Source of the DNA: Okamejei kenojei
Lineage: Eukaryota
NCBI GenBank assembly: GCA_035221665.1
Contig: CM069154.1
Location: forward strand, 2,542,001 to 2,606,000
DNA length: 64,000 nucleotides
Direction: 5' to 3'
A program made the translations under genes and the position numbers. Positions 1 to 64,000 of the stretch are shown piece by piece. A model generated the notes under the pieces. It searched no databases. It was not told the origin of the DNA and saw only the letters and a list, made by a program, of their open reading frames with translations. Every line of letters begins with the position of its first letter. Positions within the stretch are counted from its first letter, which is position 1.

Positions 1-215
1 ACTCAGGGCTATATTTTGTACTCGTGGACATTTTTCAACATGCTGAAAAAAAACGTCCCGACTTACCTGATGCCCCCAGTACCTACGGCTGGCATTACGA
101 GCCGCTACGAAGTATCTGTGGACCATAGGAGTCGCTACGGACATTCTCCGAGTTTGAATCACGGGGAAAACTCGGGAGAATTCGTGAGTAACTCGGGAAA
201 GTGGGACCGATGCTT
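1..215. mobile_element. Right part of a MITE (PIF/Harbinger-like), related to 48780-48975
   Basis: Shares GTGGACATTTTTCA.CATGCT.AAAAAAAAC and the terminal GAAAGTGGGAC with the MITE at 48780-48975; left end is outside the window. Confidence 0.45.
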
Positions 216-238
216 TAGTATTTATTCAGCAACTGTAC

Positions 239-440
239 TTGTTCTTCAGGCTGTTGATCTCCTGGTAGAGTTTTGGGTCGTTCCATTCATAGGTGGCGAT
301 TTGATTGCTCTTCATTCCAGCGAAGGCGTAGATGATGTGTGTGCAGAGGCAAGGGTCCACGTTCTGGGGCATGTATTTACCCTCTCCTGGTCTGTACTGC
401 GCCCAGTTGGTGAAGTAACACACCAGCCTGTAGGCAGAGC
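239..440 (-). CDS. chia: Chitinase gene A (GH18, CHIA-like), coding exon 3 (202 nt)
   Basis: Encodes GSAYRLVCYFTNWAQYRPGEGKYMPQNVDPCLCTHIIYAFAGM...EWND...LKNK; AG acceptor at 441-442, GT donor at 237-238; 202 nt is the conserved vertebrate GH18 exon size. Exact paralog identity not resolvable. Confidence 0.95.
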
Positions 441-529
441 CTGGGCAAGGGAGAGACAGGGCGGTCAGGACAATGTCTCTGTGGCACTCACACAAAGCAA
501 AGCAAGGCTACAAATGCACAAAGACTCAC

Positions 530-559
530 CCAGTTGCAGGCAGGCCAGTAAGACCACCG
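530..559 (-). CDS. chia: Chitinase gene A, coding exon 2 (30 nt, signal peptide)
   Basis: ttccag|CGGTGGTCTTACTGGCCTGCCTGCAACTGG|gtgagt; joins exons 1 and 3 in phase to give MAKLLLGTAVVLLACLQLGSA. Confidence 0.9.
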
Positions 560-609
560 CTGGAACAGAAAACAGAGAGCAGCATGTTAGGATTACAACA
601 AACCGTAAT

Positions 610-745
610 AAGTCAGGGATTACGGGGAGAAGACAGGAGAATAGGGTTGAGAGGGAAAGATAGATCAGCCATGATTGAGTGGCTAGAGTGCACTTGATGG
701 GCCGAATGGCATAATTCTGCTCCCATCACTTATGAATTTATGAAA
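610..745 (+). mobile_element. CR1 LINE 3' tail fragment
   Basis: GATCAGCCATGATT...GGGCCGAATGGC tail, as in the other CR1 copies in the window. Confidence 0.7.
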
Positions 746-820
746 CCTTGGCTGCATTACGGCCTCTACACAATGACACTGTTATATAAGTGGTTGGGAA
801 ACTATGAAGATCTATCTTGT

Positions 821-1218
821 GGGCGGCAGGGTGGCGCAGCGGTAGAGGTGCTGCCTCACAGCGCCAGAGACCCAGGTTCGATCTTGACTATGGGTGTTGA
901 ACGTGTGTGGAATTTGTACATCAACCCTGCTATGCTTACTATTCTAGTATAATTAGATAGTTCTGTTTCTGGTACAAATGACAATAACACACCCTTAACT
1001 CCCTCTCCCTGTGACCATGTGGGTTTTCTCCGGGAGCTCTGGTTTCCTCCTAAATCCAAAAGATGTGAGGGATTGAAGGTTAGTTTTCCTTCTGTAAAAT
1101 TGCTCCTAGTGTGTAGGGAGTGGATGCAAAAGTGGGATAACATAGAACTAGTGTGAAGGGCTGAACAATGGTCGGCGTGGACTCCGTGGGCCGAAGGGTC
1201 TGTATCTCTAAACTAAAC
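821..1218 (+). mobile_element. tRNA-derived SINE
   Basis: A box GGTGGCGCAGCGGTAGAG, B box GGTTCGATC, CR1-like 3' end and (CTAAA)n tail. Confidence 0.8.
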
Positions 1219-1622
1219 CTTTCCTATCCATGTACCTGTCTGAATGTCTTTTAAATGTTATTATACTTGCCTCATCTCTGGCAGATCGTTCCATATACTC
1301 ACCACCCTCTGGGCAACAGGTTAGAGTCATAGAGTCACAGAGTCATAGAGTCAAACAGGCCCTTTGGCCCAATTTGCCCATACTGACCAAGATGCCCCAC
1401 CTAAGCTTGTCCCAGTTGCCCCTGGATTCACCTTTAAATCTTTTCCCACTCACCTTAAGTCAATGCCCCGTAGTTTTAAACTCCCCTTCCCTGGAGAAAG
1501 GCAGAGACCATACTTCAAATCTCTGCCCCTCGTGATTTTCTAAATGTCTCTGAAGATTTTCACAGAGTGCTGGAGTAATTCAGCGGGTCAAGCAACTTCT
1601 CCGGAGAGAAGGAATTGGTAAC

Positions 1623-2067
1623 ATTTCGGGTCCGTTGGAAAATACAAAATACTAAGAAACTACAAACTGCAGAAGTTGATTTACTCCAAAGATAGACACA
1701 AAGTGCTGGAGTATCTCAGCGGGTCAGGCAGCATCTCCGGAGATAAGGGTTGGGTAGAATTGAGACGCTTCTTCAGACACCTTTATAATTAAACTTGAGA
1801 AACAATTTAATCTGTTCTCATCCTCATTTAATTTCTAAACCTGATTTCGGGTCCGTTGGAAAATACAAAATACTAAGAAACTACAAACTGCAGAAGTTGA
1901 TTTACTCCAAAGATAGACACAAAGTGCTGGAGTATCTCAGCGGGTCAGGCAGCATCTCCGGAGATAAGGGTTGGGTAGAATTGAGACGCTTCTTCAGACA
2001 CCTTTATAATTAAACTTGAGAAACAATTTAATCTGTTCTCATCCTCATTTAATTTCTAAACCTGATT
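1623..2067. repeat. Direct tandem duplication, 221-bp unit x2, in chitinase A intron 1
   Basis: ATTTCGGGTCCGTTGGAAAATAC... starts at 1623 and at 1844; no mismatches seen by eye. Confidence 0.9.
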
Positions 2068-2120
2068 CTTTCAAAAAGCATTCCTATATCAAAAGGAATT
2101 AAACAGCAAAAGGCTCTTAC

Positions 2121-2145
2121 CTGTTCCGAGAAGTAGCTTTGCCAT
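2121..2145 (-). CDS. chia: Chitinase gene A, coding exon 1 (25 nt, MAKLLLGT)
   Basis: ATGGCAAAGCTACTTCTCGGAACAG|gtaaga; 25-nt first coding exon as in vertebrate chitinases. Confidence 0.9.
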
Positions 2146-2180
2146 CTTGTTACTGTTGCTGACTAGACCTGAGCTGCCTC

Positions 2181-2302
2181 TTTTATACAATGAGTTTATC
2201 GCAAACAATAATCCAATCTGTTTGTCGTTCCCTTTATCGGTAAGAAAGGGCAGTCGCGATGATCCTCCTGCTATTTACAAATGGAAAATAATAGTTCTTA
2301 TC
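2181..2302 (-). promoter_or_regulatory. Chitinase A proximal promoter
   Basis: TATAAAA at 2187-2181, about 35-40 nt upstream of the ATG; GATAA motifs near 2197, 2235 and 2300; Fox-like TGTAAATA near 2275. Confidence 0.65.
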
Positions 2303-2414
2303 TTGACTTCAATATTTTCTCTTCAATAATACTTTGTCCCCTGTTCAATGTCATTCAGATTGTTCACCTTCATTTTCACCTCAAGACTGTTTCTGAACCT
2401 GATTGGAAATTACT

Positions 2415-3360
2415 TAGAAACATGGAAAATTGGTGCTGGAGTAGGCCAGTCAGCCCTTCGAGCCAGCACCGCCATTCAATTATGATCATGGCTATTCGTC
2501 CACAATTAGTACCCTGTTCCTGCTTTCTCCCCATATCCCTTGATTCCATTAGCCCCATGACCTAACTCTCTTAAAAACATCCAGTGAATTGTCCTCCACT
2601 GCCTTCCGAGGCTTAGAATTCCACAGATTCATAACTCACTGGGTGAAACAAATTTTCATCATCTCAGTCCTAAATGACCTACCCCTTATTCTTAATCTGT
2701 GACCCGTGGTTCTGGACTCCCCCAACATCGGGACATTTTTCTTGCATCTTGCCGGTCCAATCCCTTAAGAATTTTGTATGTTTCTGTAAGATCCCCTCTC
2801 ATTCTTCTAAATTCCAATGAATATCAGCCTAGTTGACCCATTCTTTCACCATATGACAGTCCCGCCATCCCAGGAATGAACCTGGTGAACCTACGCTGCA
2901 TTCCCTCAATAGCAAGAATGCCCTTCCTCAAATTACGAGACCAAAACTACACACAATACTTCAGGTGTTACCATGGCCCTATACAACTGCAGTAGGACCT
3001 CCTTGCTCCACTTCACAAGCCCTCTCGCTATGAAGGCCAACATGCCATTTGCTTTCTTCACTGCCTGGTGTACCTGCAAGTTTACTTTTAGTGACTGGTG
3101 TACAAGCACACCCAGGTCTCATTGCACCTTCTCTTTTCCTAATCTGACAACATTCAGATAATCTACATTCTCCCCATAACCTCTGACACCTGTACAAATC
3201 AACAATCTATCCATCGACCTGGCCTCCACAGACAGCCTTCCGTGGGAATGAATTCCACAGATTCACCACCCTCTTACTAAAGAAATTCCTCTTCATCTCC
3301 TTCTTAAAAGCTGCCCTTTAATACTGAGGCTGTGACCTCTTGCCCGAGACTCCCCCGCTT
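2415..3360 (-). mobile_element. CR1 LINE 3' fragment (degenerate RT C-terminus)
   Basis: Homologous to the CR1 ORF2 end (QQAVKKANGMLAFI...) seen elsewhere in the window. Confidence 0.85.
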
Positions 3361-3620
3361 GTGGATTACGTGCAGGCTGAAGAGATTAACTCAACTTCTC
3401 AGCATGATGATCAACATCATGTTCAGCACGGACATTGTGGGCCGAAGGGCCTGTACCTGTGCTGCACTGTTCCATGTTCTGTGTTACATCGTCTTCTCAA
3501 TCACAGTGGAGTGGGTGGGTGGCCAGAGCGAGACGTGGTGGAGCCACAAGCAGGATGTGTGGGGCGCCTGGTTGGCCGCCGGCAGCTGGGGTGGCGTTGT
3601 TCTTGTTAAACGTTAACGGC

Positions 3621-3757
3621 TGATGCAACGACACGTTTGGCAGAGGGTGGAGAGGTCGCGGCTGACTCCGGCCAATGCTCCGTGGGAGCCAGTGATTGGT
3701 TGAAAGTACGTGAGCGCAGGCAATGAAGGTGAGGAGAAGCCGGGAGTAGGTATAAAA
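3621..3757 (+). promoter_or_regulatory. Promoter of Ig-gene copy 1
   Basis: TGATGCAAC 3621-3629, GACACGT 3630-3636, CCAAT 3672-3676, ERSE (reverse CCAAT-N9-CCACG) 3681-3699, TACGTG 3707-3712, TATAAAA 3751-3757; conserved upstream of all three copies. Confidence 0.7.
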
Positions 3758-4367
3758 GCCTCGTCACCCTGTGTGGAGACTCCGGAGCTGGTAACCACCC
3801 CTGTGGATCCTTCAAGTGCCTGTGAGTGATGGGGGTGGGATTGTCTCTGTTCACTGTTCCCCCAGTTCAGAAGCCTGACAGCAGAGGGGAAGAAGCTGTC
3901 CTGAGTCTGGTGGTGCGCGCTTTCAAGCTTCTGTACCTTCTGCTAGACAGGACTAGGGAGAAGGAGGAATGACCGGGGTGGGACAAGTCATGGAGTCATA
4001 GAGTCATATAGCGTGGTCTTTGGCCCAACTTGCCCGGCCCACCAGCTTGTCCCATCAAAACTAGACCCACCTGCCTGCCTTTGGCCCTAACCCCTCTAAT
4101 CCTGTCCTATCAATGTACCTGTCTAACTGTTTCTTAATCATTGTGATAGTACCTGCCTCAACTACATCTCCTGGCAGCTCGTTCCAAACAACCTCCACCC
4201 TTTGTGTAAAAAAATCACCCCTCAGTTTCCCATTAAATCTTTCCCCCCCTCACCTTAAACTGATGTCCTCTGGTTCTCGATTCCCCAACTCTGGGCGGGT
4301 TCAGAGAATGTCATCATGAATCCTACTGAGTTGCAATAAGGTGACCCATTGTTTCACCCACAGGAAC

Positions 4368-4895
4368 ATGGGACTGCAGAGATGGATAGGGTTCATGGTC
4401 CTTGTGGAGATGGTATGGCAAGTCTCCGGAACTGGAACAGATTCGATCTCCACAGAATGGGAAGAGGAAGCAAACTTGTCCGGGTGGAACGCACGGGCTC
4501 CTCGGCAAGTCAGCAATGAACAGCTTCCAAGATGCATGGACAAGCCAAGTTATGCCGGTCATCACCCTTTAATCATTAGTCTGCAGGTGGTCGTTGTGTC
4601 TCCGGGTGGTTCTATTACGCTGCCCTGTAAAATATCCAAGCATTACAGTAAACCTAGACTCGTCACATGGAAAAGAAATGGTGTTGCCATTGCCACGTAT
4701 CACGGTTGGTTTTCAGTGGGATATCAGGGATCTTATCCCCGCTGGAAGTTTGTGAATGACAACGTGTTCATACGTCGGGACGCCTCGTTGGTTCTGTGGG
4801 GGATACAAGAGAAAGATGCCGGGACATATACCTGCATTTGGTCCACTTCTCATCATGGAAAATGTCATGTATTGACCTGGCTGAAAATAGAGTGA
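4368..4895 (+). CDS. Predicted secreted single V-type Ig-domain prepro-protein, copy 1 (175 aa)
   Basis: Acceptor TTTCACCCACAG|GAAC ATG G (strong Kozak); hydrophobic N-terminus MGLQRWIGFMVLVEMVWQVSG; RAPR; Ig-V motifs GGSITLPC, VTW, DASL.L, D.GTYTC, TWLKI; no TM segment. Confidence 0.8.
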   Translation: MGLQRWIGFMVLVEMVWQVSGTGTDSISTEWEEEANLSGWNARAPRQVSNEQLPRCMDKPSYAGHHPLIISLQVVVVSPGGSITLPCKISKHYSKPRLVTWKRNGVAIATYHGWFSVGYQGSYPRWKFVNDNVFIRRDASLVLWGIQEKDAGTYTCIWSTSHHGKCHVLTWLKIE

Positions 4896-4957
4896 AACCT
4901 CCCATTGATTCAGCGGGGACCATCCCAGGGACGGTAGCAAAGTTTACCTAAACCCAC

Positions 4958-5482
4958 GTGTTCTACCGTTTGCGAAACACTTTAACTCCCCCTCCCATTC
5001 CCACACTGACCTTTCTGTCCTGGGCCGCCTCCACTGTCAGAGTGAGGCTGAGTGCTAATTGGAGGGACAGCACCTCAAATTTCACTTGGGCAGCTTATAA
5101 CCCGGTGGTTGGAATATTGGCTTCTCTAACGTCAAGTAACCCTTGCTTCCCGTCTCTCTTTGTCCCTCCCCCACCCTAGTCCTCCAACCAGTCTGTCTGC
5201 CTGATTACAATTTTTCTTTTAATACTTCATTGTCACCTTCCCCAGCTAACAATGATCAATTCTAGATGTTCCTTGAACATCGCCTCCTTTGATGTATAGT
5301 GTTCACACCTTATCTTTCCATATCTCTATATCTCCCTCTCCCCTGACACTCAGTCTGAAGAAGGGTCTTGACCTGAAACGTAACCCATTCCTTCTATCCA
5401 GAGTTGCTGTCAGTCCTGCTGAGTTACTTCAGCATTTTGTGTCTGTCTTTTGTGTAAACCAGCATCTGTAGTGCCTTCCTAC
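4958..5482 (+). mobile_element. Penelope-like element 3' fragment
   Basis: Decayed GIY-YIG C-terminus-like sequence (HFNSPSHSHTDLSVLG...QSEA) followed by the GAAGAAGGGTCT.GACC.GAAACGT tail. Confidence 0.55.
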
Positions 5483-5499
5483 CCAGTAGCAAAGCCTAG

Positions 5500-5830
5500 T
5501 TGAATTTAGGTTAGTTTAGTCCTGAGGTGCAACAGGGAAACAGGCCCTTCAGCCCACCGGGTCCGTGGAGACCAATGATCATCCCATGCAATAGCTCTAT
5601 CCCACACTCCAGAGACAATTTACACAGGCCAATTAACCTACAAACACGCACGTCTGGGATGTGGGAGGAAACCAGAGCACCCGGAGGAAACCCACATGAT
5701 CACAGTGAGAACGTTCAAACTCTGTACGGACAGCACCCGTAGTCAGTATTGAATCTGAGTCTCTGGCGCAGAATTGAATCTGAGTCTCTGAATCTGAGAG
5801 GCAGTAAATCTACCGCTGAGCCACCAGGCC
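5500..5830 (-). mobile_element. tRNA-derived SINE
   Basis: Reverse complement of the SINE family at 821-1218. Confidence 0.7.
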
Positions 5831-6206
5831 GCTAAGAAGTCGGGGGCAGGTCAGCACAAACACAATAACATCCGTTATCATAAACGTAACACGCTGAGAC
5901 CAAGCCCAGATTTGGAACTGGGACGAAGGTTTAAGGTGATCGGGGCAAGGTTTAAAAGGAACCTAAGGGACAACATTTACAGTTAGAGGGTGGTGGGTGT
6001 ATGGAACGAGCTGCCAGAGGAGGTAGTTGAGGCTGGTAATACAACAACATTTAATAGACTGATGAGTGGGTAGATGGACAGGAATGGTTTTATGGGGATG
6101 TGGGCCAAATGTAGTGAAATGGGATGAGCTTAAATGGGGTATATGGGTCTGCATGGGCGAGTTGGGCTGAAGTCCCTGCTTCCGTGCTGTATGACTTTAT
6201 GACACT

Positions 6207-6450
6207 AAGTAGGGAATAGTAAAGGTATAAAAATGAGCAGCATGGAAGGTGTGAGCGTGGATCGCAGGCAGTGAGGAGAACTGACCCTGCTTGCACCAGT
6301 AAATGTACGATTAATGGAAATAAACTCTCTTATGTTTGCTGGTGTGAGTGATTCTTTGTACGCCAGCATGGAGCTGAGTGTGAACTTTGTGCAACTCCTG
6401 CTCACTACGGGCAACATCACCAGATTAAGTGTCATGGAGTTGCCTTTAAA
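6207..6450 (+). other. Conserved 3' block of the Ig gene with putative poly(A) signal (copy 1)
   Basis: Block repeated at about 36758-36970 and 45576-45830; AATAAA at 6319, 36872 and 45688, with GT-rich sequence after it in copy 1. Confidence 0.55.
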
Positions 6451-6760
6451 TTAGTTTAGTTTAGTTCTGTTTTGCTTAGAGATACAGCGTGGAAACAGGC
6501 TCTTCGGCCCACCGAGTCCCATCCAACCAGTGATCCCCCGTACACTAGCTCTAACCTACACACTAGGGACAATTTACTGAAGCCAATTAACCTGCAAAAT
6601 CTGCACGTCTTCGCAATCTGAAAGGAAACCAGAGCACCCGTAGGAAACCCACCCGGTCACAGGGAGAATGTACAAACACCGTACAGACAGTACCTGTAGC
6701 CACAATCGAAGGCGGGTCTCTAGCGCTGTAAGGCAGCAACTCTACCGCTGTGCCACTGTA
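6451..6760 (-). mobile_element. tRNA-derived SINE shared by all three duplication units
   Basis: Same insertion, same flanks, at about 36970-37275 and about 45830/47696-47975. Confidence 0.8.
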
Positions 6761-7517
6761 CCACCCATGCATTGCCCTCGTGCATTGTTAAGGCTGCTGA
6801 TTAGCGTCCAGTTTTGACCCTCGTCGGGAGTCAATTGTGATTGAGTCAAGGAGCCTGCTTACCTCCGTATGGAGTCTGGTCTTCCAGTTAAAGACCCACA
6901 CTACCCTGGCCACTCTCTCTTATCACTACTACCAAAGGGAAGGTACAGGAGCATGAGAACCGAGACCTCCAGATTCAAGAGCAGCTTCCTCCCTGCAAGC
7001 ATAAAGTTGTTGAACCAGCCTGCGCATCGCAACCACAATCCAACGCCACCCACCTGATCCCTACACAACCACGATGGACATTGCACCACTGGTGATGCTC
7101 CACGTACTTTGTCTTGTACTCTCATGGTCTGAGACCTTATTGTGTACTTATGGTGTAAGTATAAAATCATAATAGGCTTGGGTAGACAGTGGAGGGCTGC
7201 CACTACAGAGACATCCAATAGACCTGATAGAATTATATAAAATTATGAGAGGCATAGAGAGGGGAGATAATCAGAACCAATTTCCCAAAGGCTTTGCAGA
7301 GGGTGCAGAATAGGTTTCCCAGAATGATGCCAGGATTGGAGGTTGTTAGTTTGAAGGACAGGTTGGATAGTCTTGGATTGTTTTCCCTAGAACTTCAGAT
7401 GTTGAGGGTAGACCTTTTTAGTTTAGTGTAGAGATACAGGGTGGAAACAGGCCCTTCGGCCCTCTGGGTCCGTGCCGACCAGCGATCCCCGCACATTAAC
7501 ACCATCCTACACCCACT

Positions 7518-8021
7518 TGAAAGAGTAAAAGTCATTATAAAGTATTGTAGGTTACAAAATGTACTCTGCTTATAGATTTAGAAGTATACAAAATGGGTGC
7601 CCAGCCATTGCCCTAGAGTCTGAACTTTCAGCTAAGGAAATGTGCAAACACTCAAGGTCAGAAGCAAACAGCTTGAATCTACAGAGATAAGGAATGCTCC
7701 TTCCTTGGTCATAACCATATATGAACAAAAGCTTTTCTGAAATCAGAAGAAACAATAGAGCTTTCATATTACCATATATGGACATGGTGGGACTCTGTGC
7801 AAGAATGTTCTATAAGATAAAGAATTGCTGAATTGCTGACTGATTTGGGTATATGTTTTGCATCTTTGTCTGGAACACAAGCAACTCTGTGTCTCTACTG
7901 TCGCACTCAGAGTTTCCTCCTACATCTGCCTGGCAAAATAAAGATGTTAATAAAGTTAGTAATAAGCAGTAATGTCTTTATTTCGTGTGGCTGTCTGTTT
8001 GAAGTGTATCGAACTTTAACA
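7518..8021 (+). mobile_element. 5' LTR of an endogenous retrovirus
   Basis: TG...CA ends; TATAA at about 7811, AATAAA at 7937; interrupts a SINE; followed directly by a PBS. The start coordinate is less certain than the end. Confidence 0.7.
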
Positions 8022-8022
8022 T

Positions 8023-8040
8023 TGGCGTAGTCGGCAGGAT
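8023..8040 (+). promoter_or_regulatory. Primer binding site, tRNA-Ser
   Basis: TGGCGTAGTCGGCAGGAT is the reverse complement of the 3' 18 nt of vertebrate tRNA-Ser (ATCCTGCCGACTACGCCA). Confidence 0.9.
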
Positions 8041-10390
8041 GTCACTGGAAACTATCTCTGGAGACTGAGTAAGAGGCTACGGTCTGGCCGTGACCTTGAA
8101 GGGAGTAGAAAGTGCACTATCAGATCCATTGAGTCTGAACTCCTGAGAGTGCCCGGGAACACAGTGGTCCCTCATCTGAGGTTGATCTAGTTCCCTGCCG
8201 AGAAACTTGACAGACAACATAACGTAAGACATTTTTGTTGATTGAGACTCGGGAACAAGTGCTCCAGTACCTAGATCGTAAATGGCTCCTGTGGGTCGAG
8301 GTTGCAGATAAACTATCTGTGGAAAATGTTGTTGATAAAGAGCCGATATGGAGATGAATAATGGGACAGGCTCGGGATAACAGTGACGTGGGAGCTCCGA
8401 GCTTCCGTACAACATATGTGTTATTTGGATCCGGGAATTTGGATCCGGGAAAACGTAAAGATTACATGATGATCAGGTGAAAGGATTTAAAAGAAAAGAG
8501 AATACAGTTAGCCTATAGAATAATAAACAATTGGTAATGCAAAAATGGAAACCTAAGCAAAATATCCACGGGGACCCCTTATCTGGCATGGAAACCCTGT
8601 TTATAGAGGTGGGGGATGAGGAATTGATTCAGGGGGAATAAGGAACAAGTTCGAGAATGGTGTAGACCACCACCCCATATGCACCCACCCCCTGAAGAAA
8701 ATGAGTGATAGCGACTCGGAAACTGTAAAGGAAGATGAGAAGGAAGAAGGGAATGGGCTGAGGCAGAAGAGGAAGGTTGTGCAGTAATTGAATCCATCAG
8801 TATAGATTGATTACTCCACACTAACCAATTGTAGTGCTTTATTTGGATCTGGGAGAGTGATTCCCAGACTTCATGCTGAGGTGTACTGTAAGTGATCTTT
8901 AATAAAATTATGTTGTACTACATTATGCGAATAGTACTACATTATACATCATTTACAATCAGTGAGAAAGTGAAACAAAAAGAGCAAAGGAAACACAAGG
9001 CCAAGAAACAACAGGAGACCACAAAGATAATACCAATGACAGCACTGCCAAATGCATTGGCTGAACCCGGACCGAATGGTCCGCCGGCAGTAATGCATGC
9101 ATACAGCCACTGGAAGCTGCAGGAGGTGCTGTTGATCTCTTAAAAATGCCCCAGACTGAATTAAAGATCTACCAGGATTATATTGCAGTCAACACTGACC
9201 ATGTATGAGGCAGCTGTGAGGGATGTGTTTGCCCGAACGTCCCCCATCCTAAATCCCACTGAGGGGGCACGATGGAAGGCCCTCTTGAGTGCCGCAACTT
9301 GGGCGGCTCTCGAGGCACTGTACCCGGATGACTCCGCAAGAATTGAGGCGGTGCTTACTGCCCTGACTCAATGCCTGAAACGACCTATTGATATAGACAA
9401 AGTGATTGAATGCAGACCCTTACCCTAGGAATCAGCGCATGATTTCTGGAAGAGAATTACGACAGCGTATCGTACCTTATGCAGGAGACGAGAACTTTAA
9501 CCGCGAACCAACAGTCTGCAGAGTTTAAAACAATCTTGAACAACTTAAGACCCTAAGGCTGCTCCACGGCTCAGCGGCGATACAGTGTGCTGATGGCCTT
9601 CTGTTTGCAAGTACAGAGATAAGGAGAATGCTGAGGACACTGATGAGCTACTAAAACCTTCCACTGCTGGGGTTACATTCTACCCAAAGGAAAGGTAGTC
9701 CGGGGCATACGCAAGTAAAATTTATGGTATATTGCTCAGTGCTACAGAACGAGCATTGACACCCACCCGGATGGATCCCATTGTGAATCACACCAGCCCA
9801 ACCACCCCTAAACAGATGAGGGCTTTTCTGGGCTTGGGTTAAATTCTGCCGGCAGTGAATCCCGGACGTGGCATTATACATTAAACTTCTGTCGCCCCTT
9901 GCCTCTGCTAAGGCACCGCAGCAATTCACTCTCTCAAAGAAGACTTTCACAATTTAAAAACAGCGCTGCCTACTGCACCAGCCACTGGTCGCCCCTTCCA
10001 GCTATGTGACGAACCTACTGCAAGCCTTAGCCCTCCCGGTCCACCAGCCATTATTAAGTGTAATGCCCATACGAGTGGCCATGACAAAGTCTCCCAAAGG
10101 AATGCCCTAGCTGACATTACTGCCCACACAGCAACTTGCAAATTCTGCACATTGGTCCCCACAGAACCATAGATTCTATTAGACAGAACGGCTCTGCCAC
10201 ACATGGGTGATGTAAAGTTAATGCAGGGGGACGCCTCTGCCGTGCAACGTGATTTTTGGAAATGAGAGTGTTCCTCTGTTGGCTCTTTGACGGGCCTCTG
10301 GCTCACCCCTCTCGGACAGGTTTGTGTACCTGATGCTTTTCTGTCCGTTCTTTTACACTATATACACTCCCTTACGCATGCTGGTAAGGA
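8041..10390 (+). mobile_element. Decayed ERV internal region (gag, deleted pol; no env or 3' LTR seen)
   Basis: Capsid-like IDIDKVIECR..ESAHDFW; RT MRAFLGLVKFCRQ.IP; RNase H IIKCNAHT...NALAD; integrase N-terminus HYIHSLTHAG. Confidence 0.75.
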
Positions 10391-10559
10391 GGGAAGGGAA
10401 TGTGGAATGTAGCTTACACTTTGAAGCTTTTATGAAATGGCCGTGTCTAAGAGGGAGGAGTTGCAGCAGCAGCAGCAGTAGAGAGAGAGAGAGTGTGGAG
10501 TGGGATACCAGGGATGTGTAAATGTGCAATTTGGGTCGAGACCGTTCTTCAGTATGCGT

Positions 10560-11530
10560 TGTATTTATGAAAAAGGTTTTTAGGCTTCAACTTCTAATAT
10601 TTCTCATATATAGCAAGCAATCAATTCTACCTCGGTCAATGAAGTCTTCTTTTTTCCGTTGACCCAGGCATTCAACGGTGTCTTCTCTTCTTACAGAATT
10701 CAGGCTGTAATCTGTGGCAGAGATCCAGCTTCTACGATTCTCCGTTGAATTCGTCTTTTGCTACTACTCTTCTGTGGCAACTAGTTTTCTGCTTAAATGT
10801 AGTGGCAGTTTTTACAACTTCTCAAAGTTCAACCTTCGATAGTCACTAATTTGTCGGGGATGATTAGAAAAGTAGTCTCACGCACTGCACGACACATTTA
10901 AAACAGCAAAGGTGAATCTACCAGAAGTAGCCTCTTGATTAATAGCTTCTTTATTGTAGTAATACAAAACAATGAAATAACTCATAACTTTTGATTCTTA
11001 ATCTTCGTTCCATTCATGTCATATAAATCATAAAATCTTCTTGTAAAAGTACATCGTCTGACAACATATATATTCCCCATTCATGCTTGTGGTCATAGGT
11101 AGAAAAAGGTTTCATCCATGGCCTCGACATTAAACTAAAACTAATCATCTGAGAGTCTGCAGCAGAATCCTCTGGACAAAAACACGCCTCAGACTACGTA
11201 TAAAATCCCACCCACATTAACACAGGCAGATAATAACTAGAGGTAACTAGACATGACTATAATAAACTTACTTAAGCTTGATTGCTCCAACAAATGTATT
11301 TGGGTGTATCAAAGTTTTAACAGATTGTATGATTTCCTTGAAGTGTGTGTAACTGTGTTTTACTTTTGAGTGAGAATTTTATTGTTTTAAAGTGTGTGAA
11401 TATCTGAGATTCAGCATATCGCATGAGCTGTGGAAATTTGTCAGTGAATGTCACAGAAAAGAAAGAGTATAAAGTGAGGAAGTTTAAAGACTGTTACTTG
11501 TTTGTGGAACCGGTTCTGGGTGAATGTTTA
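10560..11530 (-). mobile_element. Very old DIRS-type RT remnant
   Basis: Minus-strand THFKEIIQSVKTLIHPNTFVGAIKLK resembles the HFKMET...IDLKDAY region of DIRS RT. Confidence 0.4.
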
Positions 11531-13807
11531 ATTTTATATCAAAGTCTCGTGACGAGACTACGTGAAGAACCCGCCAGCCCACATGCACGTCAATATGTTG
11601 TCGCATGGCGTGAGATGCGGATGCATTCGGAAATGCTCCGTCAGGTAAGGTGTTTTTTTTGCAGGAACAGTGCAGCGGGCTTGGAGATGCTGACAGGCGC
11701 GACCTGTACAGCAACCATAGTTAAAGCTCTGGAAGGGACAGGTGTCCCGGCCTGGTCTCGGAGTAACTGGCAGGCGCGACCTGCACAGTAATCTCCTCCA
11801 AGGCTCCGATATGGAGCACCCTGTCGCACCGGGATCGGAGATGCTGGCAGGCGCGATCTGCACAGCAACCTCCGTTTAATGCTCCGAAAGGGAGCAGTTT
11901 GTCAAGCGTGGGTCCAAAGAGGTGAACAGGCGCGGCCTGCACAAGTAACTGCATTGAAGCTCTGATAAGGAGCAGCTGGTCGACAGAGACACTGGCAGGT
12001 AAGGTCTGCATACAAACCTCTGCGAAAGCTCGGAAATGGAGCAGTTTGGCGACCCGGGCTCGGAGACACTGGCAGCATAGCCTGTACAGTAACCTCCGCT
12101 AGCTCTGAAAAAGAGCAGGTTGGCGACCTGGGTTCAGGGACGCTGGCAGGGTGGCCTGCACAGCAACCTCTGAAAGCTCTGAAAAGGAGCAGCTTGTCTA
12201 CCCCGGTTCAGGGTAGGCCAACTTGAAATTGGCTGTTCAGAAGGACCATATTGGCCAGGGAAGCACTGCCTTAACATCAAAGATTGAGGTGATCAGGCTG
12301 CTCACAAGAGTGAGGATAACTGAGTGAGTGCACTGCACTGATACAGGCAGTTACATTCCGATATTTGACGATATCTTCTGCTCAGAGGCAGGGAGTTTGT
12401 GGATTCCCTCAACACATGCAAAATACTTTCAGTTCATGGCTAAAGTTGAGCTGCCAGCACTCTGGAACATAATTTGCCATTCTCTCAGGGATAGGCAAAG
12501 CAGTAAAGGCCGAACTGGCAAGTAGCATTGTGACCTGACTTGCAGGTTTGTGATGTAATAAACAAATAAACAAACAAACAAATAAATAAATAAATAGATA
12601 AATAAATAAATAAAGAGCAAAAGTTCCGAAAGGGAGCAGTTTGGCAACCCGAGTTCGGGGAAGGCCAAGGCCAAAACGACAAAATATGTCCAAATGGACA
12701 ATACTGGGCAGGAAGGAACTGCCTCAACATCCATTGAGGATATCATCTGTCAGCTCTCAAAACTGGAAAACCTGATTGAGAGGTTGGTCGAAGGGAATGT
12801 GCTCCGCACACTGGCGATCAATACAGGTAATTCCAGTCAGATGTCTGTGGCAGCAATACCTGGTTCAGGGTTGCATTATGATATCTGTCGCTCAGAGGAG
12901 GGGTGTTTTGAAGAGTATTACATGGTAGACTCTGTCTGTGGGGAAGTCAACAGTGAACTCGAATTCCCACAATAAGTGGATGATATGCATCAACTCAAGT
13001 CGAAAAAGGAGCTACCGGCATTTGTGACTAAATTTGCCATCCCCTCAGGGATAGGAGAACCATTAGAGGAAGACTGGCAAGTAGCATTGGTTATGTAACT
13101 TCTCATCAGCTGAATGAGAAGAACATGTAGGACACTGTTGTAAAGTATGCTAGTCCTGATAACTGCCAGACACTGGAGGTTCCGAAGGTTAATGCCACCA
13201 TTTGGGGCTATCTGAATGGCAAAACAAAGTCAAAAGACTTAAAACTCCAGTGAGTTCAGAGATTTCCCACAAGAGGGATTACGGCCTTTGCAAGGTCGGT
13301 GGAGGGAACTCAGCTGTCTGATTTGCAGTAGACACCTTAGCACATCTGTGGAATGCACAGTTTGAGCTCAATTGTGTTGTAAAGGATTTGTGCAAGGCAA
13401 GTAATGTGCAGTCTGCAAGTATCTCTTTGGAGAAGATTTGGGCAAGTAAAATTCAAGGCTGCGATGGGTGTGATAAGACACCCTTTGCGGGTAAGACTCC
13501 CGGCTACCGGCGTGCATTTCATCACTGCCAAGCGAGCGGCACATACTGCCACACTGAGGCTGGTTGGAGCACCAGCCTACACAATTAAAACCAAGCCAGA
13601 GGCCTTTTATATGCTCAGGTTCACAGCACTCACCATGGAGGCAGCACACTCCACATACTCAGTATCGTTCCCCAGCAGGCCACAATACCAGGGCCAAAGG
13701 GACAGAGCAAAATCTAGGGTCAGTCGACTCTATTGATCAACTGCCTAAGGCTATTTTGCTGGTGTCAGTCTCAGGGTTTGCTGGATTTTGTTGGCTGGTG
13801 GTGATAA

Positions 13808-13940
13808 TCACCTCTTGCCTATTATTTTATTGGCAGCCTTGGTGGTTTTTATAGCAAGTTATTTCTTAGAAACTGCCTTGATCACTCCTAAAGCCACCGT
13901 CTGTCTCGTCATGGACAGCAAAGCGACCAAGAGCTGGAGG
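13808..13940 (-). pseudogene. Fragment of an eEF1A-family coding 3' end inside DIRS A
   Basis: Reads PPALGRFAVHD/RQTVALGVIKAVSKK*LAIKTTKAANKIIGKR*, compared with eEF1A [26 protein letters not shown]...KVTKSAQK; has a 2-nt deletion and an internal stop. Confidence 0.85.
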
Positions 13941-14646
13941 CCGTTGAGGTATGCAAATATTATTCCATCAGTCGCATGAGATGTGCTGACGATATTCAAG
14001 TCTGGGGTAGATTGTGACTGTTCAAAAACAGGTGGGGACAGATAACCTCTGATCCTTTTAGCTTACCAATCACATATGGTTATAAGATTGTGTTTCTAGC
14101 TGAATAATTCTCTCCGCGGCAAGTAAAGCCAAGACTCCCGTACATACGGTCTAAAGAGGAAATTATGGCTATCCAAGTTGAAATAGAGAAACTACACAAA
14201 AAGGGTGTGATTGAGCAGTCTGCCCATGAACAAGAGGGGTATATTTCTAATATCTTCTCCAGGTTGAAGAAAATTGGAAAATCATTCTATGATTTAGCTA
14301 GTCTGAACACGTGCTTGGAATATACCCGTTTTAAGATGGATATTTTTCATTCAGCAAAATAGCTGATTACAGAGGATTGCTTTATGGCTTTAATTGATCT
14401 CGAAGATGCATACTATCCAGTACCAATACACGAGAGCCACATTATATATCTGAAGTTTATCTGGCAAGGCCAGTTGTGGCAATGTTAGGCTCTACCTAAG
14501 GGGTTGAGTTCAGCAAAAAAGTTAGCTGTTTCAGCAACAAAGGCACTCCTAGAATATCTAGGGTTTGTTATTCATCCAGGAAAGTTCATACTGGAGCCAA
14601 CAAAATCTATTACCTAACTAGGTTTTGTCATAAACTCTGCAGATAT

Positions 14647-15275
14647 TTGCGGCCTATCACTGGATCGGAGCGGCCTTTCATACCTTAGACCGGGGACCAG
14701 ACCAGCGCTTCGGCAGCAGGGGCGCGGCACTGGATTCATTGCGGAGCGGGCGATGCCTTCCTGGATCGCCGTTTGGACCTGATGCTCCAACGTCACGGGG
14801 CTGTGGTTTGCGGAGCTCCCAACGTGGGCGGCGCTGACCAACATCGCAGAGTCCTGGGGCCCTTTGCCGAGGGTCGCCAGCGTAAATCTCCGCCCGGCGC
14901 GGCCTGGGGACGTCGGGAGCTGCGGACTCCGGTGGGAAGCGGCCGATTTGGAGGTCCAAGCCGCTGAGGTTGTCCTCCAGTCCCGACGTCGGAGAGCCAA
15001 CATCCTGGCGAGCAGGCTTGAGCGGCGGGCAGCCCGTAGCGGCGACTGCGAAGGGCTCCGGAAGCCCCGACCACGGGTGAACATCGAGGAAGAGACTGAC
15101 TTTGGTGCCTTCCCTCACAGTGGGAAACTTTTGATTCTGCTATGTGGGGATGTTTTATGTTGAACTCTATCGTGTGGTGTGTTCTTTATTTTATTGTATG
15201 GCTGTATGGTGATCACAGTTCACTGTACCAACTGGCACATGTGACAAATAAATATATCTTGTATCTTGTATCTTG
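14647..15275 (+). mobile_element. GC-rich non-LTR 3' fragment inserted in DIRS A RT
   Basis: (TCTTGTA)n tail; TSD AGATAT at 14641-14646 and 15276-15281; removing it restores INSADMSVT. Confidence 0.75.
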
Positions 15276-15684
15276 AGATATGTCTGTGACCCGATCCACA
15301 GATAAGAAACATAATATTGTAGAGGCATGCACAGGGTATAAATATCGCAAGATGCCACCAAAGACAATTCAAGACAATGTAACATGAATTATAGTGCCAA
15401 ATTGGCCTATTCATCCATTGTAAATAGGTCTGCTGGAAGAAGCTCCTATTTACTCACAGACACGAGCAGTGGTTAGTTCAACCAAACACGCGTGCATCTA
15501 TCAATGCATGGTTGTATGGAAAGGTTTTGTGAAGAGACACATGTGAGCTACTTTTAAACAGAAGTAGCAGAGGTTTGTGGGAAAAATAAAACAATGGAAA
15601 ATGTTTTGTGAGGATGCACACCTGAATTACTTTAAGGCAGAAGTAGCTGATGTTTTGGAATTTCTTTCAGTTTTGTTTTTTGTC

Positions 15685-16440
15685 TAAGTTATAGTGCTAT
15701 TATATAGTGGCGACCTGACTCGGCCCCGGAGCTGTAGCGGCAGAAGCGGCAGAAGCGGCAGAAGCGGCACCAGCGGCAGTGGCGACCCGACTCGGCCCCG
15801 GAGCTGCGGCAGCGTTTCAGCGGCAGCAGCAGTGGAAGTGGCGCCCCGACTCGGCCCCGGAGCTGTAGCGGCAGAAGCGGCAGCAGTGGAAGCGGCGGCC
15901 CGACTCGGCCCCGGAGCTGTAGCGGCGGCAGTGGCAGTGCCCGACCTCGGAGGCTCGGCCGCGGGCCCGGTGGACTCGGCCGCGGGCCCAGTGGACGACA
16001 TCGTCGGGAGCTCGCAGGTCACAGGTTGGTGACCTGTTTTTCCGGAGCTCCCGCAACGACAGCTTCGTCTACTGGTCTGGAGGGCAGCAGCTTCAGCAGC
16101 TTCGACCACCCCGGGCCGCGGAGTTTGCTCCGGCCCGTTCGCGGAGCACGGTTGAGCCATGGGACTTACTTACAATCACCCGGTGGGGTCACAACATCAG
16201 AAGCCTGGATCGCCTCGGCGCAGAGGGAGAACAAAGAGGGAAGAGACAGAGACTTTAAGACTTTGCCTTCCATTACAGTGAGGAGGTGTTTGGTCAACTC
16301 ACTGTGGTGGATGTTAAATTTGTGTCTATTGTGTGTTTTTGACATTTTTTTATTATATGTATGACTGCAAGGCAACGAAATTTTGTTCAGACCGAAAGGT
16401 CTGAATGACAAAAATAAAATTTAATTCAATTAAATTCAAT
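15685..16440 (+). mobile_element. Second GC-rich non-LTR 3' fragment with an internal minisatellite
   Basis: CCGACTCGGCCCCGGAGCTG repeats at 15715-15950; (AATTCAAT)-like tail; interrupts the YR of DIRS A. Confidence 0.6.
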
Positions 16441-17844
16441 ATTAACACTGCTTGCAGTGCTTTATCATCGTATTAACTCTGTATTAACACTGCTTGCAGT
16501 CGTACCTAGTGCTTGGGGTGGGACATCAAACTATTGGCACTCATCCATTGGTGTCAAAGTTCATGAAAGGTGTCTTTAATATGAACCCTCCAAGGCCTAG
16601 ATATAATGAAGTGTGGAATGTGAAAGTAGTTTTGAGTTTGCTTCGCAATCTGGCACTAGTTGCATCGCTGACGTTGGAACTGCTCACTCTTAAATTAGTG
16701 ATGCTTATGCCACTTATTTCTGTGCAAAGAGCTCAGTCTTTGCACAAACTCCGTCTGGATAACTCTGCTGTAACTGACAAGAAAGTGGTATTTTATGTGG
16801 ATGATCTGATAAAGCAGAGCAGGCCAGACACGGTGGGGTACGTTAGATCTGGCAGAATACCCACCGGATCGGAGATTGTGTGTTTGTATTGATGTGATGA
16901 AGTACATTGAGGTTACTAAAAACATTCAAGATGAGGAAAAAGCTTTCTTCACAAGTTATAAAAAGTCACACAAGAGAGTGTCGGTGCAGACTATTTCAAG
17001 ATGGATAAAGTGTACATGGTTGGAAGCGGGAGTGAATTCTGATATTTTCAAGTCTCACTCTACCAGGGCTGCAGCCACGTTGGCAGCAAATAGAATGGAG
17101 GTTCCTCTTGATCACATTCTTGCAACAGCAGAATGGTCAGATGAACGCATGTTTTGGAAGTTTTATAATAAACGTTTTGTCATAAAGATCATTCGGTATG
17201 TCAAGGGTTATTAATCTTTGTATAGTTTAGTTTAGTACAAGTAACCATATAACCATATAACCATATAACAATTACAGCACGGAAACAGGCCCTCTCGGCC
17301 CTTCCAGTCCGTGCCGACCATTTGTTTTCCCCTAGTCCCATCTACCTGCTCCATTCCCTCCATGCCCCTCCATGCCGAAATGACAGAAGGTTATAAAATT
17401 ATGAGAGCCAGATAGGGTAGACAGTCAGTACAAATTTCCCATTGTGCAAATGCCAAAGACTAGAGGGCATCACTTTAGGATGAGACGGGCAACAGTTAAA
17501 GATGTGCGGGGCACAGAGGGTGGTGGGTGACTGGAACCCGCTGCTGTGGGTGGTGGAGGCAGATACAATAGCTAAGAGGCTTTATCTAAAATATCTCATG
17601 GACATGCAGATAATAGAGGATTATGGATCACGTGCAGGCAGAGGAGATTAGTTTATCTTGGCATCATGTTCAGCACGGACATTGTGGGCCGAAGGGCCTG
17701 TTTCTGTGCTGTACTGTTCCATGTTCTATGTTATATAGTCTTCTCAATCACATCTTGAGAAGAACATTTTCCAGAGGTGCCACTGGTGTGATATTCATTA
17801 TATCTGCTGCAGTCAATGAGTGTGTTGTGAAAACAGCCAGAGGA

Positions 17845-19238
17845 GACAATAGACAATAGGTGCATGATTAGGCCATTCGGCCCTTCGAGCCAGCACCGCC
17901 ATTCAATGTGATCATGGCTGATCATTCCCAGTTAGTACCCCGTTCCTGCCTTCTCCCCATATCCCCTGATTCCGCTATCTTTAAGAGCCCTACCTAGCTC
18001 TCTCTTGAAAGTATCCAGAGAACCGGCCTCCACTGCCCTCTGAGGCAGAGAATTCCACAGATTCACAACACTCTGTGAGAAAAAGTGTTTCCCCATCTCC
18101 GTTCTAAATGGCTTACCCCTTATTCTTAAACTGTGGCCCTGGTTCTGGACACCCCCAACATCGGGAACATGTTTCCTGCCTCTAGCATGTCCAAGCCCTT
18201 AACAATCTTATATGTTTCAATAAGATCCTCTCTCATCCTTCTAAACTCCAGAGTGTACAAGCCCAGCTGCTCCATTCTCTCAGCATATGACAGTCCAGCC
18301 ATCCCAGGAATTAACCTTGTAAACCTTCGCCGTACTCCCTCAATAGCAAGAATGTCCTTCCTCAAATTAGGGGACCAAAAATGCACACAATACTCCAGGT
18401 GTGGTCTCACTAGGGCCCTGCACAACTGCAGAAGGATCTCTTTGTTCCTATACTCGACTCCTCGTGTTATAAAGGCCAACATGCCATTAGCTTTCTTCAC
18501 TGCCTGCTGTACCTGCATGCTTACTTTCATGGACTGATGAACAAGGACCACCAGATCCTGTTGTACTTCCCCCTTTCCCAACTTGACACCATTTAGTAAT
18601 CTGCCTTCATGTTTTTGATACCAAAGTGGATAACCTCACATTTATCCGCATTAAACTTCATCTGCCATGCATCTGCCCACTCCCCCAACCTGTCCAAGTC
18701 ACCCTGCATTCTCAGAGCATCCTCCTCACAGTTCACACTGCCACCCAGCTTTGTGTCATCTACAAATTTGCTAATGTTACTTTGAATCCCTTCATCCAAA
18801 TCATTGATGTATATTGTAAATAGCTGCGGTCCCAGCACCGACCCTTGCGGTACCCCACTAGTCACTGCCTGCCATTCTGAAAGGGACCCGTTAATCCCTA
18901 TTCTCTGTTTCCTGTCTGCCAACCACTTCTCTATCCATGTCAGCACTCTACCCCCAATACCATGTGCCCTAATTTTGCCCACTAATCTCCTATGTGGGAC
19001 CTTATCAAATATTTTCTGAAAGTCCAGGTACACTACATCCACTGGCTCTCCCTTGTCCATTTTCCTAGTTACACCCTCAAAAAATTCCAGAATATTAGTC
19101 AAGCATGATTTCCCCTTCGTAAATCCATGCTGACTCGGACCGATCCTGTTACTGCTATCCAAATGTGCGGTTATTTCATCTTTTATAATTGACTCCAGCA
19201 TCTTCCCCACCACTGATGTCAGGCTAACTGGTCTATAA
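17845..19238 (-). mobile_element. CR1 LINE RT fragment
   Basis: ORFs 18593-19213 and 18126-18581 ([16 protein letters not shown]); (GACAATA)n tail. Confidence 0.95.
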
Positions 19239-20437
19239 TAGTAAGATTAAATGAGAACTTACCAGTTCGAAGTTTGATCTTTATTTTATGAGGAGTAACG
19301 ATGAGGGATTACGTGAAGAAGGCCCGCCTGGCGCTGGAACGGCATACTTCAAAGCAGCGGCATGAAAAACACAGAACACAATAGCCGGAGTAAGATAGTA
19401 AGGCTCATCATAGATTTAGAACTACCAGATGATCATTTACTTTATGAGGGTGTGGAGTGGAGGGCATGTAATCCCTCATCGTTACTCCTCATAAAATAAA
19501 GATCAAACTTCGAACTGGTAAGTTCTCGTTAATCTTACTATTTTACTTCGGAGTCACGTGAGTGACTACGTGAAGAGTTTGAAGCTTTCTGTGTTTTTCA
19601 TGTCGTAGAATTTATTCCATACGACAGTCCGGCTCATTTAACACAGTAACGAGCGAATAACACATTTTTCCCCAAACATTGCCTCAAGTTATGTGATAAA
19701 TTATTTCACATTATAAAGAATAAAAGTAATGCCCTTTCCATTGAAAGGCAAGTTTATCACAAAATACCAATTGATATATATATTTTGATGGCATGACAAA
19801 GCAACAATTATAGAGAACCCAACACTGCGTGTCCAAACCTGACACCATGACTGGTTCCTTTTTACTTTAACATTAATTTACACCCTCCTGCGGCCTTGCA
19901 TCTTTGCTCGAGTGGCTCATCCCGTGCCATTCCTGTGAATGTATCTACCTCATTAACAGAGTGATTTTCCACCTTTCAGTGTCTAGTTCCACTGCGTGTA
20001 TCCAATTTCTAACCATCTAGAATACATTCCTCTAGAACCATCAGTTTTTACTGAACCTAATGTGGCTTTTGTGTGTAATAAGCAGTCTCATTACCACAGA
20101 GACTCTTACCTACTGCAACATATTTCATCAATGTTCACACACACACACACACACACACACAACTTAAAGCCGACAGGATATGCTTATTGGTTTCAGCTCC
20201 TCTTGGTGTGCTTTGTTTGGTAGATTCATAAACATATATGATAATGCAATCTGTATCCACATGCAATTATAACGTAACATTTGCAATGTTTGCACTCTTA
20301 TATTGATACTAAAGTCATCAGCATTATTATTTTCAATGTTTAACTTTTTTGAATCATAGATAGAGTTAGAGTCCATTGCCTAAGGCAATTCAGGATTATT
20401 TATCTCCTGACTTTATATTTTTTACAATTTTGGACAG

Positions 20438-20493
<56 letters not shown>

Positions 20494-22300
20494 TATATAT
20501 ATATTTATTAATATCTACATATATATCCCTTTCCATATCGGGATATTATGAATGCACCTGATAACTTCTTGGTTAATATATTGTCCGTTAATAGGACGGT
20601 AACACTCTGAGCCCTATTATTGGCTCTATCAATTAGATACTCAGAAAAATGCAATCCACAAGGAACTCACATATATCTAATATGATAAAATAACTTTACT
20701 GTATACACAGACCTCCAATTTCTTATAACAAAATATTGTTTTTTAGACTTATTTCTGCAAATTGCAGGTATAACACTTCTTTTATACATAATTATTTTAT
20801 TGATATGTTGTTATATTAGTTAACATTCATAGACTTCTTTGACCATCAGCTGTTGTAATGGTCTGGTCAACCTGCAGATAGTCAAATTCATATTTTCATG
20901 TCATGGATGCTTTTGTACAACAATAAATTACTGCAGGGTTTCACAAACCTGGAGATCCCAGCGGGTGCAGCAGCATCCAAAGAGCGAAAGGAGACAGGCA
21001 ACGCCTCGGGTCGAGACCCTTCCTCAGACTTCAATAAATTGCTGCAACTATGAATCATCACAAGTAGTTCAATTGTCACACAATATTTATGAAACCATGA
21101 AGGATCCGTATTAGGCCACCAAATATGCCTCTGGCAGTGTCCTGCTACATTTTCATCAGACACTGCCCTATCAAACAAAATGAGGAACACAAAAGAACAT
21201 CTTTTCCTCATGTAATTGGGAGAAAAGCATCCACCTTCCCTGTTCTTGGTTTACCCACAAGAAACATTTGAAAGATCGGTGATTTAATCTGTATGCAACC
21301 AGATTAATCGTAAGTAATCCATATTAATGACAATATGTTTTCTCCCAAATTTGTTGTCTCCGATACCATTGTCTCTTCCTTAGAGATAAACAGATGGATT
21401 AAACTTTAAAATATGCCACATCTGTTTACTCAGATAATCCCATGATTGTTATTTGACTTATCTTGTGTGTTTTAACATATGCCACAGCCGTGGTATTGTT
21501 CATCTTGATACGATATGGACACTTCCATAATAAAACAATCAATATTTAATCCATAACTCCTTATACTTCAATAATTAATATAAATGTTTGGAAAATTTCT
21601 TAGGACAAACCATTTATGCTCACCTGGTATTATTGTCCGCAGTCCCAACAAGAGACGTATCAATTATTCTTATAAGAATAGATAATATTCTTATCTTTAC
21701 CCAAACATTCACAGAAGCTGTACGTCATCTGTAACAATTGCTTCAGTTTGCAACAGCTGTTAATCTTATAGTTGAAGCAGCTTGTGAACCTTTTTTACAT
21801 TACTTTAATAATGATAACGTATCATTTGATATTTGCATAAGCCTCTTCACAAAGGCATACATATTCTTATAAGCTTCTGTATTCCTTCTTTTGGAACTTT
21901 ATTTATTCTTTACCTAACCTAATGGAGGGACAAAGCATGTCAACAACAATGAGACATATTTGTATCATGGAACAATTTTTCCCCCCTCTTATGGTGCTGA
22001 ATTACTTCTAAATTCAGAATAGTAATTTATGAATATTTTATTAATGCCTAAGCATACGCTTTATGTAATGGGTCAGGTCCTTGCCTCCCACCAGGTTTGT
22101 AATTGCAGCACTAATTTGCAGCTGACTCTTATACCTTCCAATTTAAATGTAATCAAGATAACCCATGACCATGACCTCATTAGTGCAAGTGCTGATCTTT
22201 TATCAGCATAATTGTTCCTTCAGTATTCTGTTTAACAGCCTTGAACTGGTTTAATCCTTTGGACAATGTTTTAACTTGCACAGCTTGACCCACTTTAATT
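19239..22300 (-). mobile_element. AT-rich decayed DIRS retrotransposon E
   Basis: Right terminus TAGTAAGATTAAATGAGAACTTACC at 19239 and ICR at about 19465-19580 are well preserved; decayed YR, RNase H (NNTTAVAY at about 21490) and RT remnants follow. Confidence 0.75.
20136..20503. repeat. (CA)n and (TA)n microsatellites
   Basis: CA run at 20136-20161; TA run at about 20440-20503. Confidence 0.9.
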
Positions 22301-23300
22301 AATTTCAAGCACCTGCAATCTACTCTTCTCCCTCTCCAATTGTAGATTAAACCTGACCATATTATGGTCACTACCTCCTAATGGCTCCTTAACCTCAAGT
22401 TCCTTTATCAAATCCGGTTCATTACATAACACTAAATATAGAATTACCTTCTCCCTGGTAGGTTCCAATACAAGCTGCTCTAAGAATCCATCACTAAGGC
22501 ACTCCACAAACTCCCTTTCTTGGGTTCCGGTACCAACCTGATTTTCCCAGTCTACCTGCATGTTGAAATTTCCCATAACAACCACAGCATTACCTTTGCC
22601 ACATGCCAATTTTAACTCCTGATTCAACTTGCACCCTATATCCAGGCTACTGTTTGGGGGCCTGTAGATGTCCCATTAGGGTCTTTTTACCCTTACAATT
22701 CCTTTGTTCTATCCATACTAACTCAACATCTCCTGTTTCAATGTCACCCCTGGCAAGGGATTGAATTTCATTCCTCACCAACAGAGCTACCCCACCCCTT
22801 TGCCCACCTGTCTGTCATTTCGGTAGGAGGTATACCCTTGGGTATTCAGTTCCCAGCCCTGGCCCTCTTGCAGCCATGGCTCTGTAATTCCCACAACATC
22901 ATACTTGCCAATTTCTAACTGAGCCTCAAGCTCATCCACTTTATTCCTTATACTTTGCGCATTCATATACAACACTTCGAGCTCCGTATTCACCTCCCCC
23001 CTCGCACCGCTCGCAATTGGACCTGACCTTACTCTTTTATCCCTTCTTGAACTTTCCTTCCCATTAATTCGAGAATCTTTTGTCATTTTTCCTGTACTCA
23101 CTTCCCCTTCAACTCCATCTTTATACTCCCAATTTGTCAATCCCTCCCCCCCACTATTTAGTTTAAGCCCCCACGTGTAGCCCTAGCAAACCTGCCTGCC
23201 AGAATGTTTGTCCCCCTCCAGTTAAGGTGTAACCTGTCCCTTTCGTACAGGTCACCCATGCCCCAGAAGACATCCCAGTGGTCTATCAATCTAAAAGCTA
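22300..23300 (-). mobile_element. CR1 LINE ORF1-end / endonuclease fragment
   Basis: LYMNAQSIRNK, VGITEPWL and GGSDHN (APE endonuclease); DRLHLNWRG (ORF1 esterase). Confidence 0.9.
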
Positions 23301-24004
23301 AATCTAAATCTAAAAAGGAGAAGATGGGATTTATGTGGAGTTTCATTTTGTAATCATTATTTATTTAATGTCATAGTGTAATAGAGTCATAGTGTGATAC
23401 TTACCCACGCTGGTCAACATGTCCCAGCTACAATAGTCTCACCTGCCTGTTTTTGGTCCATATCCCTCCAAACCTGTCCTATCCATTGTTTCTTAAATGT
23501 TGGGATCTAAATGTGGCCTCACCAATGTCTTGTACAGTTGCAAGATGACCTCCCAACCTCCATACTCAATACTCTGACTGATGAAGGCCAATGTGCCAAA
23601 AGCCTTTTTGACCACACTCTCTACCTGCATCTTCAAGGAACCATGCACCTTCACTCATAGATTCCTCTGCTCTACAACATTCCCCAGAGCCGGGCCATTC
23701 ACTGTGTAGGTCCTGCACATGTTAGACTCCCCAAAAAAAACACCTCACATTACTCTGTATTAAATTCCATCAACCGTTCCTCAGCCCACCTGGCCAATAT
23801 TTCAAGATCCTGCTGCAATTTTTCACAATCATCTTCACTGTCTGCAAAACTGCCTACTTTTGTGTCATCTGCAAACTTGCTAATCTTGCCATGCATGTTC
23901 TCATCCAAATCATTGATATAGATGATAAACAGTAACGCACGTTTCCCTTTCCCCGACCCTCAGTGTGAAGAAGGGCCTCGACCCGAAACGTCACCTATTC
24001 CCAT

Positions 24005-24318
24005 TAGTTTTATTTTATTTTTTGTTTAGGGATGGCGTTGAAATTGGCCCTTCGGCACACCGAGTCCGCACCGACCAGCGTTCCCCCACATTAACCCTAT
24101 CCTACTACTAGGGACAATTAACACACATACCAAGCCAATTAACATACAAACCTGTACGTCTTTGGAGTGTGGGAGGAAACCGAAGATCTCGGAGAAAAGC
24201 CACTCATGCCACAGGGAGAACGTACAAACTCCGTACAGACAAGCATCCGTAGTCGGGATTGAACCTGGGTCTCTGGCGCTGCAAGCGCTGTAAGGCAGCA
24301 ACTCTACCGCTGCGCCAC
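24005..24318 (-). mobile_element. tRNA-derived SINE
   Basis: Reverse-strand A and B boxes and SINE body. Confidence 0.75.
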
Positions 24319-25875
24319 ATTTCTCCAGAGATGCTGCCTGACCCGCTGAGTTACTGCAGCCTTTTGTGTTTATAATCTGTCATTGGACCAGCACCGATCC
24401 CTGAGGCACATCATTAGTCACTTTAACCTTGACACTCTTGGGTCAACTCCAAATTTAGGAGCAGCATTTTATTTCATTGTGACTGAAATCATGATGAGGG
24501 GAATAGATAGAGAGAGTGAAACCACAGCGTCTATTACTCAGGGTCGGGGAATCAAGAACCAGGGGACATTGGTTTAAGGTGAGAGGGGCAAGGTTTAATA
24601 GGAACTTTCTTCTTATCGAGTCCACACACAAGATTAGAAGTTGTTCAGCCTGAGCTCTGCACACAATGGTGTCTGTCTTGTCGCTTCTTGTGCGTGGTGG
24701 TGGGAAGATTGGTGGAATCAGGGCCGCGATGTGAACGCTCTTTCCTTGACCCCAATAGGAACCGGAGGGGCAACTTTTACACTCACCAGGTGGTGGGTGT
24801 ATGGAACGAGGTGGTTGAGGCGGGTAGTAGAACAACATTTAATAGACACTTTGAAGGGTATGTGCCCGTCCGAAAGTCTGTTAAACACCATTAGTGTATC
24901 TGCCTCCACCACCACCCCTGGCAGCATGATCCAGGCACCCACCCTCTGTGCAAAATAGTTGCCCTGCACATCTCCTTTAAACTTTGCCCCTCTCACTGTA
25001 GAGCTGTGCTCTCTAGTCGTTGACATTTCCATCCTTCTGCCGCTGGACATCGGGGGGCAGAGTCCGCTGGGACACCCCTCAAACAAAGGAAGGCAAATCA
25101 CCCCATGGAACCACATGAGGAGCAACAGTGTTGCTTTAACGACAGGTGCAAACACCACTGAGTATGACATTATTCAATGTTCACACACTGAGATTGGATG
25201 AAAAGTCTTTTCACACTGTGGAATTCTGTGGACTTCTCTGCCTCAGAGAGCGGTGGAGTCCGGTTCTCTGGATGCTTTCAAGAGAGAGCTAGATAGGGCT
25301 CTTAAAGATAGCGGAGCCAGGGGATATGGGGAGAAGGCAGGAACGGGGTACTGATTGGGGATGATCAGCCATGATCACATTGAATGGTGAAGCTGGCTCG
25401 AAGGGCCAAATGGCCTCCTCCTACACCTATTGTCTATTGTCTATTGTCTATTTTCACACGGTTTGTGTTGTGTCTTTTTTATTCTGAATAAAGTTGATTT
25501 CTGAAATTAGCCGACTGTCGTTCCTCCCTGGGGTTCACTGGGGCCATGACAAACCCAGTCCTGGGCCGACCGATGTTCTCTGTCTGTCGTCACCACTCCC
25601 CACTTCAACTCTCTCCTGACCAGCGACTTGTGGAACAGCTGCTCCACGAAGTGCTGTCCAGCAGTGGGCAGGGGTAGGTTACAGGTTGAGGGGGGTTGTT
25701 TGGGGAGAGGTGACACTGGCTCCCCGCACTACTGAGTATAAACTGTGAAACCAGCGCAGGTGCCAGGGCTGTGGTGGTGGCGTGGTGTGGCTGGGCCAGA
25801 CGTGGTGGAGACACAAGCAGGATGTGTTGGCCGCTGGCAGCTGGGGTGGCGTTGTTCTTGTTAATCGTTAACGGC

Positions 25876-26012
25876 TGATGCAACGACACGTTTGGCAGAG
25901 GGTGGAGAGGTCGCGGCTGACTCCGGCCAATGCTCCATGGGAGGCAGTGATTGGTTGAAAGTACATGAGCGCAGGCAATGAGGGTCAGGAGAAGCCGGGA
26001 GTAGGTATAAAA
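25876..26012 (+). promoter_or_regulatory. Promoter of Ig-gene copy 2 (ERSE and ACGT core mutated)
   Basis: TGATGCAAC 25876; CATGG-N9-ATTGG 25936-25954; TACATG 25962; TATAAAA 26006. Confidence 0.6.
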
Positions 26013-26831
26013 GGAGCGAGCGATGGCAGAAGATGAGAACAAGACTGGCCTCGTCACCCTGTGTGGAGACTCCGGAGCTGGTAAACAACCCCTGTGGATC
26101 CTTCAAGTGCCTGTGAGTGATGGGGGTTGAATTGTCTCTGTTCACTGTTCCCCCAGTTCAGAAGCCTGACAGCAGAGGGGAAGAAGCTGTTCCTGAGTCT
26201 GGTGGTGCGCGCTTTCAAGCTTCTGCACCTTCTGCTGGATAGGACCAGGGAGAAGCAGGAATGACCGGGGTGGGACAAGTCACGGAGTCATAGAGTCATA
26301 CAGCGAGGTCTACGGCCCAACTTGCCCGCGTCCACCAACTTGTCCCATCAAACCTACACCCACCTGCCTGCGTTAGGCCCTTACCCCTCTAATTCTGTCC
26401 TATCAATGTACCTGTCTAACTGTTTCTTAATCATTGTGATAGTAACTACCTCTTCCGGCAGCTCGTTCCAAACACCCTCCACCCTTTGTGTAAAAAAGTC
26501 ACCCCTCAGTTTCCCATTAAATCTTTCCCCTCTCACCTTAAACTGATGTCCTCGGGTTCTCGATTCCCCAACTCTGGGCGGGTTCAGAGAATGTCATCAT
26601 GAATCCTACTGAGTTGCAATAAGATGACCCATTGTTTCACCCACAGGAACATGGGACTGCAGAGATGGATAGGATTCATGGTCCTTGTGGAGATGGTGTG
26701 GCAAGTCTCCGGAACTGGAACAGGTTCAATCTCCAGAGAATGGGGAGAGGAGGCAAACTTGCCCGGGTGGAACGCACGGGCTCCTCGGCAAGTCAACGTT
26801 AAAAGCTTCCAAGATGCATGAACGAGCCAGA

Positions 26832-29800
26832 TTTTACTTCGGAGTCACGTGAGTGACTACGTGAAGACCCCGCCAGCACGCATGCGCGACATATCATCGA
26901 ACGCATTGCGGAAGCGACAGTCGGAGGAGCGCCGCTCCTCCAGCGCAAGTTTTGAAAAATTACGGAAGGTAAGTCTTACCTTTTCTGGTGAGCGTGGCGA
27001 CTCGGTGTGATTTCTTTTTCAGAACGGAGGAAGCACCATGGAGTCGCGCAAGGGAGAGCAGCAGCTGATACCGCTGCTGTGGAAGCAGCCAGCAGCGTGC
27101 CGTCTCTCCAGAGCTGCAGGTGCTGCCAGCAGCTCCCGGCTTCTCGCCGCTACAGACCGCAGGTGCGCCGCGGTCGGCGGCAAAACCACCCGGAAGTCGG
27201 ACAGGTCCGTTGACTCGGCTGGGTCCGGACCTGAAGACAGCCCGTTCCCGGATAGGGACGGCGGGCGTCTTTCCCGCGGGAGCGGATGGGGAGCAGTGCT
27301 CCAGCGTGACCTGCTTATGCAGGGGCAGAGTCACAGTGGGTCTCCTCGCAGACCCACGGCAGCATCCTTTCAAGGACTGCAAAATGTCTCACCCTCTTCG
27401 CAGGGGAGCATTAGGGGTCAGAGCTGGGCTGACCCTGAAACATAGAAACATAGAAATTACGTGCAGGAGTAGGCCATTCAGCCCTTCGAGCCTGCACCGC
27501 CATTCAATATGATCATGGCTGATCATCCAACTCAGTAACCCGTACCTGCCTTCTCTCCATACCCTCTGATCCCCTTAGCCACAAGGGCCACATCCAACTC
27601 ACTCTTAAATATAGCCAATGAACTGGCCTCAACTACCCTCTGTGGCAGAGAGTTCCAGAGACTCACTACTCTCTGTGTGAAAAAAGTCTTTCTCATCTCG
27701 GTCTTAAAGGATTTCCCCCTTATCCTTAAGCTGTGACCCCTTGTCCTGGACTTCCCCAACATCGGGAACAATCTTCCTGCATCTAGCCTGTCCAACCCCT
27801 TAAGAATTTTGTAAGTTTCTATAAGATCCCCTCTCAATCTCCTAAATTCCAGAGAGTATAAACCGAGTCTATCCAGTCTTTCTTCATAAGACAGTCTTGA
27901 CATCCCAGGAATCAGTCTGGTGAACCTTCTCTGCACTCCCTCTATGGCAATAATGTCCTTCCTCAGATTTGGAGACCAAAACTGTACGCAATACTCCAGG
28001 TGTGGTCTCACCAAGACCCTGTACAACTGAAGTAGAACCTCCCTGCTCCTGTACTCAAATCCTTTTGCTATGAAAGCTAACATACCATTCGCTTTTTTCA
28101 CTGCCTGCTGCACCTGTATGCCTACTTTCAATGACTGGTGTACCATGACACCCAGGTCTCGCTGCATCTCCCTTTTTCCTAATCGGCCACCATTTAACTA
28201 ATAGTCTGCTTTCCTGTTTTTGCCACCAAAGTGGATAACCTCACATTTATCCACATTATACTGCATCTGCCAAACATTTGCCCACTCACCCAGCCTATCC
28301 AAGTCACCTTGCAGTCTCCTAGCATCCTCCTCACAGCTAACACTGCCCCCCAGCTTAGTGTCATCCGCAAACTTGGAGATATTGCCTTCAATTCCCTCAT
28401 CCAGATCATTAATATATATTGTAAATAGCTGGGGTCCCAGCACTGAGCCCTGCGGTACCCCACTAGTCACTGCCTGCCATTGAAGAAGGGGCAATGGCTG
28501 AACAGTCAACTGTGAGGGGTGCCAGAAGAGAGAGCAGCAGAAGATTTGTGGGAACACATGCTGTATCAACTCAAGAAGGACTGCCTATACAAAGCTGCAA
28601 GCCAGTACAAAATACATGGCTACAAACCAGCTACAGGAGCAAGCAATTAACTTTATGGCTGGGAAGTACATTGCTCCAGAGAACTCCACTTCTCTTAAAG
28701 TACCAGCAGTTTATGACCCCATCTGGGGCAACAGGAGCCCATCTATAAGGAGCCAGGAGGGGAAGCTCCAGAGGAAACTGCTGGCTGCTAAAATCACAGC
28801 AGTACCAGGACAACTGATGGGGTTGATTTGCCTGAAGAGTTACTAGATGCTCTAGCAGACTGTGTAATACTCAGTGGAGATTAACAGTTACAGAAAGAGC
28901 ATCATCAAGAAGTGCGGATTTATGCAAGACAGGCGCCAAAATTGCTGTTGGGGGACCTCCCGAAGCAGGTGAAAGACCTGCATGAGGAAGCCAAGGCTAT
29001 AGGCCTGATCAAGGTGCCAAGCACCTCTAAAACCCACTATCAACAGCGGCAGCACCCCTACACACCCACCAGACATCGGTGCTATGGAAGACCATCTGGT
29101 GGTGAAAGCTCGAGGGCCGGCCCACCTGCACAGCGGTCTTTCAGACCATGGCCCAGCCCGGCCTTCATGGAAAGTGCGCCAACCCCACAACGCAGCAACA
29201 CAATACCAGAAGAAACAACTGCGGAGACAACCCACACAACACCGGTAACCATGGAGGTAGGTGGGTCTGGTTGTCTTAAAAAACATTGCATGTCCGATTC
29301 ATCAAAAGTTGGGGGACGGTTGCACTTGTTTCATCATGTGTGCTGCACTTTTACCTCTGAACTTTTACATACTCGGAAGTATTCAGAATTACAAAATTGA
29401 ATTTGTATACGAACTACCGTCCCAGTTCAGCATACGCCTAGCAGGAAGTTCATACTTCACAAAAAGAGAGAACAGCAGGCCATGCTGAACTGTTAAGACT
29501 AAACACAAAAGGGATTGAGAAAACAATCAGAGAATTTCAAGAGTTCGTATCAAATATATTTATAAAAAACTAAAAAGATGGTGGTTGCCGTATCATTACA
29601 GATTTGAGCGAACTAAATACTTCCGTTCAGTATGCCCATTTCAAAATAGACACGTTTGTCACACACAGGGTCATCGTAAATACCTGAAATTTATCTGGAT
29701 GGGACAGCTATGGCAGTATGCCTTATCCAATGGGTTGTCATCAGCACCCAGGCTATTACAAATTTATTAAAACCAGCTTTAGCATACTTAAAGAAACATA

Positions 29801-32476
29801 ACCATATCGTCATGGCTTACCTTGATGATATTCTCATTGTAGGTGAAAATTGGACCTGGCTACATTGGTGGTATCAGCCGCAACACAGAGATTTAACGTA
29901 CATCCAGATAAATCAAAATTGGAACCCTCCACTACCATGGATTATTTGGGGTTCACTATTGACTCTGTTCATATGTCTATCACCTTGCCACCAAACAAAG
30001 TGACAGACTTGATGGGAGTATGCAAAAGCCTCACTGGCATCAGGGAACCATCCATTCGGCAAGGAGCAAGAGTGATTGGGAAATTGGTGGCTGCGTTCCC
30101 AGCAGCACAATTGGACCACTCCATTATTAAAACCTGGAAGAGGGAAATTTTAGCTCTCAAAAATCATGCAGGCCATTTCAATAGGCCTATGCAACTACCA
30201 GGGAAAGTAAATCAGAATTAAACTGGTAGATAGAAATGTTCAACATTATCCTAACCCCATCACCCCATTCTATATCCCTAGGGTACATTACAGACTGATG
30301 CCAGTGCTAAAGGTTGGGGAGCAACTAATACCACCGCAAGTTGTGGTGGCAGATGAGTGCACAAAAATTATTCTGTTTAAAGCACTAGGAATTAATTATC
30401 TAGAAATGCTGGGAGCGTTTCATGGACTCAGGGCCTACTGCTCAGATGAGCACCAGTTGCATGTACGGTACAAATTGATACCACAGTGGGGGCCTATATA
30501 TAATCATATGGGTGAAATAAAGTCGATATCATGTGATGAATTGGCTAATAATATCTGGCACTGGTGTCTGGGAGAGAGATTTGGATCTCAACCACTTACC
30601 TTCCAGGTAAGCTAAATACAGTGGCAGACATCAGGTCACGTAAATTCAACGACAACATTAAATGGATGTTGGATCGGAAAGTGTTTACAGATATTATAGA
30701 CCGGTATGGGACACCAGATATCGACCTTTTTTCCATCCGGACTAATTCACCAACTACCAACATATGTTGCTTGGGAACCAGACCCAGGGGCAGCAGCGAT
30801 GGACGATTTCTCGCTGCATTGGGGGGGGGGGGGATTTGTTTTGCTATGCATTTTCCCCTTCTGCCTCATCAGGCGAGTCTTACAATAATTAAACAAGACG
30901 CCGCAACGGGTACCATGGTTCCCAACAGTACAAAGATGGTCTCAGAACGCTGCATCTGGATCAACAACGGCCAAGGAGGTTGGCACACCCCGTGCGGGAA
31001 AGTATCCGTGCCATGACTGTATGAACTTGTTGATTTGCAGTTTCTGAACAGGCCATTTCTGGGATACAGACTCTCCGACAGGACGATCAATGCCATCTCA
31101 GCGTCGTGCAGGGAGTCCACGAGAAGACAGTACCTGACATGTGTCAGGAAATTGGAAGTGTTCTGCACCAGGACGAACACTACATATGACTCAGCCACTA
31201 ACACTGAAGTGCTGGAATTCTGGCCACCCTTCATTTCGATGAAGGATTGAGTTACAGTGCCATTATTGTGCAAGGAGTGCCCTATCTAATATCTGGGCAG
31301 AGGGAGTGATCACCTGGCTATAGGATCACACCCACTAGTACCTAAACGAATGAGGGGTATTTGTACTCTATTCCCCCCAGGCCCAGATACACCCATATAT
31401 GGGACATAGGTAGTACACCATGTTACGAGGATGGACACCAATATCGGGGCTCACTCTAGACAAACTAATATCCTAGATGGGAATGATTATGGCACTTGGA
31501 TCAGCACAACGGGTCCAGTCCTTACACAAGCTAGAATAGGACGTCATGTCTGTCACAAATGGCAGATAACCTGCTACATACAGGGGTACTTAAACAAGAC
31601 TGACCCGGTTCCTCTGGCCAATATTAGAGTTCTGGCCTATCCTGCAGATAGTCGGCCCTGCATAGTGACACATATTTTCCAATATATAGTCACCAAGACA
31701 CTTATGGGCACGGAGAGAGCTTTCTCATTAGCCATAAATGCCCTCACCTAAGGTCACAGTGCAAACCATATCCAGATGGTTCGGGTGGTATTACGTGCAG
31801 TGGTGGATACTAATGTTTCAAATCTCACTCCAACAGGGCTGCATCTACATCGGACGCTAGGATGATGGGAGTTCCTATGGACCACATCCTTGCCACAGCG
31901 GTGTGGAGCAATGAACGCATTCAATGCTTTATAATAAACCCGTGGCCGATCCTGAGACGTTTGCAGGGAAAAATTAAGTTCTGTAAAATAAATTACCCAA
32001 TGTGGGGCATATTATTTTAGGTATGAATAATACCTTTATTGTTTTTCAGCACAGTGTCGTGTGTGAAATACGTTCATCCTCCGTCCCAGAATGGCAGTGT
32101 GTGAGCATGGTCTCGTTCCAGGGCATGAAATCGCAGAGCTTTGAAATCTTCACGTAGTCACTCACGTGACTCCGAAGTAAAATAGTAAGATTAAATGAGA
32201 ACTTACCAGTTTGAAGTTTGATCTTTATTTTATGAGGAGTTACGATGAGGGATTACGTGCCCTCCGCTCCCAAAACCCTCTATTATAAAGTTCAACTGGT
32301 ATGGAAGTTCTCTCTTATCTTACTATATTAGTCTACTCTGGTATGTGATTTCACACCACTGCTTTGAAGAATGTCGCGCATGCGTGCTGGCGGGGTCTTC
32401 ACGTAATCCCTCATCGTAACTCCTCATAAAATAAAGATCAAACTTCAAACTGGTAAGTTCTCATTTAATCTTACTA
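26832..32476 (+). mobile_element. DIRS retrotransposon B, both termini intact
   Basis: Left ITR TTTTACTTCGGAGTCACGTG; ICR at about 32147-32259 complementary to both ends; right end ...CTTACTA; decayed gag, RT (MAYLDD), RNase H, methyltransferase-like domain (30706-30888) and YR. Confidence 0.95.
27439..28482 (-). mobile_element. CR1 LINE 3' fragment nested in DIRS B
   Basis: ORFs 28198-28569 and 27532-28167; (CATAGAAA)n tail. Confidence 0.95.
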
Positions 32477-33027
32477 TTCTGCTGCATACAGTCATATCCT
32501 AACATCGCTTTAAATGAAGGAGCTTGTTGCATCTCTGGGTGGTTCTATTACGCTGCCCTGTAGAGCATCCAAATATTACGATGGTGCCTTGTTTGTTAAA
32601 TGGAGAAAAGATGGTGTTGAAATTGCCAGTTACAACAGTAGAACGCTTGCGTCTTATGAGGCACCAGATGTCCGCTGGAAATTCGTGCATGAAAGCGTCC
32701 ATTCGAAACTGGACGCCACGTTGCTCCTGACAGGTGTAAAAGAGAAAGATAAAGGGATGTATTCCTGTGTTTGGTCGAAGAGTACTGATGATCCGGTATG
32801 TGAATTATTGACCCAGCTGACGATCTCCCACTGATTCAGTAGGGCCCATCCCAGGGTCAGTAGCAAAGTCTAGTTTAGTTTAGTTCAGAGGTACAGCAGG
32901 GAAACAGGCCCTTCGGCCCACAGAGTCAACCGGGACCAGTGATCACCCCATATATAGTTCTGTCCCACACACGCTCGATACAATTTACACTGATCAATTA
33001 ACCTACAAACATGCACGTCTCTGGGAT

Positions 33028-36000
33028 AGAAACATAGAAACATAGAAATTAGATGCAGGAGCAGGCCATTCGGCCCTTCCAGCCTGCACCGCCATTCAAT
33101 ATGATCATGGCTGATCATCCAACTCATTATCCTGTACCTGCCTTCTCTCCATACCCCCTGATCCCTTCAGCCACAAGGGCCACATCCAACTCCCTCTTAA
33201 ATATGGACAACGAACTGGCCTCAACTACCTTCTGTGGCAGAGAATTCCACAGACTCACCACTCTCTGTGTGAAAAACGATTTTCTCATCTCGGTCCTAAA
33301 AGACTTCCCCCTTATCATTAAACTATGACCCCTTGTCCTGGACTTCCCCAACATCGGGAACAATCTTCCTGCATCTAGCCTGTCCAACCCCTTAAGAATT
33401 TTGTAAGTCTCTATGAGATCACCCCTTAATCTTCTAAATTCCAGCGAGTACAAGCCAAGTCTATCCAGTCTTTCTTCATATGGAAGTCGTGCCATCCCAG
33501 GAATCAGTCTGGTGAACCTTCTCTGTACTCCCTCTATGGCAAGAATGTCTTTCCTCAGATTAGGAGACCAAAACTGTACGCAATACTCCAGGTGTGGCCT
33601 CACCAAGACCCTGTACAACTGCAGTAGAACCTCCCTGTTCTTGTACTCAAATCCTTTTGCTATGAAAGCTAACATACCATTCGCTTTCTTCACAGCCTGC
33701 TGCACCTGCATGCCTACTTTCAATGACTGGTGTACCATGACACCCAGGTCTCGCTGCATCTCCCCTTTTCCTAATCGGTCACCATTCAAATAATAGTCTA
33801 CCTTCCTGTTTTTGCCACCAAAGTGGATAACCTCACATTTATCCACATTATACTGCATCTGCCATGCATTTGCCCACTCACCCAGTCTATCCAAGTCATC
33901 CTGCAGCCTCCTAGCATCCTCCTCACAACTAACACTGCCCCCCAGCTTCGTGTCATCCACAAACTTCGAGATGTTGCATTTAATTCCCTCGTCCAAATCA
34001 TTAATGTATATTGTAAATAGCTGGGGCCCAGCACTGAGCCTTGCGGCACCCCACTAGTCACTGTCTGCCATCCTGAAAAGGACCCGTTCACTCCTACTCT
34101 TTGCTTCCTGTCTGCCAGCCAGTTCTCTATCCACATCAATACTGAACCACCAATACCGTGTGCTTTAAGTTTGTATACCAATCTCCTGTGTGGGACCTTG
34201 TCGAAAGCCTTCTGAAAGTCCAGATACAACACATCCACTGCTTCTCCCTTATCCACTCTACTAGTTACATCCTCAAAAATTTCAATAAGATTCGTCAGAC
34301 ATGATTTACCCTTCGTAAATCCATGCTGACTTTGTCCAATGATTTCACCACTTTCCAAATGCGCTGCTATCCCATCTTTAATAATTGACTCTAGCAGTTT
34401 CCCCACTACCGATGTTAGACTCACTGGTCTGTAATTCCCCGTTTTCTCTCTCCCTCCCTTTTTAAAAAGTGGGGTTACATTAGCTACCCTCCAATCCTGA
34501 GGAACTACTCCAGAATCTAAAGAGTTTTGAAAAATTATCACTAAGGCATCTGCTATTTCTGGGGCTACTTCCTTAAGTACCCTGGGATGCAGCCTATCTG
34601 GCCCTGGGGATTTATCGGCCTTTAATCCATTCAATTTACCCAACACCACTTTCTGGCTAACCTGGATTTCACTCATTTCCTCCATCTCATTTGACCCGCG
34701 ATCCCCTGCTATTTCCGGCAAATTATTTATGTCTTCCCTAGTGAAGACAGAACCAAAGTAGTTATTCAATTGGTCTGCCATGTCCTTGTTCCCCATGATC
34801 AATTCACCCGTTTCTGACTGCAAGGGACCTACATTTGTTTTAACTAATCTTTTGCGCTTCACATATCGATAAAAACTTTTGCAGTCAGCTTTTATGTTTC
34901 TGTTGGTCTCTGAATTTCTCCCAGTCCTCTGGTAGGCTGCTTTTTCTGGCTAATTTGTACGCTTCATCTTTTTCTTTGATACTATCCCTGATTTCCCTCG
35001 TTATCCACGGATGCGCCACCTTCCCTGATTTATTCTTTTGCCATACTGGGATGAACAATTGTTGTAGTTCATCCATGCAGTCTTTAAATGCCTTCCATTG
35101 CATATCCACCGTCAACCCTTCAAGAATCAATTGCCAGTCGATCTTGGCCAATTCACGTCTCATACCCTCAAAGTTACCTTTCTTTAAGTTCAGGACCCGT
35201 GTTTCTGAATTAACAATGTCGCTCTCCATCCTAATGAAGAACTCAACCATATTATGGTCACTCTTGCCCAAGGGGCCAGGTACAACAAGGCTGCTAACTA
35301 ACCCTTCCTCATTACTCAATATCCAGTCTAGAATAGCCTGCTCTCTCGTTGGTTCCTCCACTTGTTGGTTTAGAAAACTATCCCGCATACATTCCAAGAA
35401 ATCCTCTTCCTCAGCACCCCTGCCAATTTGATTCACCCAATCTATATGTAGATTGAAGTCACCCATTATAACGGTTTTACCTTCATTGCACGCATTTCTA
35501 ATTTCCTGTTTGATGCCACCCCAACTCCACTACTGTTAGGTGGCCTGTACACAACACCCACTAGCGTTTTCTGCCTCTTAGTGTTTCGCAGCTCCACCCA
35601 TATCGATTCCACATCCTCCAAGCTAATGTAATTCCTTTCTATTGCGTTAATCTCCTCTCTAAACAGCAACGCTACCCCACCTCCTTTTCCTCTCTGTCTA
35701 TCCTTCCTGAATATTGAATATCCCTGGATGTTCAGCTCTCAGCCTTGGTCACCCTGGAGCCATGTCTCCGTGATCCCAACTATATCATAATTATTAATAG
35801 CTATCTGCACATTCAACTCATCCACCTTATTACGAATGCTCCTCGCATTGAGACACAAAGCCTTCAGGCTTGTTTTTACAACACTCTTGGCCCTTTTACA
35901 ATCATGTTGAAAAGTGGCCCTTTTAGATTTTTGCCCTGGATTTGTTTTCCTGCCACTTTTCACCTCGCTACCTATTGCTCCTATCTTCATTTTACACCCT

Positions 36001-36190
36001 CTGTCTCTCTGCTCACACATTTAAGAAACCCTCCACTTCTTATTCTCTGTTTGTTATTTTTTTCTTCTTTCCTCCCTACGTGTTGCGTCTGACTGTTTCT
36101 CTTCTCTGCCTCCTGCCTCACAAACGGACTACTTGCCTTCTCTATTTGAGTCCCTCCCCCTAACCGATCTAGTTTAAAGTCTCCCCAGTA
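33028..36190 (-). mobile_element. CR1 LINE, near-complete ORF2 with frameshifts
   Basis: Endonuclease ORFs 35739-36020, 35466-35669, 34885-35466; RT ORFs 33798-34862, 33127-33996. Confidence 0.95.
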
Positions 36191-36219
36191 GTGGGATGTG
36201 GGGCGAAACCGGAGCACCC

Positions 36220-36730
36220 GGATTCCAAAGAGGAAGAAAGATTCCAAGGGGAGTAAGGGGCAACCATGGCTGACAAGGGAAGTCAGGGACAGTATAAAGA
36301 TAAAAGAGAACAAGTATAACATTGCAAAGATGAGCGGAAAGCCAGGGGATTGGCCAACTTTTAAAGAGCAACAGAAGATAACTAAAAAAGCAATATGGGG
36401 AGAAAAGATGAGGTATGAAGATAAGCTAGCCAAGAATATAAAGGAGGATAGTAAAATCTTCTTTAGATATGTGAAGTGGCAAAATTGGACCCTTAAAGGG
36501 CGAATTTATTATGGGGAACTAGGAAATGGTAGACGAGTTGAACAGGTACTTTGGATCTGTCTTCACTAAGGAGAACACAAACAATCTCCCTGATGTACTA
36601 GTGGCCAGAGGATCTGGGGACAAGGGAGAGCCAGTGGATGTAGTGTACCTGGACTTTCAGGAAGCATTTGATAAGGTCCCACATAGGAGATTAGTGGGCA
36701 AAATTAGAGCACATGGTATTGGGGGAAGGG
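36220..36730 (+). mobile_element. Deleted CR1 ORF2 fragments (related piece at 45310-45545)
   Basis: PWLTREVRDSIK; VDVVYLDFQEAFDKVPH. Confidence 0.8.
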
Positions 36731-37489
36731 CCTGTTCCCGTGCTGTTTGACTATGGCACTAAGTAGGGAATAGTAAAGGTATAAAGATGAGCAGCATGGA
36801 AGGTGTGAGCGTGGATCGCATGCAGTGAGGAGAACTGACCCTGCTTGCACCAGGAAATGTAAGATTCATGAAATAAACTCTCTTCTGCATGGAGCTGAGT
36901 GTGAACTTTGTGCAACCCCTGCTCACTACGGGCAACATCACCAGATTAAGTGTCATGGAGTTGCTTTTAAATTAATTTAGTTCTGTTTTGCTTAGAGATA
37001 CAGCGTGGAAACAGGCTCTTCGGCCCACCGAGTCCCATCCAACCAGTGATCCCCCGTACACTAGCTCTAACCTACACACTAGGGACAATTTACTGAAGCC
37101 AATTAACCTACAAATCTGCACGTCTTTGCAATCTGAAAGGAAACCAGAGCACCTGGAGGAAACCCACACGGTCACAGGGAGAACATACAAACACCGTACA
37201 GACAGTGCCCGTAGTCACAAACGAAGGCGGGTCTGTAGCGCTGTAAGGCAGCAACACTACCGCTGTGCCACTGTACCACCCATGCATTGCCCTCATGCAT
37301 TGTTAGGGCTGCTGATTAGAGTCCCGTTTTGACCCTCGTTGGGGGTGTGTAGAGAAGTTGTGTTAACTCTGCTGACCAGGACGGAGGTCACAAGCTTCCT
37401 TCTGATCTCTGTATGGAGTCTGGTCTTCCAGCTAAAGACCCACACCACCCTGTCCACACACTCTCTTCTCACCACTACCGAGGGGAAAA

Positions 37490-37872
37490 AAACATAGAAA
37501 CATAGAAATTATGTGCAGGAGTAGGCCATTCGGCACTTCGAGCCTGCACCGCCATTCAATATGATCATGGCTGATCATACAACTCAGTATCCTGTACCTG
37601 TCCTCTCCATACCCCCTGATCCCTTTAGCCACAAGAGCCACATCCAACTCCCTCTTAAATATGGCCAACGAACTGGCCTCAACTTCCTTCTGTGGCAGAG
37701 AATTCCACAGATTCACCACTCTCTGTGTGAAAATCGATTTTCTCATCTCGGTCCTAAAAGATTTCCCCCTTATCCTTAAACTGTGACCCCTTGTCCTGGA
37801 CTTCCCCAACATCGGGAACAATCTTCCTGCATCTAGCCTGTCCAACCCCTTAAGAATTTTGTAAGTCTCTGT
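37490..37872 (-). mobile_element. CR1 LINE 3' fragment
   Basis: ETYKILKGLDRLDAG...; (CATAGAAA)n tail. Confidence 0.9.
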
Positions 37873-38459
37873 GGTAAGGTACAGGAGCCTGAGAACCGTG
37901 ACCTCCAGGTTCAAGAGCAGCTTCTTCCCAGCAAGCACAAGGTTGTTGAACCAGCATGCACATCCCGACCACAATCCTACGCCACCCACCTCAACCTTCC
38001 ACAACCCCGATGGACACTGCACCACTGGTGATGCCCCACGTATTTTGTCTTGTACTATCTTGGTCTGGTTTACTTGGAATAGCTGAGACCTTATTGTGTA
38101 CTATGGTGTAAGTATAAAATCAAGTGCTGACCCATTGGATCTTCTCCCCCAAAGCAATATTCCACCACTCACCCATTCCCCCAATGCAACCCGTTCCCCA
38201 ACACAATATTCCACCACTCACACATAGCCCCCAACTGTGCAGGCGCGGTTCATTTCTCCGCATCCTGTCCTCCTCCTCTTCACCATCCCTCTTCAATACC
38301 TAGAGAGGGAGGAGGGGTAGAGAGGGAGGGGTGCTAGAGAGGGAGGGTAGAGGGAGGGGATAGAGAGGGAGCGAGCCAGAGAGCAAGGGGGGGTAGAGAG
38401 AGAGAGAGGTAGGGAGTAGAGGGAGAGGGAGAGGGTTAGAGTGGGGGGTAGGGAGGTAA

Positions 38460-39070
38460 ATACGCTCTTCTCAAGCTTACCCGCAGTCTAGTTCAGTCAA
38501 AAACCACTGATTCAAGCACTGAAACAACTAATCTTTATTTTTGGTTAGCACAACAAATTCCCCTATACGATACCTAAACCAGTGCGGGTTCGATCCTTGT
38601 ATCTACTTGGCCAAGCCCTTCAGCCTCATGCAAGCAGAAACATGCAGTCCCAAGCGCTCTTCCAGAAGATCGACAAAGGACCTTGTGGGGGCCTGCCTTT
38701 TATAGGTCCCCGAACCTCGAGGGGGCGAACTACATAGGGGTGGTCTCTTTACAATCCAATCAAACATGTTAATTACATCAGTACATTATAGACAGTTCCC
38801 CAGACCAATAACAGAGTCTCCCATACATTGTTTCAGGAGAAGCTTCTGGAAGAAGCTAACATCTTAAATAATGCAACATTTACCCTGGAATTCAAACAAA
38901 GCTGCCAGGGCTCAACACTTTAACCAATCAACAAACAGCAGGGTAACTGTCTGGCAACATTATTTACAATATTTACAATGCTGTTGCAGAAAACCAATCA
39001 ATTTCATGCATTTTACACTTCCTTGGACGTCTTTTGAAGAAATCTCATTCATTCTGTCAATTGAGGAGAT
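38460..39070 (-). mobile_element. Possible solo LTR
   Basis: Minus-strand order CCAAT-type box (about 38755), CCTATAAAA (about 38700), AATAAA (about 38535); termini not resolved. Confidence 0.4.
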
Positions 39071-39071
39071 A

Positions 39072-41295
39072 CTAAAGAAAGGTAACTTTGAGGGTATGAG
39101 ACGTGAATTGGCCAAGATGGACTGGCAATTGATTCTTGAAGGGTTGACAGTGGATATGCAATGGAAGGCATTTAAAGATTGCATGGATGAACTACAACAA
39201 TTGTTCATCCCAGTATGACAAAAGAATAAATCAGGGAAGGTGGCGCATCCGTGGATAACGAGGGAAATCAGGGATAGTATCAAAGAAAAAGATGAAGTGT
39301 ACAAATTAGCCAGAAAAAGCAGCCTACCAGGGGACTGGGAGAAATTCAGAGACCAACAGAGGAGGACAAAGGGCTTAATTAGGAAAGGGAAAATGGAGTA
39401 TGAAAGAAAACTGGCAGGAAACATAAAAACTGACTGCAAAAGTTTTTATCGATATGTGAAGTGCAAAAGATTAGTTAAAACAAATGTAGGTCCCTTGCAG
39501 TCAGAAACGGGTGAATTGATCACGGGGAACAAGGACATGGCAGACCAATTGAATAACTACTTTGGTTCTGTCTTCACTAAGGAAGACATAAATAATTTGA
39601 CGGAAATAGCAGGGGATCGCGGGTCACATGAGATGGAGGAAATGAGTGAAATCCAGGTTAGCCGGAAAGTGGTGTTGGGTAAATTGAATAGATTAAAGGC
39701 CGATAAATCCCCAGGGCCAGATAGGCTGCATCCCGAGGTACTTAAGGAAGTAGCCCCAGAAATAGCAGATGCCTTAGTGTTAATTTTTCAAAACTCTTTA
39801 GATTCTGGAGTAGTTCCTGAGGATTGGAGGGTAGCTAATGTAACCCCACTTTTTAAAAAGGGAGGGAGAGAGAAAACGGAGAATTACAGACCAGTTAGTC
39901 TAACATCGGTAGTGGGGAAAATGCTAGAGTCAATTATTAAAGATGGGATAGCAGCGCATTTGGAAAGTGGTGAAATCATTGGACAAAGTCAGCATGGATT
40001 TACGAAGGGTAAATCATGTCTGACGAATCTTATTGAATTTTTTGAGGATGTAACTAGTAGAGTGGATAAGGGAGAAGCAGTGGATGTGTTGTATCTGGAC
40101 TTTCAGAAGGCTTTCGACAAGGTCCCACACAAGAGATTGGTATACAAACTTAAAGCACACGGTATTGGTGGTTCAGTATTGATGTGGATAGAGAACTGGC
40201 TGGCAGACAGGAAGCAAAGAGTAGGAGTGAACGGGTCCTTTTCAGGATGGCAGACAGTGACTAGTGGGGTGCCGCAAGGCTCAGTGCTGGGACCCCAGCT
40301 ATTTACAATATACATTAATGATTTGGACGAGGGAATTAAATGCAACATCTCGAAGTTTGCGGATGACACGAAGCTGGGGGGCAGTGTTAGACGTGAGGAT
40401 GCTAGGAGGCTGCAGGAGACTTGAATAGACTGGGTGAGTGGGCAAATGCATGGCAGATGCAGTATAATGTGGATAAATGTGAGGTTATCCACTTTGGTGG
40501 CAAAAACAGGAAGGTAGACTATTATTTGAATGGTGACCGATTAGGAAAAGGGGAGATGCAGCGAGACCTGGGTGTCATGGTACACCAGTCATTGAGAGTA
40601 GGCATGCAGGTGCAGCAGGCAGTGAAAAAAGCGAATGGTATGTTGGCATTCATAGCAAAAGGATTTGAGTACATGAGCATGGAGGTTCTACTGCAGTTGT
40701 ACAGGGTCTTGGTGAGGCTACACCTGGAGTATTGCGTACAGTTTTGGTCTCCTAATCTGAGGAAAGACATTCTTGCCATAGAGGGAGTACAGAGAAGGTT
40801 CACCAGACTGATTCCTGGGATGGCACGTCTTCCATATGAAGAAAGACTGGATAGACTTGGCTTGTACTCGCTGGAATTTAGAAGATTGAGGGGTGATCTC
40901 ATAGAGACTTACAAAATTCTTAAGGGGTTGGACAGGCTAGATGCAGGAAGATTGTTCCCGATGTTGGGGAAGGCCAGGACAAGGGGTCACAGTTTAAGGA
41001 TAAGGGGGAAGTCTTTTAGGGCCGAGATGAGAAAATCGTTTTTCACACAGAGAGTGGTGAATCTGTGGAATTCTCTGCCACAGAAGGTAGTTGAGGCCAG
41101 TTCGTTGTCCATATTTAAGAGGGAGTTGGATGTGGCCCTTGTGGCTGAAGGGATCAGCGGTAATGGGAGAAGGCAGGTACAGGATATTGAGTTGGATGAT
41201 CAGCCATGATCATATTGAATGGCGGTGCAGGCTCGAAGGGCCGAATGGCCTGCTCCTGCACCTATTTTCTTTGTTTCTATGTTTCTATGTTTCAT
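39072..41295 (+). mobile_element. CR1 LINE, 5'-truncated ORF2
   Basis: ORFs 39240-40424 and 40421-41209 (FADDTK); (TTTCTATG)n tail. Confidence 0.95.
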
Positions 41296-42711
41296 ACATT
41301 TCTTATTTGCAACATTGATCTGGGCCCTAGACTTACTGGCAACATTCAGAAGCTTGTCTTACTTCTGCAGAGTACACAGACCAAAATGGCCGAACAATAC
41401 ATGTCCCTTACTAAATGTTGGTGCTATTACTGCCCTGTTTTAGCCAGGATTTACAGGTAGAGGGGGAGAGGGAGGAGGAGGGGGGTAGAGAGGGGGGAGG
41501 GAGGGTTGAAATGGGGCAAGAGAGGGAGTGTAGATGTGGCAACTTCCCTCCCTACCCCCTCCTCTCCCTCAATCCCCCCACTCTCCTTCCTCACCTCCCC
41601 AGGATCTTTCCCCTCCCTTTCTCCCCTCCCCCAATCCCTCCTTCACTCTCTCTCCATCTCCTTTCCTACCGCCGCAGCTGCTCCATCTCTGCGAGGCCTC
41701 ACTGCCACCGTGACGACCCACGTCGCGATGGTTCACCACTGCCATCTCCATGCACGGAAATCCCTATCAAAACATGGGGGGGACACAGTTCCTTGGCTGC
41801 ACACGCATGCGCACATGCGTGCATGCGGCACACACGCGAGGCTTGGGCCGTGGGCCCTGTGGACGGTAACATCGGGAGCTGACCTGGTTGGTGACCGACT
41901 CCGAACTCCAGCGACAGCAGCTTCGTCCGCCCTGAATCGTGGGGCTTGAATCGGTCCGTTCGCGGGGTCTTTCATTGGCCAGCGGGGGTTTCAACATCGG
42001 GAGCCTCGATCGCCTCGATGCAGTTTAAGCCGCGCCGGGCGCTGAAAGGGCCCGCGTACGGGCTGATTCTGCCCATCAAAAGCGTCTGATAAAGTCCGGA
42101 ATACAAAACATGGGGGGGGGGGGGATCCCTACCTCCCAAAGCATAGGAGGATGTGTCCCCTGCATCCCCCAGGATTTCTGTCCATGGCAACATCTCCTTC
42201 GCTGGCGCAATCGCGACTCCTCTTTGATCGCCGCGAACAACCCCATGCGGGGCGTAGAAGGCCGGGTCAGATAAAGCGGAACATTAATTTAAATGAGGCC
42301 CTCCCCGTGACGTCACTGGAAGCTGATGGTCGACCACTCCCCCTTTGTGACGTCACTCGAAGCGGGTTGAAGGTTTGCCGCTTAAAAAGTTGGTTTACAC
42401 TATTTTTAAAATGCTATAACTTGTGAACTACAGCATGTAATGTGAAGTGGAGCAGTTTATTTTTAATCGGGTTAATGTGATTAATAATCTGTGAAAACTT
42501 CTACGCTAGCGCATGGCGTTTTGATGAAGGTAGAAAGACACAGACAACACACACACACGTATACACATTACAAGATGAGACTTTTAACAGTATAGAGATG
42601 AGAGGCATCGATAAGGGAGATAACCAGAACCAATTTCCCAAAGGCTTTGGAGAGGGTGCAGAAGAGGTGTTTCCCAGAATGATGCCTGGATTGGAGGCTG
42701 TTGGTTATGCT

Positions 42712-43476
42712 GTAAGGGAGTGGGGCGGAGTGATTGAGCGAGAGTAGGTGGTAGGGAGGGAGAGGGGGGAATCTGAGGGGGATGAGGAGGGAGAGTGGGG
42801 GAGGAGGAGGAATAGAGGGAGAGGAGGGGCGTTGACCCGACAATGAAATCACAATGGGATCTCAGCTGCCAATCAACAGTGTTGAGATAAGCTCCAGCCA
42901 GTGCAATGAGAGATTTCTTACATCGTTTTAAGGAGAGGTAGGGAGGGGAGGTGAGGGAGAGAGTGACTGAGGGTAGGGAAAAGGAGAGGGAGGGAAAGGT
43001 GAGGGAGGGAGTGACTGAGGGTAGGGAAAAGGAGAGGGTGGGAGAGGTGATGGAGGGAGTGGAGAAAGGGAGGAGGAGAGGCGAGAGAAGGAGGAGAGTG
43101 AAGAGGAGGGGGAGGGAGTGTACGAGACCCTGCGCAGTTGTGGGCTATGGGTGAGTGGTGGAAAATTGCGTTGGGGGAATTTGTACATCGCAATGGAATC
43201 TCAGTTAGATTTCTTGGGAGGAGGTTTCTCATTGTAGGGGGTGAAATAGGGGAGAGGTTTTATTTACTCCTTACTCATTTACAAAATAATCACGATTGTG
43301 GGGAGGGGTAGGAAGGGGGGGAGCTCCCCGTTTCATTGGGGGGGGGTTGGAATAAGAGAGAGGTTTCATTTCCAGAATTTTACTTGTGGGGTGGTGGGGT
43401 CAGTATTGGGGGCTATGGGTGAGTGGTGGAATATTACGTTGGGGGAATGGAGCCCAACGGGTCCCACTTGGTCTAG
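42712..43476 (+). mobile_element. Helitron-like non-autonomous element with purine-rich low-complexity core
   Basis: Ends with hairpin-like CCCAACGGG, then CTAG|T at 43473-43477; related pieces at 38120-38250, 48500-48610 and about 52000. Confidence 0.45.
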
Positions 43477-43913
43477 TAATCATTATTTATTTAATGTTTC
43501 ATGTTTACACCAATCTTTCCACCACCACACACAAGCAGCACAAGAAGCGACAAGACAGACACCATTTTATGCAGATGCCAAGAAGTGTGTACAGCTCTGG
43601 CTGAACAACTAATCTTGTGTGTGGACTCGATAAGAAAAGTATTTAATATCTTAGTGTAATACAGTCACAGAGTGATACAGCATGGAAACAGGCATTTCGG
43701 CCCAACTTGCCCACATTGGACAACATGCCCCAGCTACACTAGTCCCACCTGTCCGGGTTTGGTCCATATCCCTCCAAATCTGACCTATCCATGTTCCTGG
43801 CTAACTGTTTCTTAAATGTCGGGATAGTTTCTGCCTCAACTGCGATGGTTGGCCAGAGCGAGACATGGTGGAGACACAAGCAGGATGTGTTGTTCTTGTT
43901 AAACGTTAACGGC

Positions 43914-44050
43914 TGATGCAACGACACGTTTGGCAGAGGGTGGAGAGGTCGCGGCTGACTCCGGCCAATGCTCCGTGGGAGGCAGTGATTGGTTGAAAGT
44001 ACGTGAGCGCAGGCAATGAGGGTCAGGAGAAGCCGGGAGTAGGTATAAAA
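43914..44050 (+). promoter_or_regulatory. Promoter of Ig-gene copy 3
   Basis: TGATGCAAC 43914; perfect reverse ERSE 43974-43992; TACGTG 44000; TATAAAA 44044. Confidence 0.7.
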
Positions 44051-44698
44051 GGAGCGAGCGATGGCAGGAGATGTAAACAAGACCGGCCTCGTCACCCTGT
44101 GTGGAGACTCCGGAGCTGGTAACCACCCCAGCGGATCCTTCAAGTGTCTGTGAGTGATGGGGGTGGGATTGCCTCTGTTCACTGTTCCCCCAGTTCAGAA
44201 GCCTGATAGCAGAGGGGAAGAAGCTGTTCCTGAGTCTGGTGGTGCGCGCTTTCAAGCTTCTGTACCTTCTGCTAGACAGGACCAGGGAGAAGGAGGAATG
44301 ACCGGGGTGGGACAAGTGATGGAGTCATAGAGTCATATAGCGAGTCCTTCGGCCCAACTTGCCCGCGCCCACCAACTTGTCCCATCTAAACTAGACCCAC
44401 CTGTCTGCGTTAGGCCCTTACCCCTCTAATCCTGTCCTATCAATGTACCTGTCTAACTGTTTCTTAATCATTGTGATAGTACCTGCCTCAACTACCTCTC
44501 CCGGCAGCTCGTTCCAAACACCCTCCACCCTTTGTGTAATAAAGTCACCCCTCAGTTTCCCATTAAATCTTCCCCCCCCCCCCACCTTAAACAGATGCCC
44601 TCTGGTTCTCGATTCCCCAACTCTGGACGGGTCAGAGAATGTCATCATGAATCCTACTGAGTTGCAATAAGGTGACCCATTGTTTCACCCACAGGAAC

Positions 44699-45238
44699 AT
44701 GGGACTGCAGAGATGGATAGGATTCATGGTCCTTGTGGAGATGGTGTGGCAAGTCTCCGGAACTGGAACAGGTCCGATCTCCAGAGAATGGGGAGAGGAG
44801 GCAAACTTGCCCGGGTGGAACGCACGGGCTCCTCGTCAAGTCAACGATGGACAGATTTCAAGATGCACGGACAAGCCAGGTTCCAACAGTGATCACCATG
44901 AATTGATTGGCACGAATATGCTCTATGCATCTCTGGGTGATATTATTACGCTGCCCTGTAAAGTATCCCAAGATTACAATCAACTCTCGAATGTTACTTG
45001 GAGAAAAGAGGGTGTTATCATTGCCAGGTATGCTATTAAACCGTCTGACAAATATAAGCGATCTGTTGGCCGCTGGAGGTTTGAGCATCCAGATGTCCAT
45101 GTGAAACAGGATGCCTCGTTGATCCTGGCAGGCGTACAAGAGAATGATGCAGCGTCATATTCCTGTGTCTGGTCCACTGTTGATAATAAGGAATGTGAAG
45201 TATGGACCTGGCTGACAATCAATGAAAACGCCCACTGA
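44699..45238 (+). CDS. Predicted secreted single V-type Ig-domain prepro-protein, copy 3 (179 aa)
   Basis: Same acceptor, Kozak, signal peptide and RAPR as copy 1; Ig motifs ITLPC, VTW, DASLIL, DAASYSC, TWLTI. Confidence 0.8.
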   Translation: MGLQRWIGFMVLVEMVWQVSGTGTGPISREWGEEANLPGWNARAPRQVNDGQISRCTDKPGSNSDHHELIGTNMLYASLGDIITLPCKVSQDYNQLSNVTWRKEGVIIARYAIKPSDKYKRSVGRWRFEHPDVHVKQDASLILAGVQENDAASYSCVWSTVDNKECEVWTWLTINENAH

Positions 45239-45915
45239 TTCAGCAGGGTCCGTAGCAAAGTCTAGTTTAGTTTAGTTTAGTTTAGAGACAGGCCCTTTGG
45301 CCCACGGAGAGAAGGGAAGTCAGGGACAGTATAAAAATAAAAGAGAACAAGTATAACACACGTATAACAAGGGGAAATCATGCTTGACTAATTTTCTGGA
45401 ATATTTTGAGGCTGTATCTAGGAAAATGGACAAGGGAGAGCCAGTGGATGTAATAGTGTACCTGGACATTCAGAAAGCATTTGATAAGGTCCCACATAGG
45501 AGATTAGTGGGCAATATTAAAGCAAATGGTATTGTGGGAAGGGTCTTTTTCCGTGCTGTAGGACTCTATGACACGAAGTAGGGAATAGTAAAGGTATAAG
45601 GATGAGCAGCATGGAAGGTTTGAGCGTGGATCGCATGCAGTGAGGAGAACTGACCCTGTTTGCACCAGTAAATGTACGTTTAATGGAAATAAACTCGCTT
45701 CTGCCTGCCCTGAAGTCAGCCGGTGTGAGTGATTCTTTGTACGCCAGCATTGAGGTGAGTGTGAACTTTGTGCAACTCCTGCTCACTACGGGCAACATTG
45801 CCAGATTAAGTGTCATGGAGTTGCCTTTAAATTAGTTTAGTTTAGTTCTGTTTTGCTTAGAGATACAGCGTGGAAACAGGCTCTTCGGCCTACTGTTTCT
45901 GTTGCTTAGTGATAC

Positions 45916-47695
45916 CGCCTGCGGACGTGGCGCCGAAGGCAAATAACCAAATGTAAACGAAGCCCAAACGCCAAGTAACCAAAAGGGTGGGCCGCCTACA
46001 AGCCGTAACCGAATGGCCGCGCTGTCGAAACGCTAACTAACCGAACGGCCGCTCAGCCGATAGGTCACATAACGGATATGACATCGCCGGGGGGAGGGGG
46101 GCAAGGGGGGGGGGGGCAGTACTTGTCCGCAATTGGTCTAGACCACCCCGTCCATCACGTCTGACCACACTAATGCAGAGCGGCTATGGAAGTTGAGAAA
46201 ACTGGCACTGACAGCGGTCCATGTGAAAGGGCAGCATCTACCAACAATGACGGCACTATGAAACCAGCTGCCGCAAACCCTTCCCACAGGACTTGGTATT
46301 AACTCGGCATTAAAAGTCATAAAAGAGTTACATTGATTTAAAATGTTACATGTATAAATAGTTCTTACACTCGGGAACCTGGTTATTTAAGTGGTGGGAT
46401 TATTTCCCTGTCCTAACTATGCCTTTGCTTTAGCCGGTGGTCACATCCATTCCATCCCTCCCTCACAAAGATGTGAGCTTTCATTAAGAGCACACTTGGA
46501 TGAATAGATGCAAGCGGCATGTAAAGCGTCTCTTCCATGCGCGCAATACATGAAGCCGGTGAAATGAGACAACTGTCACACCAAAGGTAGACACAAAATG
46601 CTGGAGTGACTCAGTGGGACAGGCATCATCTCTGGAAGGAAGGAATGGCTAGCGTTTCGGGTCGAGACCCTTCAGACTCAGTCTTCAGGTCTGAAGAATT
46701 GTCTCGACTGCAGACATCACCCATTCCTTCTCTCCAGAGATGCTGCCTGTTCTGCTGAGTTACTCTAGCTTTTTGTGTCCATCTTCGGTTAAAGCAGTTT
46801 ACAGATTATCTGGTGTTTTGTGCGTGGGAGCTTGCTGTGTGCGTTACGCAGGCAACCAGACGTAAATAAATAAAACGTGCTTCGTGTTGTCAGGTGGGGG
46901 GGAGTGGGAGGAGGTTAAATTGTTCATTGTCATGTACACTTGTCCGCCAGGGAATTTGTGTTCCCCCCTCCATGTTTTAAAAGCGATTTACTATGGCTGC
47001 CAATGCCCCGGGCCGTCTGTCCCCACGGCCGGGGTGGGGGTGAATCACCCGGTGTGGGTGTCGGGGGTAAATCACCCCATGTGTGGGTCAGGGTCCGGGG
47101 GTCGGGAGGGGGGGGAAATCACCATGGTGTGGGGATTGGGGTCAGTGACTCTGGGTGGGCGGTGGGACCAGCCTGTTCCACACCTCTGCTCCAGCCGGCG
47201 CTGCCGACACACAGCCCGTCACAGTGTGGCCACACGAGGGAGACGAGGTGAAGGGCAGCCACGGCCATGGCCCTGGGGGGATGCGCTTACTTCGGCCACT
47301 TACAAGTTTACAAGTTGGTGCTCGGGTTCAGAGTGCCCAGTCACCTATGGCTTGTGTGGGAAAATGGCCCCCACCTTCCCTTCTCCACCGGCCAGTGATA
47401 TGATGGACGCGGGGGTCTGGACCAATCGCTGACAAGTCCTTCCCCCACCCCCCACGGCGACGTCATGTCCGTTATTTGACTTCGGCAGAGCGGCCATTGG
47501 GTTAGTTGGCCTTTCAGCTTCGTACGCTTACGGTTATTTGGCTTCCACTTCTTTGGTTTGGCTGGGGTACACAAAAAGCTGGAGAAACTCAGCGGGTGCA
47601 GCAGCATCTAAGGAGCGAAGGAGATAGGCGACGTTTCGGGCCGAGACCCTTCTTCAGACTGGCTTCTTGGCCTTCGACGCCACGTCCGGGTACCC
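45916..47695. mobile_element. TIR DNA-transposon relic (Mutator/Phantom-like)
   Basis: Inverted ends CGGACGTGGCGCCGAAGGC / GCCTTCGACGCCACGTCCG, subterminal AACCGAA-like repeats, imperfect 8-bp TSD (AGTGATAC/AGAGATAC), weak MULE-like peptide VCGSWFH. Confidence 0.5.
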
Positions 47696-48779
47696 AGAGA
47701 TACAGCGTGGAAACAAGCTCTTCGGCCCACCGAGTCCCATCCAACGAGTGATCCCCCGTACACTAGCTCTAACCTACACACTAGGGACAATTTACTGAAG
47801 CCAATTCACCTGCAAATCTGCACACCTTTGCAATCTGAAAAGAAACCAGAGCACCCGGAGGAAACCCACCCGGTCACAGGGAGAACATACAAACACCGTA
47901 CAGACAGTGCCTGTAGTCACAATCGAAGGCGGGTCTCTAGCGCTGTAAGGCAGCAACTCTACCGCTGTGCCACTGTACCACCCATGCATTGCCCTCGTGC
48001 TTTGTTAGGGCTGCTGATTAGATGCCCGTTTTGACCCTCGTTAGGAGTGTGTAGAGACGTGGTGCTAACTCTGCTGACCAGGACGGAAGTCACAAGCTTC
48101 CTTCTTACCTCCGTATGGAGTCTGATCTTCCAGCTAAAGGCCCACACCACCCTGGCCACACTCTCTTATCACCACTACCACAGGAGCCTGAGAACCGTGA
48201 CCTCCACGTTCAAGAGCAGCTTCTTCCCAGCAAGCACAAGGTTGTTGAACCAGCATGCACATCCTGACCACAATCCTACGCCACCCACCTCAACCTTACA
48301 CAACCCCGATGGACACTGCACCACTGGTGATGCCCCACGTACTTTGTCTTGTACTATCATGGTCTGGTTTACTTGGAATAGCTGAGACCTTATTGTGTAC
48401 TATGGTGTAAGTGTAAAATCATAATAGGCCAGGGTAGACAGTGGAGGGCTGCCACTACAGAGACACCCATAGACCTGATAGAATGATATAAAATTACTGT
48501 GCAGACCAAGTGCAGACCCATTAGGTCTGCTCCCCCAAAGCAATATTCCACCACTCACCCGTTCCCCAACACAGTATTCCACCACTCACGCATAGCCCCC
48601 AACTGGACAGGCCCTTTAAGCTACGCCCTCTAGTCTTTGACATTTTCAGTCTGGGGAAAAAGCTGTTCACACTGAACGGAGTCATGGGGAAGAAAGCTGG
48701 ATGTGAGACAAAGTCTGGTCTCGACCCGAAACGTCACCCATTCCTTCTCTCCAGAGATGCTGCATGTCCCACTGAGTTA

Positions 48780-48975
48780 AGGACCTGTCCCAATTTCACG
48801 ACCTAATTCACGACCTTTTTTAATTGTGGACATTTTTCATCATGCTAAAAAAAACGACTAGCATCACGACCTCCTACGACCTACCTACGACCTCATGATG
48901 ACCATGCTGCGAGTATGAGTCAAGGGAAAACTTGGCAGAGGTCGTGAATTAGGTCGTGAAAGTGGGACAGGCCCT
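48780..48975. mobile_element. PIF/Harbinger-like MITE
   Basis: TIRs AGGACCTGTCCCAATTTCACGACCTAATTCACGACC / GGTCGTGAATTAGGTCGTGAAAGTGGGACAGGCCCT; TSD TTA/GTA; the empty site restores CTGAGTTACTCCAG. Confidence 0.75.
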
Positions 48976-49087
48976 GTACTCCAGACATTTTGTGCCTATC
49001 TTCTGGCAAGCGATGAGTGGATTGGATACAGGTGAGGGGAGAATGATTGTCAGATGGGTGAAATAAGCCCTTTGTGAAATTCATCAT

Positions 49088-49136
49088 TTTATTTCTTCAA
49101 TCATAAAATATCAGAGACAATCGAAGTATATTTATT
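49088..49136 (-). terminator. Candidate poly(A) signals of chitinase gene B
   Basis: AATAAA on the minus strand at 49131-49136 and 49088-49093, about 190-235 nt after the stop. Confidence 0.6.
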
Positions 49137-49324
49137 CTCATGTAAATAAAACAAAATTCTAGGTGTGGTTTCTGGAGACATCTCCCATTACCACACTGAG
49201 CCCCAGCCTGTACATGAGTGAAAAGTGTTGCACTAAGTATTCTATATTTAACCTGCTTGAATCTTTCATTCATTTTCCAAGGCAACCTGTGTCCACGAGC
49301 AGTATTTACTGGCAGTGCCGGCCG

Positions 49325-49569
49325 TTAAGGCCAGTTACAACAGTGGCAATTTTCATCGAAGATCAACTCTTGAGGACACATCTCGTGTCGAGTCATCCCC
49401 GCGGCACAGATGTAGAATTTACTGCGGTCTATAGGGTCGGCAAACATCCCCTGTGATTTACCCCGACACCAGACCGCTGCGTCCACCACGCGGCTGATGG
49501 TGGTGACCGGGGTGGCTGGGACCTGGCTGGTGTTGGCAGGATGGACTGTGGTCACCGGTGCTGGACACC
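49325..49569 (-). CDS. chia: Chitinase gene B, last exon: Pro/Thr linker + CBM14 chitin-binding domain
   Basis: tgcag|GG TGT...; WCRGKSQGMFADPIDRSKFYICAAGMTRHEMCPQELIFDENCHCCNWP* with six Cys. Confidence 0.93.
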
Positions 49570-49642
49570 CTGCAGCAAGGATGGAGACAGGCTTCAGAAA
49601 CGTGCAACATTCACACATGGAAAATATATCTTATTCAACATT

Positions 49643-49675
<33 letters not shown>

Positions 49676-50654
49676 CCATATATACACAGAATTAAAAAAA
49701 ATATTTACATGACTTAAATGTTTACATAATCCACACACACACATATATACTGATTTTTTAAATATTTACATGACTTACATTTTTACATATATACACAAAC
49801 ATATGTATGTGTGTGTGCATGTACTGTACGTATGTTTAGGAAGGAACTGCAGATGCTGGTTTAAACCGAAGAACGACACAAAAAGCACAAGGCAGCATCT
49901 CTGGAGAGAAGGAATGGGTGACGTTTCAGGTCAAGACCGTCTGAAGAAGGGTCTTGATCCGAAACGCTTGGCCCATATCCTTCCTAACCTGTTCGATCCA
50001 TGTACCTGTCTAACTCTTTCTTAAACGTTGGGATAGATCAACTACCTCCTCTGGCAGCTCGTTCCGTACACCCACCACCCTCTGTGGGAAAAGCTTGCCC
50101 CTCAGGTTTAGTTCAGTTAAGTTCAAATTAGAAATACAAAAATATGCAGGCTCGTTGGCTTCCGTAGATTTTCCCTCGCGGGTAGGATAGAACTAGTGTA
50201 CTTGTGATCGATGGTCTCGTGGACTCAGTGGGCCAAAAGGCCTGTTTCTATATTGTATCTCAAAACTAAACTAAACCAAACTAAACTGAACTAAACTAAT
50301 CTAATCTAAAGGCAACTCAGTCTGAAGAACTATTCCTTCGCTTCCTAGATGCTGCCTCACCCGCTGAGTTTCTCCAGCATTTTTGTCTACCTGACATGAC
50401 ACTTAAGTTACACAAAAAGCTGGAGAAACTCAGCGGGTGCAGCAGCATCTAAGGAGCAAAGGAGATAGGCGACGTTTCGGGTCGAGACCCTTCTTCAGAC
50501 TGAAGAAGGGTCTCGACCCGAAGCGTCGCCTATATCCCTCGATTCTCCAGCATGACACTTAAGTTCTCAGCTCAGACCTGTTAAAATATTCTGGATTGGA
50601 ACAAGTAAGGGCAGTTCAGTTTGACTTGGGATGCAAATAATAATTGTTCCAAAC

Positions 50655-50790
50655 CGGTAATGTTGAGGAGGGATTTCAATGCGCTGATCAAAGGATAAAC
50701 ACCCTCTTTACATCTTGTTCCACTGAAGTCATCAAAATCTAGAGACCACAACATGGCTCCTCCAAACTTGTTGTTCATCAGCCACTGAGC
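50655..50790 (-). CDS. chia: Chitinase gene B, penultimate exon (136 nt)
   Basis: AQWLMNNKFGGAMLWSLDFDDFSGTRCKEGVYPLISALKSLLNIT; cag acceptor; phase-1 GTTTGG donor is compatible with the last exon. Confidence 0.9.
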
Positions 50791-52181
50791 CTGCGGGAAA
50801 AGGTGGAAAACCATGACTGGAAAGTGTCCTTTGTTGAGGAGCCTTTCACACAATATAACACACGGATATCTCTAAAACTGATCTTGGATGTGTGTGTATT
50901 GTGCGATGTTCGTGTGCGTTTCACATCTCCCCGAAAATACGATGCACTAACGGTGAAATTTTTAAATATTCCGATAGAGATTTATGCCATGATGTCAAAA
51001 ATCGCCTTATCTGAAAATTTAATGCAATATTTCTCAAGTTATTTATGAAAATGTTCACAAATCTCAAATAACTTAGAAAATAAACAAGATGGTCTCGCTG
51101 ATGACATCACCATGGATCTGCCTTCCTGCCTCTGCTCGCGCTGTGAGTGACGTCACCCCTGCTCTGTCTTCTGTACTTCTTGGCTTCTTAACTTTTACTT
51201 CTTTAAATTTGTCACTCAGCGTTTTTAAACTGCTCAGGTCACGTTGCGCCACTTTTCTACAACATGGCGGTGGCGGTGGGAAGGTGGCTCGGGCAGACAT
51301 TACTCCCTCTGGGAGAAGCCGTCAATGGAGTCCTCCGTCGATCGCAGGGACTCGGGGAATCGTGACGCCTTTTCCTCGCTGGTGATTCCGATCCCACCTG
51401 GCGATCTCTGGCCGTCACGAGGGACGACCTCCTCTCCGTCTCCCCCGCCCGATCATCTGTCACACGGATGGGTGGGCTTCCCCTCGTTGAAGCCATGATC
51501 AGCCGGCCCTCAGCTGCTTTTGACCCTCCTCAGATTGCGCCCACCCGCGGCCTCCCTCGAGTCTCGGTTGCCCGCTCACCGTGGGCCCCGCAGCCCACTC
51601 GCCCGCCCGGCTCCCCTCCTCCTCTCCCACCCCCCTCCTCTCTACCCCCTCCTCCTCTCCCCCTCCTCCTTCTCCCCCCCCCTCCTCCCTCCCCTCCTCC
51701 CCTCTCCCTCTCCTCCCACTCTCACCTCCCCCTCCTCTCAACCCCCCTCCTCTCTCCCCATCTCCTCCCCACTCCCTCCCATCCTCTCCTCCCCCCCACC
51801 GCCCTCTCCCCCTCCTCTCTCTACCACCTCCCCCCTCTCTTCCCTCCTCTCTCTCCCCTTTCCATCCTACCCCCCTCCTCTCTCCCCCCTCCTCTCTCCC
51901 CTTCCCCCCCATCCTTTCCCCCTTCCCCACTCACCCCCTCCTCCCCCGTGTGTGGGGGGGGGAGGGTTAATGTGTGCGACACCGCAGACCCCCCCGCAAC
52001 CACGCGTTGAGGGGACGGGACCCAACGGTATAATATATAAAAAGTAAAATAATTCAATAAATGAAAGAGTATAATACTAGTGTGAAAAGCCAACATCCTT
52101 AGTGCAACCACATGGTACATTATATATAATAAGTAAAATAATTCTATGAGTGCACAAAAATGCAGCAGCAGTTACTGCAGT

Positions 52182-52495
52182 GGCGGCCACGGTGGCTCAG
52201 CGGTAGAGTTGCTGTCTCACAGCGCCGGAGACCCGGGTTCCATCCTGACTACGGGTGCTATCTATACGGAGTTTGTACGTTCTCCCCATGACCTGCGTGG
52301 GTTTTCTCCAAGATCTTTGGTTTCCTCTCACACTACAAAGACGTGTAGGTATGTAGGTTAATTGGCTTGGCGTATGTGTAAATTGTCCCTAGTGCGTGTA
52401 GGATAGTGTTAATGCACGGGGATCGCTGGGCGGTGCACTCGGTGGGCCGAAGGGCCTGTTTCCGCGCTGTATCTCTAAACTAAACTAAACTAAAC
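52182..52495 (+). mobile_element. tRNA-derived SINE
   Basis: GGTGGCTCAGCGGTAGAG A box, GGTTCCATCC B box, (CTAAA)n tail. Confidence 0.8.
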
Positions 52496-52618
52496 CTGAG
52501 CGTATCATCCAAAATCCCCACTTCCTGGTTTGTATAACAGCCGGAGAAGTTAGATATTAAAGGGTGATCAAATAAACATCTATGCGTGAAACTATGGACC
52601 GTAATTTAATGCACCTAC

Positions 52619-52735
52619 TTTAAACTTGTAGCTCTGTTGGTTATCATATCCAATCCATTGGCTTCCTTTGAATGCATAAGGAACCTTCTGTTCAGGAATG
52701 ACTTTCAAGGTCGCGGTTTTCAAAAACACACAAGT
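52619..52735 (-). CDS. chia: Chitinase gene B, third-last exon (117 nt; not in the ORF track)
   Basis: gacag|TCVFLKTATLKVIPEQKVPYAFKGSQWIGYDNQQSYKFK|gtaggt; matches the GH18 motif Q.VPYA.KG.QW.GYD. Confidence 0.92.
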
Positions 52736-53839
52736 CTGTCAAGTCAATAGAAATTATTGTTAATACTGCAGACAAATCAGCCCTGTCTTGTGCCGAGGCC
52801 AGACGCAAATATTCCCCTTATCCTGCATCTGTACACTGTGGACAGTTCGATTGTAGTCATCTTTCCGCTGACTGGATAGCACGCAACAAAAAAACATTTT
52901 GCTGTACCTTGGTACAGTACATGTGACAATGAACTAAACTAAGCTAAAGAAGGATCAATAAAAGTAATTATTGTCAATGTCAGAGGCACCTACAAAACAT
53001 TAAATGGTGTCTGATTACTGTGGGGCTGTTACATGGAAACAGTTTTTCCCCGTAGACTTTTTTTTATCCATGACAGCTTTTTTTCTGATTTTCAATTTCC
53101 AAATTAAATATTAAGTTGTTCTCTCGTTCCCGTAAATGTTGTGTTATTATCATAGCCAGCCGTATATAATTACTGGTTTCTAATTTTATTTCGGAGTCAT
53201 TTGCTCTCGACAAGCTGGGGGGGGAGTGCGCTCTCTCCACGGCTCCTTCAAAAAGGCAGTCAAGGTAAGTACACTAACCTTTAGTTGGTTGCAGGATGGA
53301 AGGCAAAGGCAAAGGGAAAGGGAAAGGAAAGCTTCCCAAGAGCCGCGGGACACTGACAGGCCAGCGGCCACTTTCCCCGGAGCTGCGAGAAGCTCCGGCT
53401 GCATCCGGACGGCCGGGGGAAAAGGTGCAGAAGTTGGGCGCATCTGTGACACCAGCGCCCAACTTATCTCCAGAATGGACGTCCGCACTGGAGCAGGATA
53501 TCCCAGATCCTGCCTTCATTACCCCATCTCCCAGGACGAGGGGGAGCAAGGTACGTGGGAACGTGCCTCGCACACCAACGGCGTCATCACCCCGTGTGGT
53601 CCAGGATCCACGGGGGCAAAGCCGGGTACCAACTGCGCTACAGGGGAGCCCCGCAGCCGCGGCACGTCACGTACAGCTACCGGGAATACTTGTCGTACGG
53701 CAGGCTGGCAGAGCTACTGCTGCGTCGAGCAGCCCTGCGGGAACAGGTGCTGCCGACACAACGCCGCGTCAGGCTGCGGTCAAGGGCGCCGGTGGCAGCA
53801 GTAGGCGGTCGACCAGCTTAGCTCTGGCAGCTGCCGACC

Positions 53840-55114
53840 ATGCACCTCCACGGAGATATATGGTCAGAAGTGGAGGTAAGCCTGCACGGACTTCGGGGAG
53901 CCCGGTACCGGGGGGCCAGCGCCTACTTATCTCCACTGCCTTCCTACCAGGCAGGTGGACCGCCACAGTCAGCTCGAAGGCTGCCTAGCGGCATGTCCGT
54001 GCGGGAGTCGTATGGGCCTGCAGGAGCAGTTGCCCACAACGACCTACCACCGGACCCTAGTCTGTACCTGATGGGGGTGTGGTCCACTGGTGCAAGCCCC
54101 AGAAAAATTGCAGAGCCTGGGGAAATCGGCTTGTCCGCCGCGAGTAGCGGGGACGGTCGCATTGCCCGGTTGGAGCTCTTGGTGGAGCAACTGCTCCAAC
54201 GGGATATGGACCGGGATGAACGGCAGTCTCAGGCCTCCACAAGCCACGCCAGGAGACCGCCTAGCATCTCGTCTTCTCCAGCCAGCCGTACCAGAAGCTG
54301 CCGGGATACTGACTTCGATGTCGAACCAGAGATGCCGGAGGCCGAGGATCCAGTACTAGGTGCGGACCTGCTGGATGTCGTGGGGAACTTTGCCACAGCT
54401 ACCCACACTGGGGAGCCGCTGCACCCCAAACTGGCGGGAACCATTGACTATCTGACCACTCACCAGCTCCTGGGTCAGGTAGTCACTGACACCATGGACA
54501 AATTCAAACCGCCCGACAACTGCATTAATTTAAGTGTGCCCACGGTGAATGCTCAAATTTGGGGGAATTTGAGTACTACCACCAAGATGCAGGACGTCCG
54601 CCTACCGCGCATCCTCAAACTCCTATCGACGGGCATTACAGCATTTGCCAGGACCCTCGATGGGGATAATGTGACCAGCGAGCAGCTGGATGCCTTGGCA
54701 CTTCTCTGCAATGCGCAGTTCGAAATTAACTGCCTTCGTAAGAGCTCCATCCGGCCGACACTCAACCCAAAATTTGCAGGGTTGTGCCGTACCTCCACCA
54801 CTCCGCCGTCTCATCAGCTGTTCGGGGAAGATCTCGGGAAAAAAGTCAAAGACATGGACGAGGAGGCCAAGACCGTTGGCCTTATGAAACCACCACCGGC
54901 TAAAGTTTACCCATACCAACGACAACAGCCGTATCCTACCTGGAAACCACGCCAGCCGGATAGACCATCAAGGACCTATCCACCTCCACTTCCTCAACCA
55001 CAGCGGCCTTTTTTAGGACAAGGCCTGCAGAGGCCCGCATGGAAGATGCGGCCACAGCCACGACCTGCTACACCACGTCCCCCCACAACGCCATACACCA
55101 AGAACCGCCGTTGA
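53840..55114 (+). CDS. DIRS C Gag-like ORF1 (424 aa open; 5' part lies in the overlapping frame from 53296)
   Basis: P.NC..L.VP.VN.QIW and LFGEDL motifs shared with the other DIRS ORF1 remnants. Confidence 0.75.
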   Translation: MHLHGDIWSEVEVSLHGLRGARYRGASAYLSPLPSYQAGGPPQSARRLPSGMSVRESYGPAGAVAHNDLPPDPSLYLMGVWSTGASPRKIAEPGEIGLSAASSGDGRIARLELLVEQLLQRDMDRDERQSQASTSHARRPPSISSSPASRTRSCRDTDFDVEPEMPEAEDPVLGADLLDVVGNFATATHTGEPLHPKLAGTIDYLTTHQLLGQVVTDTMDKFKPPDNCINLSVPTVNAQIWGNLSTTTKMQDVRLPRILKLLSTGITAFARTLDGDNVTSEQLDALALLCNAQFEINCLRKSSIRPTLNPKFAGLCRTSTTPPSHQLFGEDLGKKVKDMDEEAKTVGLMKPPPAKVYPYQRQQPYPTWKPRQPDRPSRTYPPPLPQPQRPFLGQGLQRPAWKMRPQPRPATPRPPTTPYTKNRR

Positions 55115-56153
55115 CGATGGAGGTAAGGGGGTCTGGTTCATCTCAGGGCGTAGCAATTGTAACCTCAAGTAGGAGGACGGCTGCGGGCAATTCGTGGTGC
55201 TTGGGATGCAATAACCACAGACACATTTATTCTACAAAGTGTTCACGGTTATGTCATTAAATTTATTGATGGCAAACTCCCCCCTACACAGCATGAACCT
55301 CAGCGCACATTTACGCTCTCTCAAAACGAGATGAAGGAGGGATATGCTGAAATCTTACTGCTAGCAGCCAAAGGGGCGATCGGTAGAACGGCACACGAAC
55401 CCCTTGAGTTTGTATCTAACATCTTTACAACAACCAAAAAAGATGGGGGGTGTCGGATTATTATAGACCTAACCCAGTTGAACACTTTTGTACAATATAC
55501 CCATTTCAAAATGGAAACCTTTGAAACAGCTAAGCAGCTGCTTTACCCGGGGTAAAATTTAAAAAATGCGTACTATACAGTTCCCATCATAGCATCTCAC
55601 AGGAAGTTCCTAAAATTTGCTGGAAGGGACAGTTATGGCACTACAAAGCCTTACCCACTGGATTAACTACAGCCCCAGACTATTTACCAAATTAGTAAAA
55701 CCAATATTGGCACTCCTCCGACAACAGCATATCGTCATTGAATATTTGGACGATATCCTTATCGTGGGACAGACCCTCCAATTGGCAACGCTGGCAGTTC
55801 CAGCGACCAAATCTTTATTCGAGATGTTAGGGTTTGTGACCCATCCAGACAAATCTAAACTAAACCCCTCTCAAGTTATGGACTACCTGGGTTTCACCAT
55901 TGACACAAACCTAATGATCAGTTGTGGTGGCAGATGGGACCCACACGAGTCTACCCTCCTCCAGACACAAGGGATAAACTATCTGGAGATGTTAGGGGCT
56001 TTCCATGGACTGCGGGTAACTTCTTTACCAGGGAAGCTCAATACAGTGGCGGACACCAGGTCACGAGTGTTCAATGAACCCCCAAATTATTGCTGAAATT
56101 ATAGCTAACTTTGGCACACCAGATACTAACCCCATTACGGGGGAAAGTCACCC

Positions 56154-57140
56154 GTGCCATGGTCACCTAAATATGTTGGCCTGCAGGTTCTAAAGAGGCC
56201 GCTTATCAAGGTCGGCATATCACCCAGAGCCATGGACCTCATCTCAGCGTCGTGCCGAGCATCAACCAGGAGGCAGTACCTCACCCAGGTCAGGAAGTGG
56301 GAGGCATTCTGCTCCCGTACCAACACGACCTACAGCTCAGCTACGATCCCTGATGTCCTGGAATTCCTAGTGGGCCTTCATTACGATGAGGGCCTCAGCT
56401 ACAGTGCCATCAACAGTGCCAGGAGTGCGCTGTCCTCATACCTAGACATAGGTATAGGCTCAAACCACCTGGTGTCAAAATTCATGAGGGGAGTGTACAA
56501 CACCAACCCTCCACGGCCCAGATACAACAGCACCTGGGACGTAGGGATCGTACTGACCATACTGAGGAGCTGGTCTCCTATGACAGAGTTACCACTTAAA
56601 AAGCTCACCCTCAAAGTGGTGAAGCTGATGGCCCTGACTACAACCCAACGAGTCCAGGCATTGCAGAAGCTGCGGCTGGATAGCATGGTCTCCACCCCTA
56701 CTAAGGTGACGTTCTTTGTAGAGGACCTACTGAAGCAGCACAGACCTGGGGCTCATGGGCTGCAGTTGGAATTTTGGGCATACCCCACTGATGCCACCCT
56801 CTGCATAGCCACCCATCTCCGTCACTACATCAGAACTACACGAACCATCCGGAAGACGGAGCAGGGGCTCCTCATCAGCCACAAACCATTACATCACCGG
56901 GTGACTGTGCAGACTATCGCAAGGTGGCTCAGGGCGGTGTTGGGTGCAGCAGGAGTAGATACTAACATTTTTAAATCGCACTCTACCAGGGCTGCGTCCA
57001 CATCAGTGGCGAGGGCCATGGAGGTACCTATGGACCACATCCTCGCCACCGCGGGCTGGGCCAGTGAAGCAACCTTCCAATGGTTCTACAACAAAACGCT
57101 AGTCTGGGAGCCGCTCCGTGAATGTTTGTCCCCGAGTTAG
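56154..57140 (+). CDS. DIRS C tyrosine recombinase (328 aa, open)
   Basis: TQRVQAL (Arg), SHSTRAAS (His-x-x-Arg), AGW, FYNK (Tyr). Confidence 0.85.
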   Translation: MPWSPKYVGLQVLKRPLIKVGISPRAMDLISASCRASTRRQYLTQVRKWEAFCSRTNTTYSSATIPDVLEFLVGLHYDEGLSYSAINSARSALSSYLDIGIGSNHLVSKFMRGVYNTNPPRPRYNSTWDVGIVLTILRSWSPMTELPLKKLTLKVVKLMALTTTQRVQALQKLRLDSMVSTPTKVTFFVEDLLKQHRPGAHGLQLEFWAYPTDATLCIATHLRHYIRTTRTIRKTEQGLLISHKPLHHRVTVQTIARWLRAVLGAAGVDTNIFKSHSTRAASTSVARAMEVPMDHILATAGWASEATFQWFYNKTLVWEPLRECLSPS

Positions 57141-60100
57141 GGGTTTTTGCTTTGTTATTATTTGTGTTAATAAATATGCATTATTTTTCAGCCTGTTCAG
57201 TCTGCAATGCATTAACTACCTTCCTCCATCAGTATTGTGGCAGTGTGATAGCATGGACGTTGTCCAGGGCGTGAAATCACAGAGCTTTGAAATCTTCACG
57301 AAGTCACTCACGTGACTCCGAAATAAAATAGTAAGATTAAACGAGCACTTCCAAGTTCGAAGGTTGATCTTTATTTTATGAGGAGTTGCGGTGAAGGATT
57401 TTGTGCCCTCTGCTCCCAACCTTCTATCATAAGGTCAACTGGTATGTTCTACGTCATTAATCTTACTATCTCCAGTCATGGGGCGTTCTGTGATTCCACA
57501 CCGCTGCTTTGAAGGATGTCGCGCATGCGTGCTGGCGGGGTCTTCACGAAATCCCTCACCGCAACTCCTCATAAAATAAAGATCAACCTTCGAACTTGGT
57601 AAGTTCGCGTTTAATCTTACTATTAAACCATTGCATTATAGCCACATTGCATCATGGAAAACCACATAGTTTCAGAATTTAGACATAAATAATTTTTGAA
57701 ATTATGAGGATCAAGATTCTCAAAATATTGTTAATATTGAATTCTTCAGGAGAACTATGGAATGCTAGCAACAAATCCAACAGTGTCCATAGAACATAGA
57801 ACTGGTTAGTGTAGGAAGGAACTGCAGATGCTGGTTTAAATCAAAGGGAGACACAAAATGTTGGAGTAACTCATTGGGACAGGCAGCATCTCTAGAGAGA
57901 AGGAATGGGCGAGTGAGAAGCGAGAGAGGGTGAGAAAGGCAAAATTTGAAGGAGATGTGTGAGGAAATCTTTTACAGAGAGGGTGGTAGGTGCCTGGGGA
58001 GGGGGATGGGGGCTAGTGCATTAGTTAAATAAAATAGTAAGATTAAATGAGAACTTACCAGTTTGAAGTTTGATCTTTATTTTATGAGGAGTTACGATGA
58101 GGGATTACGTGAAGAAGCCCCGCCAGTGCGCATGCTCGTCAATCTTCAAAGCAGCGGCGTGAAATCACAGTAACTGCAGTTGAAGTGATATCGTAAGACT
58201 CAGAAGACTAGAACTACCAGATGATCTGTGTGATTACGAGGGTCGGAAGCGGAGGGCATGTAATCCCTCATCGTAACTCCTCATAAAATAAAGATCAAAC
58301 TTCAAACTGGTAAGTTCTCGTTTAATCTTACTATTTTACTTCGGAGTCACGTGAGTGACTACGTGAAGATTTCAAAGCTATGTGATTTCATGCCGCAGAT
58401 GCAGTTCCATACGACACACTGCCTTGGTTGACACAGGATAAACAAATAATGTATTGAACATTGTTTAAATTATACAATGAACGTCTTAAACAATAAAACA
58501 GTAATAACCTCTCTTTTGCAGGGGAAATTACAAAGAACTCAAACAGAACCCAAAACAGCATGCCCAAATCTTTGCATTTGAAGGACAGGTTTATCATAAA
58601 CTGTGAAAAAGGTTCTTTCACTGGACCATCCTGCGGTGAGGATTTGGTCTAATGGCACGTCCTGCGCCTTTGCTGCGTACGCTGACGCCGCCCTGGTGGA
58701 GTGATTTAAACGCATCAGTGTCTACTCCAGCATAATGCAAACCTGTTTCGGCCATCTAGAAATAGTTTGTACTGACACCTTTGTATGAGGTTTTATGTGG
58801 CTGATGAGCATCGCTGTTTCAGAGCCTCTGAGACTCTTGATGACCTTGATATATTAGCTCAGATGCGTAATTACATATAGTCTTAGATAATGGGTATATT
58901 TTAAGCTTATTTTGGTTCCAGCCATCCCTTTGATTAGATCATATGCATAAAACACAATATCACCTACAGAAGAATGCATGCTGTCCAGTCATAACTTTTG
59001 CAATATTTGGACCCATAGTGCTGCCACTAGCACCATGAACATGACCACTTTGAGCGTTAACTTCCGGAAAGGCAGAGATGGAATTGGAGCCCATTGCCAA
59101 AGCAGTGTGAGAACTATGCTCACATCCCAGATTTCCAAATATCTACGTCTGGGAGGGTTTTGTTAAATACCTCCTATGAATCGGGTCACCAATAGATGAG
59201 ATCCGACAGAGTGTTGTCCGGACCCTTGCCCTAAGTAGGAGGACAAAGCACTTTGAGCATTATAATGGCATTATAGCTTAACTGCTCGTCAAATGCAATG
59301 TAGCCAGGAACTCCAATACATCCCAAATGCCTGCAACTTATTATAAGATATATTTGACTGTAAACAGGACATCTCCCATTTCTTAATATGAGATACATAT
59401 CGTTTTTTAGTACTATCTCTCCAAGCCATTGTAATCACATCGAAGGTCCTACTGGATAGACCGAACAGTCTGGTCAGAAGATATAAATCAATAGATTAAT
59501 AAGGGGAACTCTCCTCCTGTCGCAGTGTGAACCAACAAGTTGCTGTAATTGGGATAATCATGAATGCTGTGTCATCAGTCTCAGAACCAATGGGACCATG
59601 CTGTGTGGACCAGTTTAGGAACTACCAAACGTCTAAGTGTAGTCGTGCTCTATTTTGGTGAGACATTGATCAAATAAGGCAGAAATGGGGAAAGCGTAAG
59701 AACATACATCCCCAACGTAGCGAGAATGTATCCTCCACTACTGCCCCTAGATTTGGTTCCCATGCCAAATTTAGGTACTGGTAATTTAACCCAGATGCAA
59801 CAGATCTATGTCTGGCAATCCATACCGGCTAACAATGATTTTGAAACATTTGGATTCATCATCCATTTTTTGTCATAGAATTTACATGACCTGGTGTCTG
59901 CAACTTTCACATTATCTCCACCTGATAGGTAAATATCTAAGACCCAGATGTTTCCTGTAATGCACCAGTGCTACATGAGGTTAGGCAGATTGTCACAAAA
60001 TAATGACCTCATTCCACACATGTGATTGATATGCAACAGTTGTGGTATTATCAATCTGAAGCTGCACATGCAATCATGCATTGTTGAGCAGAATTCTTTA

Positions 60101-60329
60101 GGCCATAGAATGCACCCAGCAATTCTACGCAGTTTACCCCATGCCTCTGCAGAGCTAATGATTCTTTCACATTCTATCTGCCACCACAGCCAGACTCGAT
60201 ATCAGTGGCTCCTCATCCTGAAGCTCACACCAGTTTGTAAACTAAAGGTTATTGAGTCAGAATGTCTCTAGTACATCGCGAGACATTAGTTACAGTTTTG
60301 GCCATAGGCAAAGTACTGCCATGTTAATA

Positions 60330-62500
60330 TAACCATATAACCATATAACCATATAACAATTACAGCACGGAAACAGGCCCTCTCGGCCCTTCCAGTCCGT
60401 GCCGACCATTTGTTTTCCCCTAGTCCCATCTACCTGCACTCAGACCATACCCCTCCATTCCCTTCACGTCCATATACCTATCCACTTTACTCTTAAATGT
60501 TAAAATCGATCCTGCCTTCACCACTTCTGCTGGAAGCTGATTCCACACAGCCACCACCCTCTGAGTAAAGAAGTTCCCCCTCACGTTACCCCGAAACCTC
60601 TGTCCCTTAATTCTCATGTCATGCCCTCTTGTTTGAATCTTCCCTACCCTAAATGGGAAAAACGTATCCACGTCAACTCTGTCTATCCCTTTCATCATTT
60701 TAAAGACCTCAATCAAGTCCCCCCTTAACCTTCTGCGCTCCAAAGAATAAAGGCCTAACTTGTTCAACCTTTCTCTGTAACATAGTTGCTGGAACCCTGG
60801 CAACATTCTAGTAAATCTCCTCTGTACTCTCTCTATTTTGTTGACATCCTTCCTATAACTAGGCGACCAAAATTGTACACCATACTCCAGAATTGGTCTT
60901 ACCAATGCCTTGTACAATTTTAACATTACTTCCCTACTCCTATATTCAATGCTCTGATTTATAAAGGCCAGCACACCAAAGGCTTTCTTTACCACCCTAT
61001 CTACATGCGATTCCACCTTCAGGGAACTATGCACAGTTATTCCTAGATCCCTGTGTTCCACAGCATTCCTCAATTCCCTACCATTTACCATGTACGTCCT
61101 ATTTTGATTTGTCCTGCCAAGATGTAGCACTTCACACTTATCAGCATTAAACTCCATCTGCCATCTTTCAGCCCACTTTTCCAAATGGCCCAAATCTCTC
61201 TGTAGATTTTGAAAATCTACTTCATTATCCACAACACCACCTATCTTAGTATCATCTGCATACTTACTTATCCAATTTTCCACCCCATCATCCAGATCAT
61301 TGATGTACATGACAAACAACAGTGGACCCAACACAGATCCCTGAGGCACCCCACTGGTCACCGGCTTCCAACCTGACAAACAGCCATCCACCATTACTCT
61401 CTGACATCTCCCATTCAGCCACTGTTGAATCCATCTTGCTACTCCGCCATTAACACCCAAAGATTGAACCTTCTTAACCAACCTTCCATGGGGAACCTTG
61501 TCAAAGGCCTTACTAAAATCCATATAGACAACATCCACTGCTTTACCCTCATCAATTTCCCTAGTTACCGCTTCAAAAAATTCAAGAAGGTTTGTCAAAC
61601 ATGACCTTCCAGGCACAAATCCATGTTGACTGTTCCTGATCAGACCCTGTTTATCCAGATGCTTATATATATTATCTCTAAGTATCCTTTCCATTAATTT
61701 GCCCACCACTGACGTCAAACTAATAGGTCTATAATTGCTAGGTTTATTCTTTGAACCCTTTTTAAACAATGGAACAACATGCGCAGTACGCCAATCCTCC
61801 GGCACTATTCCCGTTTCTAATGATATTTGAAATATTTCAGTCATAGCTCCTGCTATTTCTACACTAACTTCCCTCAATGTCCTAGGGAATATCCTGTCAG
61901 GACCTGGAGACTTACCACTTTTATATTTTTCAAAAGTGTCAGTACTTCCTCCTCTTTGAATCTCATAGTTTCCATAGCTACTCTACCCTTTCCCCTTAAC
62001 TCACCGAGTTCAATATCCTTCTCCTTGGTGAATACGAAGAAAAGAAATTGTTCAATATTCCCCCATCCTTTTGGCTCTGCAGATAGCTGTCCATTCTGGT
62101 TCTCTAATGGTCCAATTTTATCCCTTAACTCACCGTGTTCAATATCCTTCTCCTTGGTGAATACCGAAGAAAAGAAATTGTTCAATATCTCCCCCATCTC
62201 TTTTGGCTCTGCAGATAGCTGTCCATTCTGGTTCTCTAATGGTCCAATTTTATCCCTCGTTATCCTTTTGCTATTAATATAGCTGTAGAAACCCTTTGGG
62301 TTTACTTTCACCTTTCTTGCCAAAGCAACCTCATATCTTCTTTTAGCCTTCCTAATTTCTTTCTTAAGATTCTTTTTACATTCTTTATACTCCTCTAGCA
62401 CCTCATTTACTCCATGCCTCCTATAATTATTGTAGATATCTCTCTTTTTTCGAAACAAGTGTCCAATTTCCCTTGAAAACCATGGCTCTTTCCAATTTTT
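60330..62500 (-). mobile_element. CR1 LINE nested in DIRS D
   Basis: ORF 60420-61877 (485 aa RT, YADDTK) and ORF 61874-62458; (ACCATATA)n tail; internal duplication of about 130 bp near 62000-62255. Confidence 0.95.
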
Positions 62501-63444
62501 ACTTTTAATTAACCAATGATTAACCTCAAATAGCCAATCATTCTAAATGGTACTAATCTAAAAGTTTAATTAGATGGGTGAGGACCTAACCTCTCAACAG
62601 GTGTGTGGTAGCTGAATATTATGCATCTTTCAGATCTATGGCTGCCATTTCACACCCTTTTTATCCCAGTTACAATACTGAAATTGTTTATTTTAAACCG
62701 TTTATACTGGACCTTAAGGGTTAAGTATGATTAGGCCCAGAATGACTCAACACCCACCATCATTCTTTTGGCTGGGTAATTGGACACAATTGTTAAGGCT
62801 GATATACATCATTCACCTGTAGAGTTAGTGGTCTTGAACCCCAATACCCAACTAGGTGTATTTTGTACGGGTGGATGTACTTTCGAGATACATTTTCGAG
62901 ATCCCCGGATACAGTCCAATATTCACTTACCCCTTCCTAATCTGAAAGAGTATGGTTTTTGAGGTGGCATCCTGGTCTCAGTTTCTGTCTCACCGTCCAG
63001 GTCTTCCCCTGGATATTAGAGGATCTGCGCAAGGCTGTGAGCCGTGGGTTGAGCGTAGGCTGGATAGGTATTTGTGAATATTAAACTAACAAATGGGCAT
63101 TACACAGAAGGGTCCATAACCTGCTGTGTTTAGATAGTGGCCTTGCCATTTACCCAAACGCCATAATTCCTACTCCAACCAGATTTTTAGGACTTCTGCA
63201 GCCTTAACACATGCGCCCTCATGATACGCTCCTTTAGAGCGATGCACAGTAACAGGTGTTTGATATGTAAAGTTTCTTCCATTATGAAGTCCTGGAACTG
63301 GTGAGAGGCCATTAATTTGCTGGCCAGATTGTCATCCCTGGCTTCACCAGTTCCTGCCGGTATGGTAAATTGCTGACCACATCCGGCACACTTGGAGCAT
63401 GGCTCATGTGCTTTGGTGTATGCACATAAGCAGTGACACCAAAC

Positions 63445-64000
63445 TTCAGGGTCAGCTTCCTACTGCCCTGGCTCTCCCGGCTGATGCTCACGGGAGGTCA
63501 CACACAGCCCTAACGAGGTGCTGCTGTAATGGGTCCCCAAACATCAGGGTCAGCATCCTACTGCCCTGGCTCTCCCGGCTGATGCTCACGGGAAGTCACA
63601 CACAGCCCTAACGAGGTGCTGCTGTGCTGGGTCCCCATGTCCTGGCTCTCCCGGCTAATGCTCATGGGACGTCACCACTTCAGGGTCAGATTTATACTGC
63701 CCTGGCTCTCCCGGTTCCTGCTTTACGGGAGGTCATACACACAGCCCTGTGAACAGGTGCTGCTGGCGCGGCTCTCCCATAGGCCAGCGCTGTGACAAGT
63801 TCGGTGTCAGCAACCCATTGACCCAAACCGGTCTGCCCTTTGCAACAGGGAGACTTTGAGCAGCCCTGTCCTAGGCACTGCTGGCACGGCTCTCCCGTAG
63901 GCCGCCGTTTTTACACATGAAGCAGCCCTGTCCCAGGCGCTGCTGGCGCGGCTCTCCCGTAGGCCGGCGCTTTGACACAGAAAGCAGCCCTATCCCAGGC
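63445..64000. repeat. Tandem repeats (about 95-bp and 60-bp units) in the 5' part of DIRS D
   Basis: CTGCCCTGGCTCTCCCGGCTGATGCTCACGGG and CAGCCCTGTCC.AGGC.CTGCTGGC.CGGCTCTCCCGTAGGCC recur. Confidence 0.8.

Follow-up and report, generated by a model that had tools for sequence, protein, structure and literature searches.

The window, a 64,000-nt stretch of the Okamejei kenojei contig CM069154.1, carries three copies of one gene family, all on the forward strand and called W1, W2 and W3 here. The W1 coding sequence (4368-4895, 175 aa) is preceded by a promoter-like block and exon 1 (3506..3821), with CCAAT-like boxes and TATAAAA, and by a GT..AG intron (3822..4363) holding two repeat relics, the central one SINE-like and common to 6 of 10 copies; the end of exon 1 was placed by the GT donor and by exon-joined proteins from Leucoraja and Logan. 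A 35-nt deletion downstream of the TATA box has removed from W1 the upstream ATG of most other copies. The leader (4368..4511) comprises a probable signal peptide (residues ~1-21, called from hydropathy only), an acidic pro-segment and RAPR-QV, and the mature part (4512..4895) comprises a Cys-bearing linker and a V-set Ig domain ending at the stop codon. A family-specific 3' block (6169..6512) contains an AATAAA and may mark the end of a 3' UTR.

W3 (44699-45238, 179 aa) has the same layout: a promoter-like block with exon 1 (43860..44149; TATAAAA at 44044-44050, upstream in-frame ATG at 44061), an intron with repeat relics (44150..44694), a leader with signal, pro-segment and RAPR-QV (44699..44842), a mature part (44843..45238) with C56 in the linker, C87/W101/C156 and an extra C166 in the IgV domain, and a 3' block with AATAAA (45549..45893). 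W2, the remaining copy, is a pseudogene. Its 5' module and leader (25777..26833) carry a frameshift near the leader end, leaving an ORF of 56 aa (26651-26821), and a 5.7-kb transposon (26834..32473, ends approximate; a LINE fragment is nested inside it at 27437-28480) separates them from an orphaned piece (32474..32834) that retains the remaining linker and an open Ig domain (32514-32831; nearest relatives Leucoraja LOC129708938/939, 62%). The transposon is probably DIRS-like, judging by a like element at ~53.8-58.4 kb that encodes a reverse transcriptase and a tyrosine-recombinase SAM domain. The W2 3' block (36725..37028) has been displaced through a LINE insertion.

Chitinase genes flank W1 and W3 on the reverse strand, with a first GH18 catalytic-domain exon (232..429) head-to-head with W1 and a last, chitin-binding CBM14 exon (49325..49468) tail-to-tail with W3. 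Nine family copies are interspersed with at least 14 chitinase gene units, a linkage that may be accidental.

Family size and range

The three copies are real but are not the whole family, which has at least 10 members in the Okamejei kenojei genome, of which 6 are intact and 4 broken. One dispersed copy, Z, lies 26.6 Mb from the cluster; copy E is near-identical to copy B, and copies D and F have a broken Ig domain, so that these three (D, E and F) were omitted from trees and site models. A fraction of 4 broken copies in 10 fits weak constraint and fits turnover equally well. Contigs orthologous to W1 in two other organisms are 93.7% identical. A 900-nt Logan contig encodes an exon-joined member and is too short to contain the intron; therefore, at least one member appears to be spliced.

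All relatives found belong to skates, apart from one in an electric ray: LOC129708937-946 in Leucoraja erinacea, LOC144605155 in Rhinoraja longicauda and XP_069798310.1 ('nectin-1-like') in Narcine bancroftii, all known from automatic annotation only. A profile search for wider relatives, run on 3470 candidates within a limited length range, recovered 8 proteins, all of them already known, and the Narcine query recovered only itself among 200 candidates. Full-length relatives numbered just two in an all-length search (56 matches), and neither the 3470 candidates nor the 56 all-length matches included a member from sharks or chimaeras. The family, as far as searched, is thus confined to batoids, including one model skate. 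It is unnamed and, beyond automatic annotation, appears to be undescribed: a literature search, with subscription journals and supplements outside its scope, found no papers on it, and no mentions were found of six of its NCBI identifiers.

Protein architecture and kinship

The predicted family protein begins with a probable signal peptide, followed by an acidic pro-segment, in most members an RxxR site, and a single unanchored IgV domain of PVR/nectin-like type. The stop codon stands right after the G strand, and no hydrophobic C-terminal stretch was found within the ORFs of any of 16 proteins. The proteins are probably secreted, a call that rests on hydropathy with a Glu inside the signal h-region, and the pro-segment would be cleaved at the predicted RxxR, which is present in 13 of 16 proteins; the three that lack it include the Leucoraja orthologue of W1. 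An extra disulfide may form in the mature part. Four Cys and the Ig core are among 23 columns invariant in 16/16 proteins out to the electric ray, and C87, W101, D150 and C156 are invariant in the family alignment, in line with the B- and F-strand Cys, the C-strand Trp and the D-x-x-x-Y-x-C motif of a V-set domain.

All three window copies match Pfam V-set (30.9-33.3 bits, cut-off 26), and the predicted structure model is all-beta; a separate Pfam scan of the wider region covered 143 of its 241 ORFs of at least 110 aa. Against solved structures, the best 8 matches of the family profile are all PVR/CD155 D1 (E 3e-14), followed by CD226, JAML and nectin-2, while the best Foldseek matches are CAR and nectin-1 D1, and hhalign gives 97% to a nectin-like exon of the Okamejei kenojei genome. 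These matches suggest that the IgV domains derive from a PVR/nectin-type adhesion receptor. PMC8981293 gives three PVR/nectin signature motifs, (V/I)(S/T)Q, AX6G and T(F/Y)P; at matching positions they occur in 0, 4 and 1 of the 16 proteins, the one T(F/Y)P being that of the Narcine member, and none of them remains in W1 or W3. Beyond these lost motifs, the family differs from the receptors (CD155, nectin-1/2, CD226, TIGIT) in being single-domain and unanchored, in its added pro-segment and second Cys pair, and in having leader and Ig domain in one exon.

Other origins were considered and rejected. A rearranging Ig, TCR or NAR V segment, which lacks the G strand and is completed by a J segment, does not fit a G strand and stop codon within the same germline exon, nor the missing F/W-G-x-G motif. 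An LTR element with a captured gene does not fit alignment scores of 36 and 42 between 5' and 3' blocks, against a 95th percentile of 42-43 for shuffles; the blocks were located only at or near family copies, with no solo 5' or 3' block elsewhere. Viral origin does not fit the BFVD matches, which show generic Ig folds, share 12-24% identity and rank below cellular nectins in that respect. An ESM Atlas search returned generic Ig clusters only, a search for a B7/VTCN1-like parent placed 1 of 58 matches on CM069154.1, 18 Mb away, and a homodimer prediction for W3 residues 47-179, run without an alignment, scored 0.00.

Probable gene conversion of the 5' module

The sequence-only reading had set a conserved leader against a divergent Ig domain in W1 and W3, and this contrast holds: residues 1-48 share 43/48 identities and residues 78-175 only 46/98 (Fisher p=2.7e-7), with no indels. 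Variation is highest in the linker, residues 49-77, which joins RAPR to the Ig domain and has 8/29 identical (54/127 minus 46/98). The abrupt onset after RAPR is equally clear, as 60-nt windows stay at 90-100% identity from 43889 to ~44790 and then fall to 88, 73 and 58%, the drop starting at the RAPR-QV codons. The loop segments listed as differing are present in all three copies. The description of near-identical flanks stands for the 5' side, where 30 of 768 non-coding sites differ; on the 3' side the W1-W3 alignment runs only ~50 nt past the stop codon, and the 3' block, found beside 6 of 10 copies, is 91% identical between W1 and W3 and 79% between W3 and W2.

The age of the two parts is what differs. 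Mature dS between W1 and W3 (0.42±0.10) is as high as dN (0.45±0.06) and far above the 5' non-coding divergence of 0.04, the very outcome that the sequence-only reading had named as its refutation. The contrast is therefore mostly one between old paralogues whose 5' flanks have been converted, as that reading had offered only as an alternative. Four-fold sites in conserved codons agree (6/26 differ, JC 0.28; Fisher p=7e-4 against 30/768), which puts synonymous divergence in the mature part at 0.28-0.42, or 7-10 times the 5' non-coding value. The mature types also cross species boundaries. Copy C is 91% identical to LOC129708945, W1 84% to LOC129708937 and copy B 76-77% to LOC129708940/942, whereas W1 and W3 share 43% and intact types among themselves ~32-47%; a clade of the 7 Okamejei kenojei rows in the mature-domain tree is rejected (AU p=1e-50). 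The 5' module, in contrast, groups by species: leader residue 21 is A in 8/8 named Leucoraja proteins and G in 9/9 Okamejei kenojei cluster copies, and exon-1 residue 8 is D in 8/8 Leucoraja proteins and in none of the 8 Okamejei kenojei copies having that codon.

Traces of exchange are found within the cluster. Copy D is a clean recombinant, its informative sites all W1-like up to the position matching 44091 and all B-like from 44147. The SINE-like intron relic is 80-86% identical to its genomic relatives but 92-98% among the six copies that carry it, and the Ig types of these copies are far older (C and W3 differ at 10 of 19 four-fold sites). The dispersed copy Z is less homogenised than the cluster (10-12% versus 2-5%). 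We therefore regard it as very probable that the mature domains are old and have been kept apart while gene conversion evened out promoter, intron and leader.

In this very probable account, the mature domains of an old tandem family diverged into types before the skate genera split, and ectopic recombination and gene conversion among cluster members go on re-copying the 5' module, from promoter and exon 1 through the intron to the leader. The tracts would end at RAPR-QV because any tract running on into the mature part would wipe out differences kept by selection, and high mature-part divergence may then prevent further pairing. The mechanism, a divergence peak under gene conversion, is already known, and PMC3924837 describes such peaks for red/green opsin exon 5 and RHCE/RHD. 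As there, flanks are more similar within than between species and the divergent functional segment is orthologous across species. The skate peak is unlike them in spanning the whole mature protein (~380 nt, W3 being 55-67% identical in nucleotides to other intact types), in comprising at least 5 types and in having its edge at a predicted cleavage site. It is an unusually clean case, in that one genome offers the recombinant copy D, an intron relic that has spread laterally and, in copy Z, a dispersed control.

Likely positive selection on the mature domain

Although framework residues are invariant, mature dN/dS averages ~1 or higher (M0 0.95-1.14 in intact sets, ~1.1-1.5 overall for the window copies), and a site-model class at loop sites reaches 2.6-5.4 but is absent in some subsets. 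In W3 the candidate residues are 95-98, 107, 115-118, 131-135 and 161-164. Eight of 11 tests were significant overall. M1a/M2a gave p=2e-4 for 7 copies, 4e-7 for a 5-copy subgroup and 1e-4 for the three window copies, and M8a/M8 gave p=6e-5, the strong values (1e-4 to 4e-7) coming from sets that include broken copies; in intact-only sets, three of four were non-significant (p=0.12, 0.054, 0.28) and the fourth gave 0.028. The test, a custom script, is somewhat liberal, with 7 of 60 null simulations beyond the 5% threshold, although none of the 60 reached the observed 18.4; recombination and multi-base changes, which lie outside these simulations, can inflate it. Diversifying selection, as claimed earlier, is compatible with conversion, but would not be the main cause of the contrast. 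We consider it likely that positive selection drove change at the loop sites, which lie on the nectin binding face.

Proposed function and alternatives

Conversion, loop selection and a role as secreted decoy or recognition proteins together form the explanation that we favour, with moderate confidence in the whole. The function itself is more tentative: by analogy with bat PSGs, the most likely role is in host defence, as secreted decoys or recognition proteins, at a probability we place slightly short of even. Each type would offer its own variant of the surface by which nectins bind partners and which viruses exploit as a receptor, and the gene set would serve as a germline-encoded repertoire against microbes, made up of soluble decoys or recognition proteins. 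The site of action could plausibly be a mucosal surface, where the neighbouring chitinases would be made. If this holds, the innate arm of cartilaginous fish would include a secreted, diversified, nectin-derived IgV repertoire parallel to mammalian PSGs.

Recent duplication with explosive selection on the mature domain is the pattern of some venom genes, and this, with no conversion, was the main idea of the sequence-only reading. The sharp boundary at the cleavage motif, the overall dN/dS of the window copies and a low four-fold divergence (0.09) in 2 of 21 pairs all speak for it. It is nevertheless already contradicted, and we give it hardly any weight, since synonymous sites are far more diverged than the flanks, the Ig types recur in another skate genus, and the recombinant copy and laterally spread relic are direct signs of exchange. 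Conversion of the 5' module combined with relaxed, near-neutral drift of the mature part, in other words no adaptive diversification, would account for the M0 values, the mostly non-significant tests in intact sets and the broken copies. We think this improbable, as it does not sit well with the 23 invariant columns or with cross-genus orthologues that are 84-91% identical with open frames, and it offers no reason for conversion to end at identical codons whatever the type.

The same history would also fit a role in reproduction or chemical signalling, through seminal fluid, egg jelly or secretions of the skin, settings in which secreted proteins likewise diversify fast. Nectin-type domains act in cell adhesion, sperm included, and W1 has a weak Izumo-Ig Pfam match below the cut-off (E 0.049). 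Secreted single-IgV PSGs are both reproductive and defensive according to PMC5594555. Several types coexist in each genome and are common to species, which would suit a repertoire better than a species-specific key, and we rate this role unlikely, though worth keeping in view. A toxin or direct antimicrobial precursor released through convertase cleavage, an analogy drawn earlier, would share the signal, acidic pro-segment, RxxR and variable mature part, and some types are cationic (+8 to +12). Only the pre-pro architecture of that analogy is retained, and we judge the idea very improbable: the domain is PVR/nectin-like and the structure matches listed are Ig-superfamily receptors and antibodies, net charge runs from -14 to +12 across types, and RxxR is missing from the W1 orthologue among others. 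To our knowledge, skates have no venom spine. The charge counts behind the analogy were reproduced for residues 78-175 of W1 (13 K/R, 5 D/E), and W3 has 12 K/R and 12 D/E there, with one further E in its four extra C-terminal residues. The positive charge of W1 (+8) is common to its Leucoraja orthologue (+7), and therefore the difference is not a recent shift.

Comparison with bat PSG-like CEACAMs and amphioxus VCBPs

Bat PSG-like CEACAMs (PMC5594555) are secreted, have expanded from an adhesion receptor that pathogens exploit, show diversifying selection on their IgV domain and are proposed to be decoys. The skate family is likewise expanded, with secretion predicted from hydropathy. Its parent family differs, there being no CEACAM among the best 60 of 66 profile matches, and it has no placental context, carries a pro-segment and RxxR, and counts ~10 rather than ~100 genes.

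A bolder and quite doubtful extension would make these proteins non-rearranging, germline single-V 'innate nanobodies' built from a nectin domain, activated by pro-segment removal, sharing a promoter through conversion and co-expressed with chitinases in gut or mucus. If true, V-domain recognition and chitin binding and hydrolysis would jointly form a split VCBP analogue in a jawed vertebrate. Amphioxus VCBPs (PMC2632668) are non-rearranging polymorphic IgV genes with copy-number variation, pseudogenes and chitin-binding domains; the skate family resembles them in its non-rearranging IgV genes, its pseudogenes and its association with chitin-binding domains. VCBPs are expressed in the gut and carry two V domains plus a chitin-binding domain in one chain; the skate ORFs, in contrast, encode a single V domain and no CBM14, and the CBM14 exons belong to chitinase genes, on the opposite strand beside W3.

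Copies in and around the window

The genome holds at least ten copies of the skate nectin-like Ig family, nine at C24:2.494-2.587 Mb and one dispersed copy (Z) at 29.14 Mb. The six intact copies are B, C, E, W1, W3 and Z; the other four (A, D, F, W2) are broken. Three related units lie within the window (C24:2542001-2606000): W1 (CDS 4368-4895) and W3 (CDS 44699-45238), and W2, which carries a frameshift at the leader end and is split by a 5.7-kb transposon. The contrast that the sequence-only reading had counted between W1 and W3 is borne out, with 43 of 48 leader residues identical against 46 of 98 Ig-domain residues and no indel, and sliding nucleotide identity remains at 90-100% from the promoter to ~44790 before dropping to 58% within 100 nt. 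Nucleotide identity over the mature part is 67%, and the linker after RAPR (8/29 identical) is more variable than the Ig domain. The 3' flank, earlier described as near-identical, is less conserved than that, comprising ~50 nt past the stop, unrelated repeats and then a family-specific 3' block (W1-W3 91%, W3-W2 79%). The TATA-like box (window 44045 and matching sites) is altered in copies B, E, C and F, three of the four intact, and thus may not be the sole start signal.

Concerted evolution of the 5' module

In the mature part of W1 and W3, dS (0.42+/-0.10) is about equal to dN (0.45+/-0.06), and 6 of 26 four-fold sites within conserved codons differ, against 30 of 768 sites in 5' non-coding DNA (p=7e-4). 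A dS as high as dN and far above the divergence of the 5' DNA is the outcome that the sequence-only reading had set as refuting the view of the units as recent copies. Mature domains cluster by type across species: copy C is 91% identical to Leucoraja LOC129708945, W1 84% to LOC129708937, and copy B 76-77% to LOC129708940/942, whereas W1 and W3 share only 43%. A single clade for the seven rows of this genome is rejected (AU p=1e-50), and window 4463-4999, in W1, recurs gap-free in contigs of two other organisms from two studies, with 33-34 differences per 538 nt, against the 67% identity of the W1 and W3 mature parts.

The 5' modules, in contrast, group by species. Leader residue 21 is A in all eight named Leucoraja proteins and G in all nine cluster copies here, and exon-1 residue 8 is D in the same eight and in none of eight copies here. 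Six copies of differing Ig type share a SINE-like intron relic at 92-98% identity, versus 80-86% between the relic and its genomic relatives, and unique 5' DNA diverges by 10-12% in dispersed copy Z and by 2-5% inside the cluster. Within exon 1, copy D passes once from resembling W1 to resembling B, and this point coincides with the junction of a 25-kb segmental duplication (C24:2497112-2519244 vs 2521973-2543846, into window 1-1846). This duplication is 97-98% identical, contains two Ig genes and one chitinase, and could be recent or an uncollapsed haplotype. The pattern is one of concerted evolution around a divergence peak, a signature known from opsins and RH genes (PMC3924837). A divergence peak under conversion is itself taken as a sign of selection keeping the segment different.

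Likely positive selection on the loops

Site models were run with our own codon-model script (F3x4). For the Ig domain of seven copies, M1a/M2a and M7/M8 both gave p=2e-4 and M8a/M8 p=6e-5, with ~29% of sites at dN/dS 2.6. A five-copy subgroup gave p=4e-7 and dN/dS 4.7 (p=1e-7 on another topology), the three window copies p=1e-4, and omission of W2 or of A p=9e-6 and 4e-4 respectively. Among intact copies the Ig domain of three gave p=0.028; selection was non-significant for the mature part of three intact copies (p=0.054) and for five (p=0.12 mature, 0.28 Ig). The test is liberal, as 7 of 60 null simulations, run without recombination, exceeded the 5% mark; none reached the observed 18.4. High-posterior sites (95-98, 107, 115-118, 131-135, 151, 161-164, 175) map mostly to the BC, C'C'' and FG loops, two of which hold the nectin lock and key motifs. 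These loops are the segments that the sequence-only reading had named; positive selection on them is likely, although not proven.

Protein layout and kinship

Database relatives comprise eight named Leucoraja erinacea models and single proteins from Rhinoraja longicauda, from Logan (unnamed) and from the electric ray Narcine bancroftii, the last labelled 'nectin-1-like' and sharing the layout; given these relatives, the source organism is almost certainly a skate. Each of the 16 aligned proteins combines a hydrophobic N-terminal segment with an acidic pro-segment and a single V-set domain. Four mature-part cysteines (W3 C56, C87, C156, C166) are invariant throughout, and none of the 16 has a C-terminal hydrophobic stretch; in 13 of them an RxxR site stands before the mature part. 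In the AlphaFold model (mean pLDDT 66.9; 77-91 over most Ig strands) the leader is of low confidence and the Ig part forms a V-type sandwich, in which the putative C56-C166 disulfide is not directly visible. The Leucoraja models begin at an upstream Met in exon 1; this codon sits 11 nt past the TATA-like box and W1 has lost it, which makes initiation at the second Met likelier. The Logan protein has both exons joined on a 900-nt contig, too short for its 606-nt CDS plus a ~545-nt intron, which suggests that some skate transcribes and splices a member of the family. Short pieces of the family promoter, inverted or isolated, occur near copy Z and upstream of the cluster (L022 ~3415-3465; C24:29132504-29132693 and 2484799-2484919).

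Against solved structures, the best eight matches of the family profile are PVR/CD155 D1 (top E 3e-14), with CD226, JAML and nectin-2 next; Foldseek ranks CAR and nectin-1 D1 first, and a nectin-like exon elsewhere in the genome aligns at 97% probability. Of the PVR/nectin motifs (PMC8981293), AX6G is retained in 4 of 16 proteins, T(F/Y)P occurs only in Narcine, and W1 and W3 have none. The family is a derived and probably secreted branch that does not count among nectins proper. Nectin-like V exons on small contigs C316 and C963 (L024:4049-4387 (-) and L025 ~3414-3728 (+)), with the key motif T-F-P intact or related, are a candidate parental family.

Possible functions

By analogy, the family may best be read as a small set of germline-encoded, secreted proteins that serve as decoys or in recognition. 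The analogue behind the decoy reading is the bat PSG-like CEACAMs (PMC5594555); VCBPs (PMC2632668) are a looser one, and the family does not belong among them. A reproductive signalling role is the main rival. The toxin-type precursor raised at first sight fits the pre-pro layout and has nothing else in its favour, and net charge ranges from -14 to +12 among types. A search of openly accessible articles listed no paper on this Ig family; the family and its architecture appear new, and the mechanism is already known.

Genomic neighbourhood

The nine clustered Ig genes are interleaved with a large tandem chitinase array (C24:2.10-2.67 Mb) of ~14 gene units, going by the count of a single exon, some with stops. 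All 50 GH18 matches listed fall at C24:2.11-2.67 Mb, as do 10 of 15 CBM14 matches, and two loci there have CBM14 matches in tandem; the array looks like a skate chitinase expansion. The gene of the chitinase exon at window 232-429 (-) is head-to-head with W1, and that of 49325-49468 (-) tail-to-tail with W3. The interleaving is accounted for by neighbouring genes having been duplicated together; that Ig genes and chitinases share expression would be a guess. In vertebrates, acidic chitinases are typically made in the stomach. A preprint reportedly describes chitin in ampullae of Lorenzini (10.1101/687301).

Several related retroelements at window 26834-32473, 53800-58400 and ~14600-19600 match RT and tyrosine recombinase, carry inverted motifs at their termini and are probably DIRS-like. 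By eye, window ~7700-10400 shows a repeat end, then near 8020 what resembles a primer-binding site, and disrupted frames, which we take to be a decayed LTR-retroelement or endogenous-retrovirus-like stretch. At C2:4.75-4.78 Mb, five CBM14 matches within 25 kb, with no GH18 among the matches listed, perhaps mark a peritrophin- or mucin-like gene.
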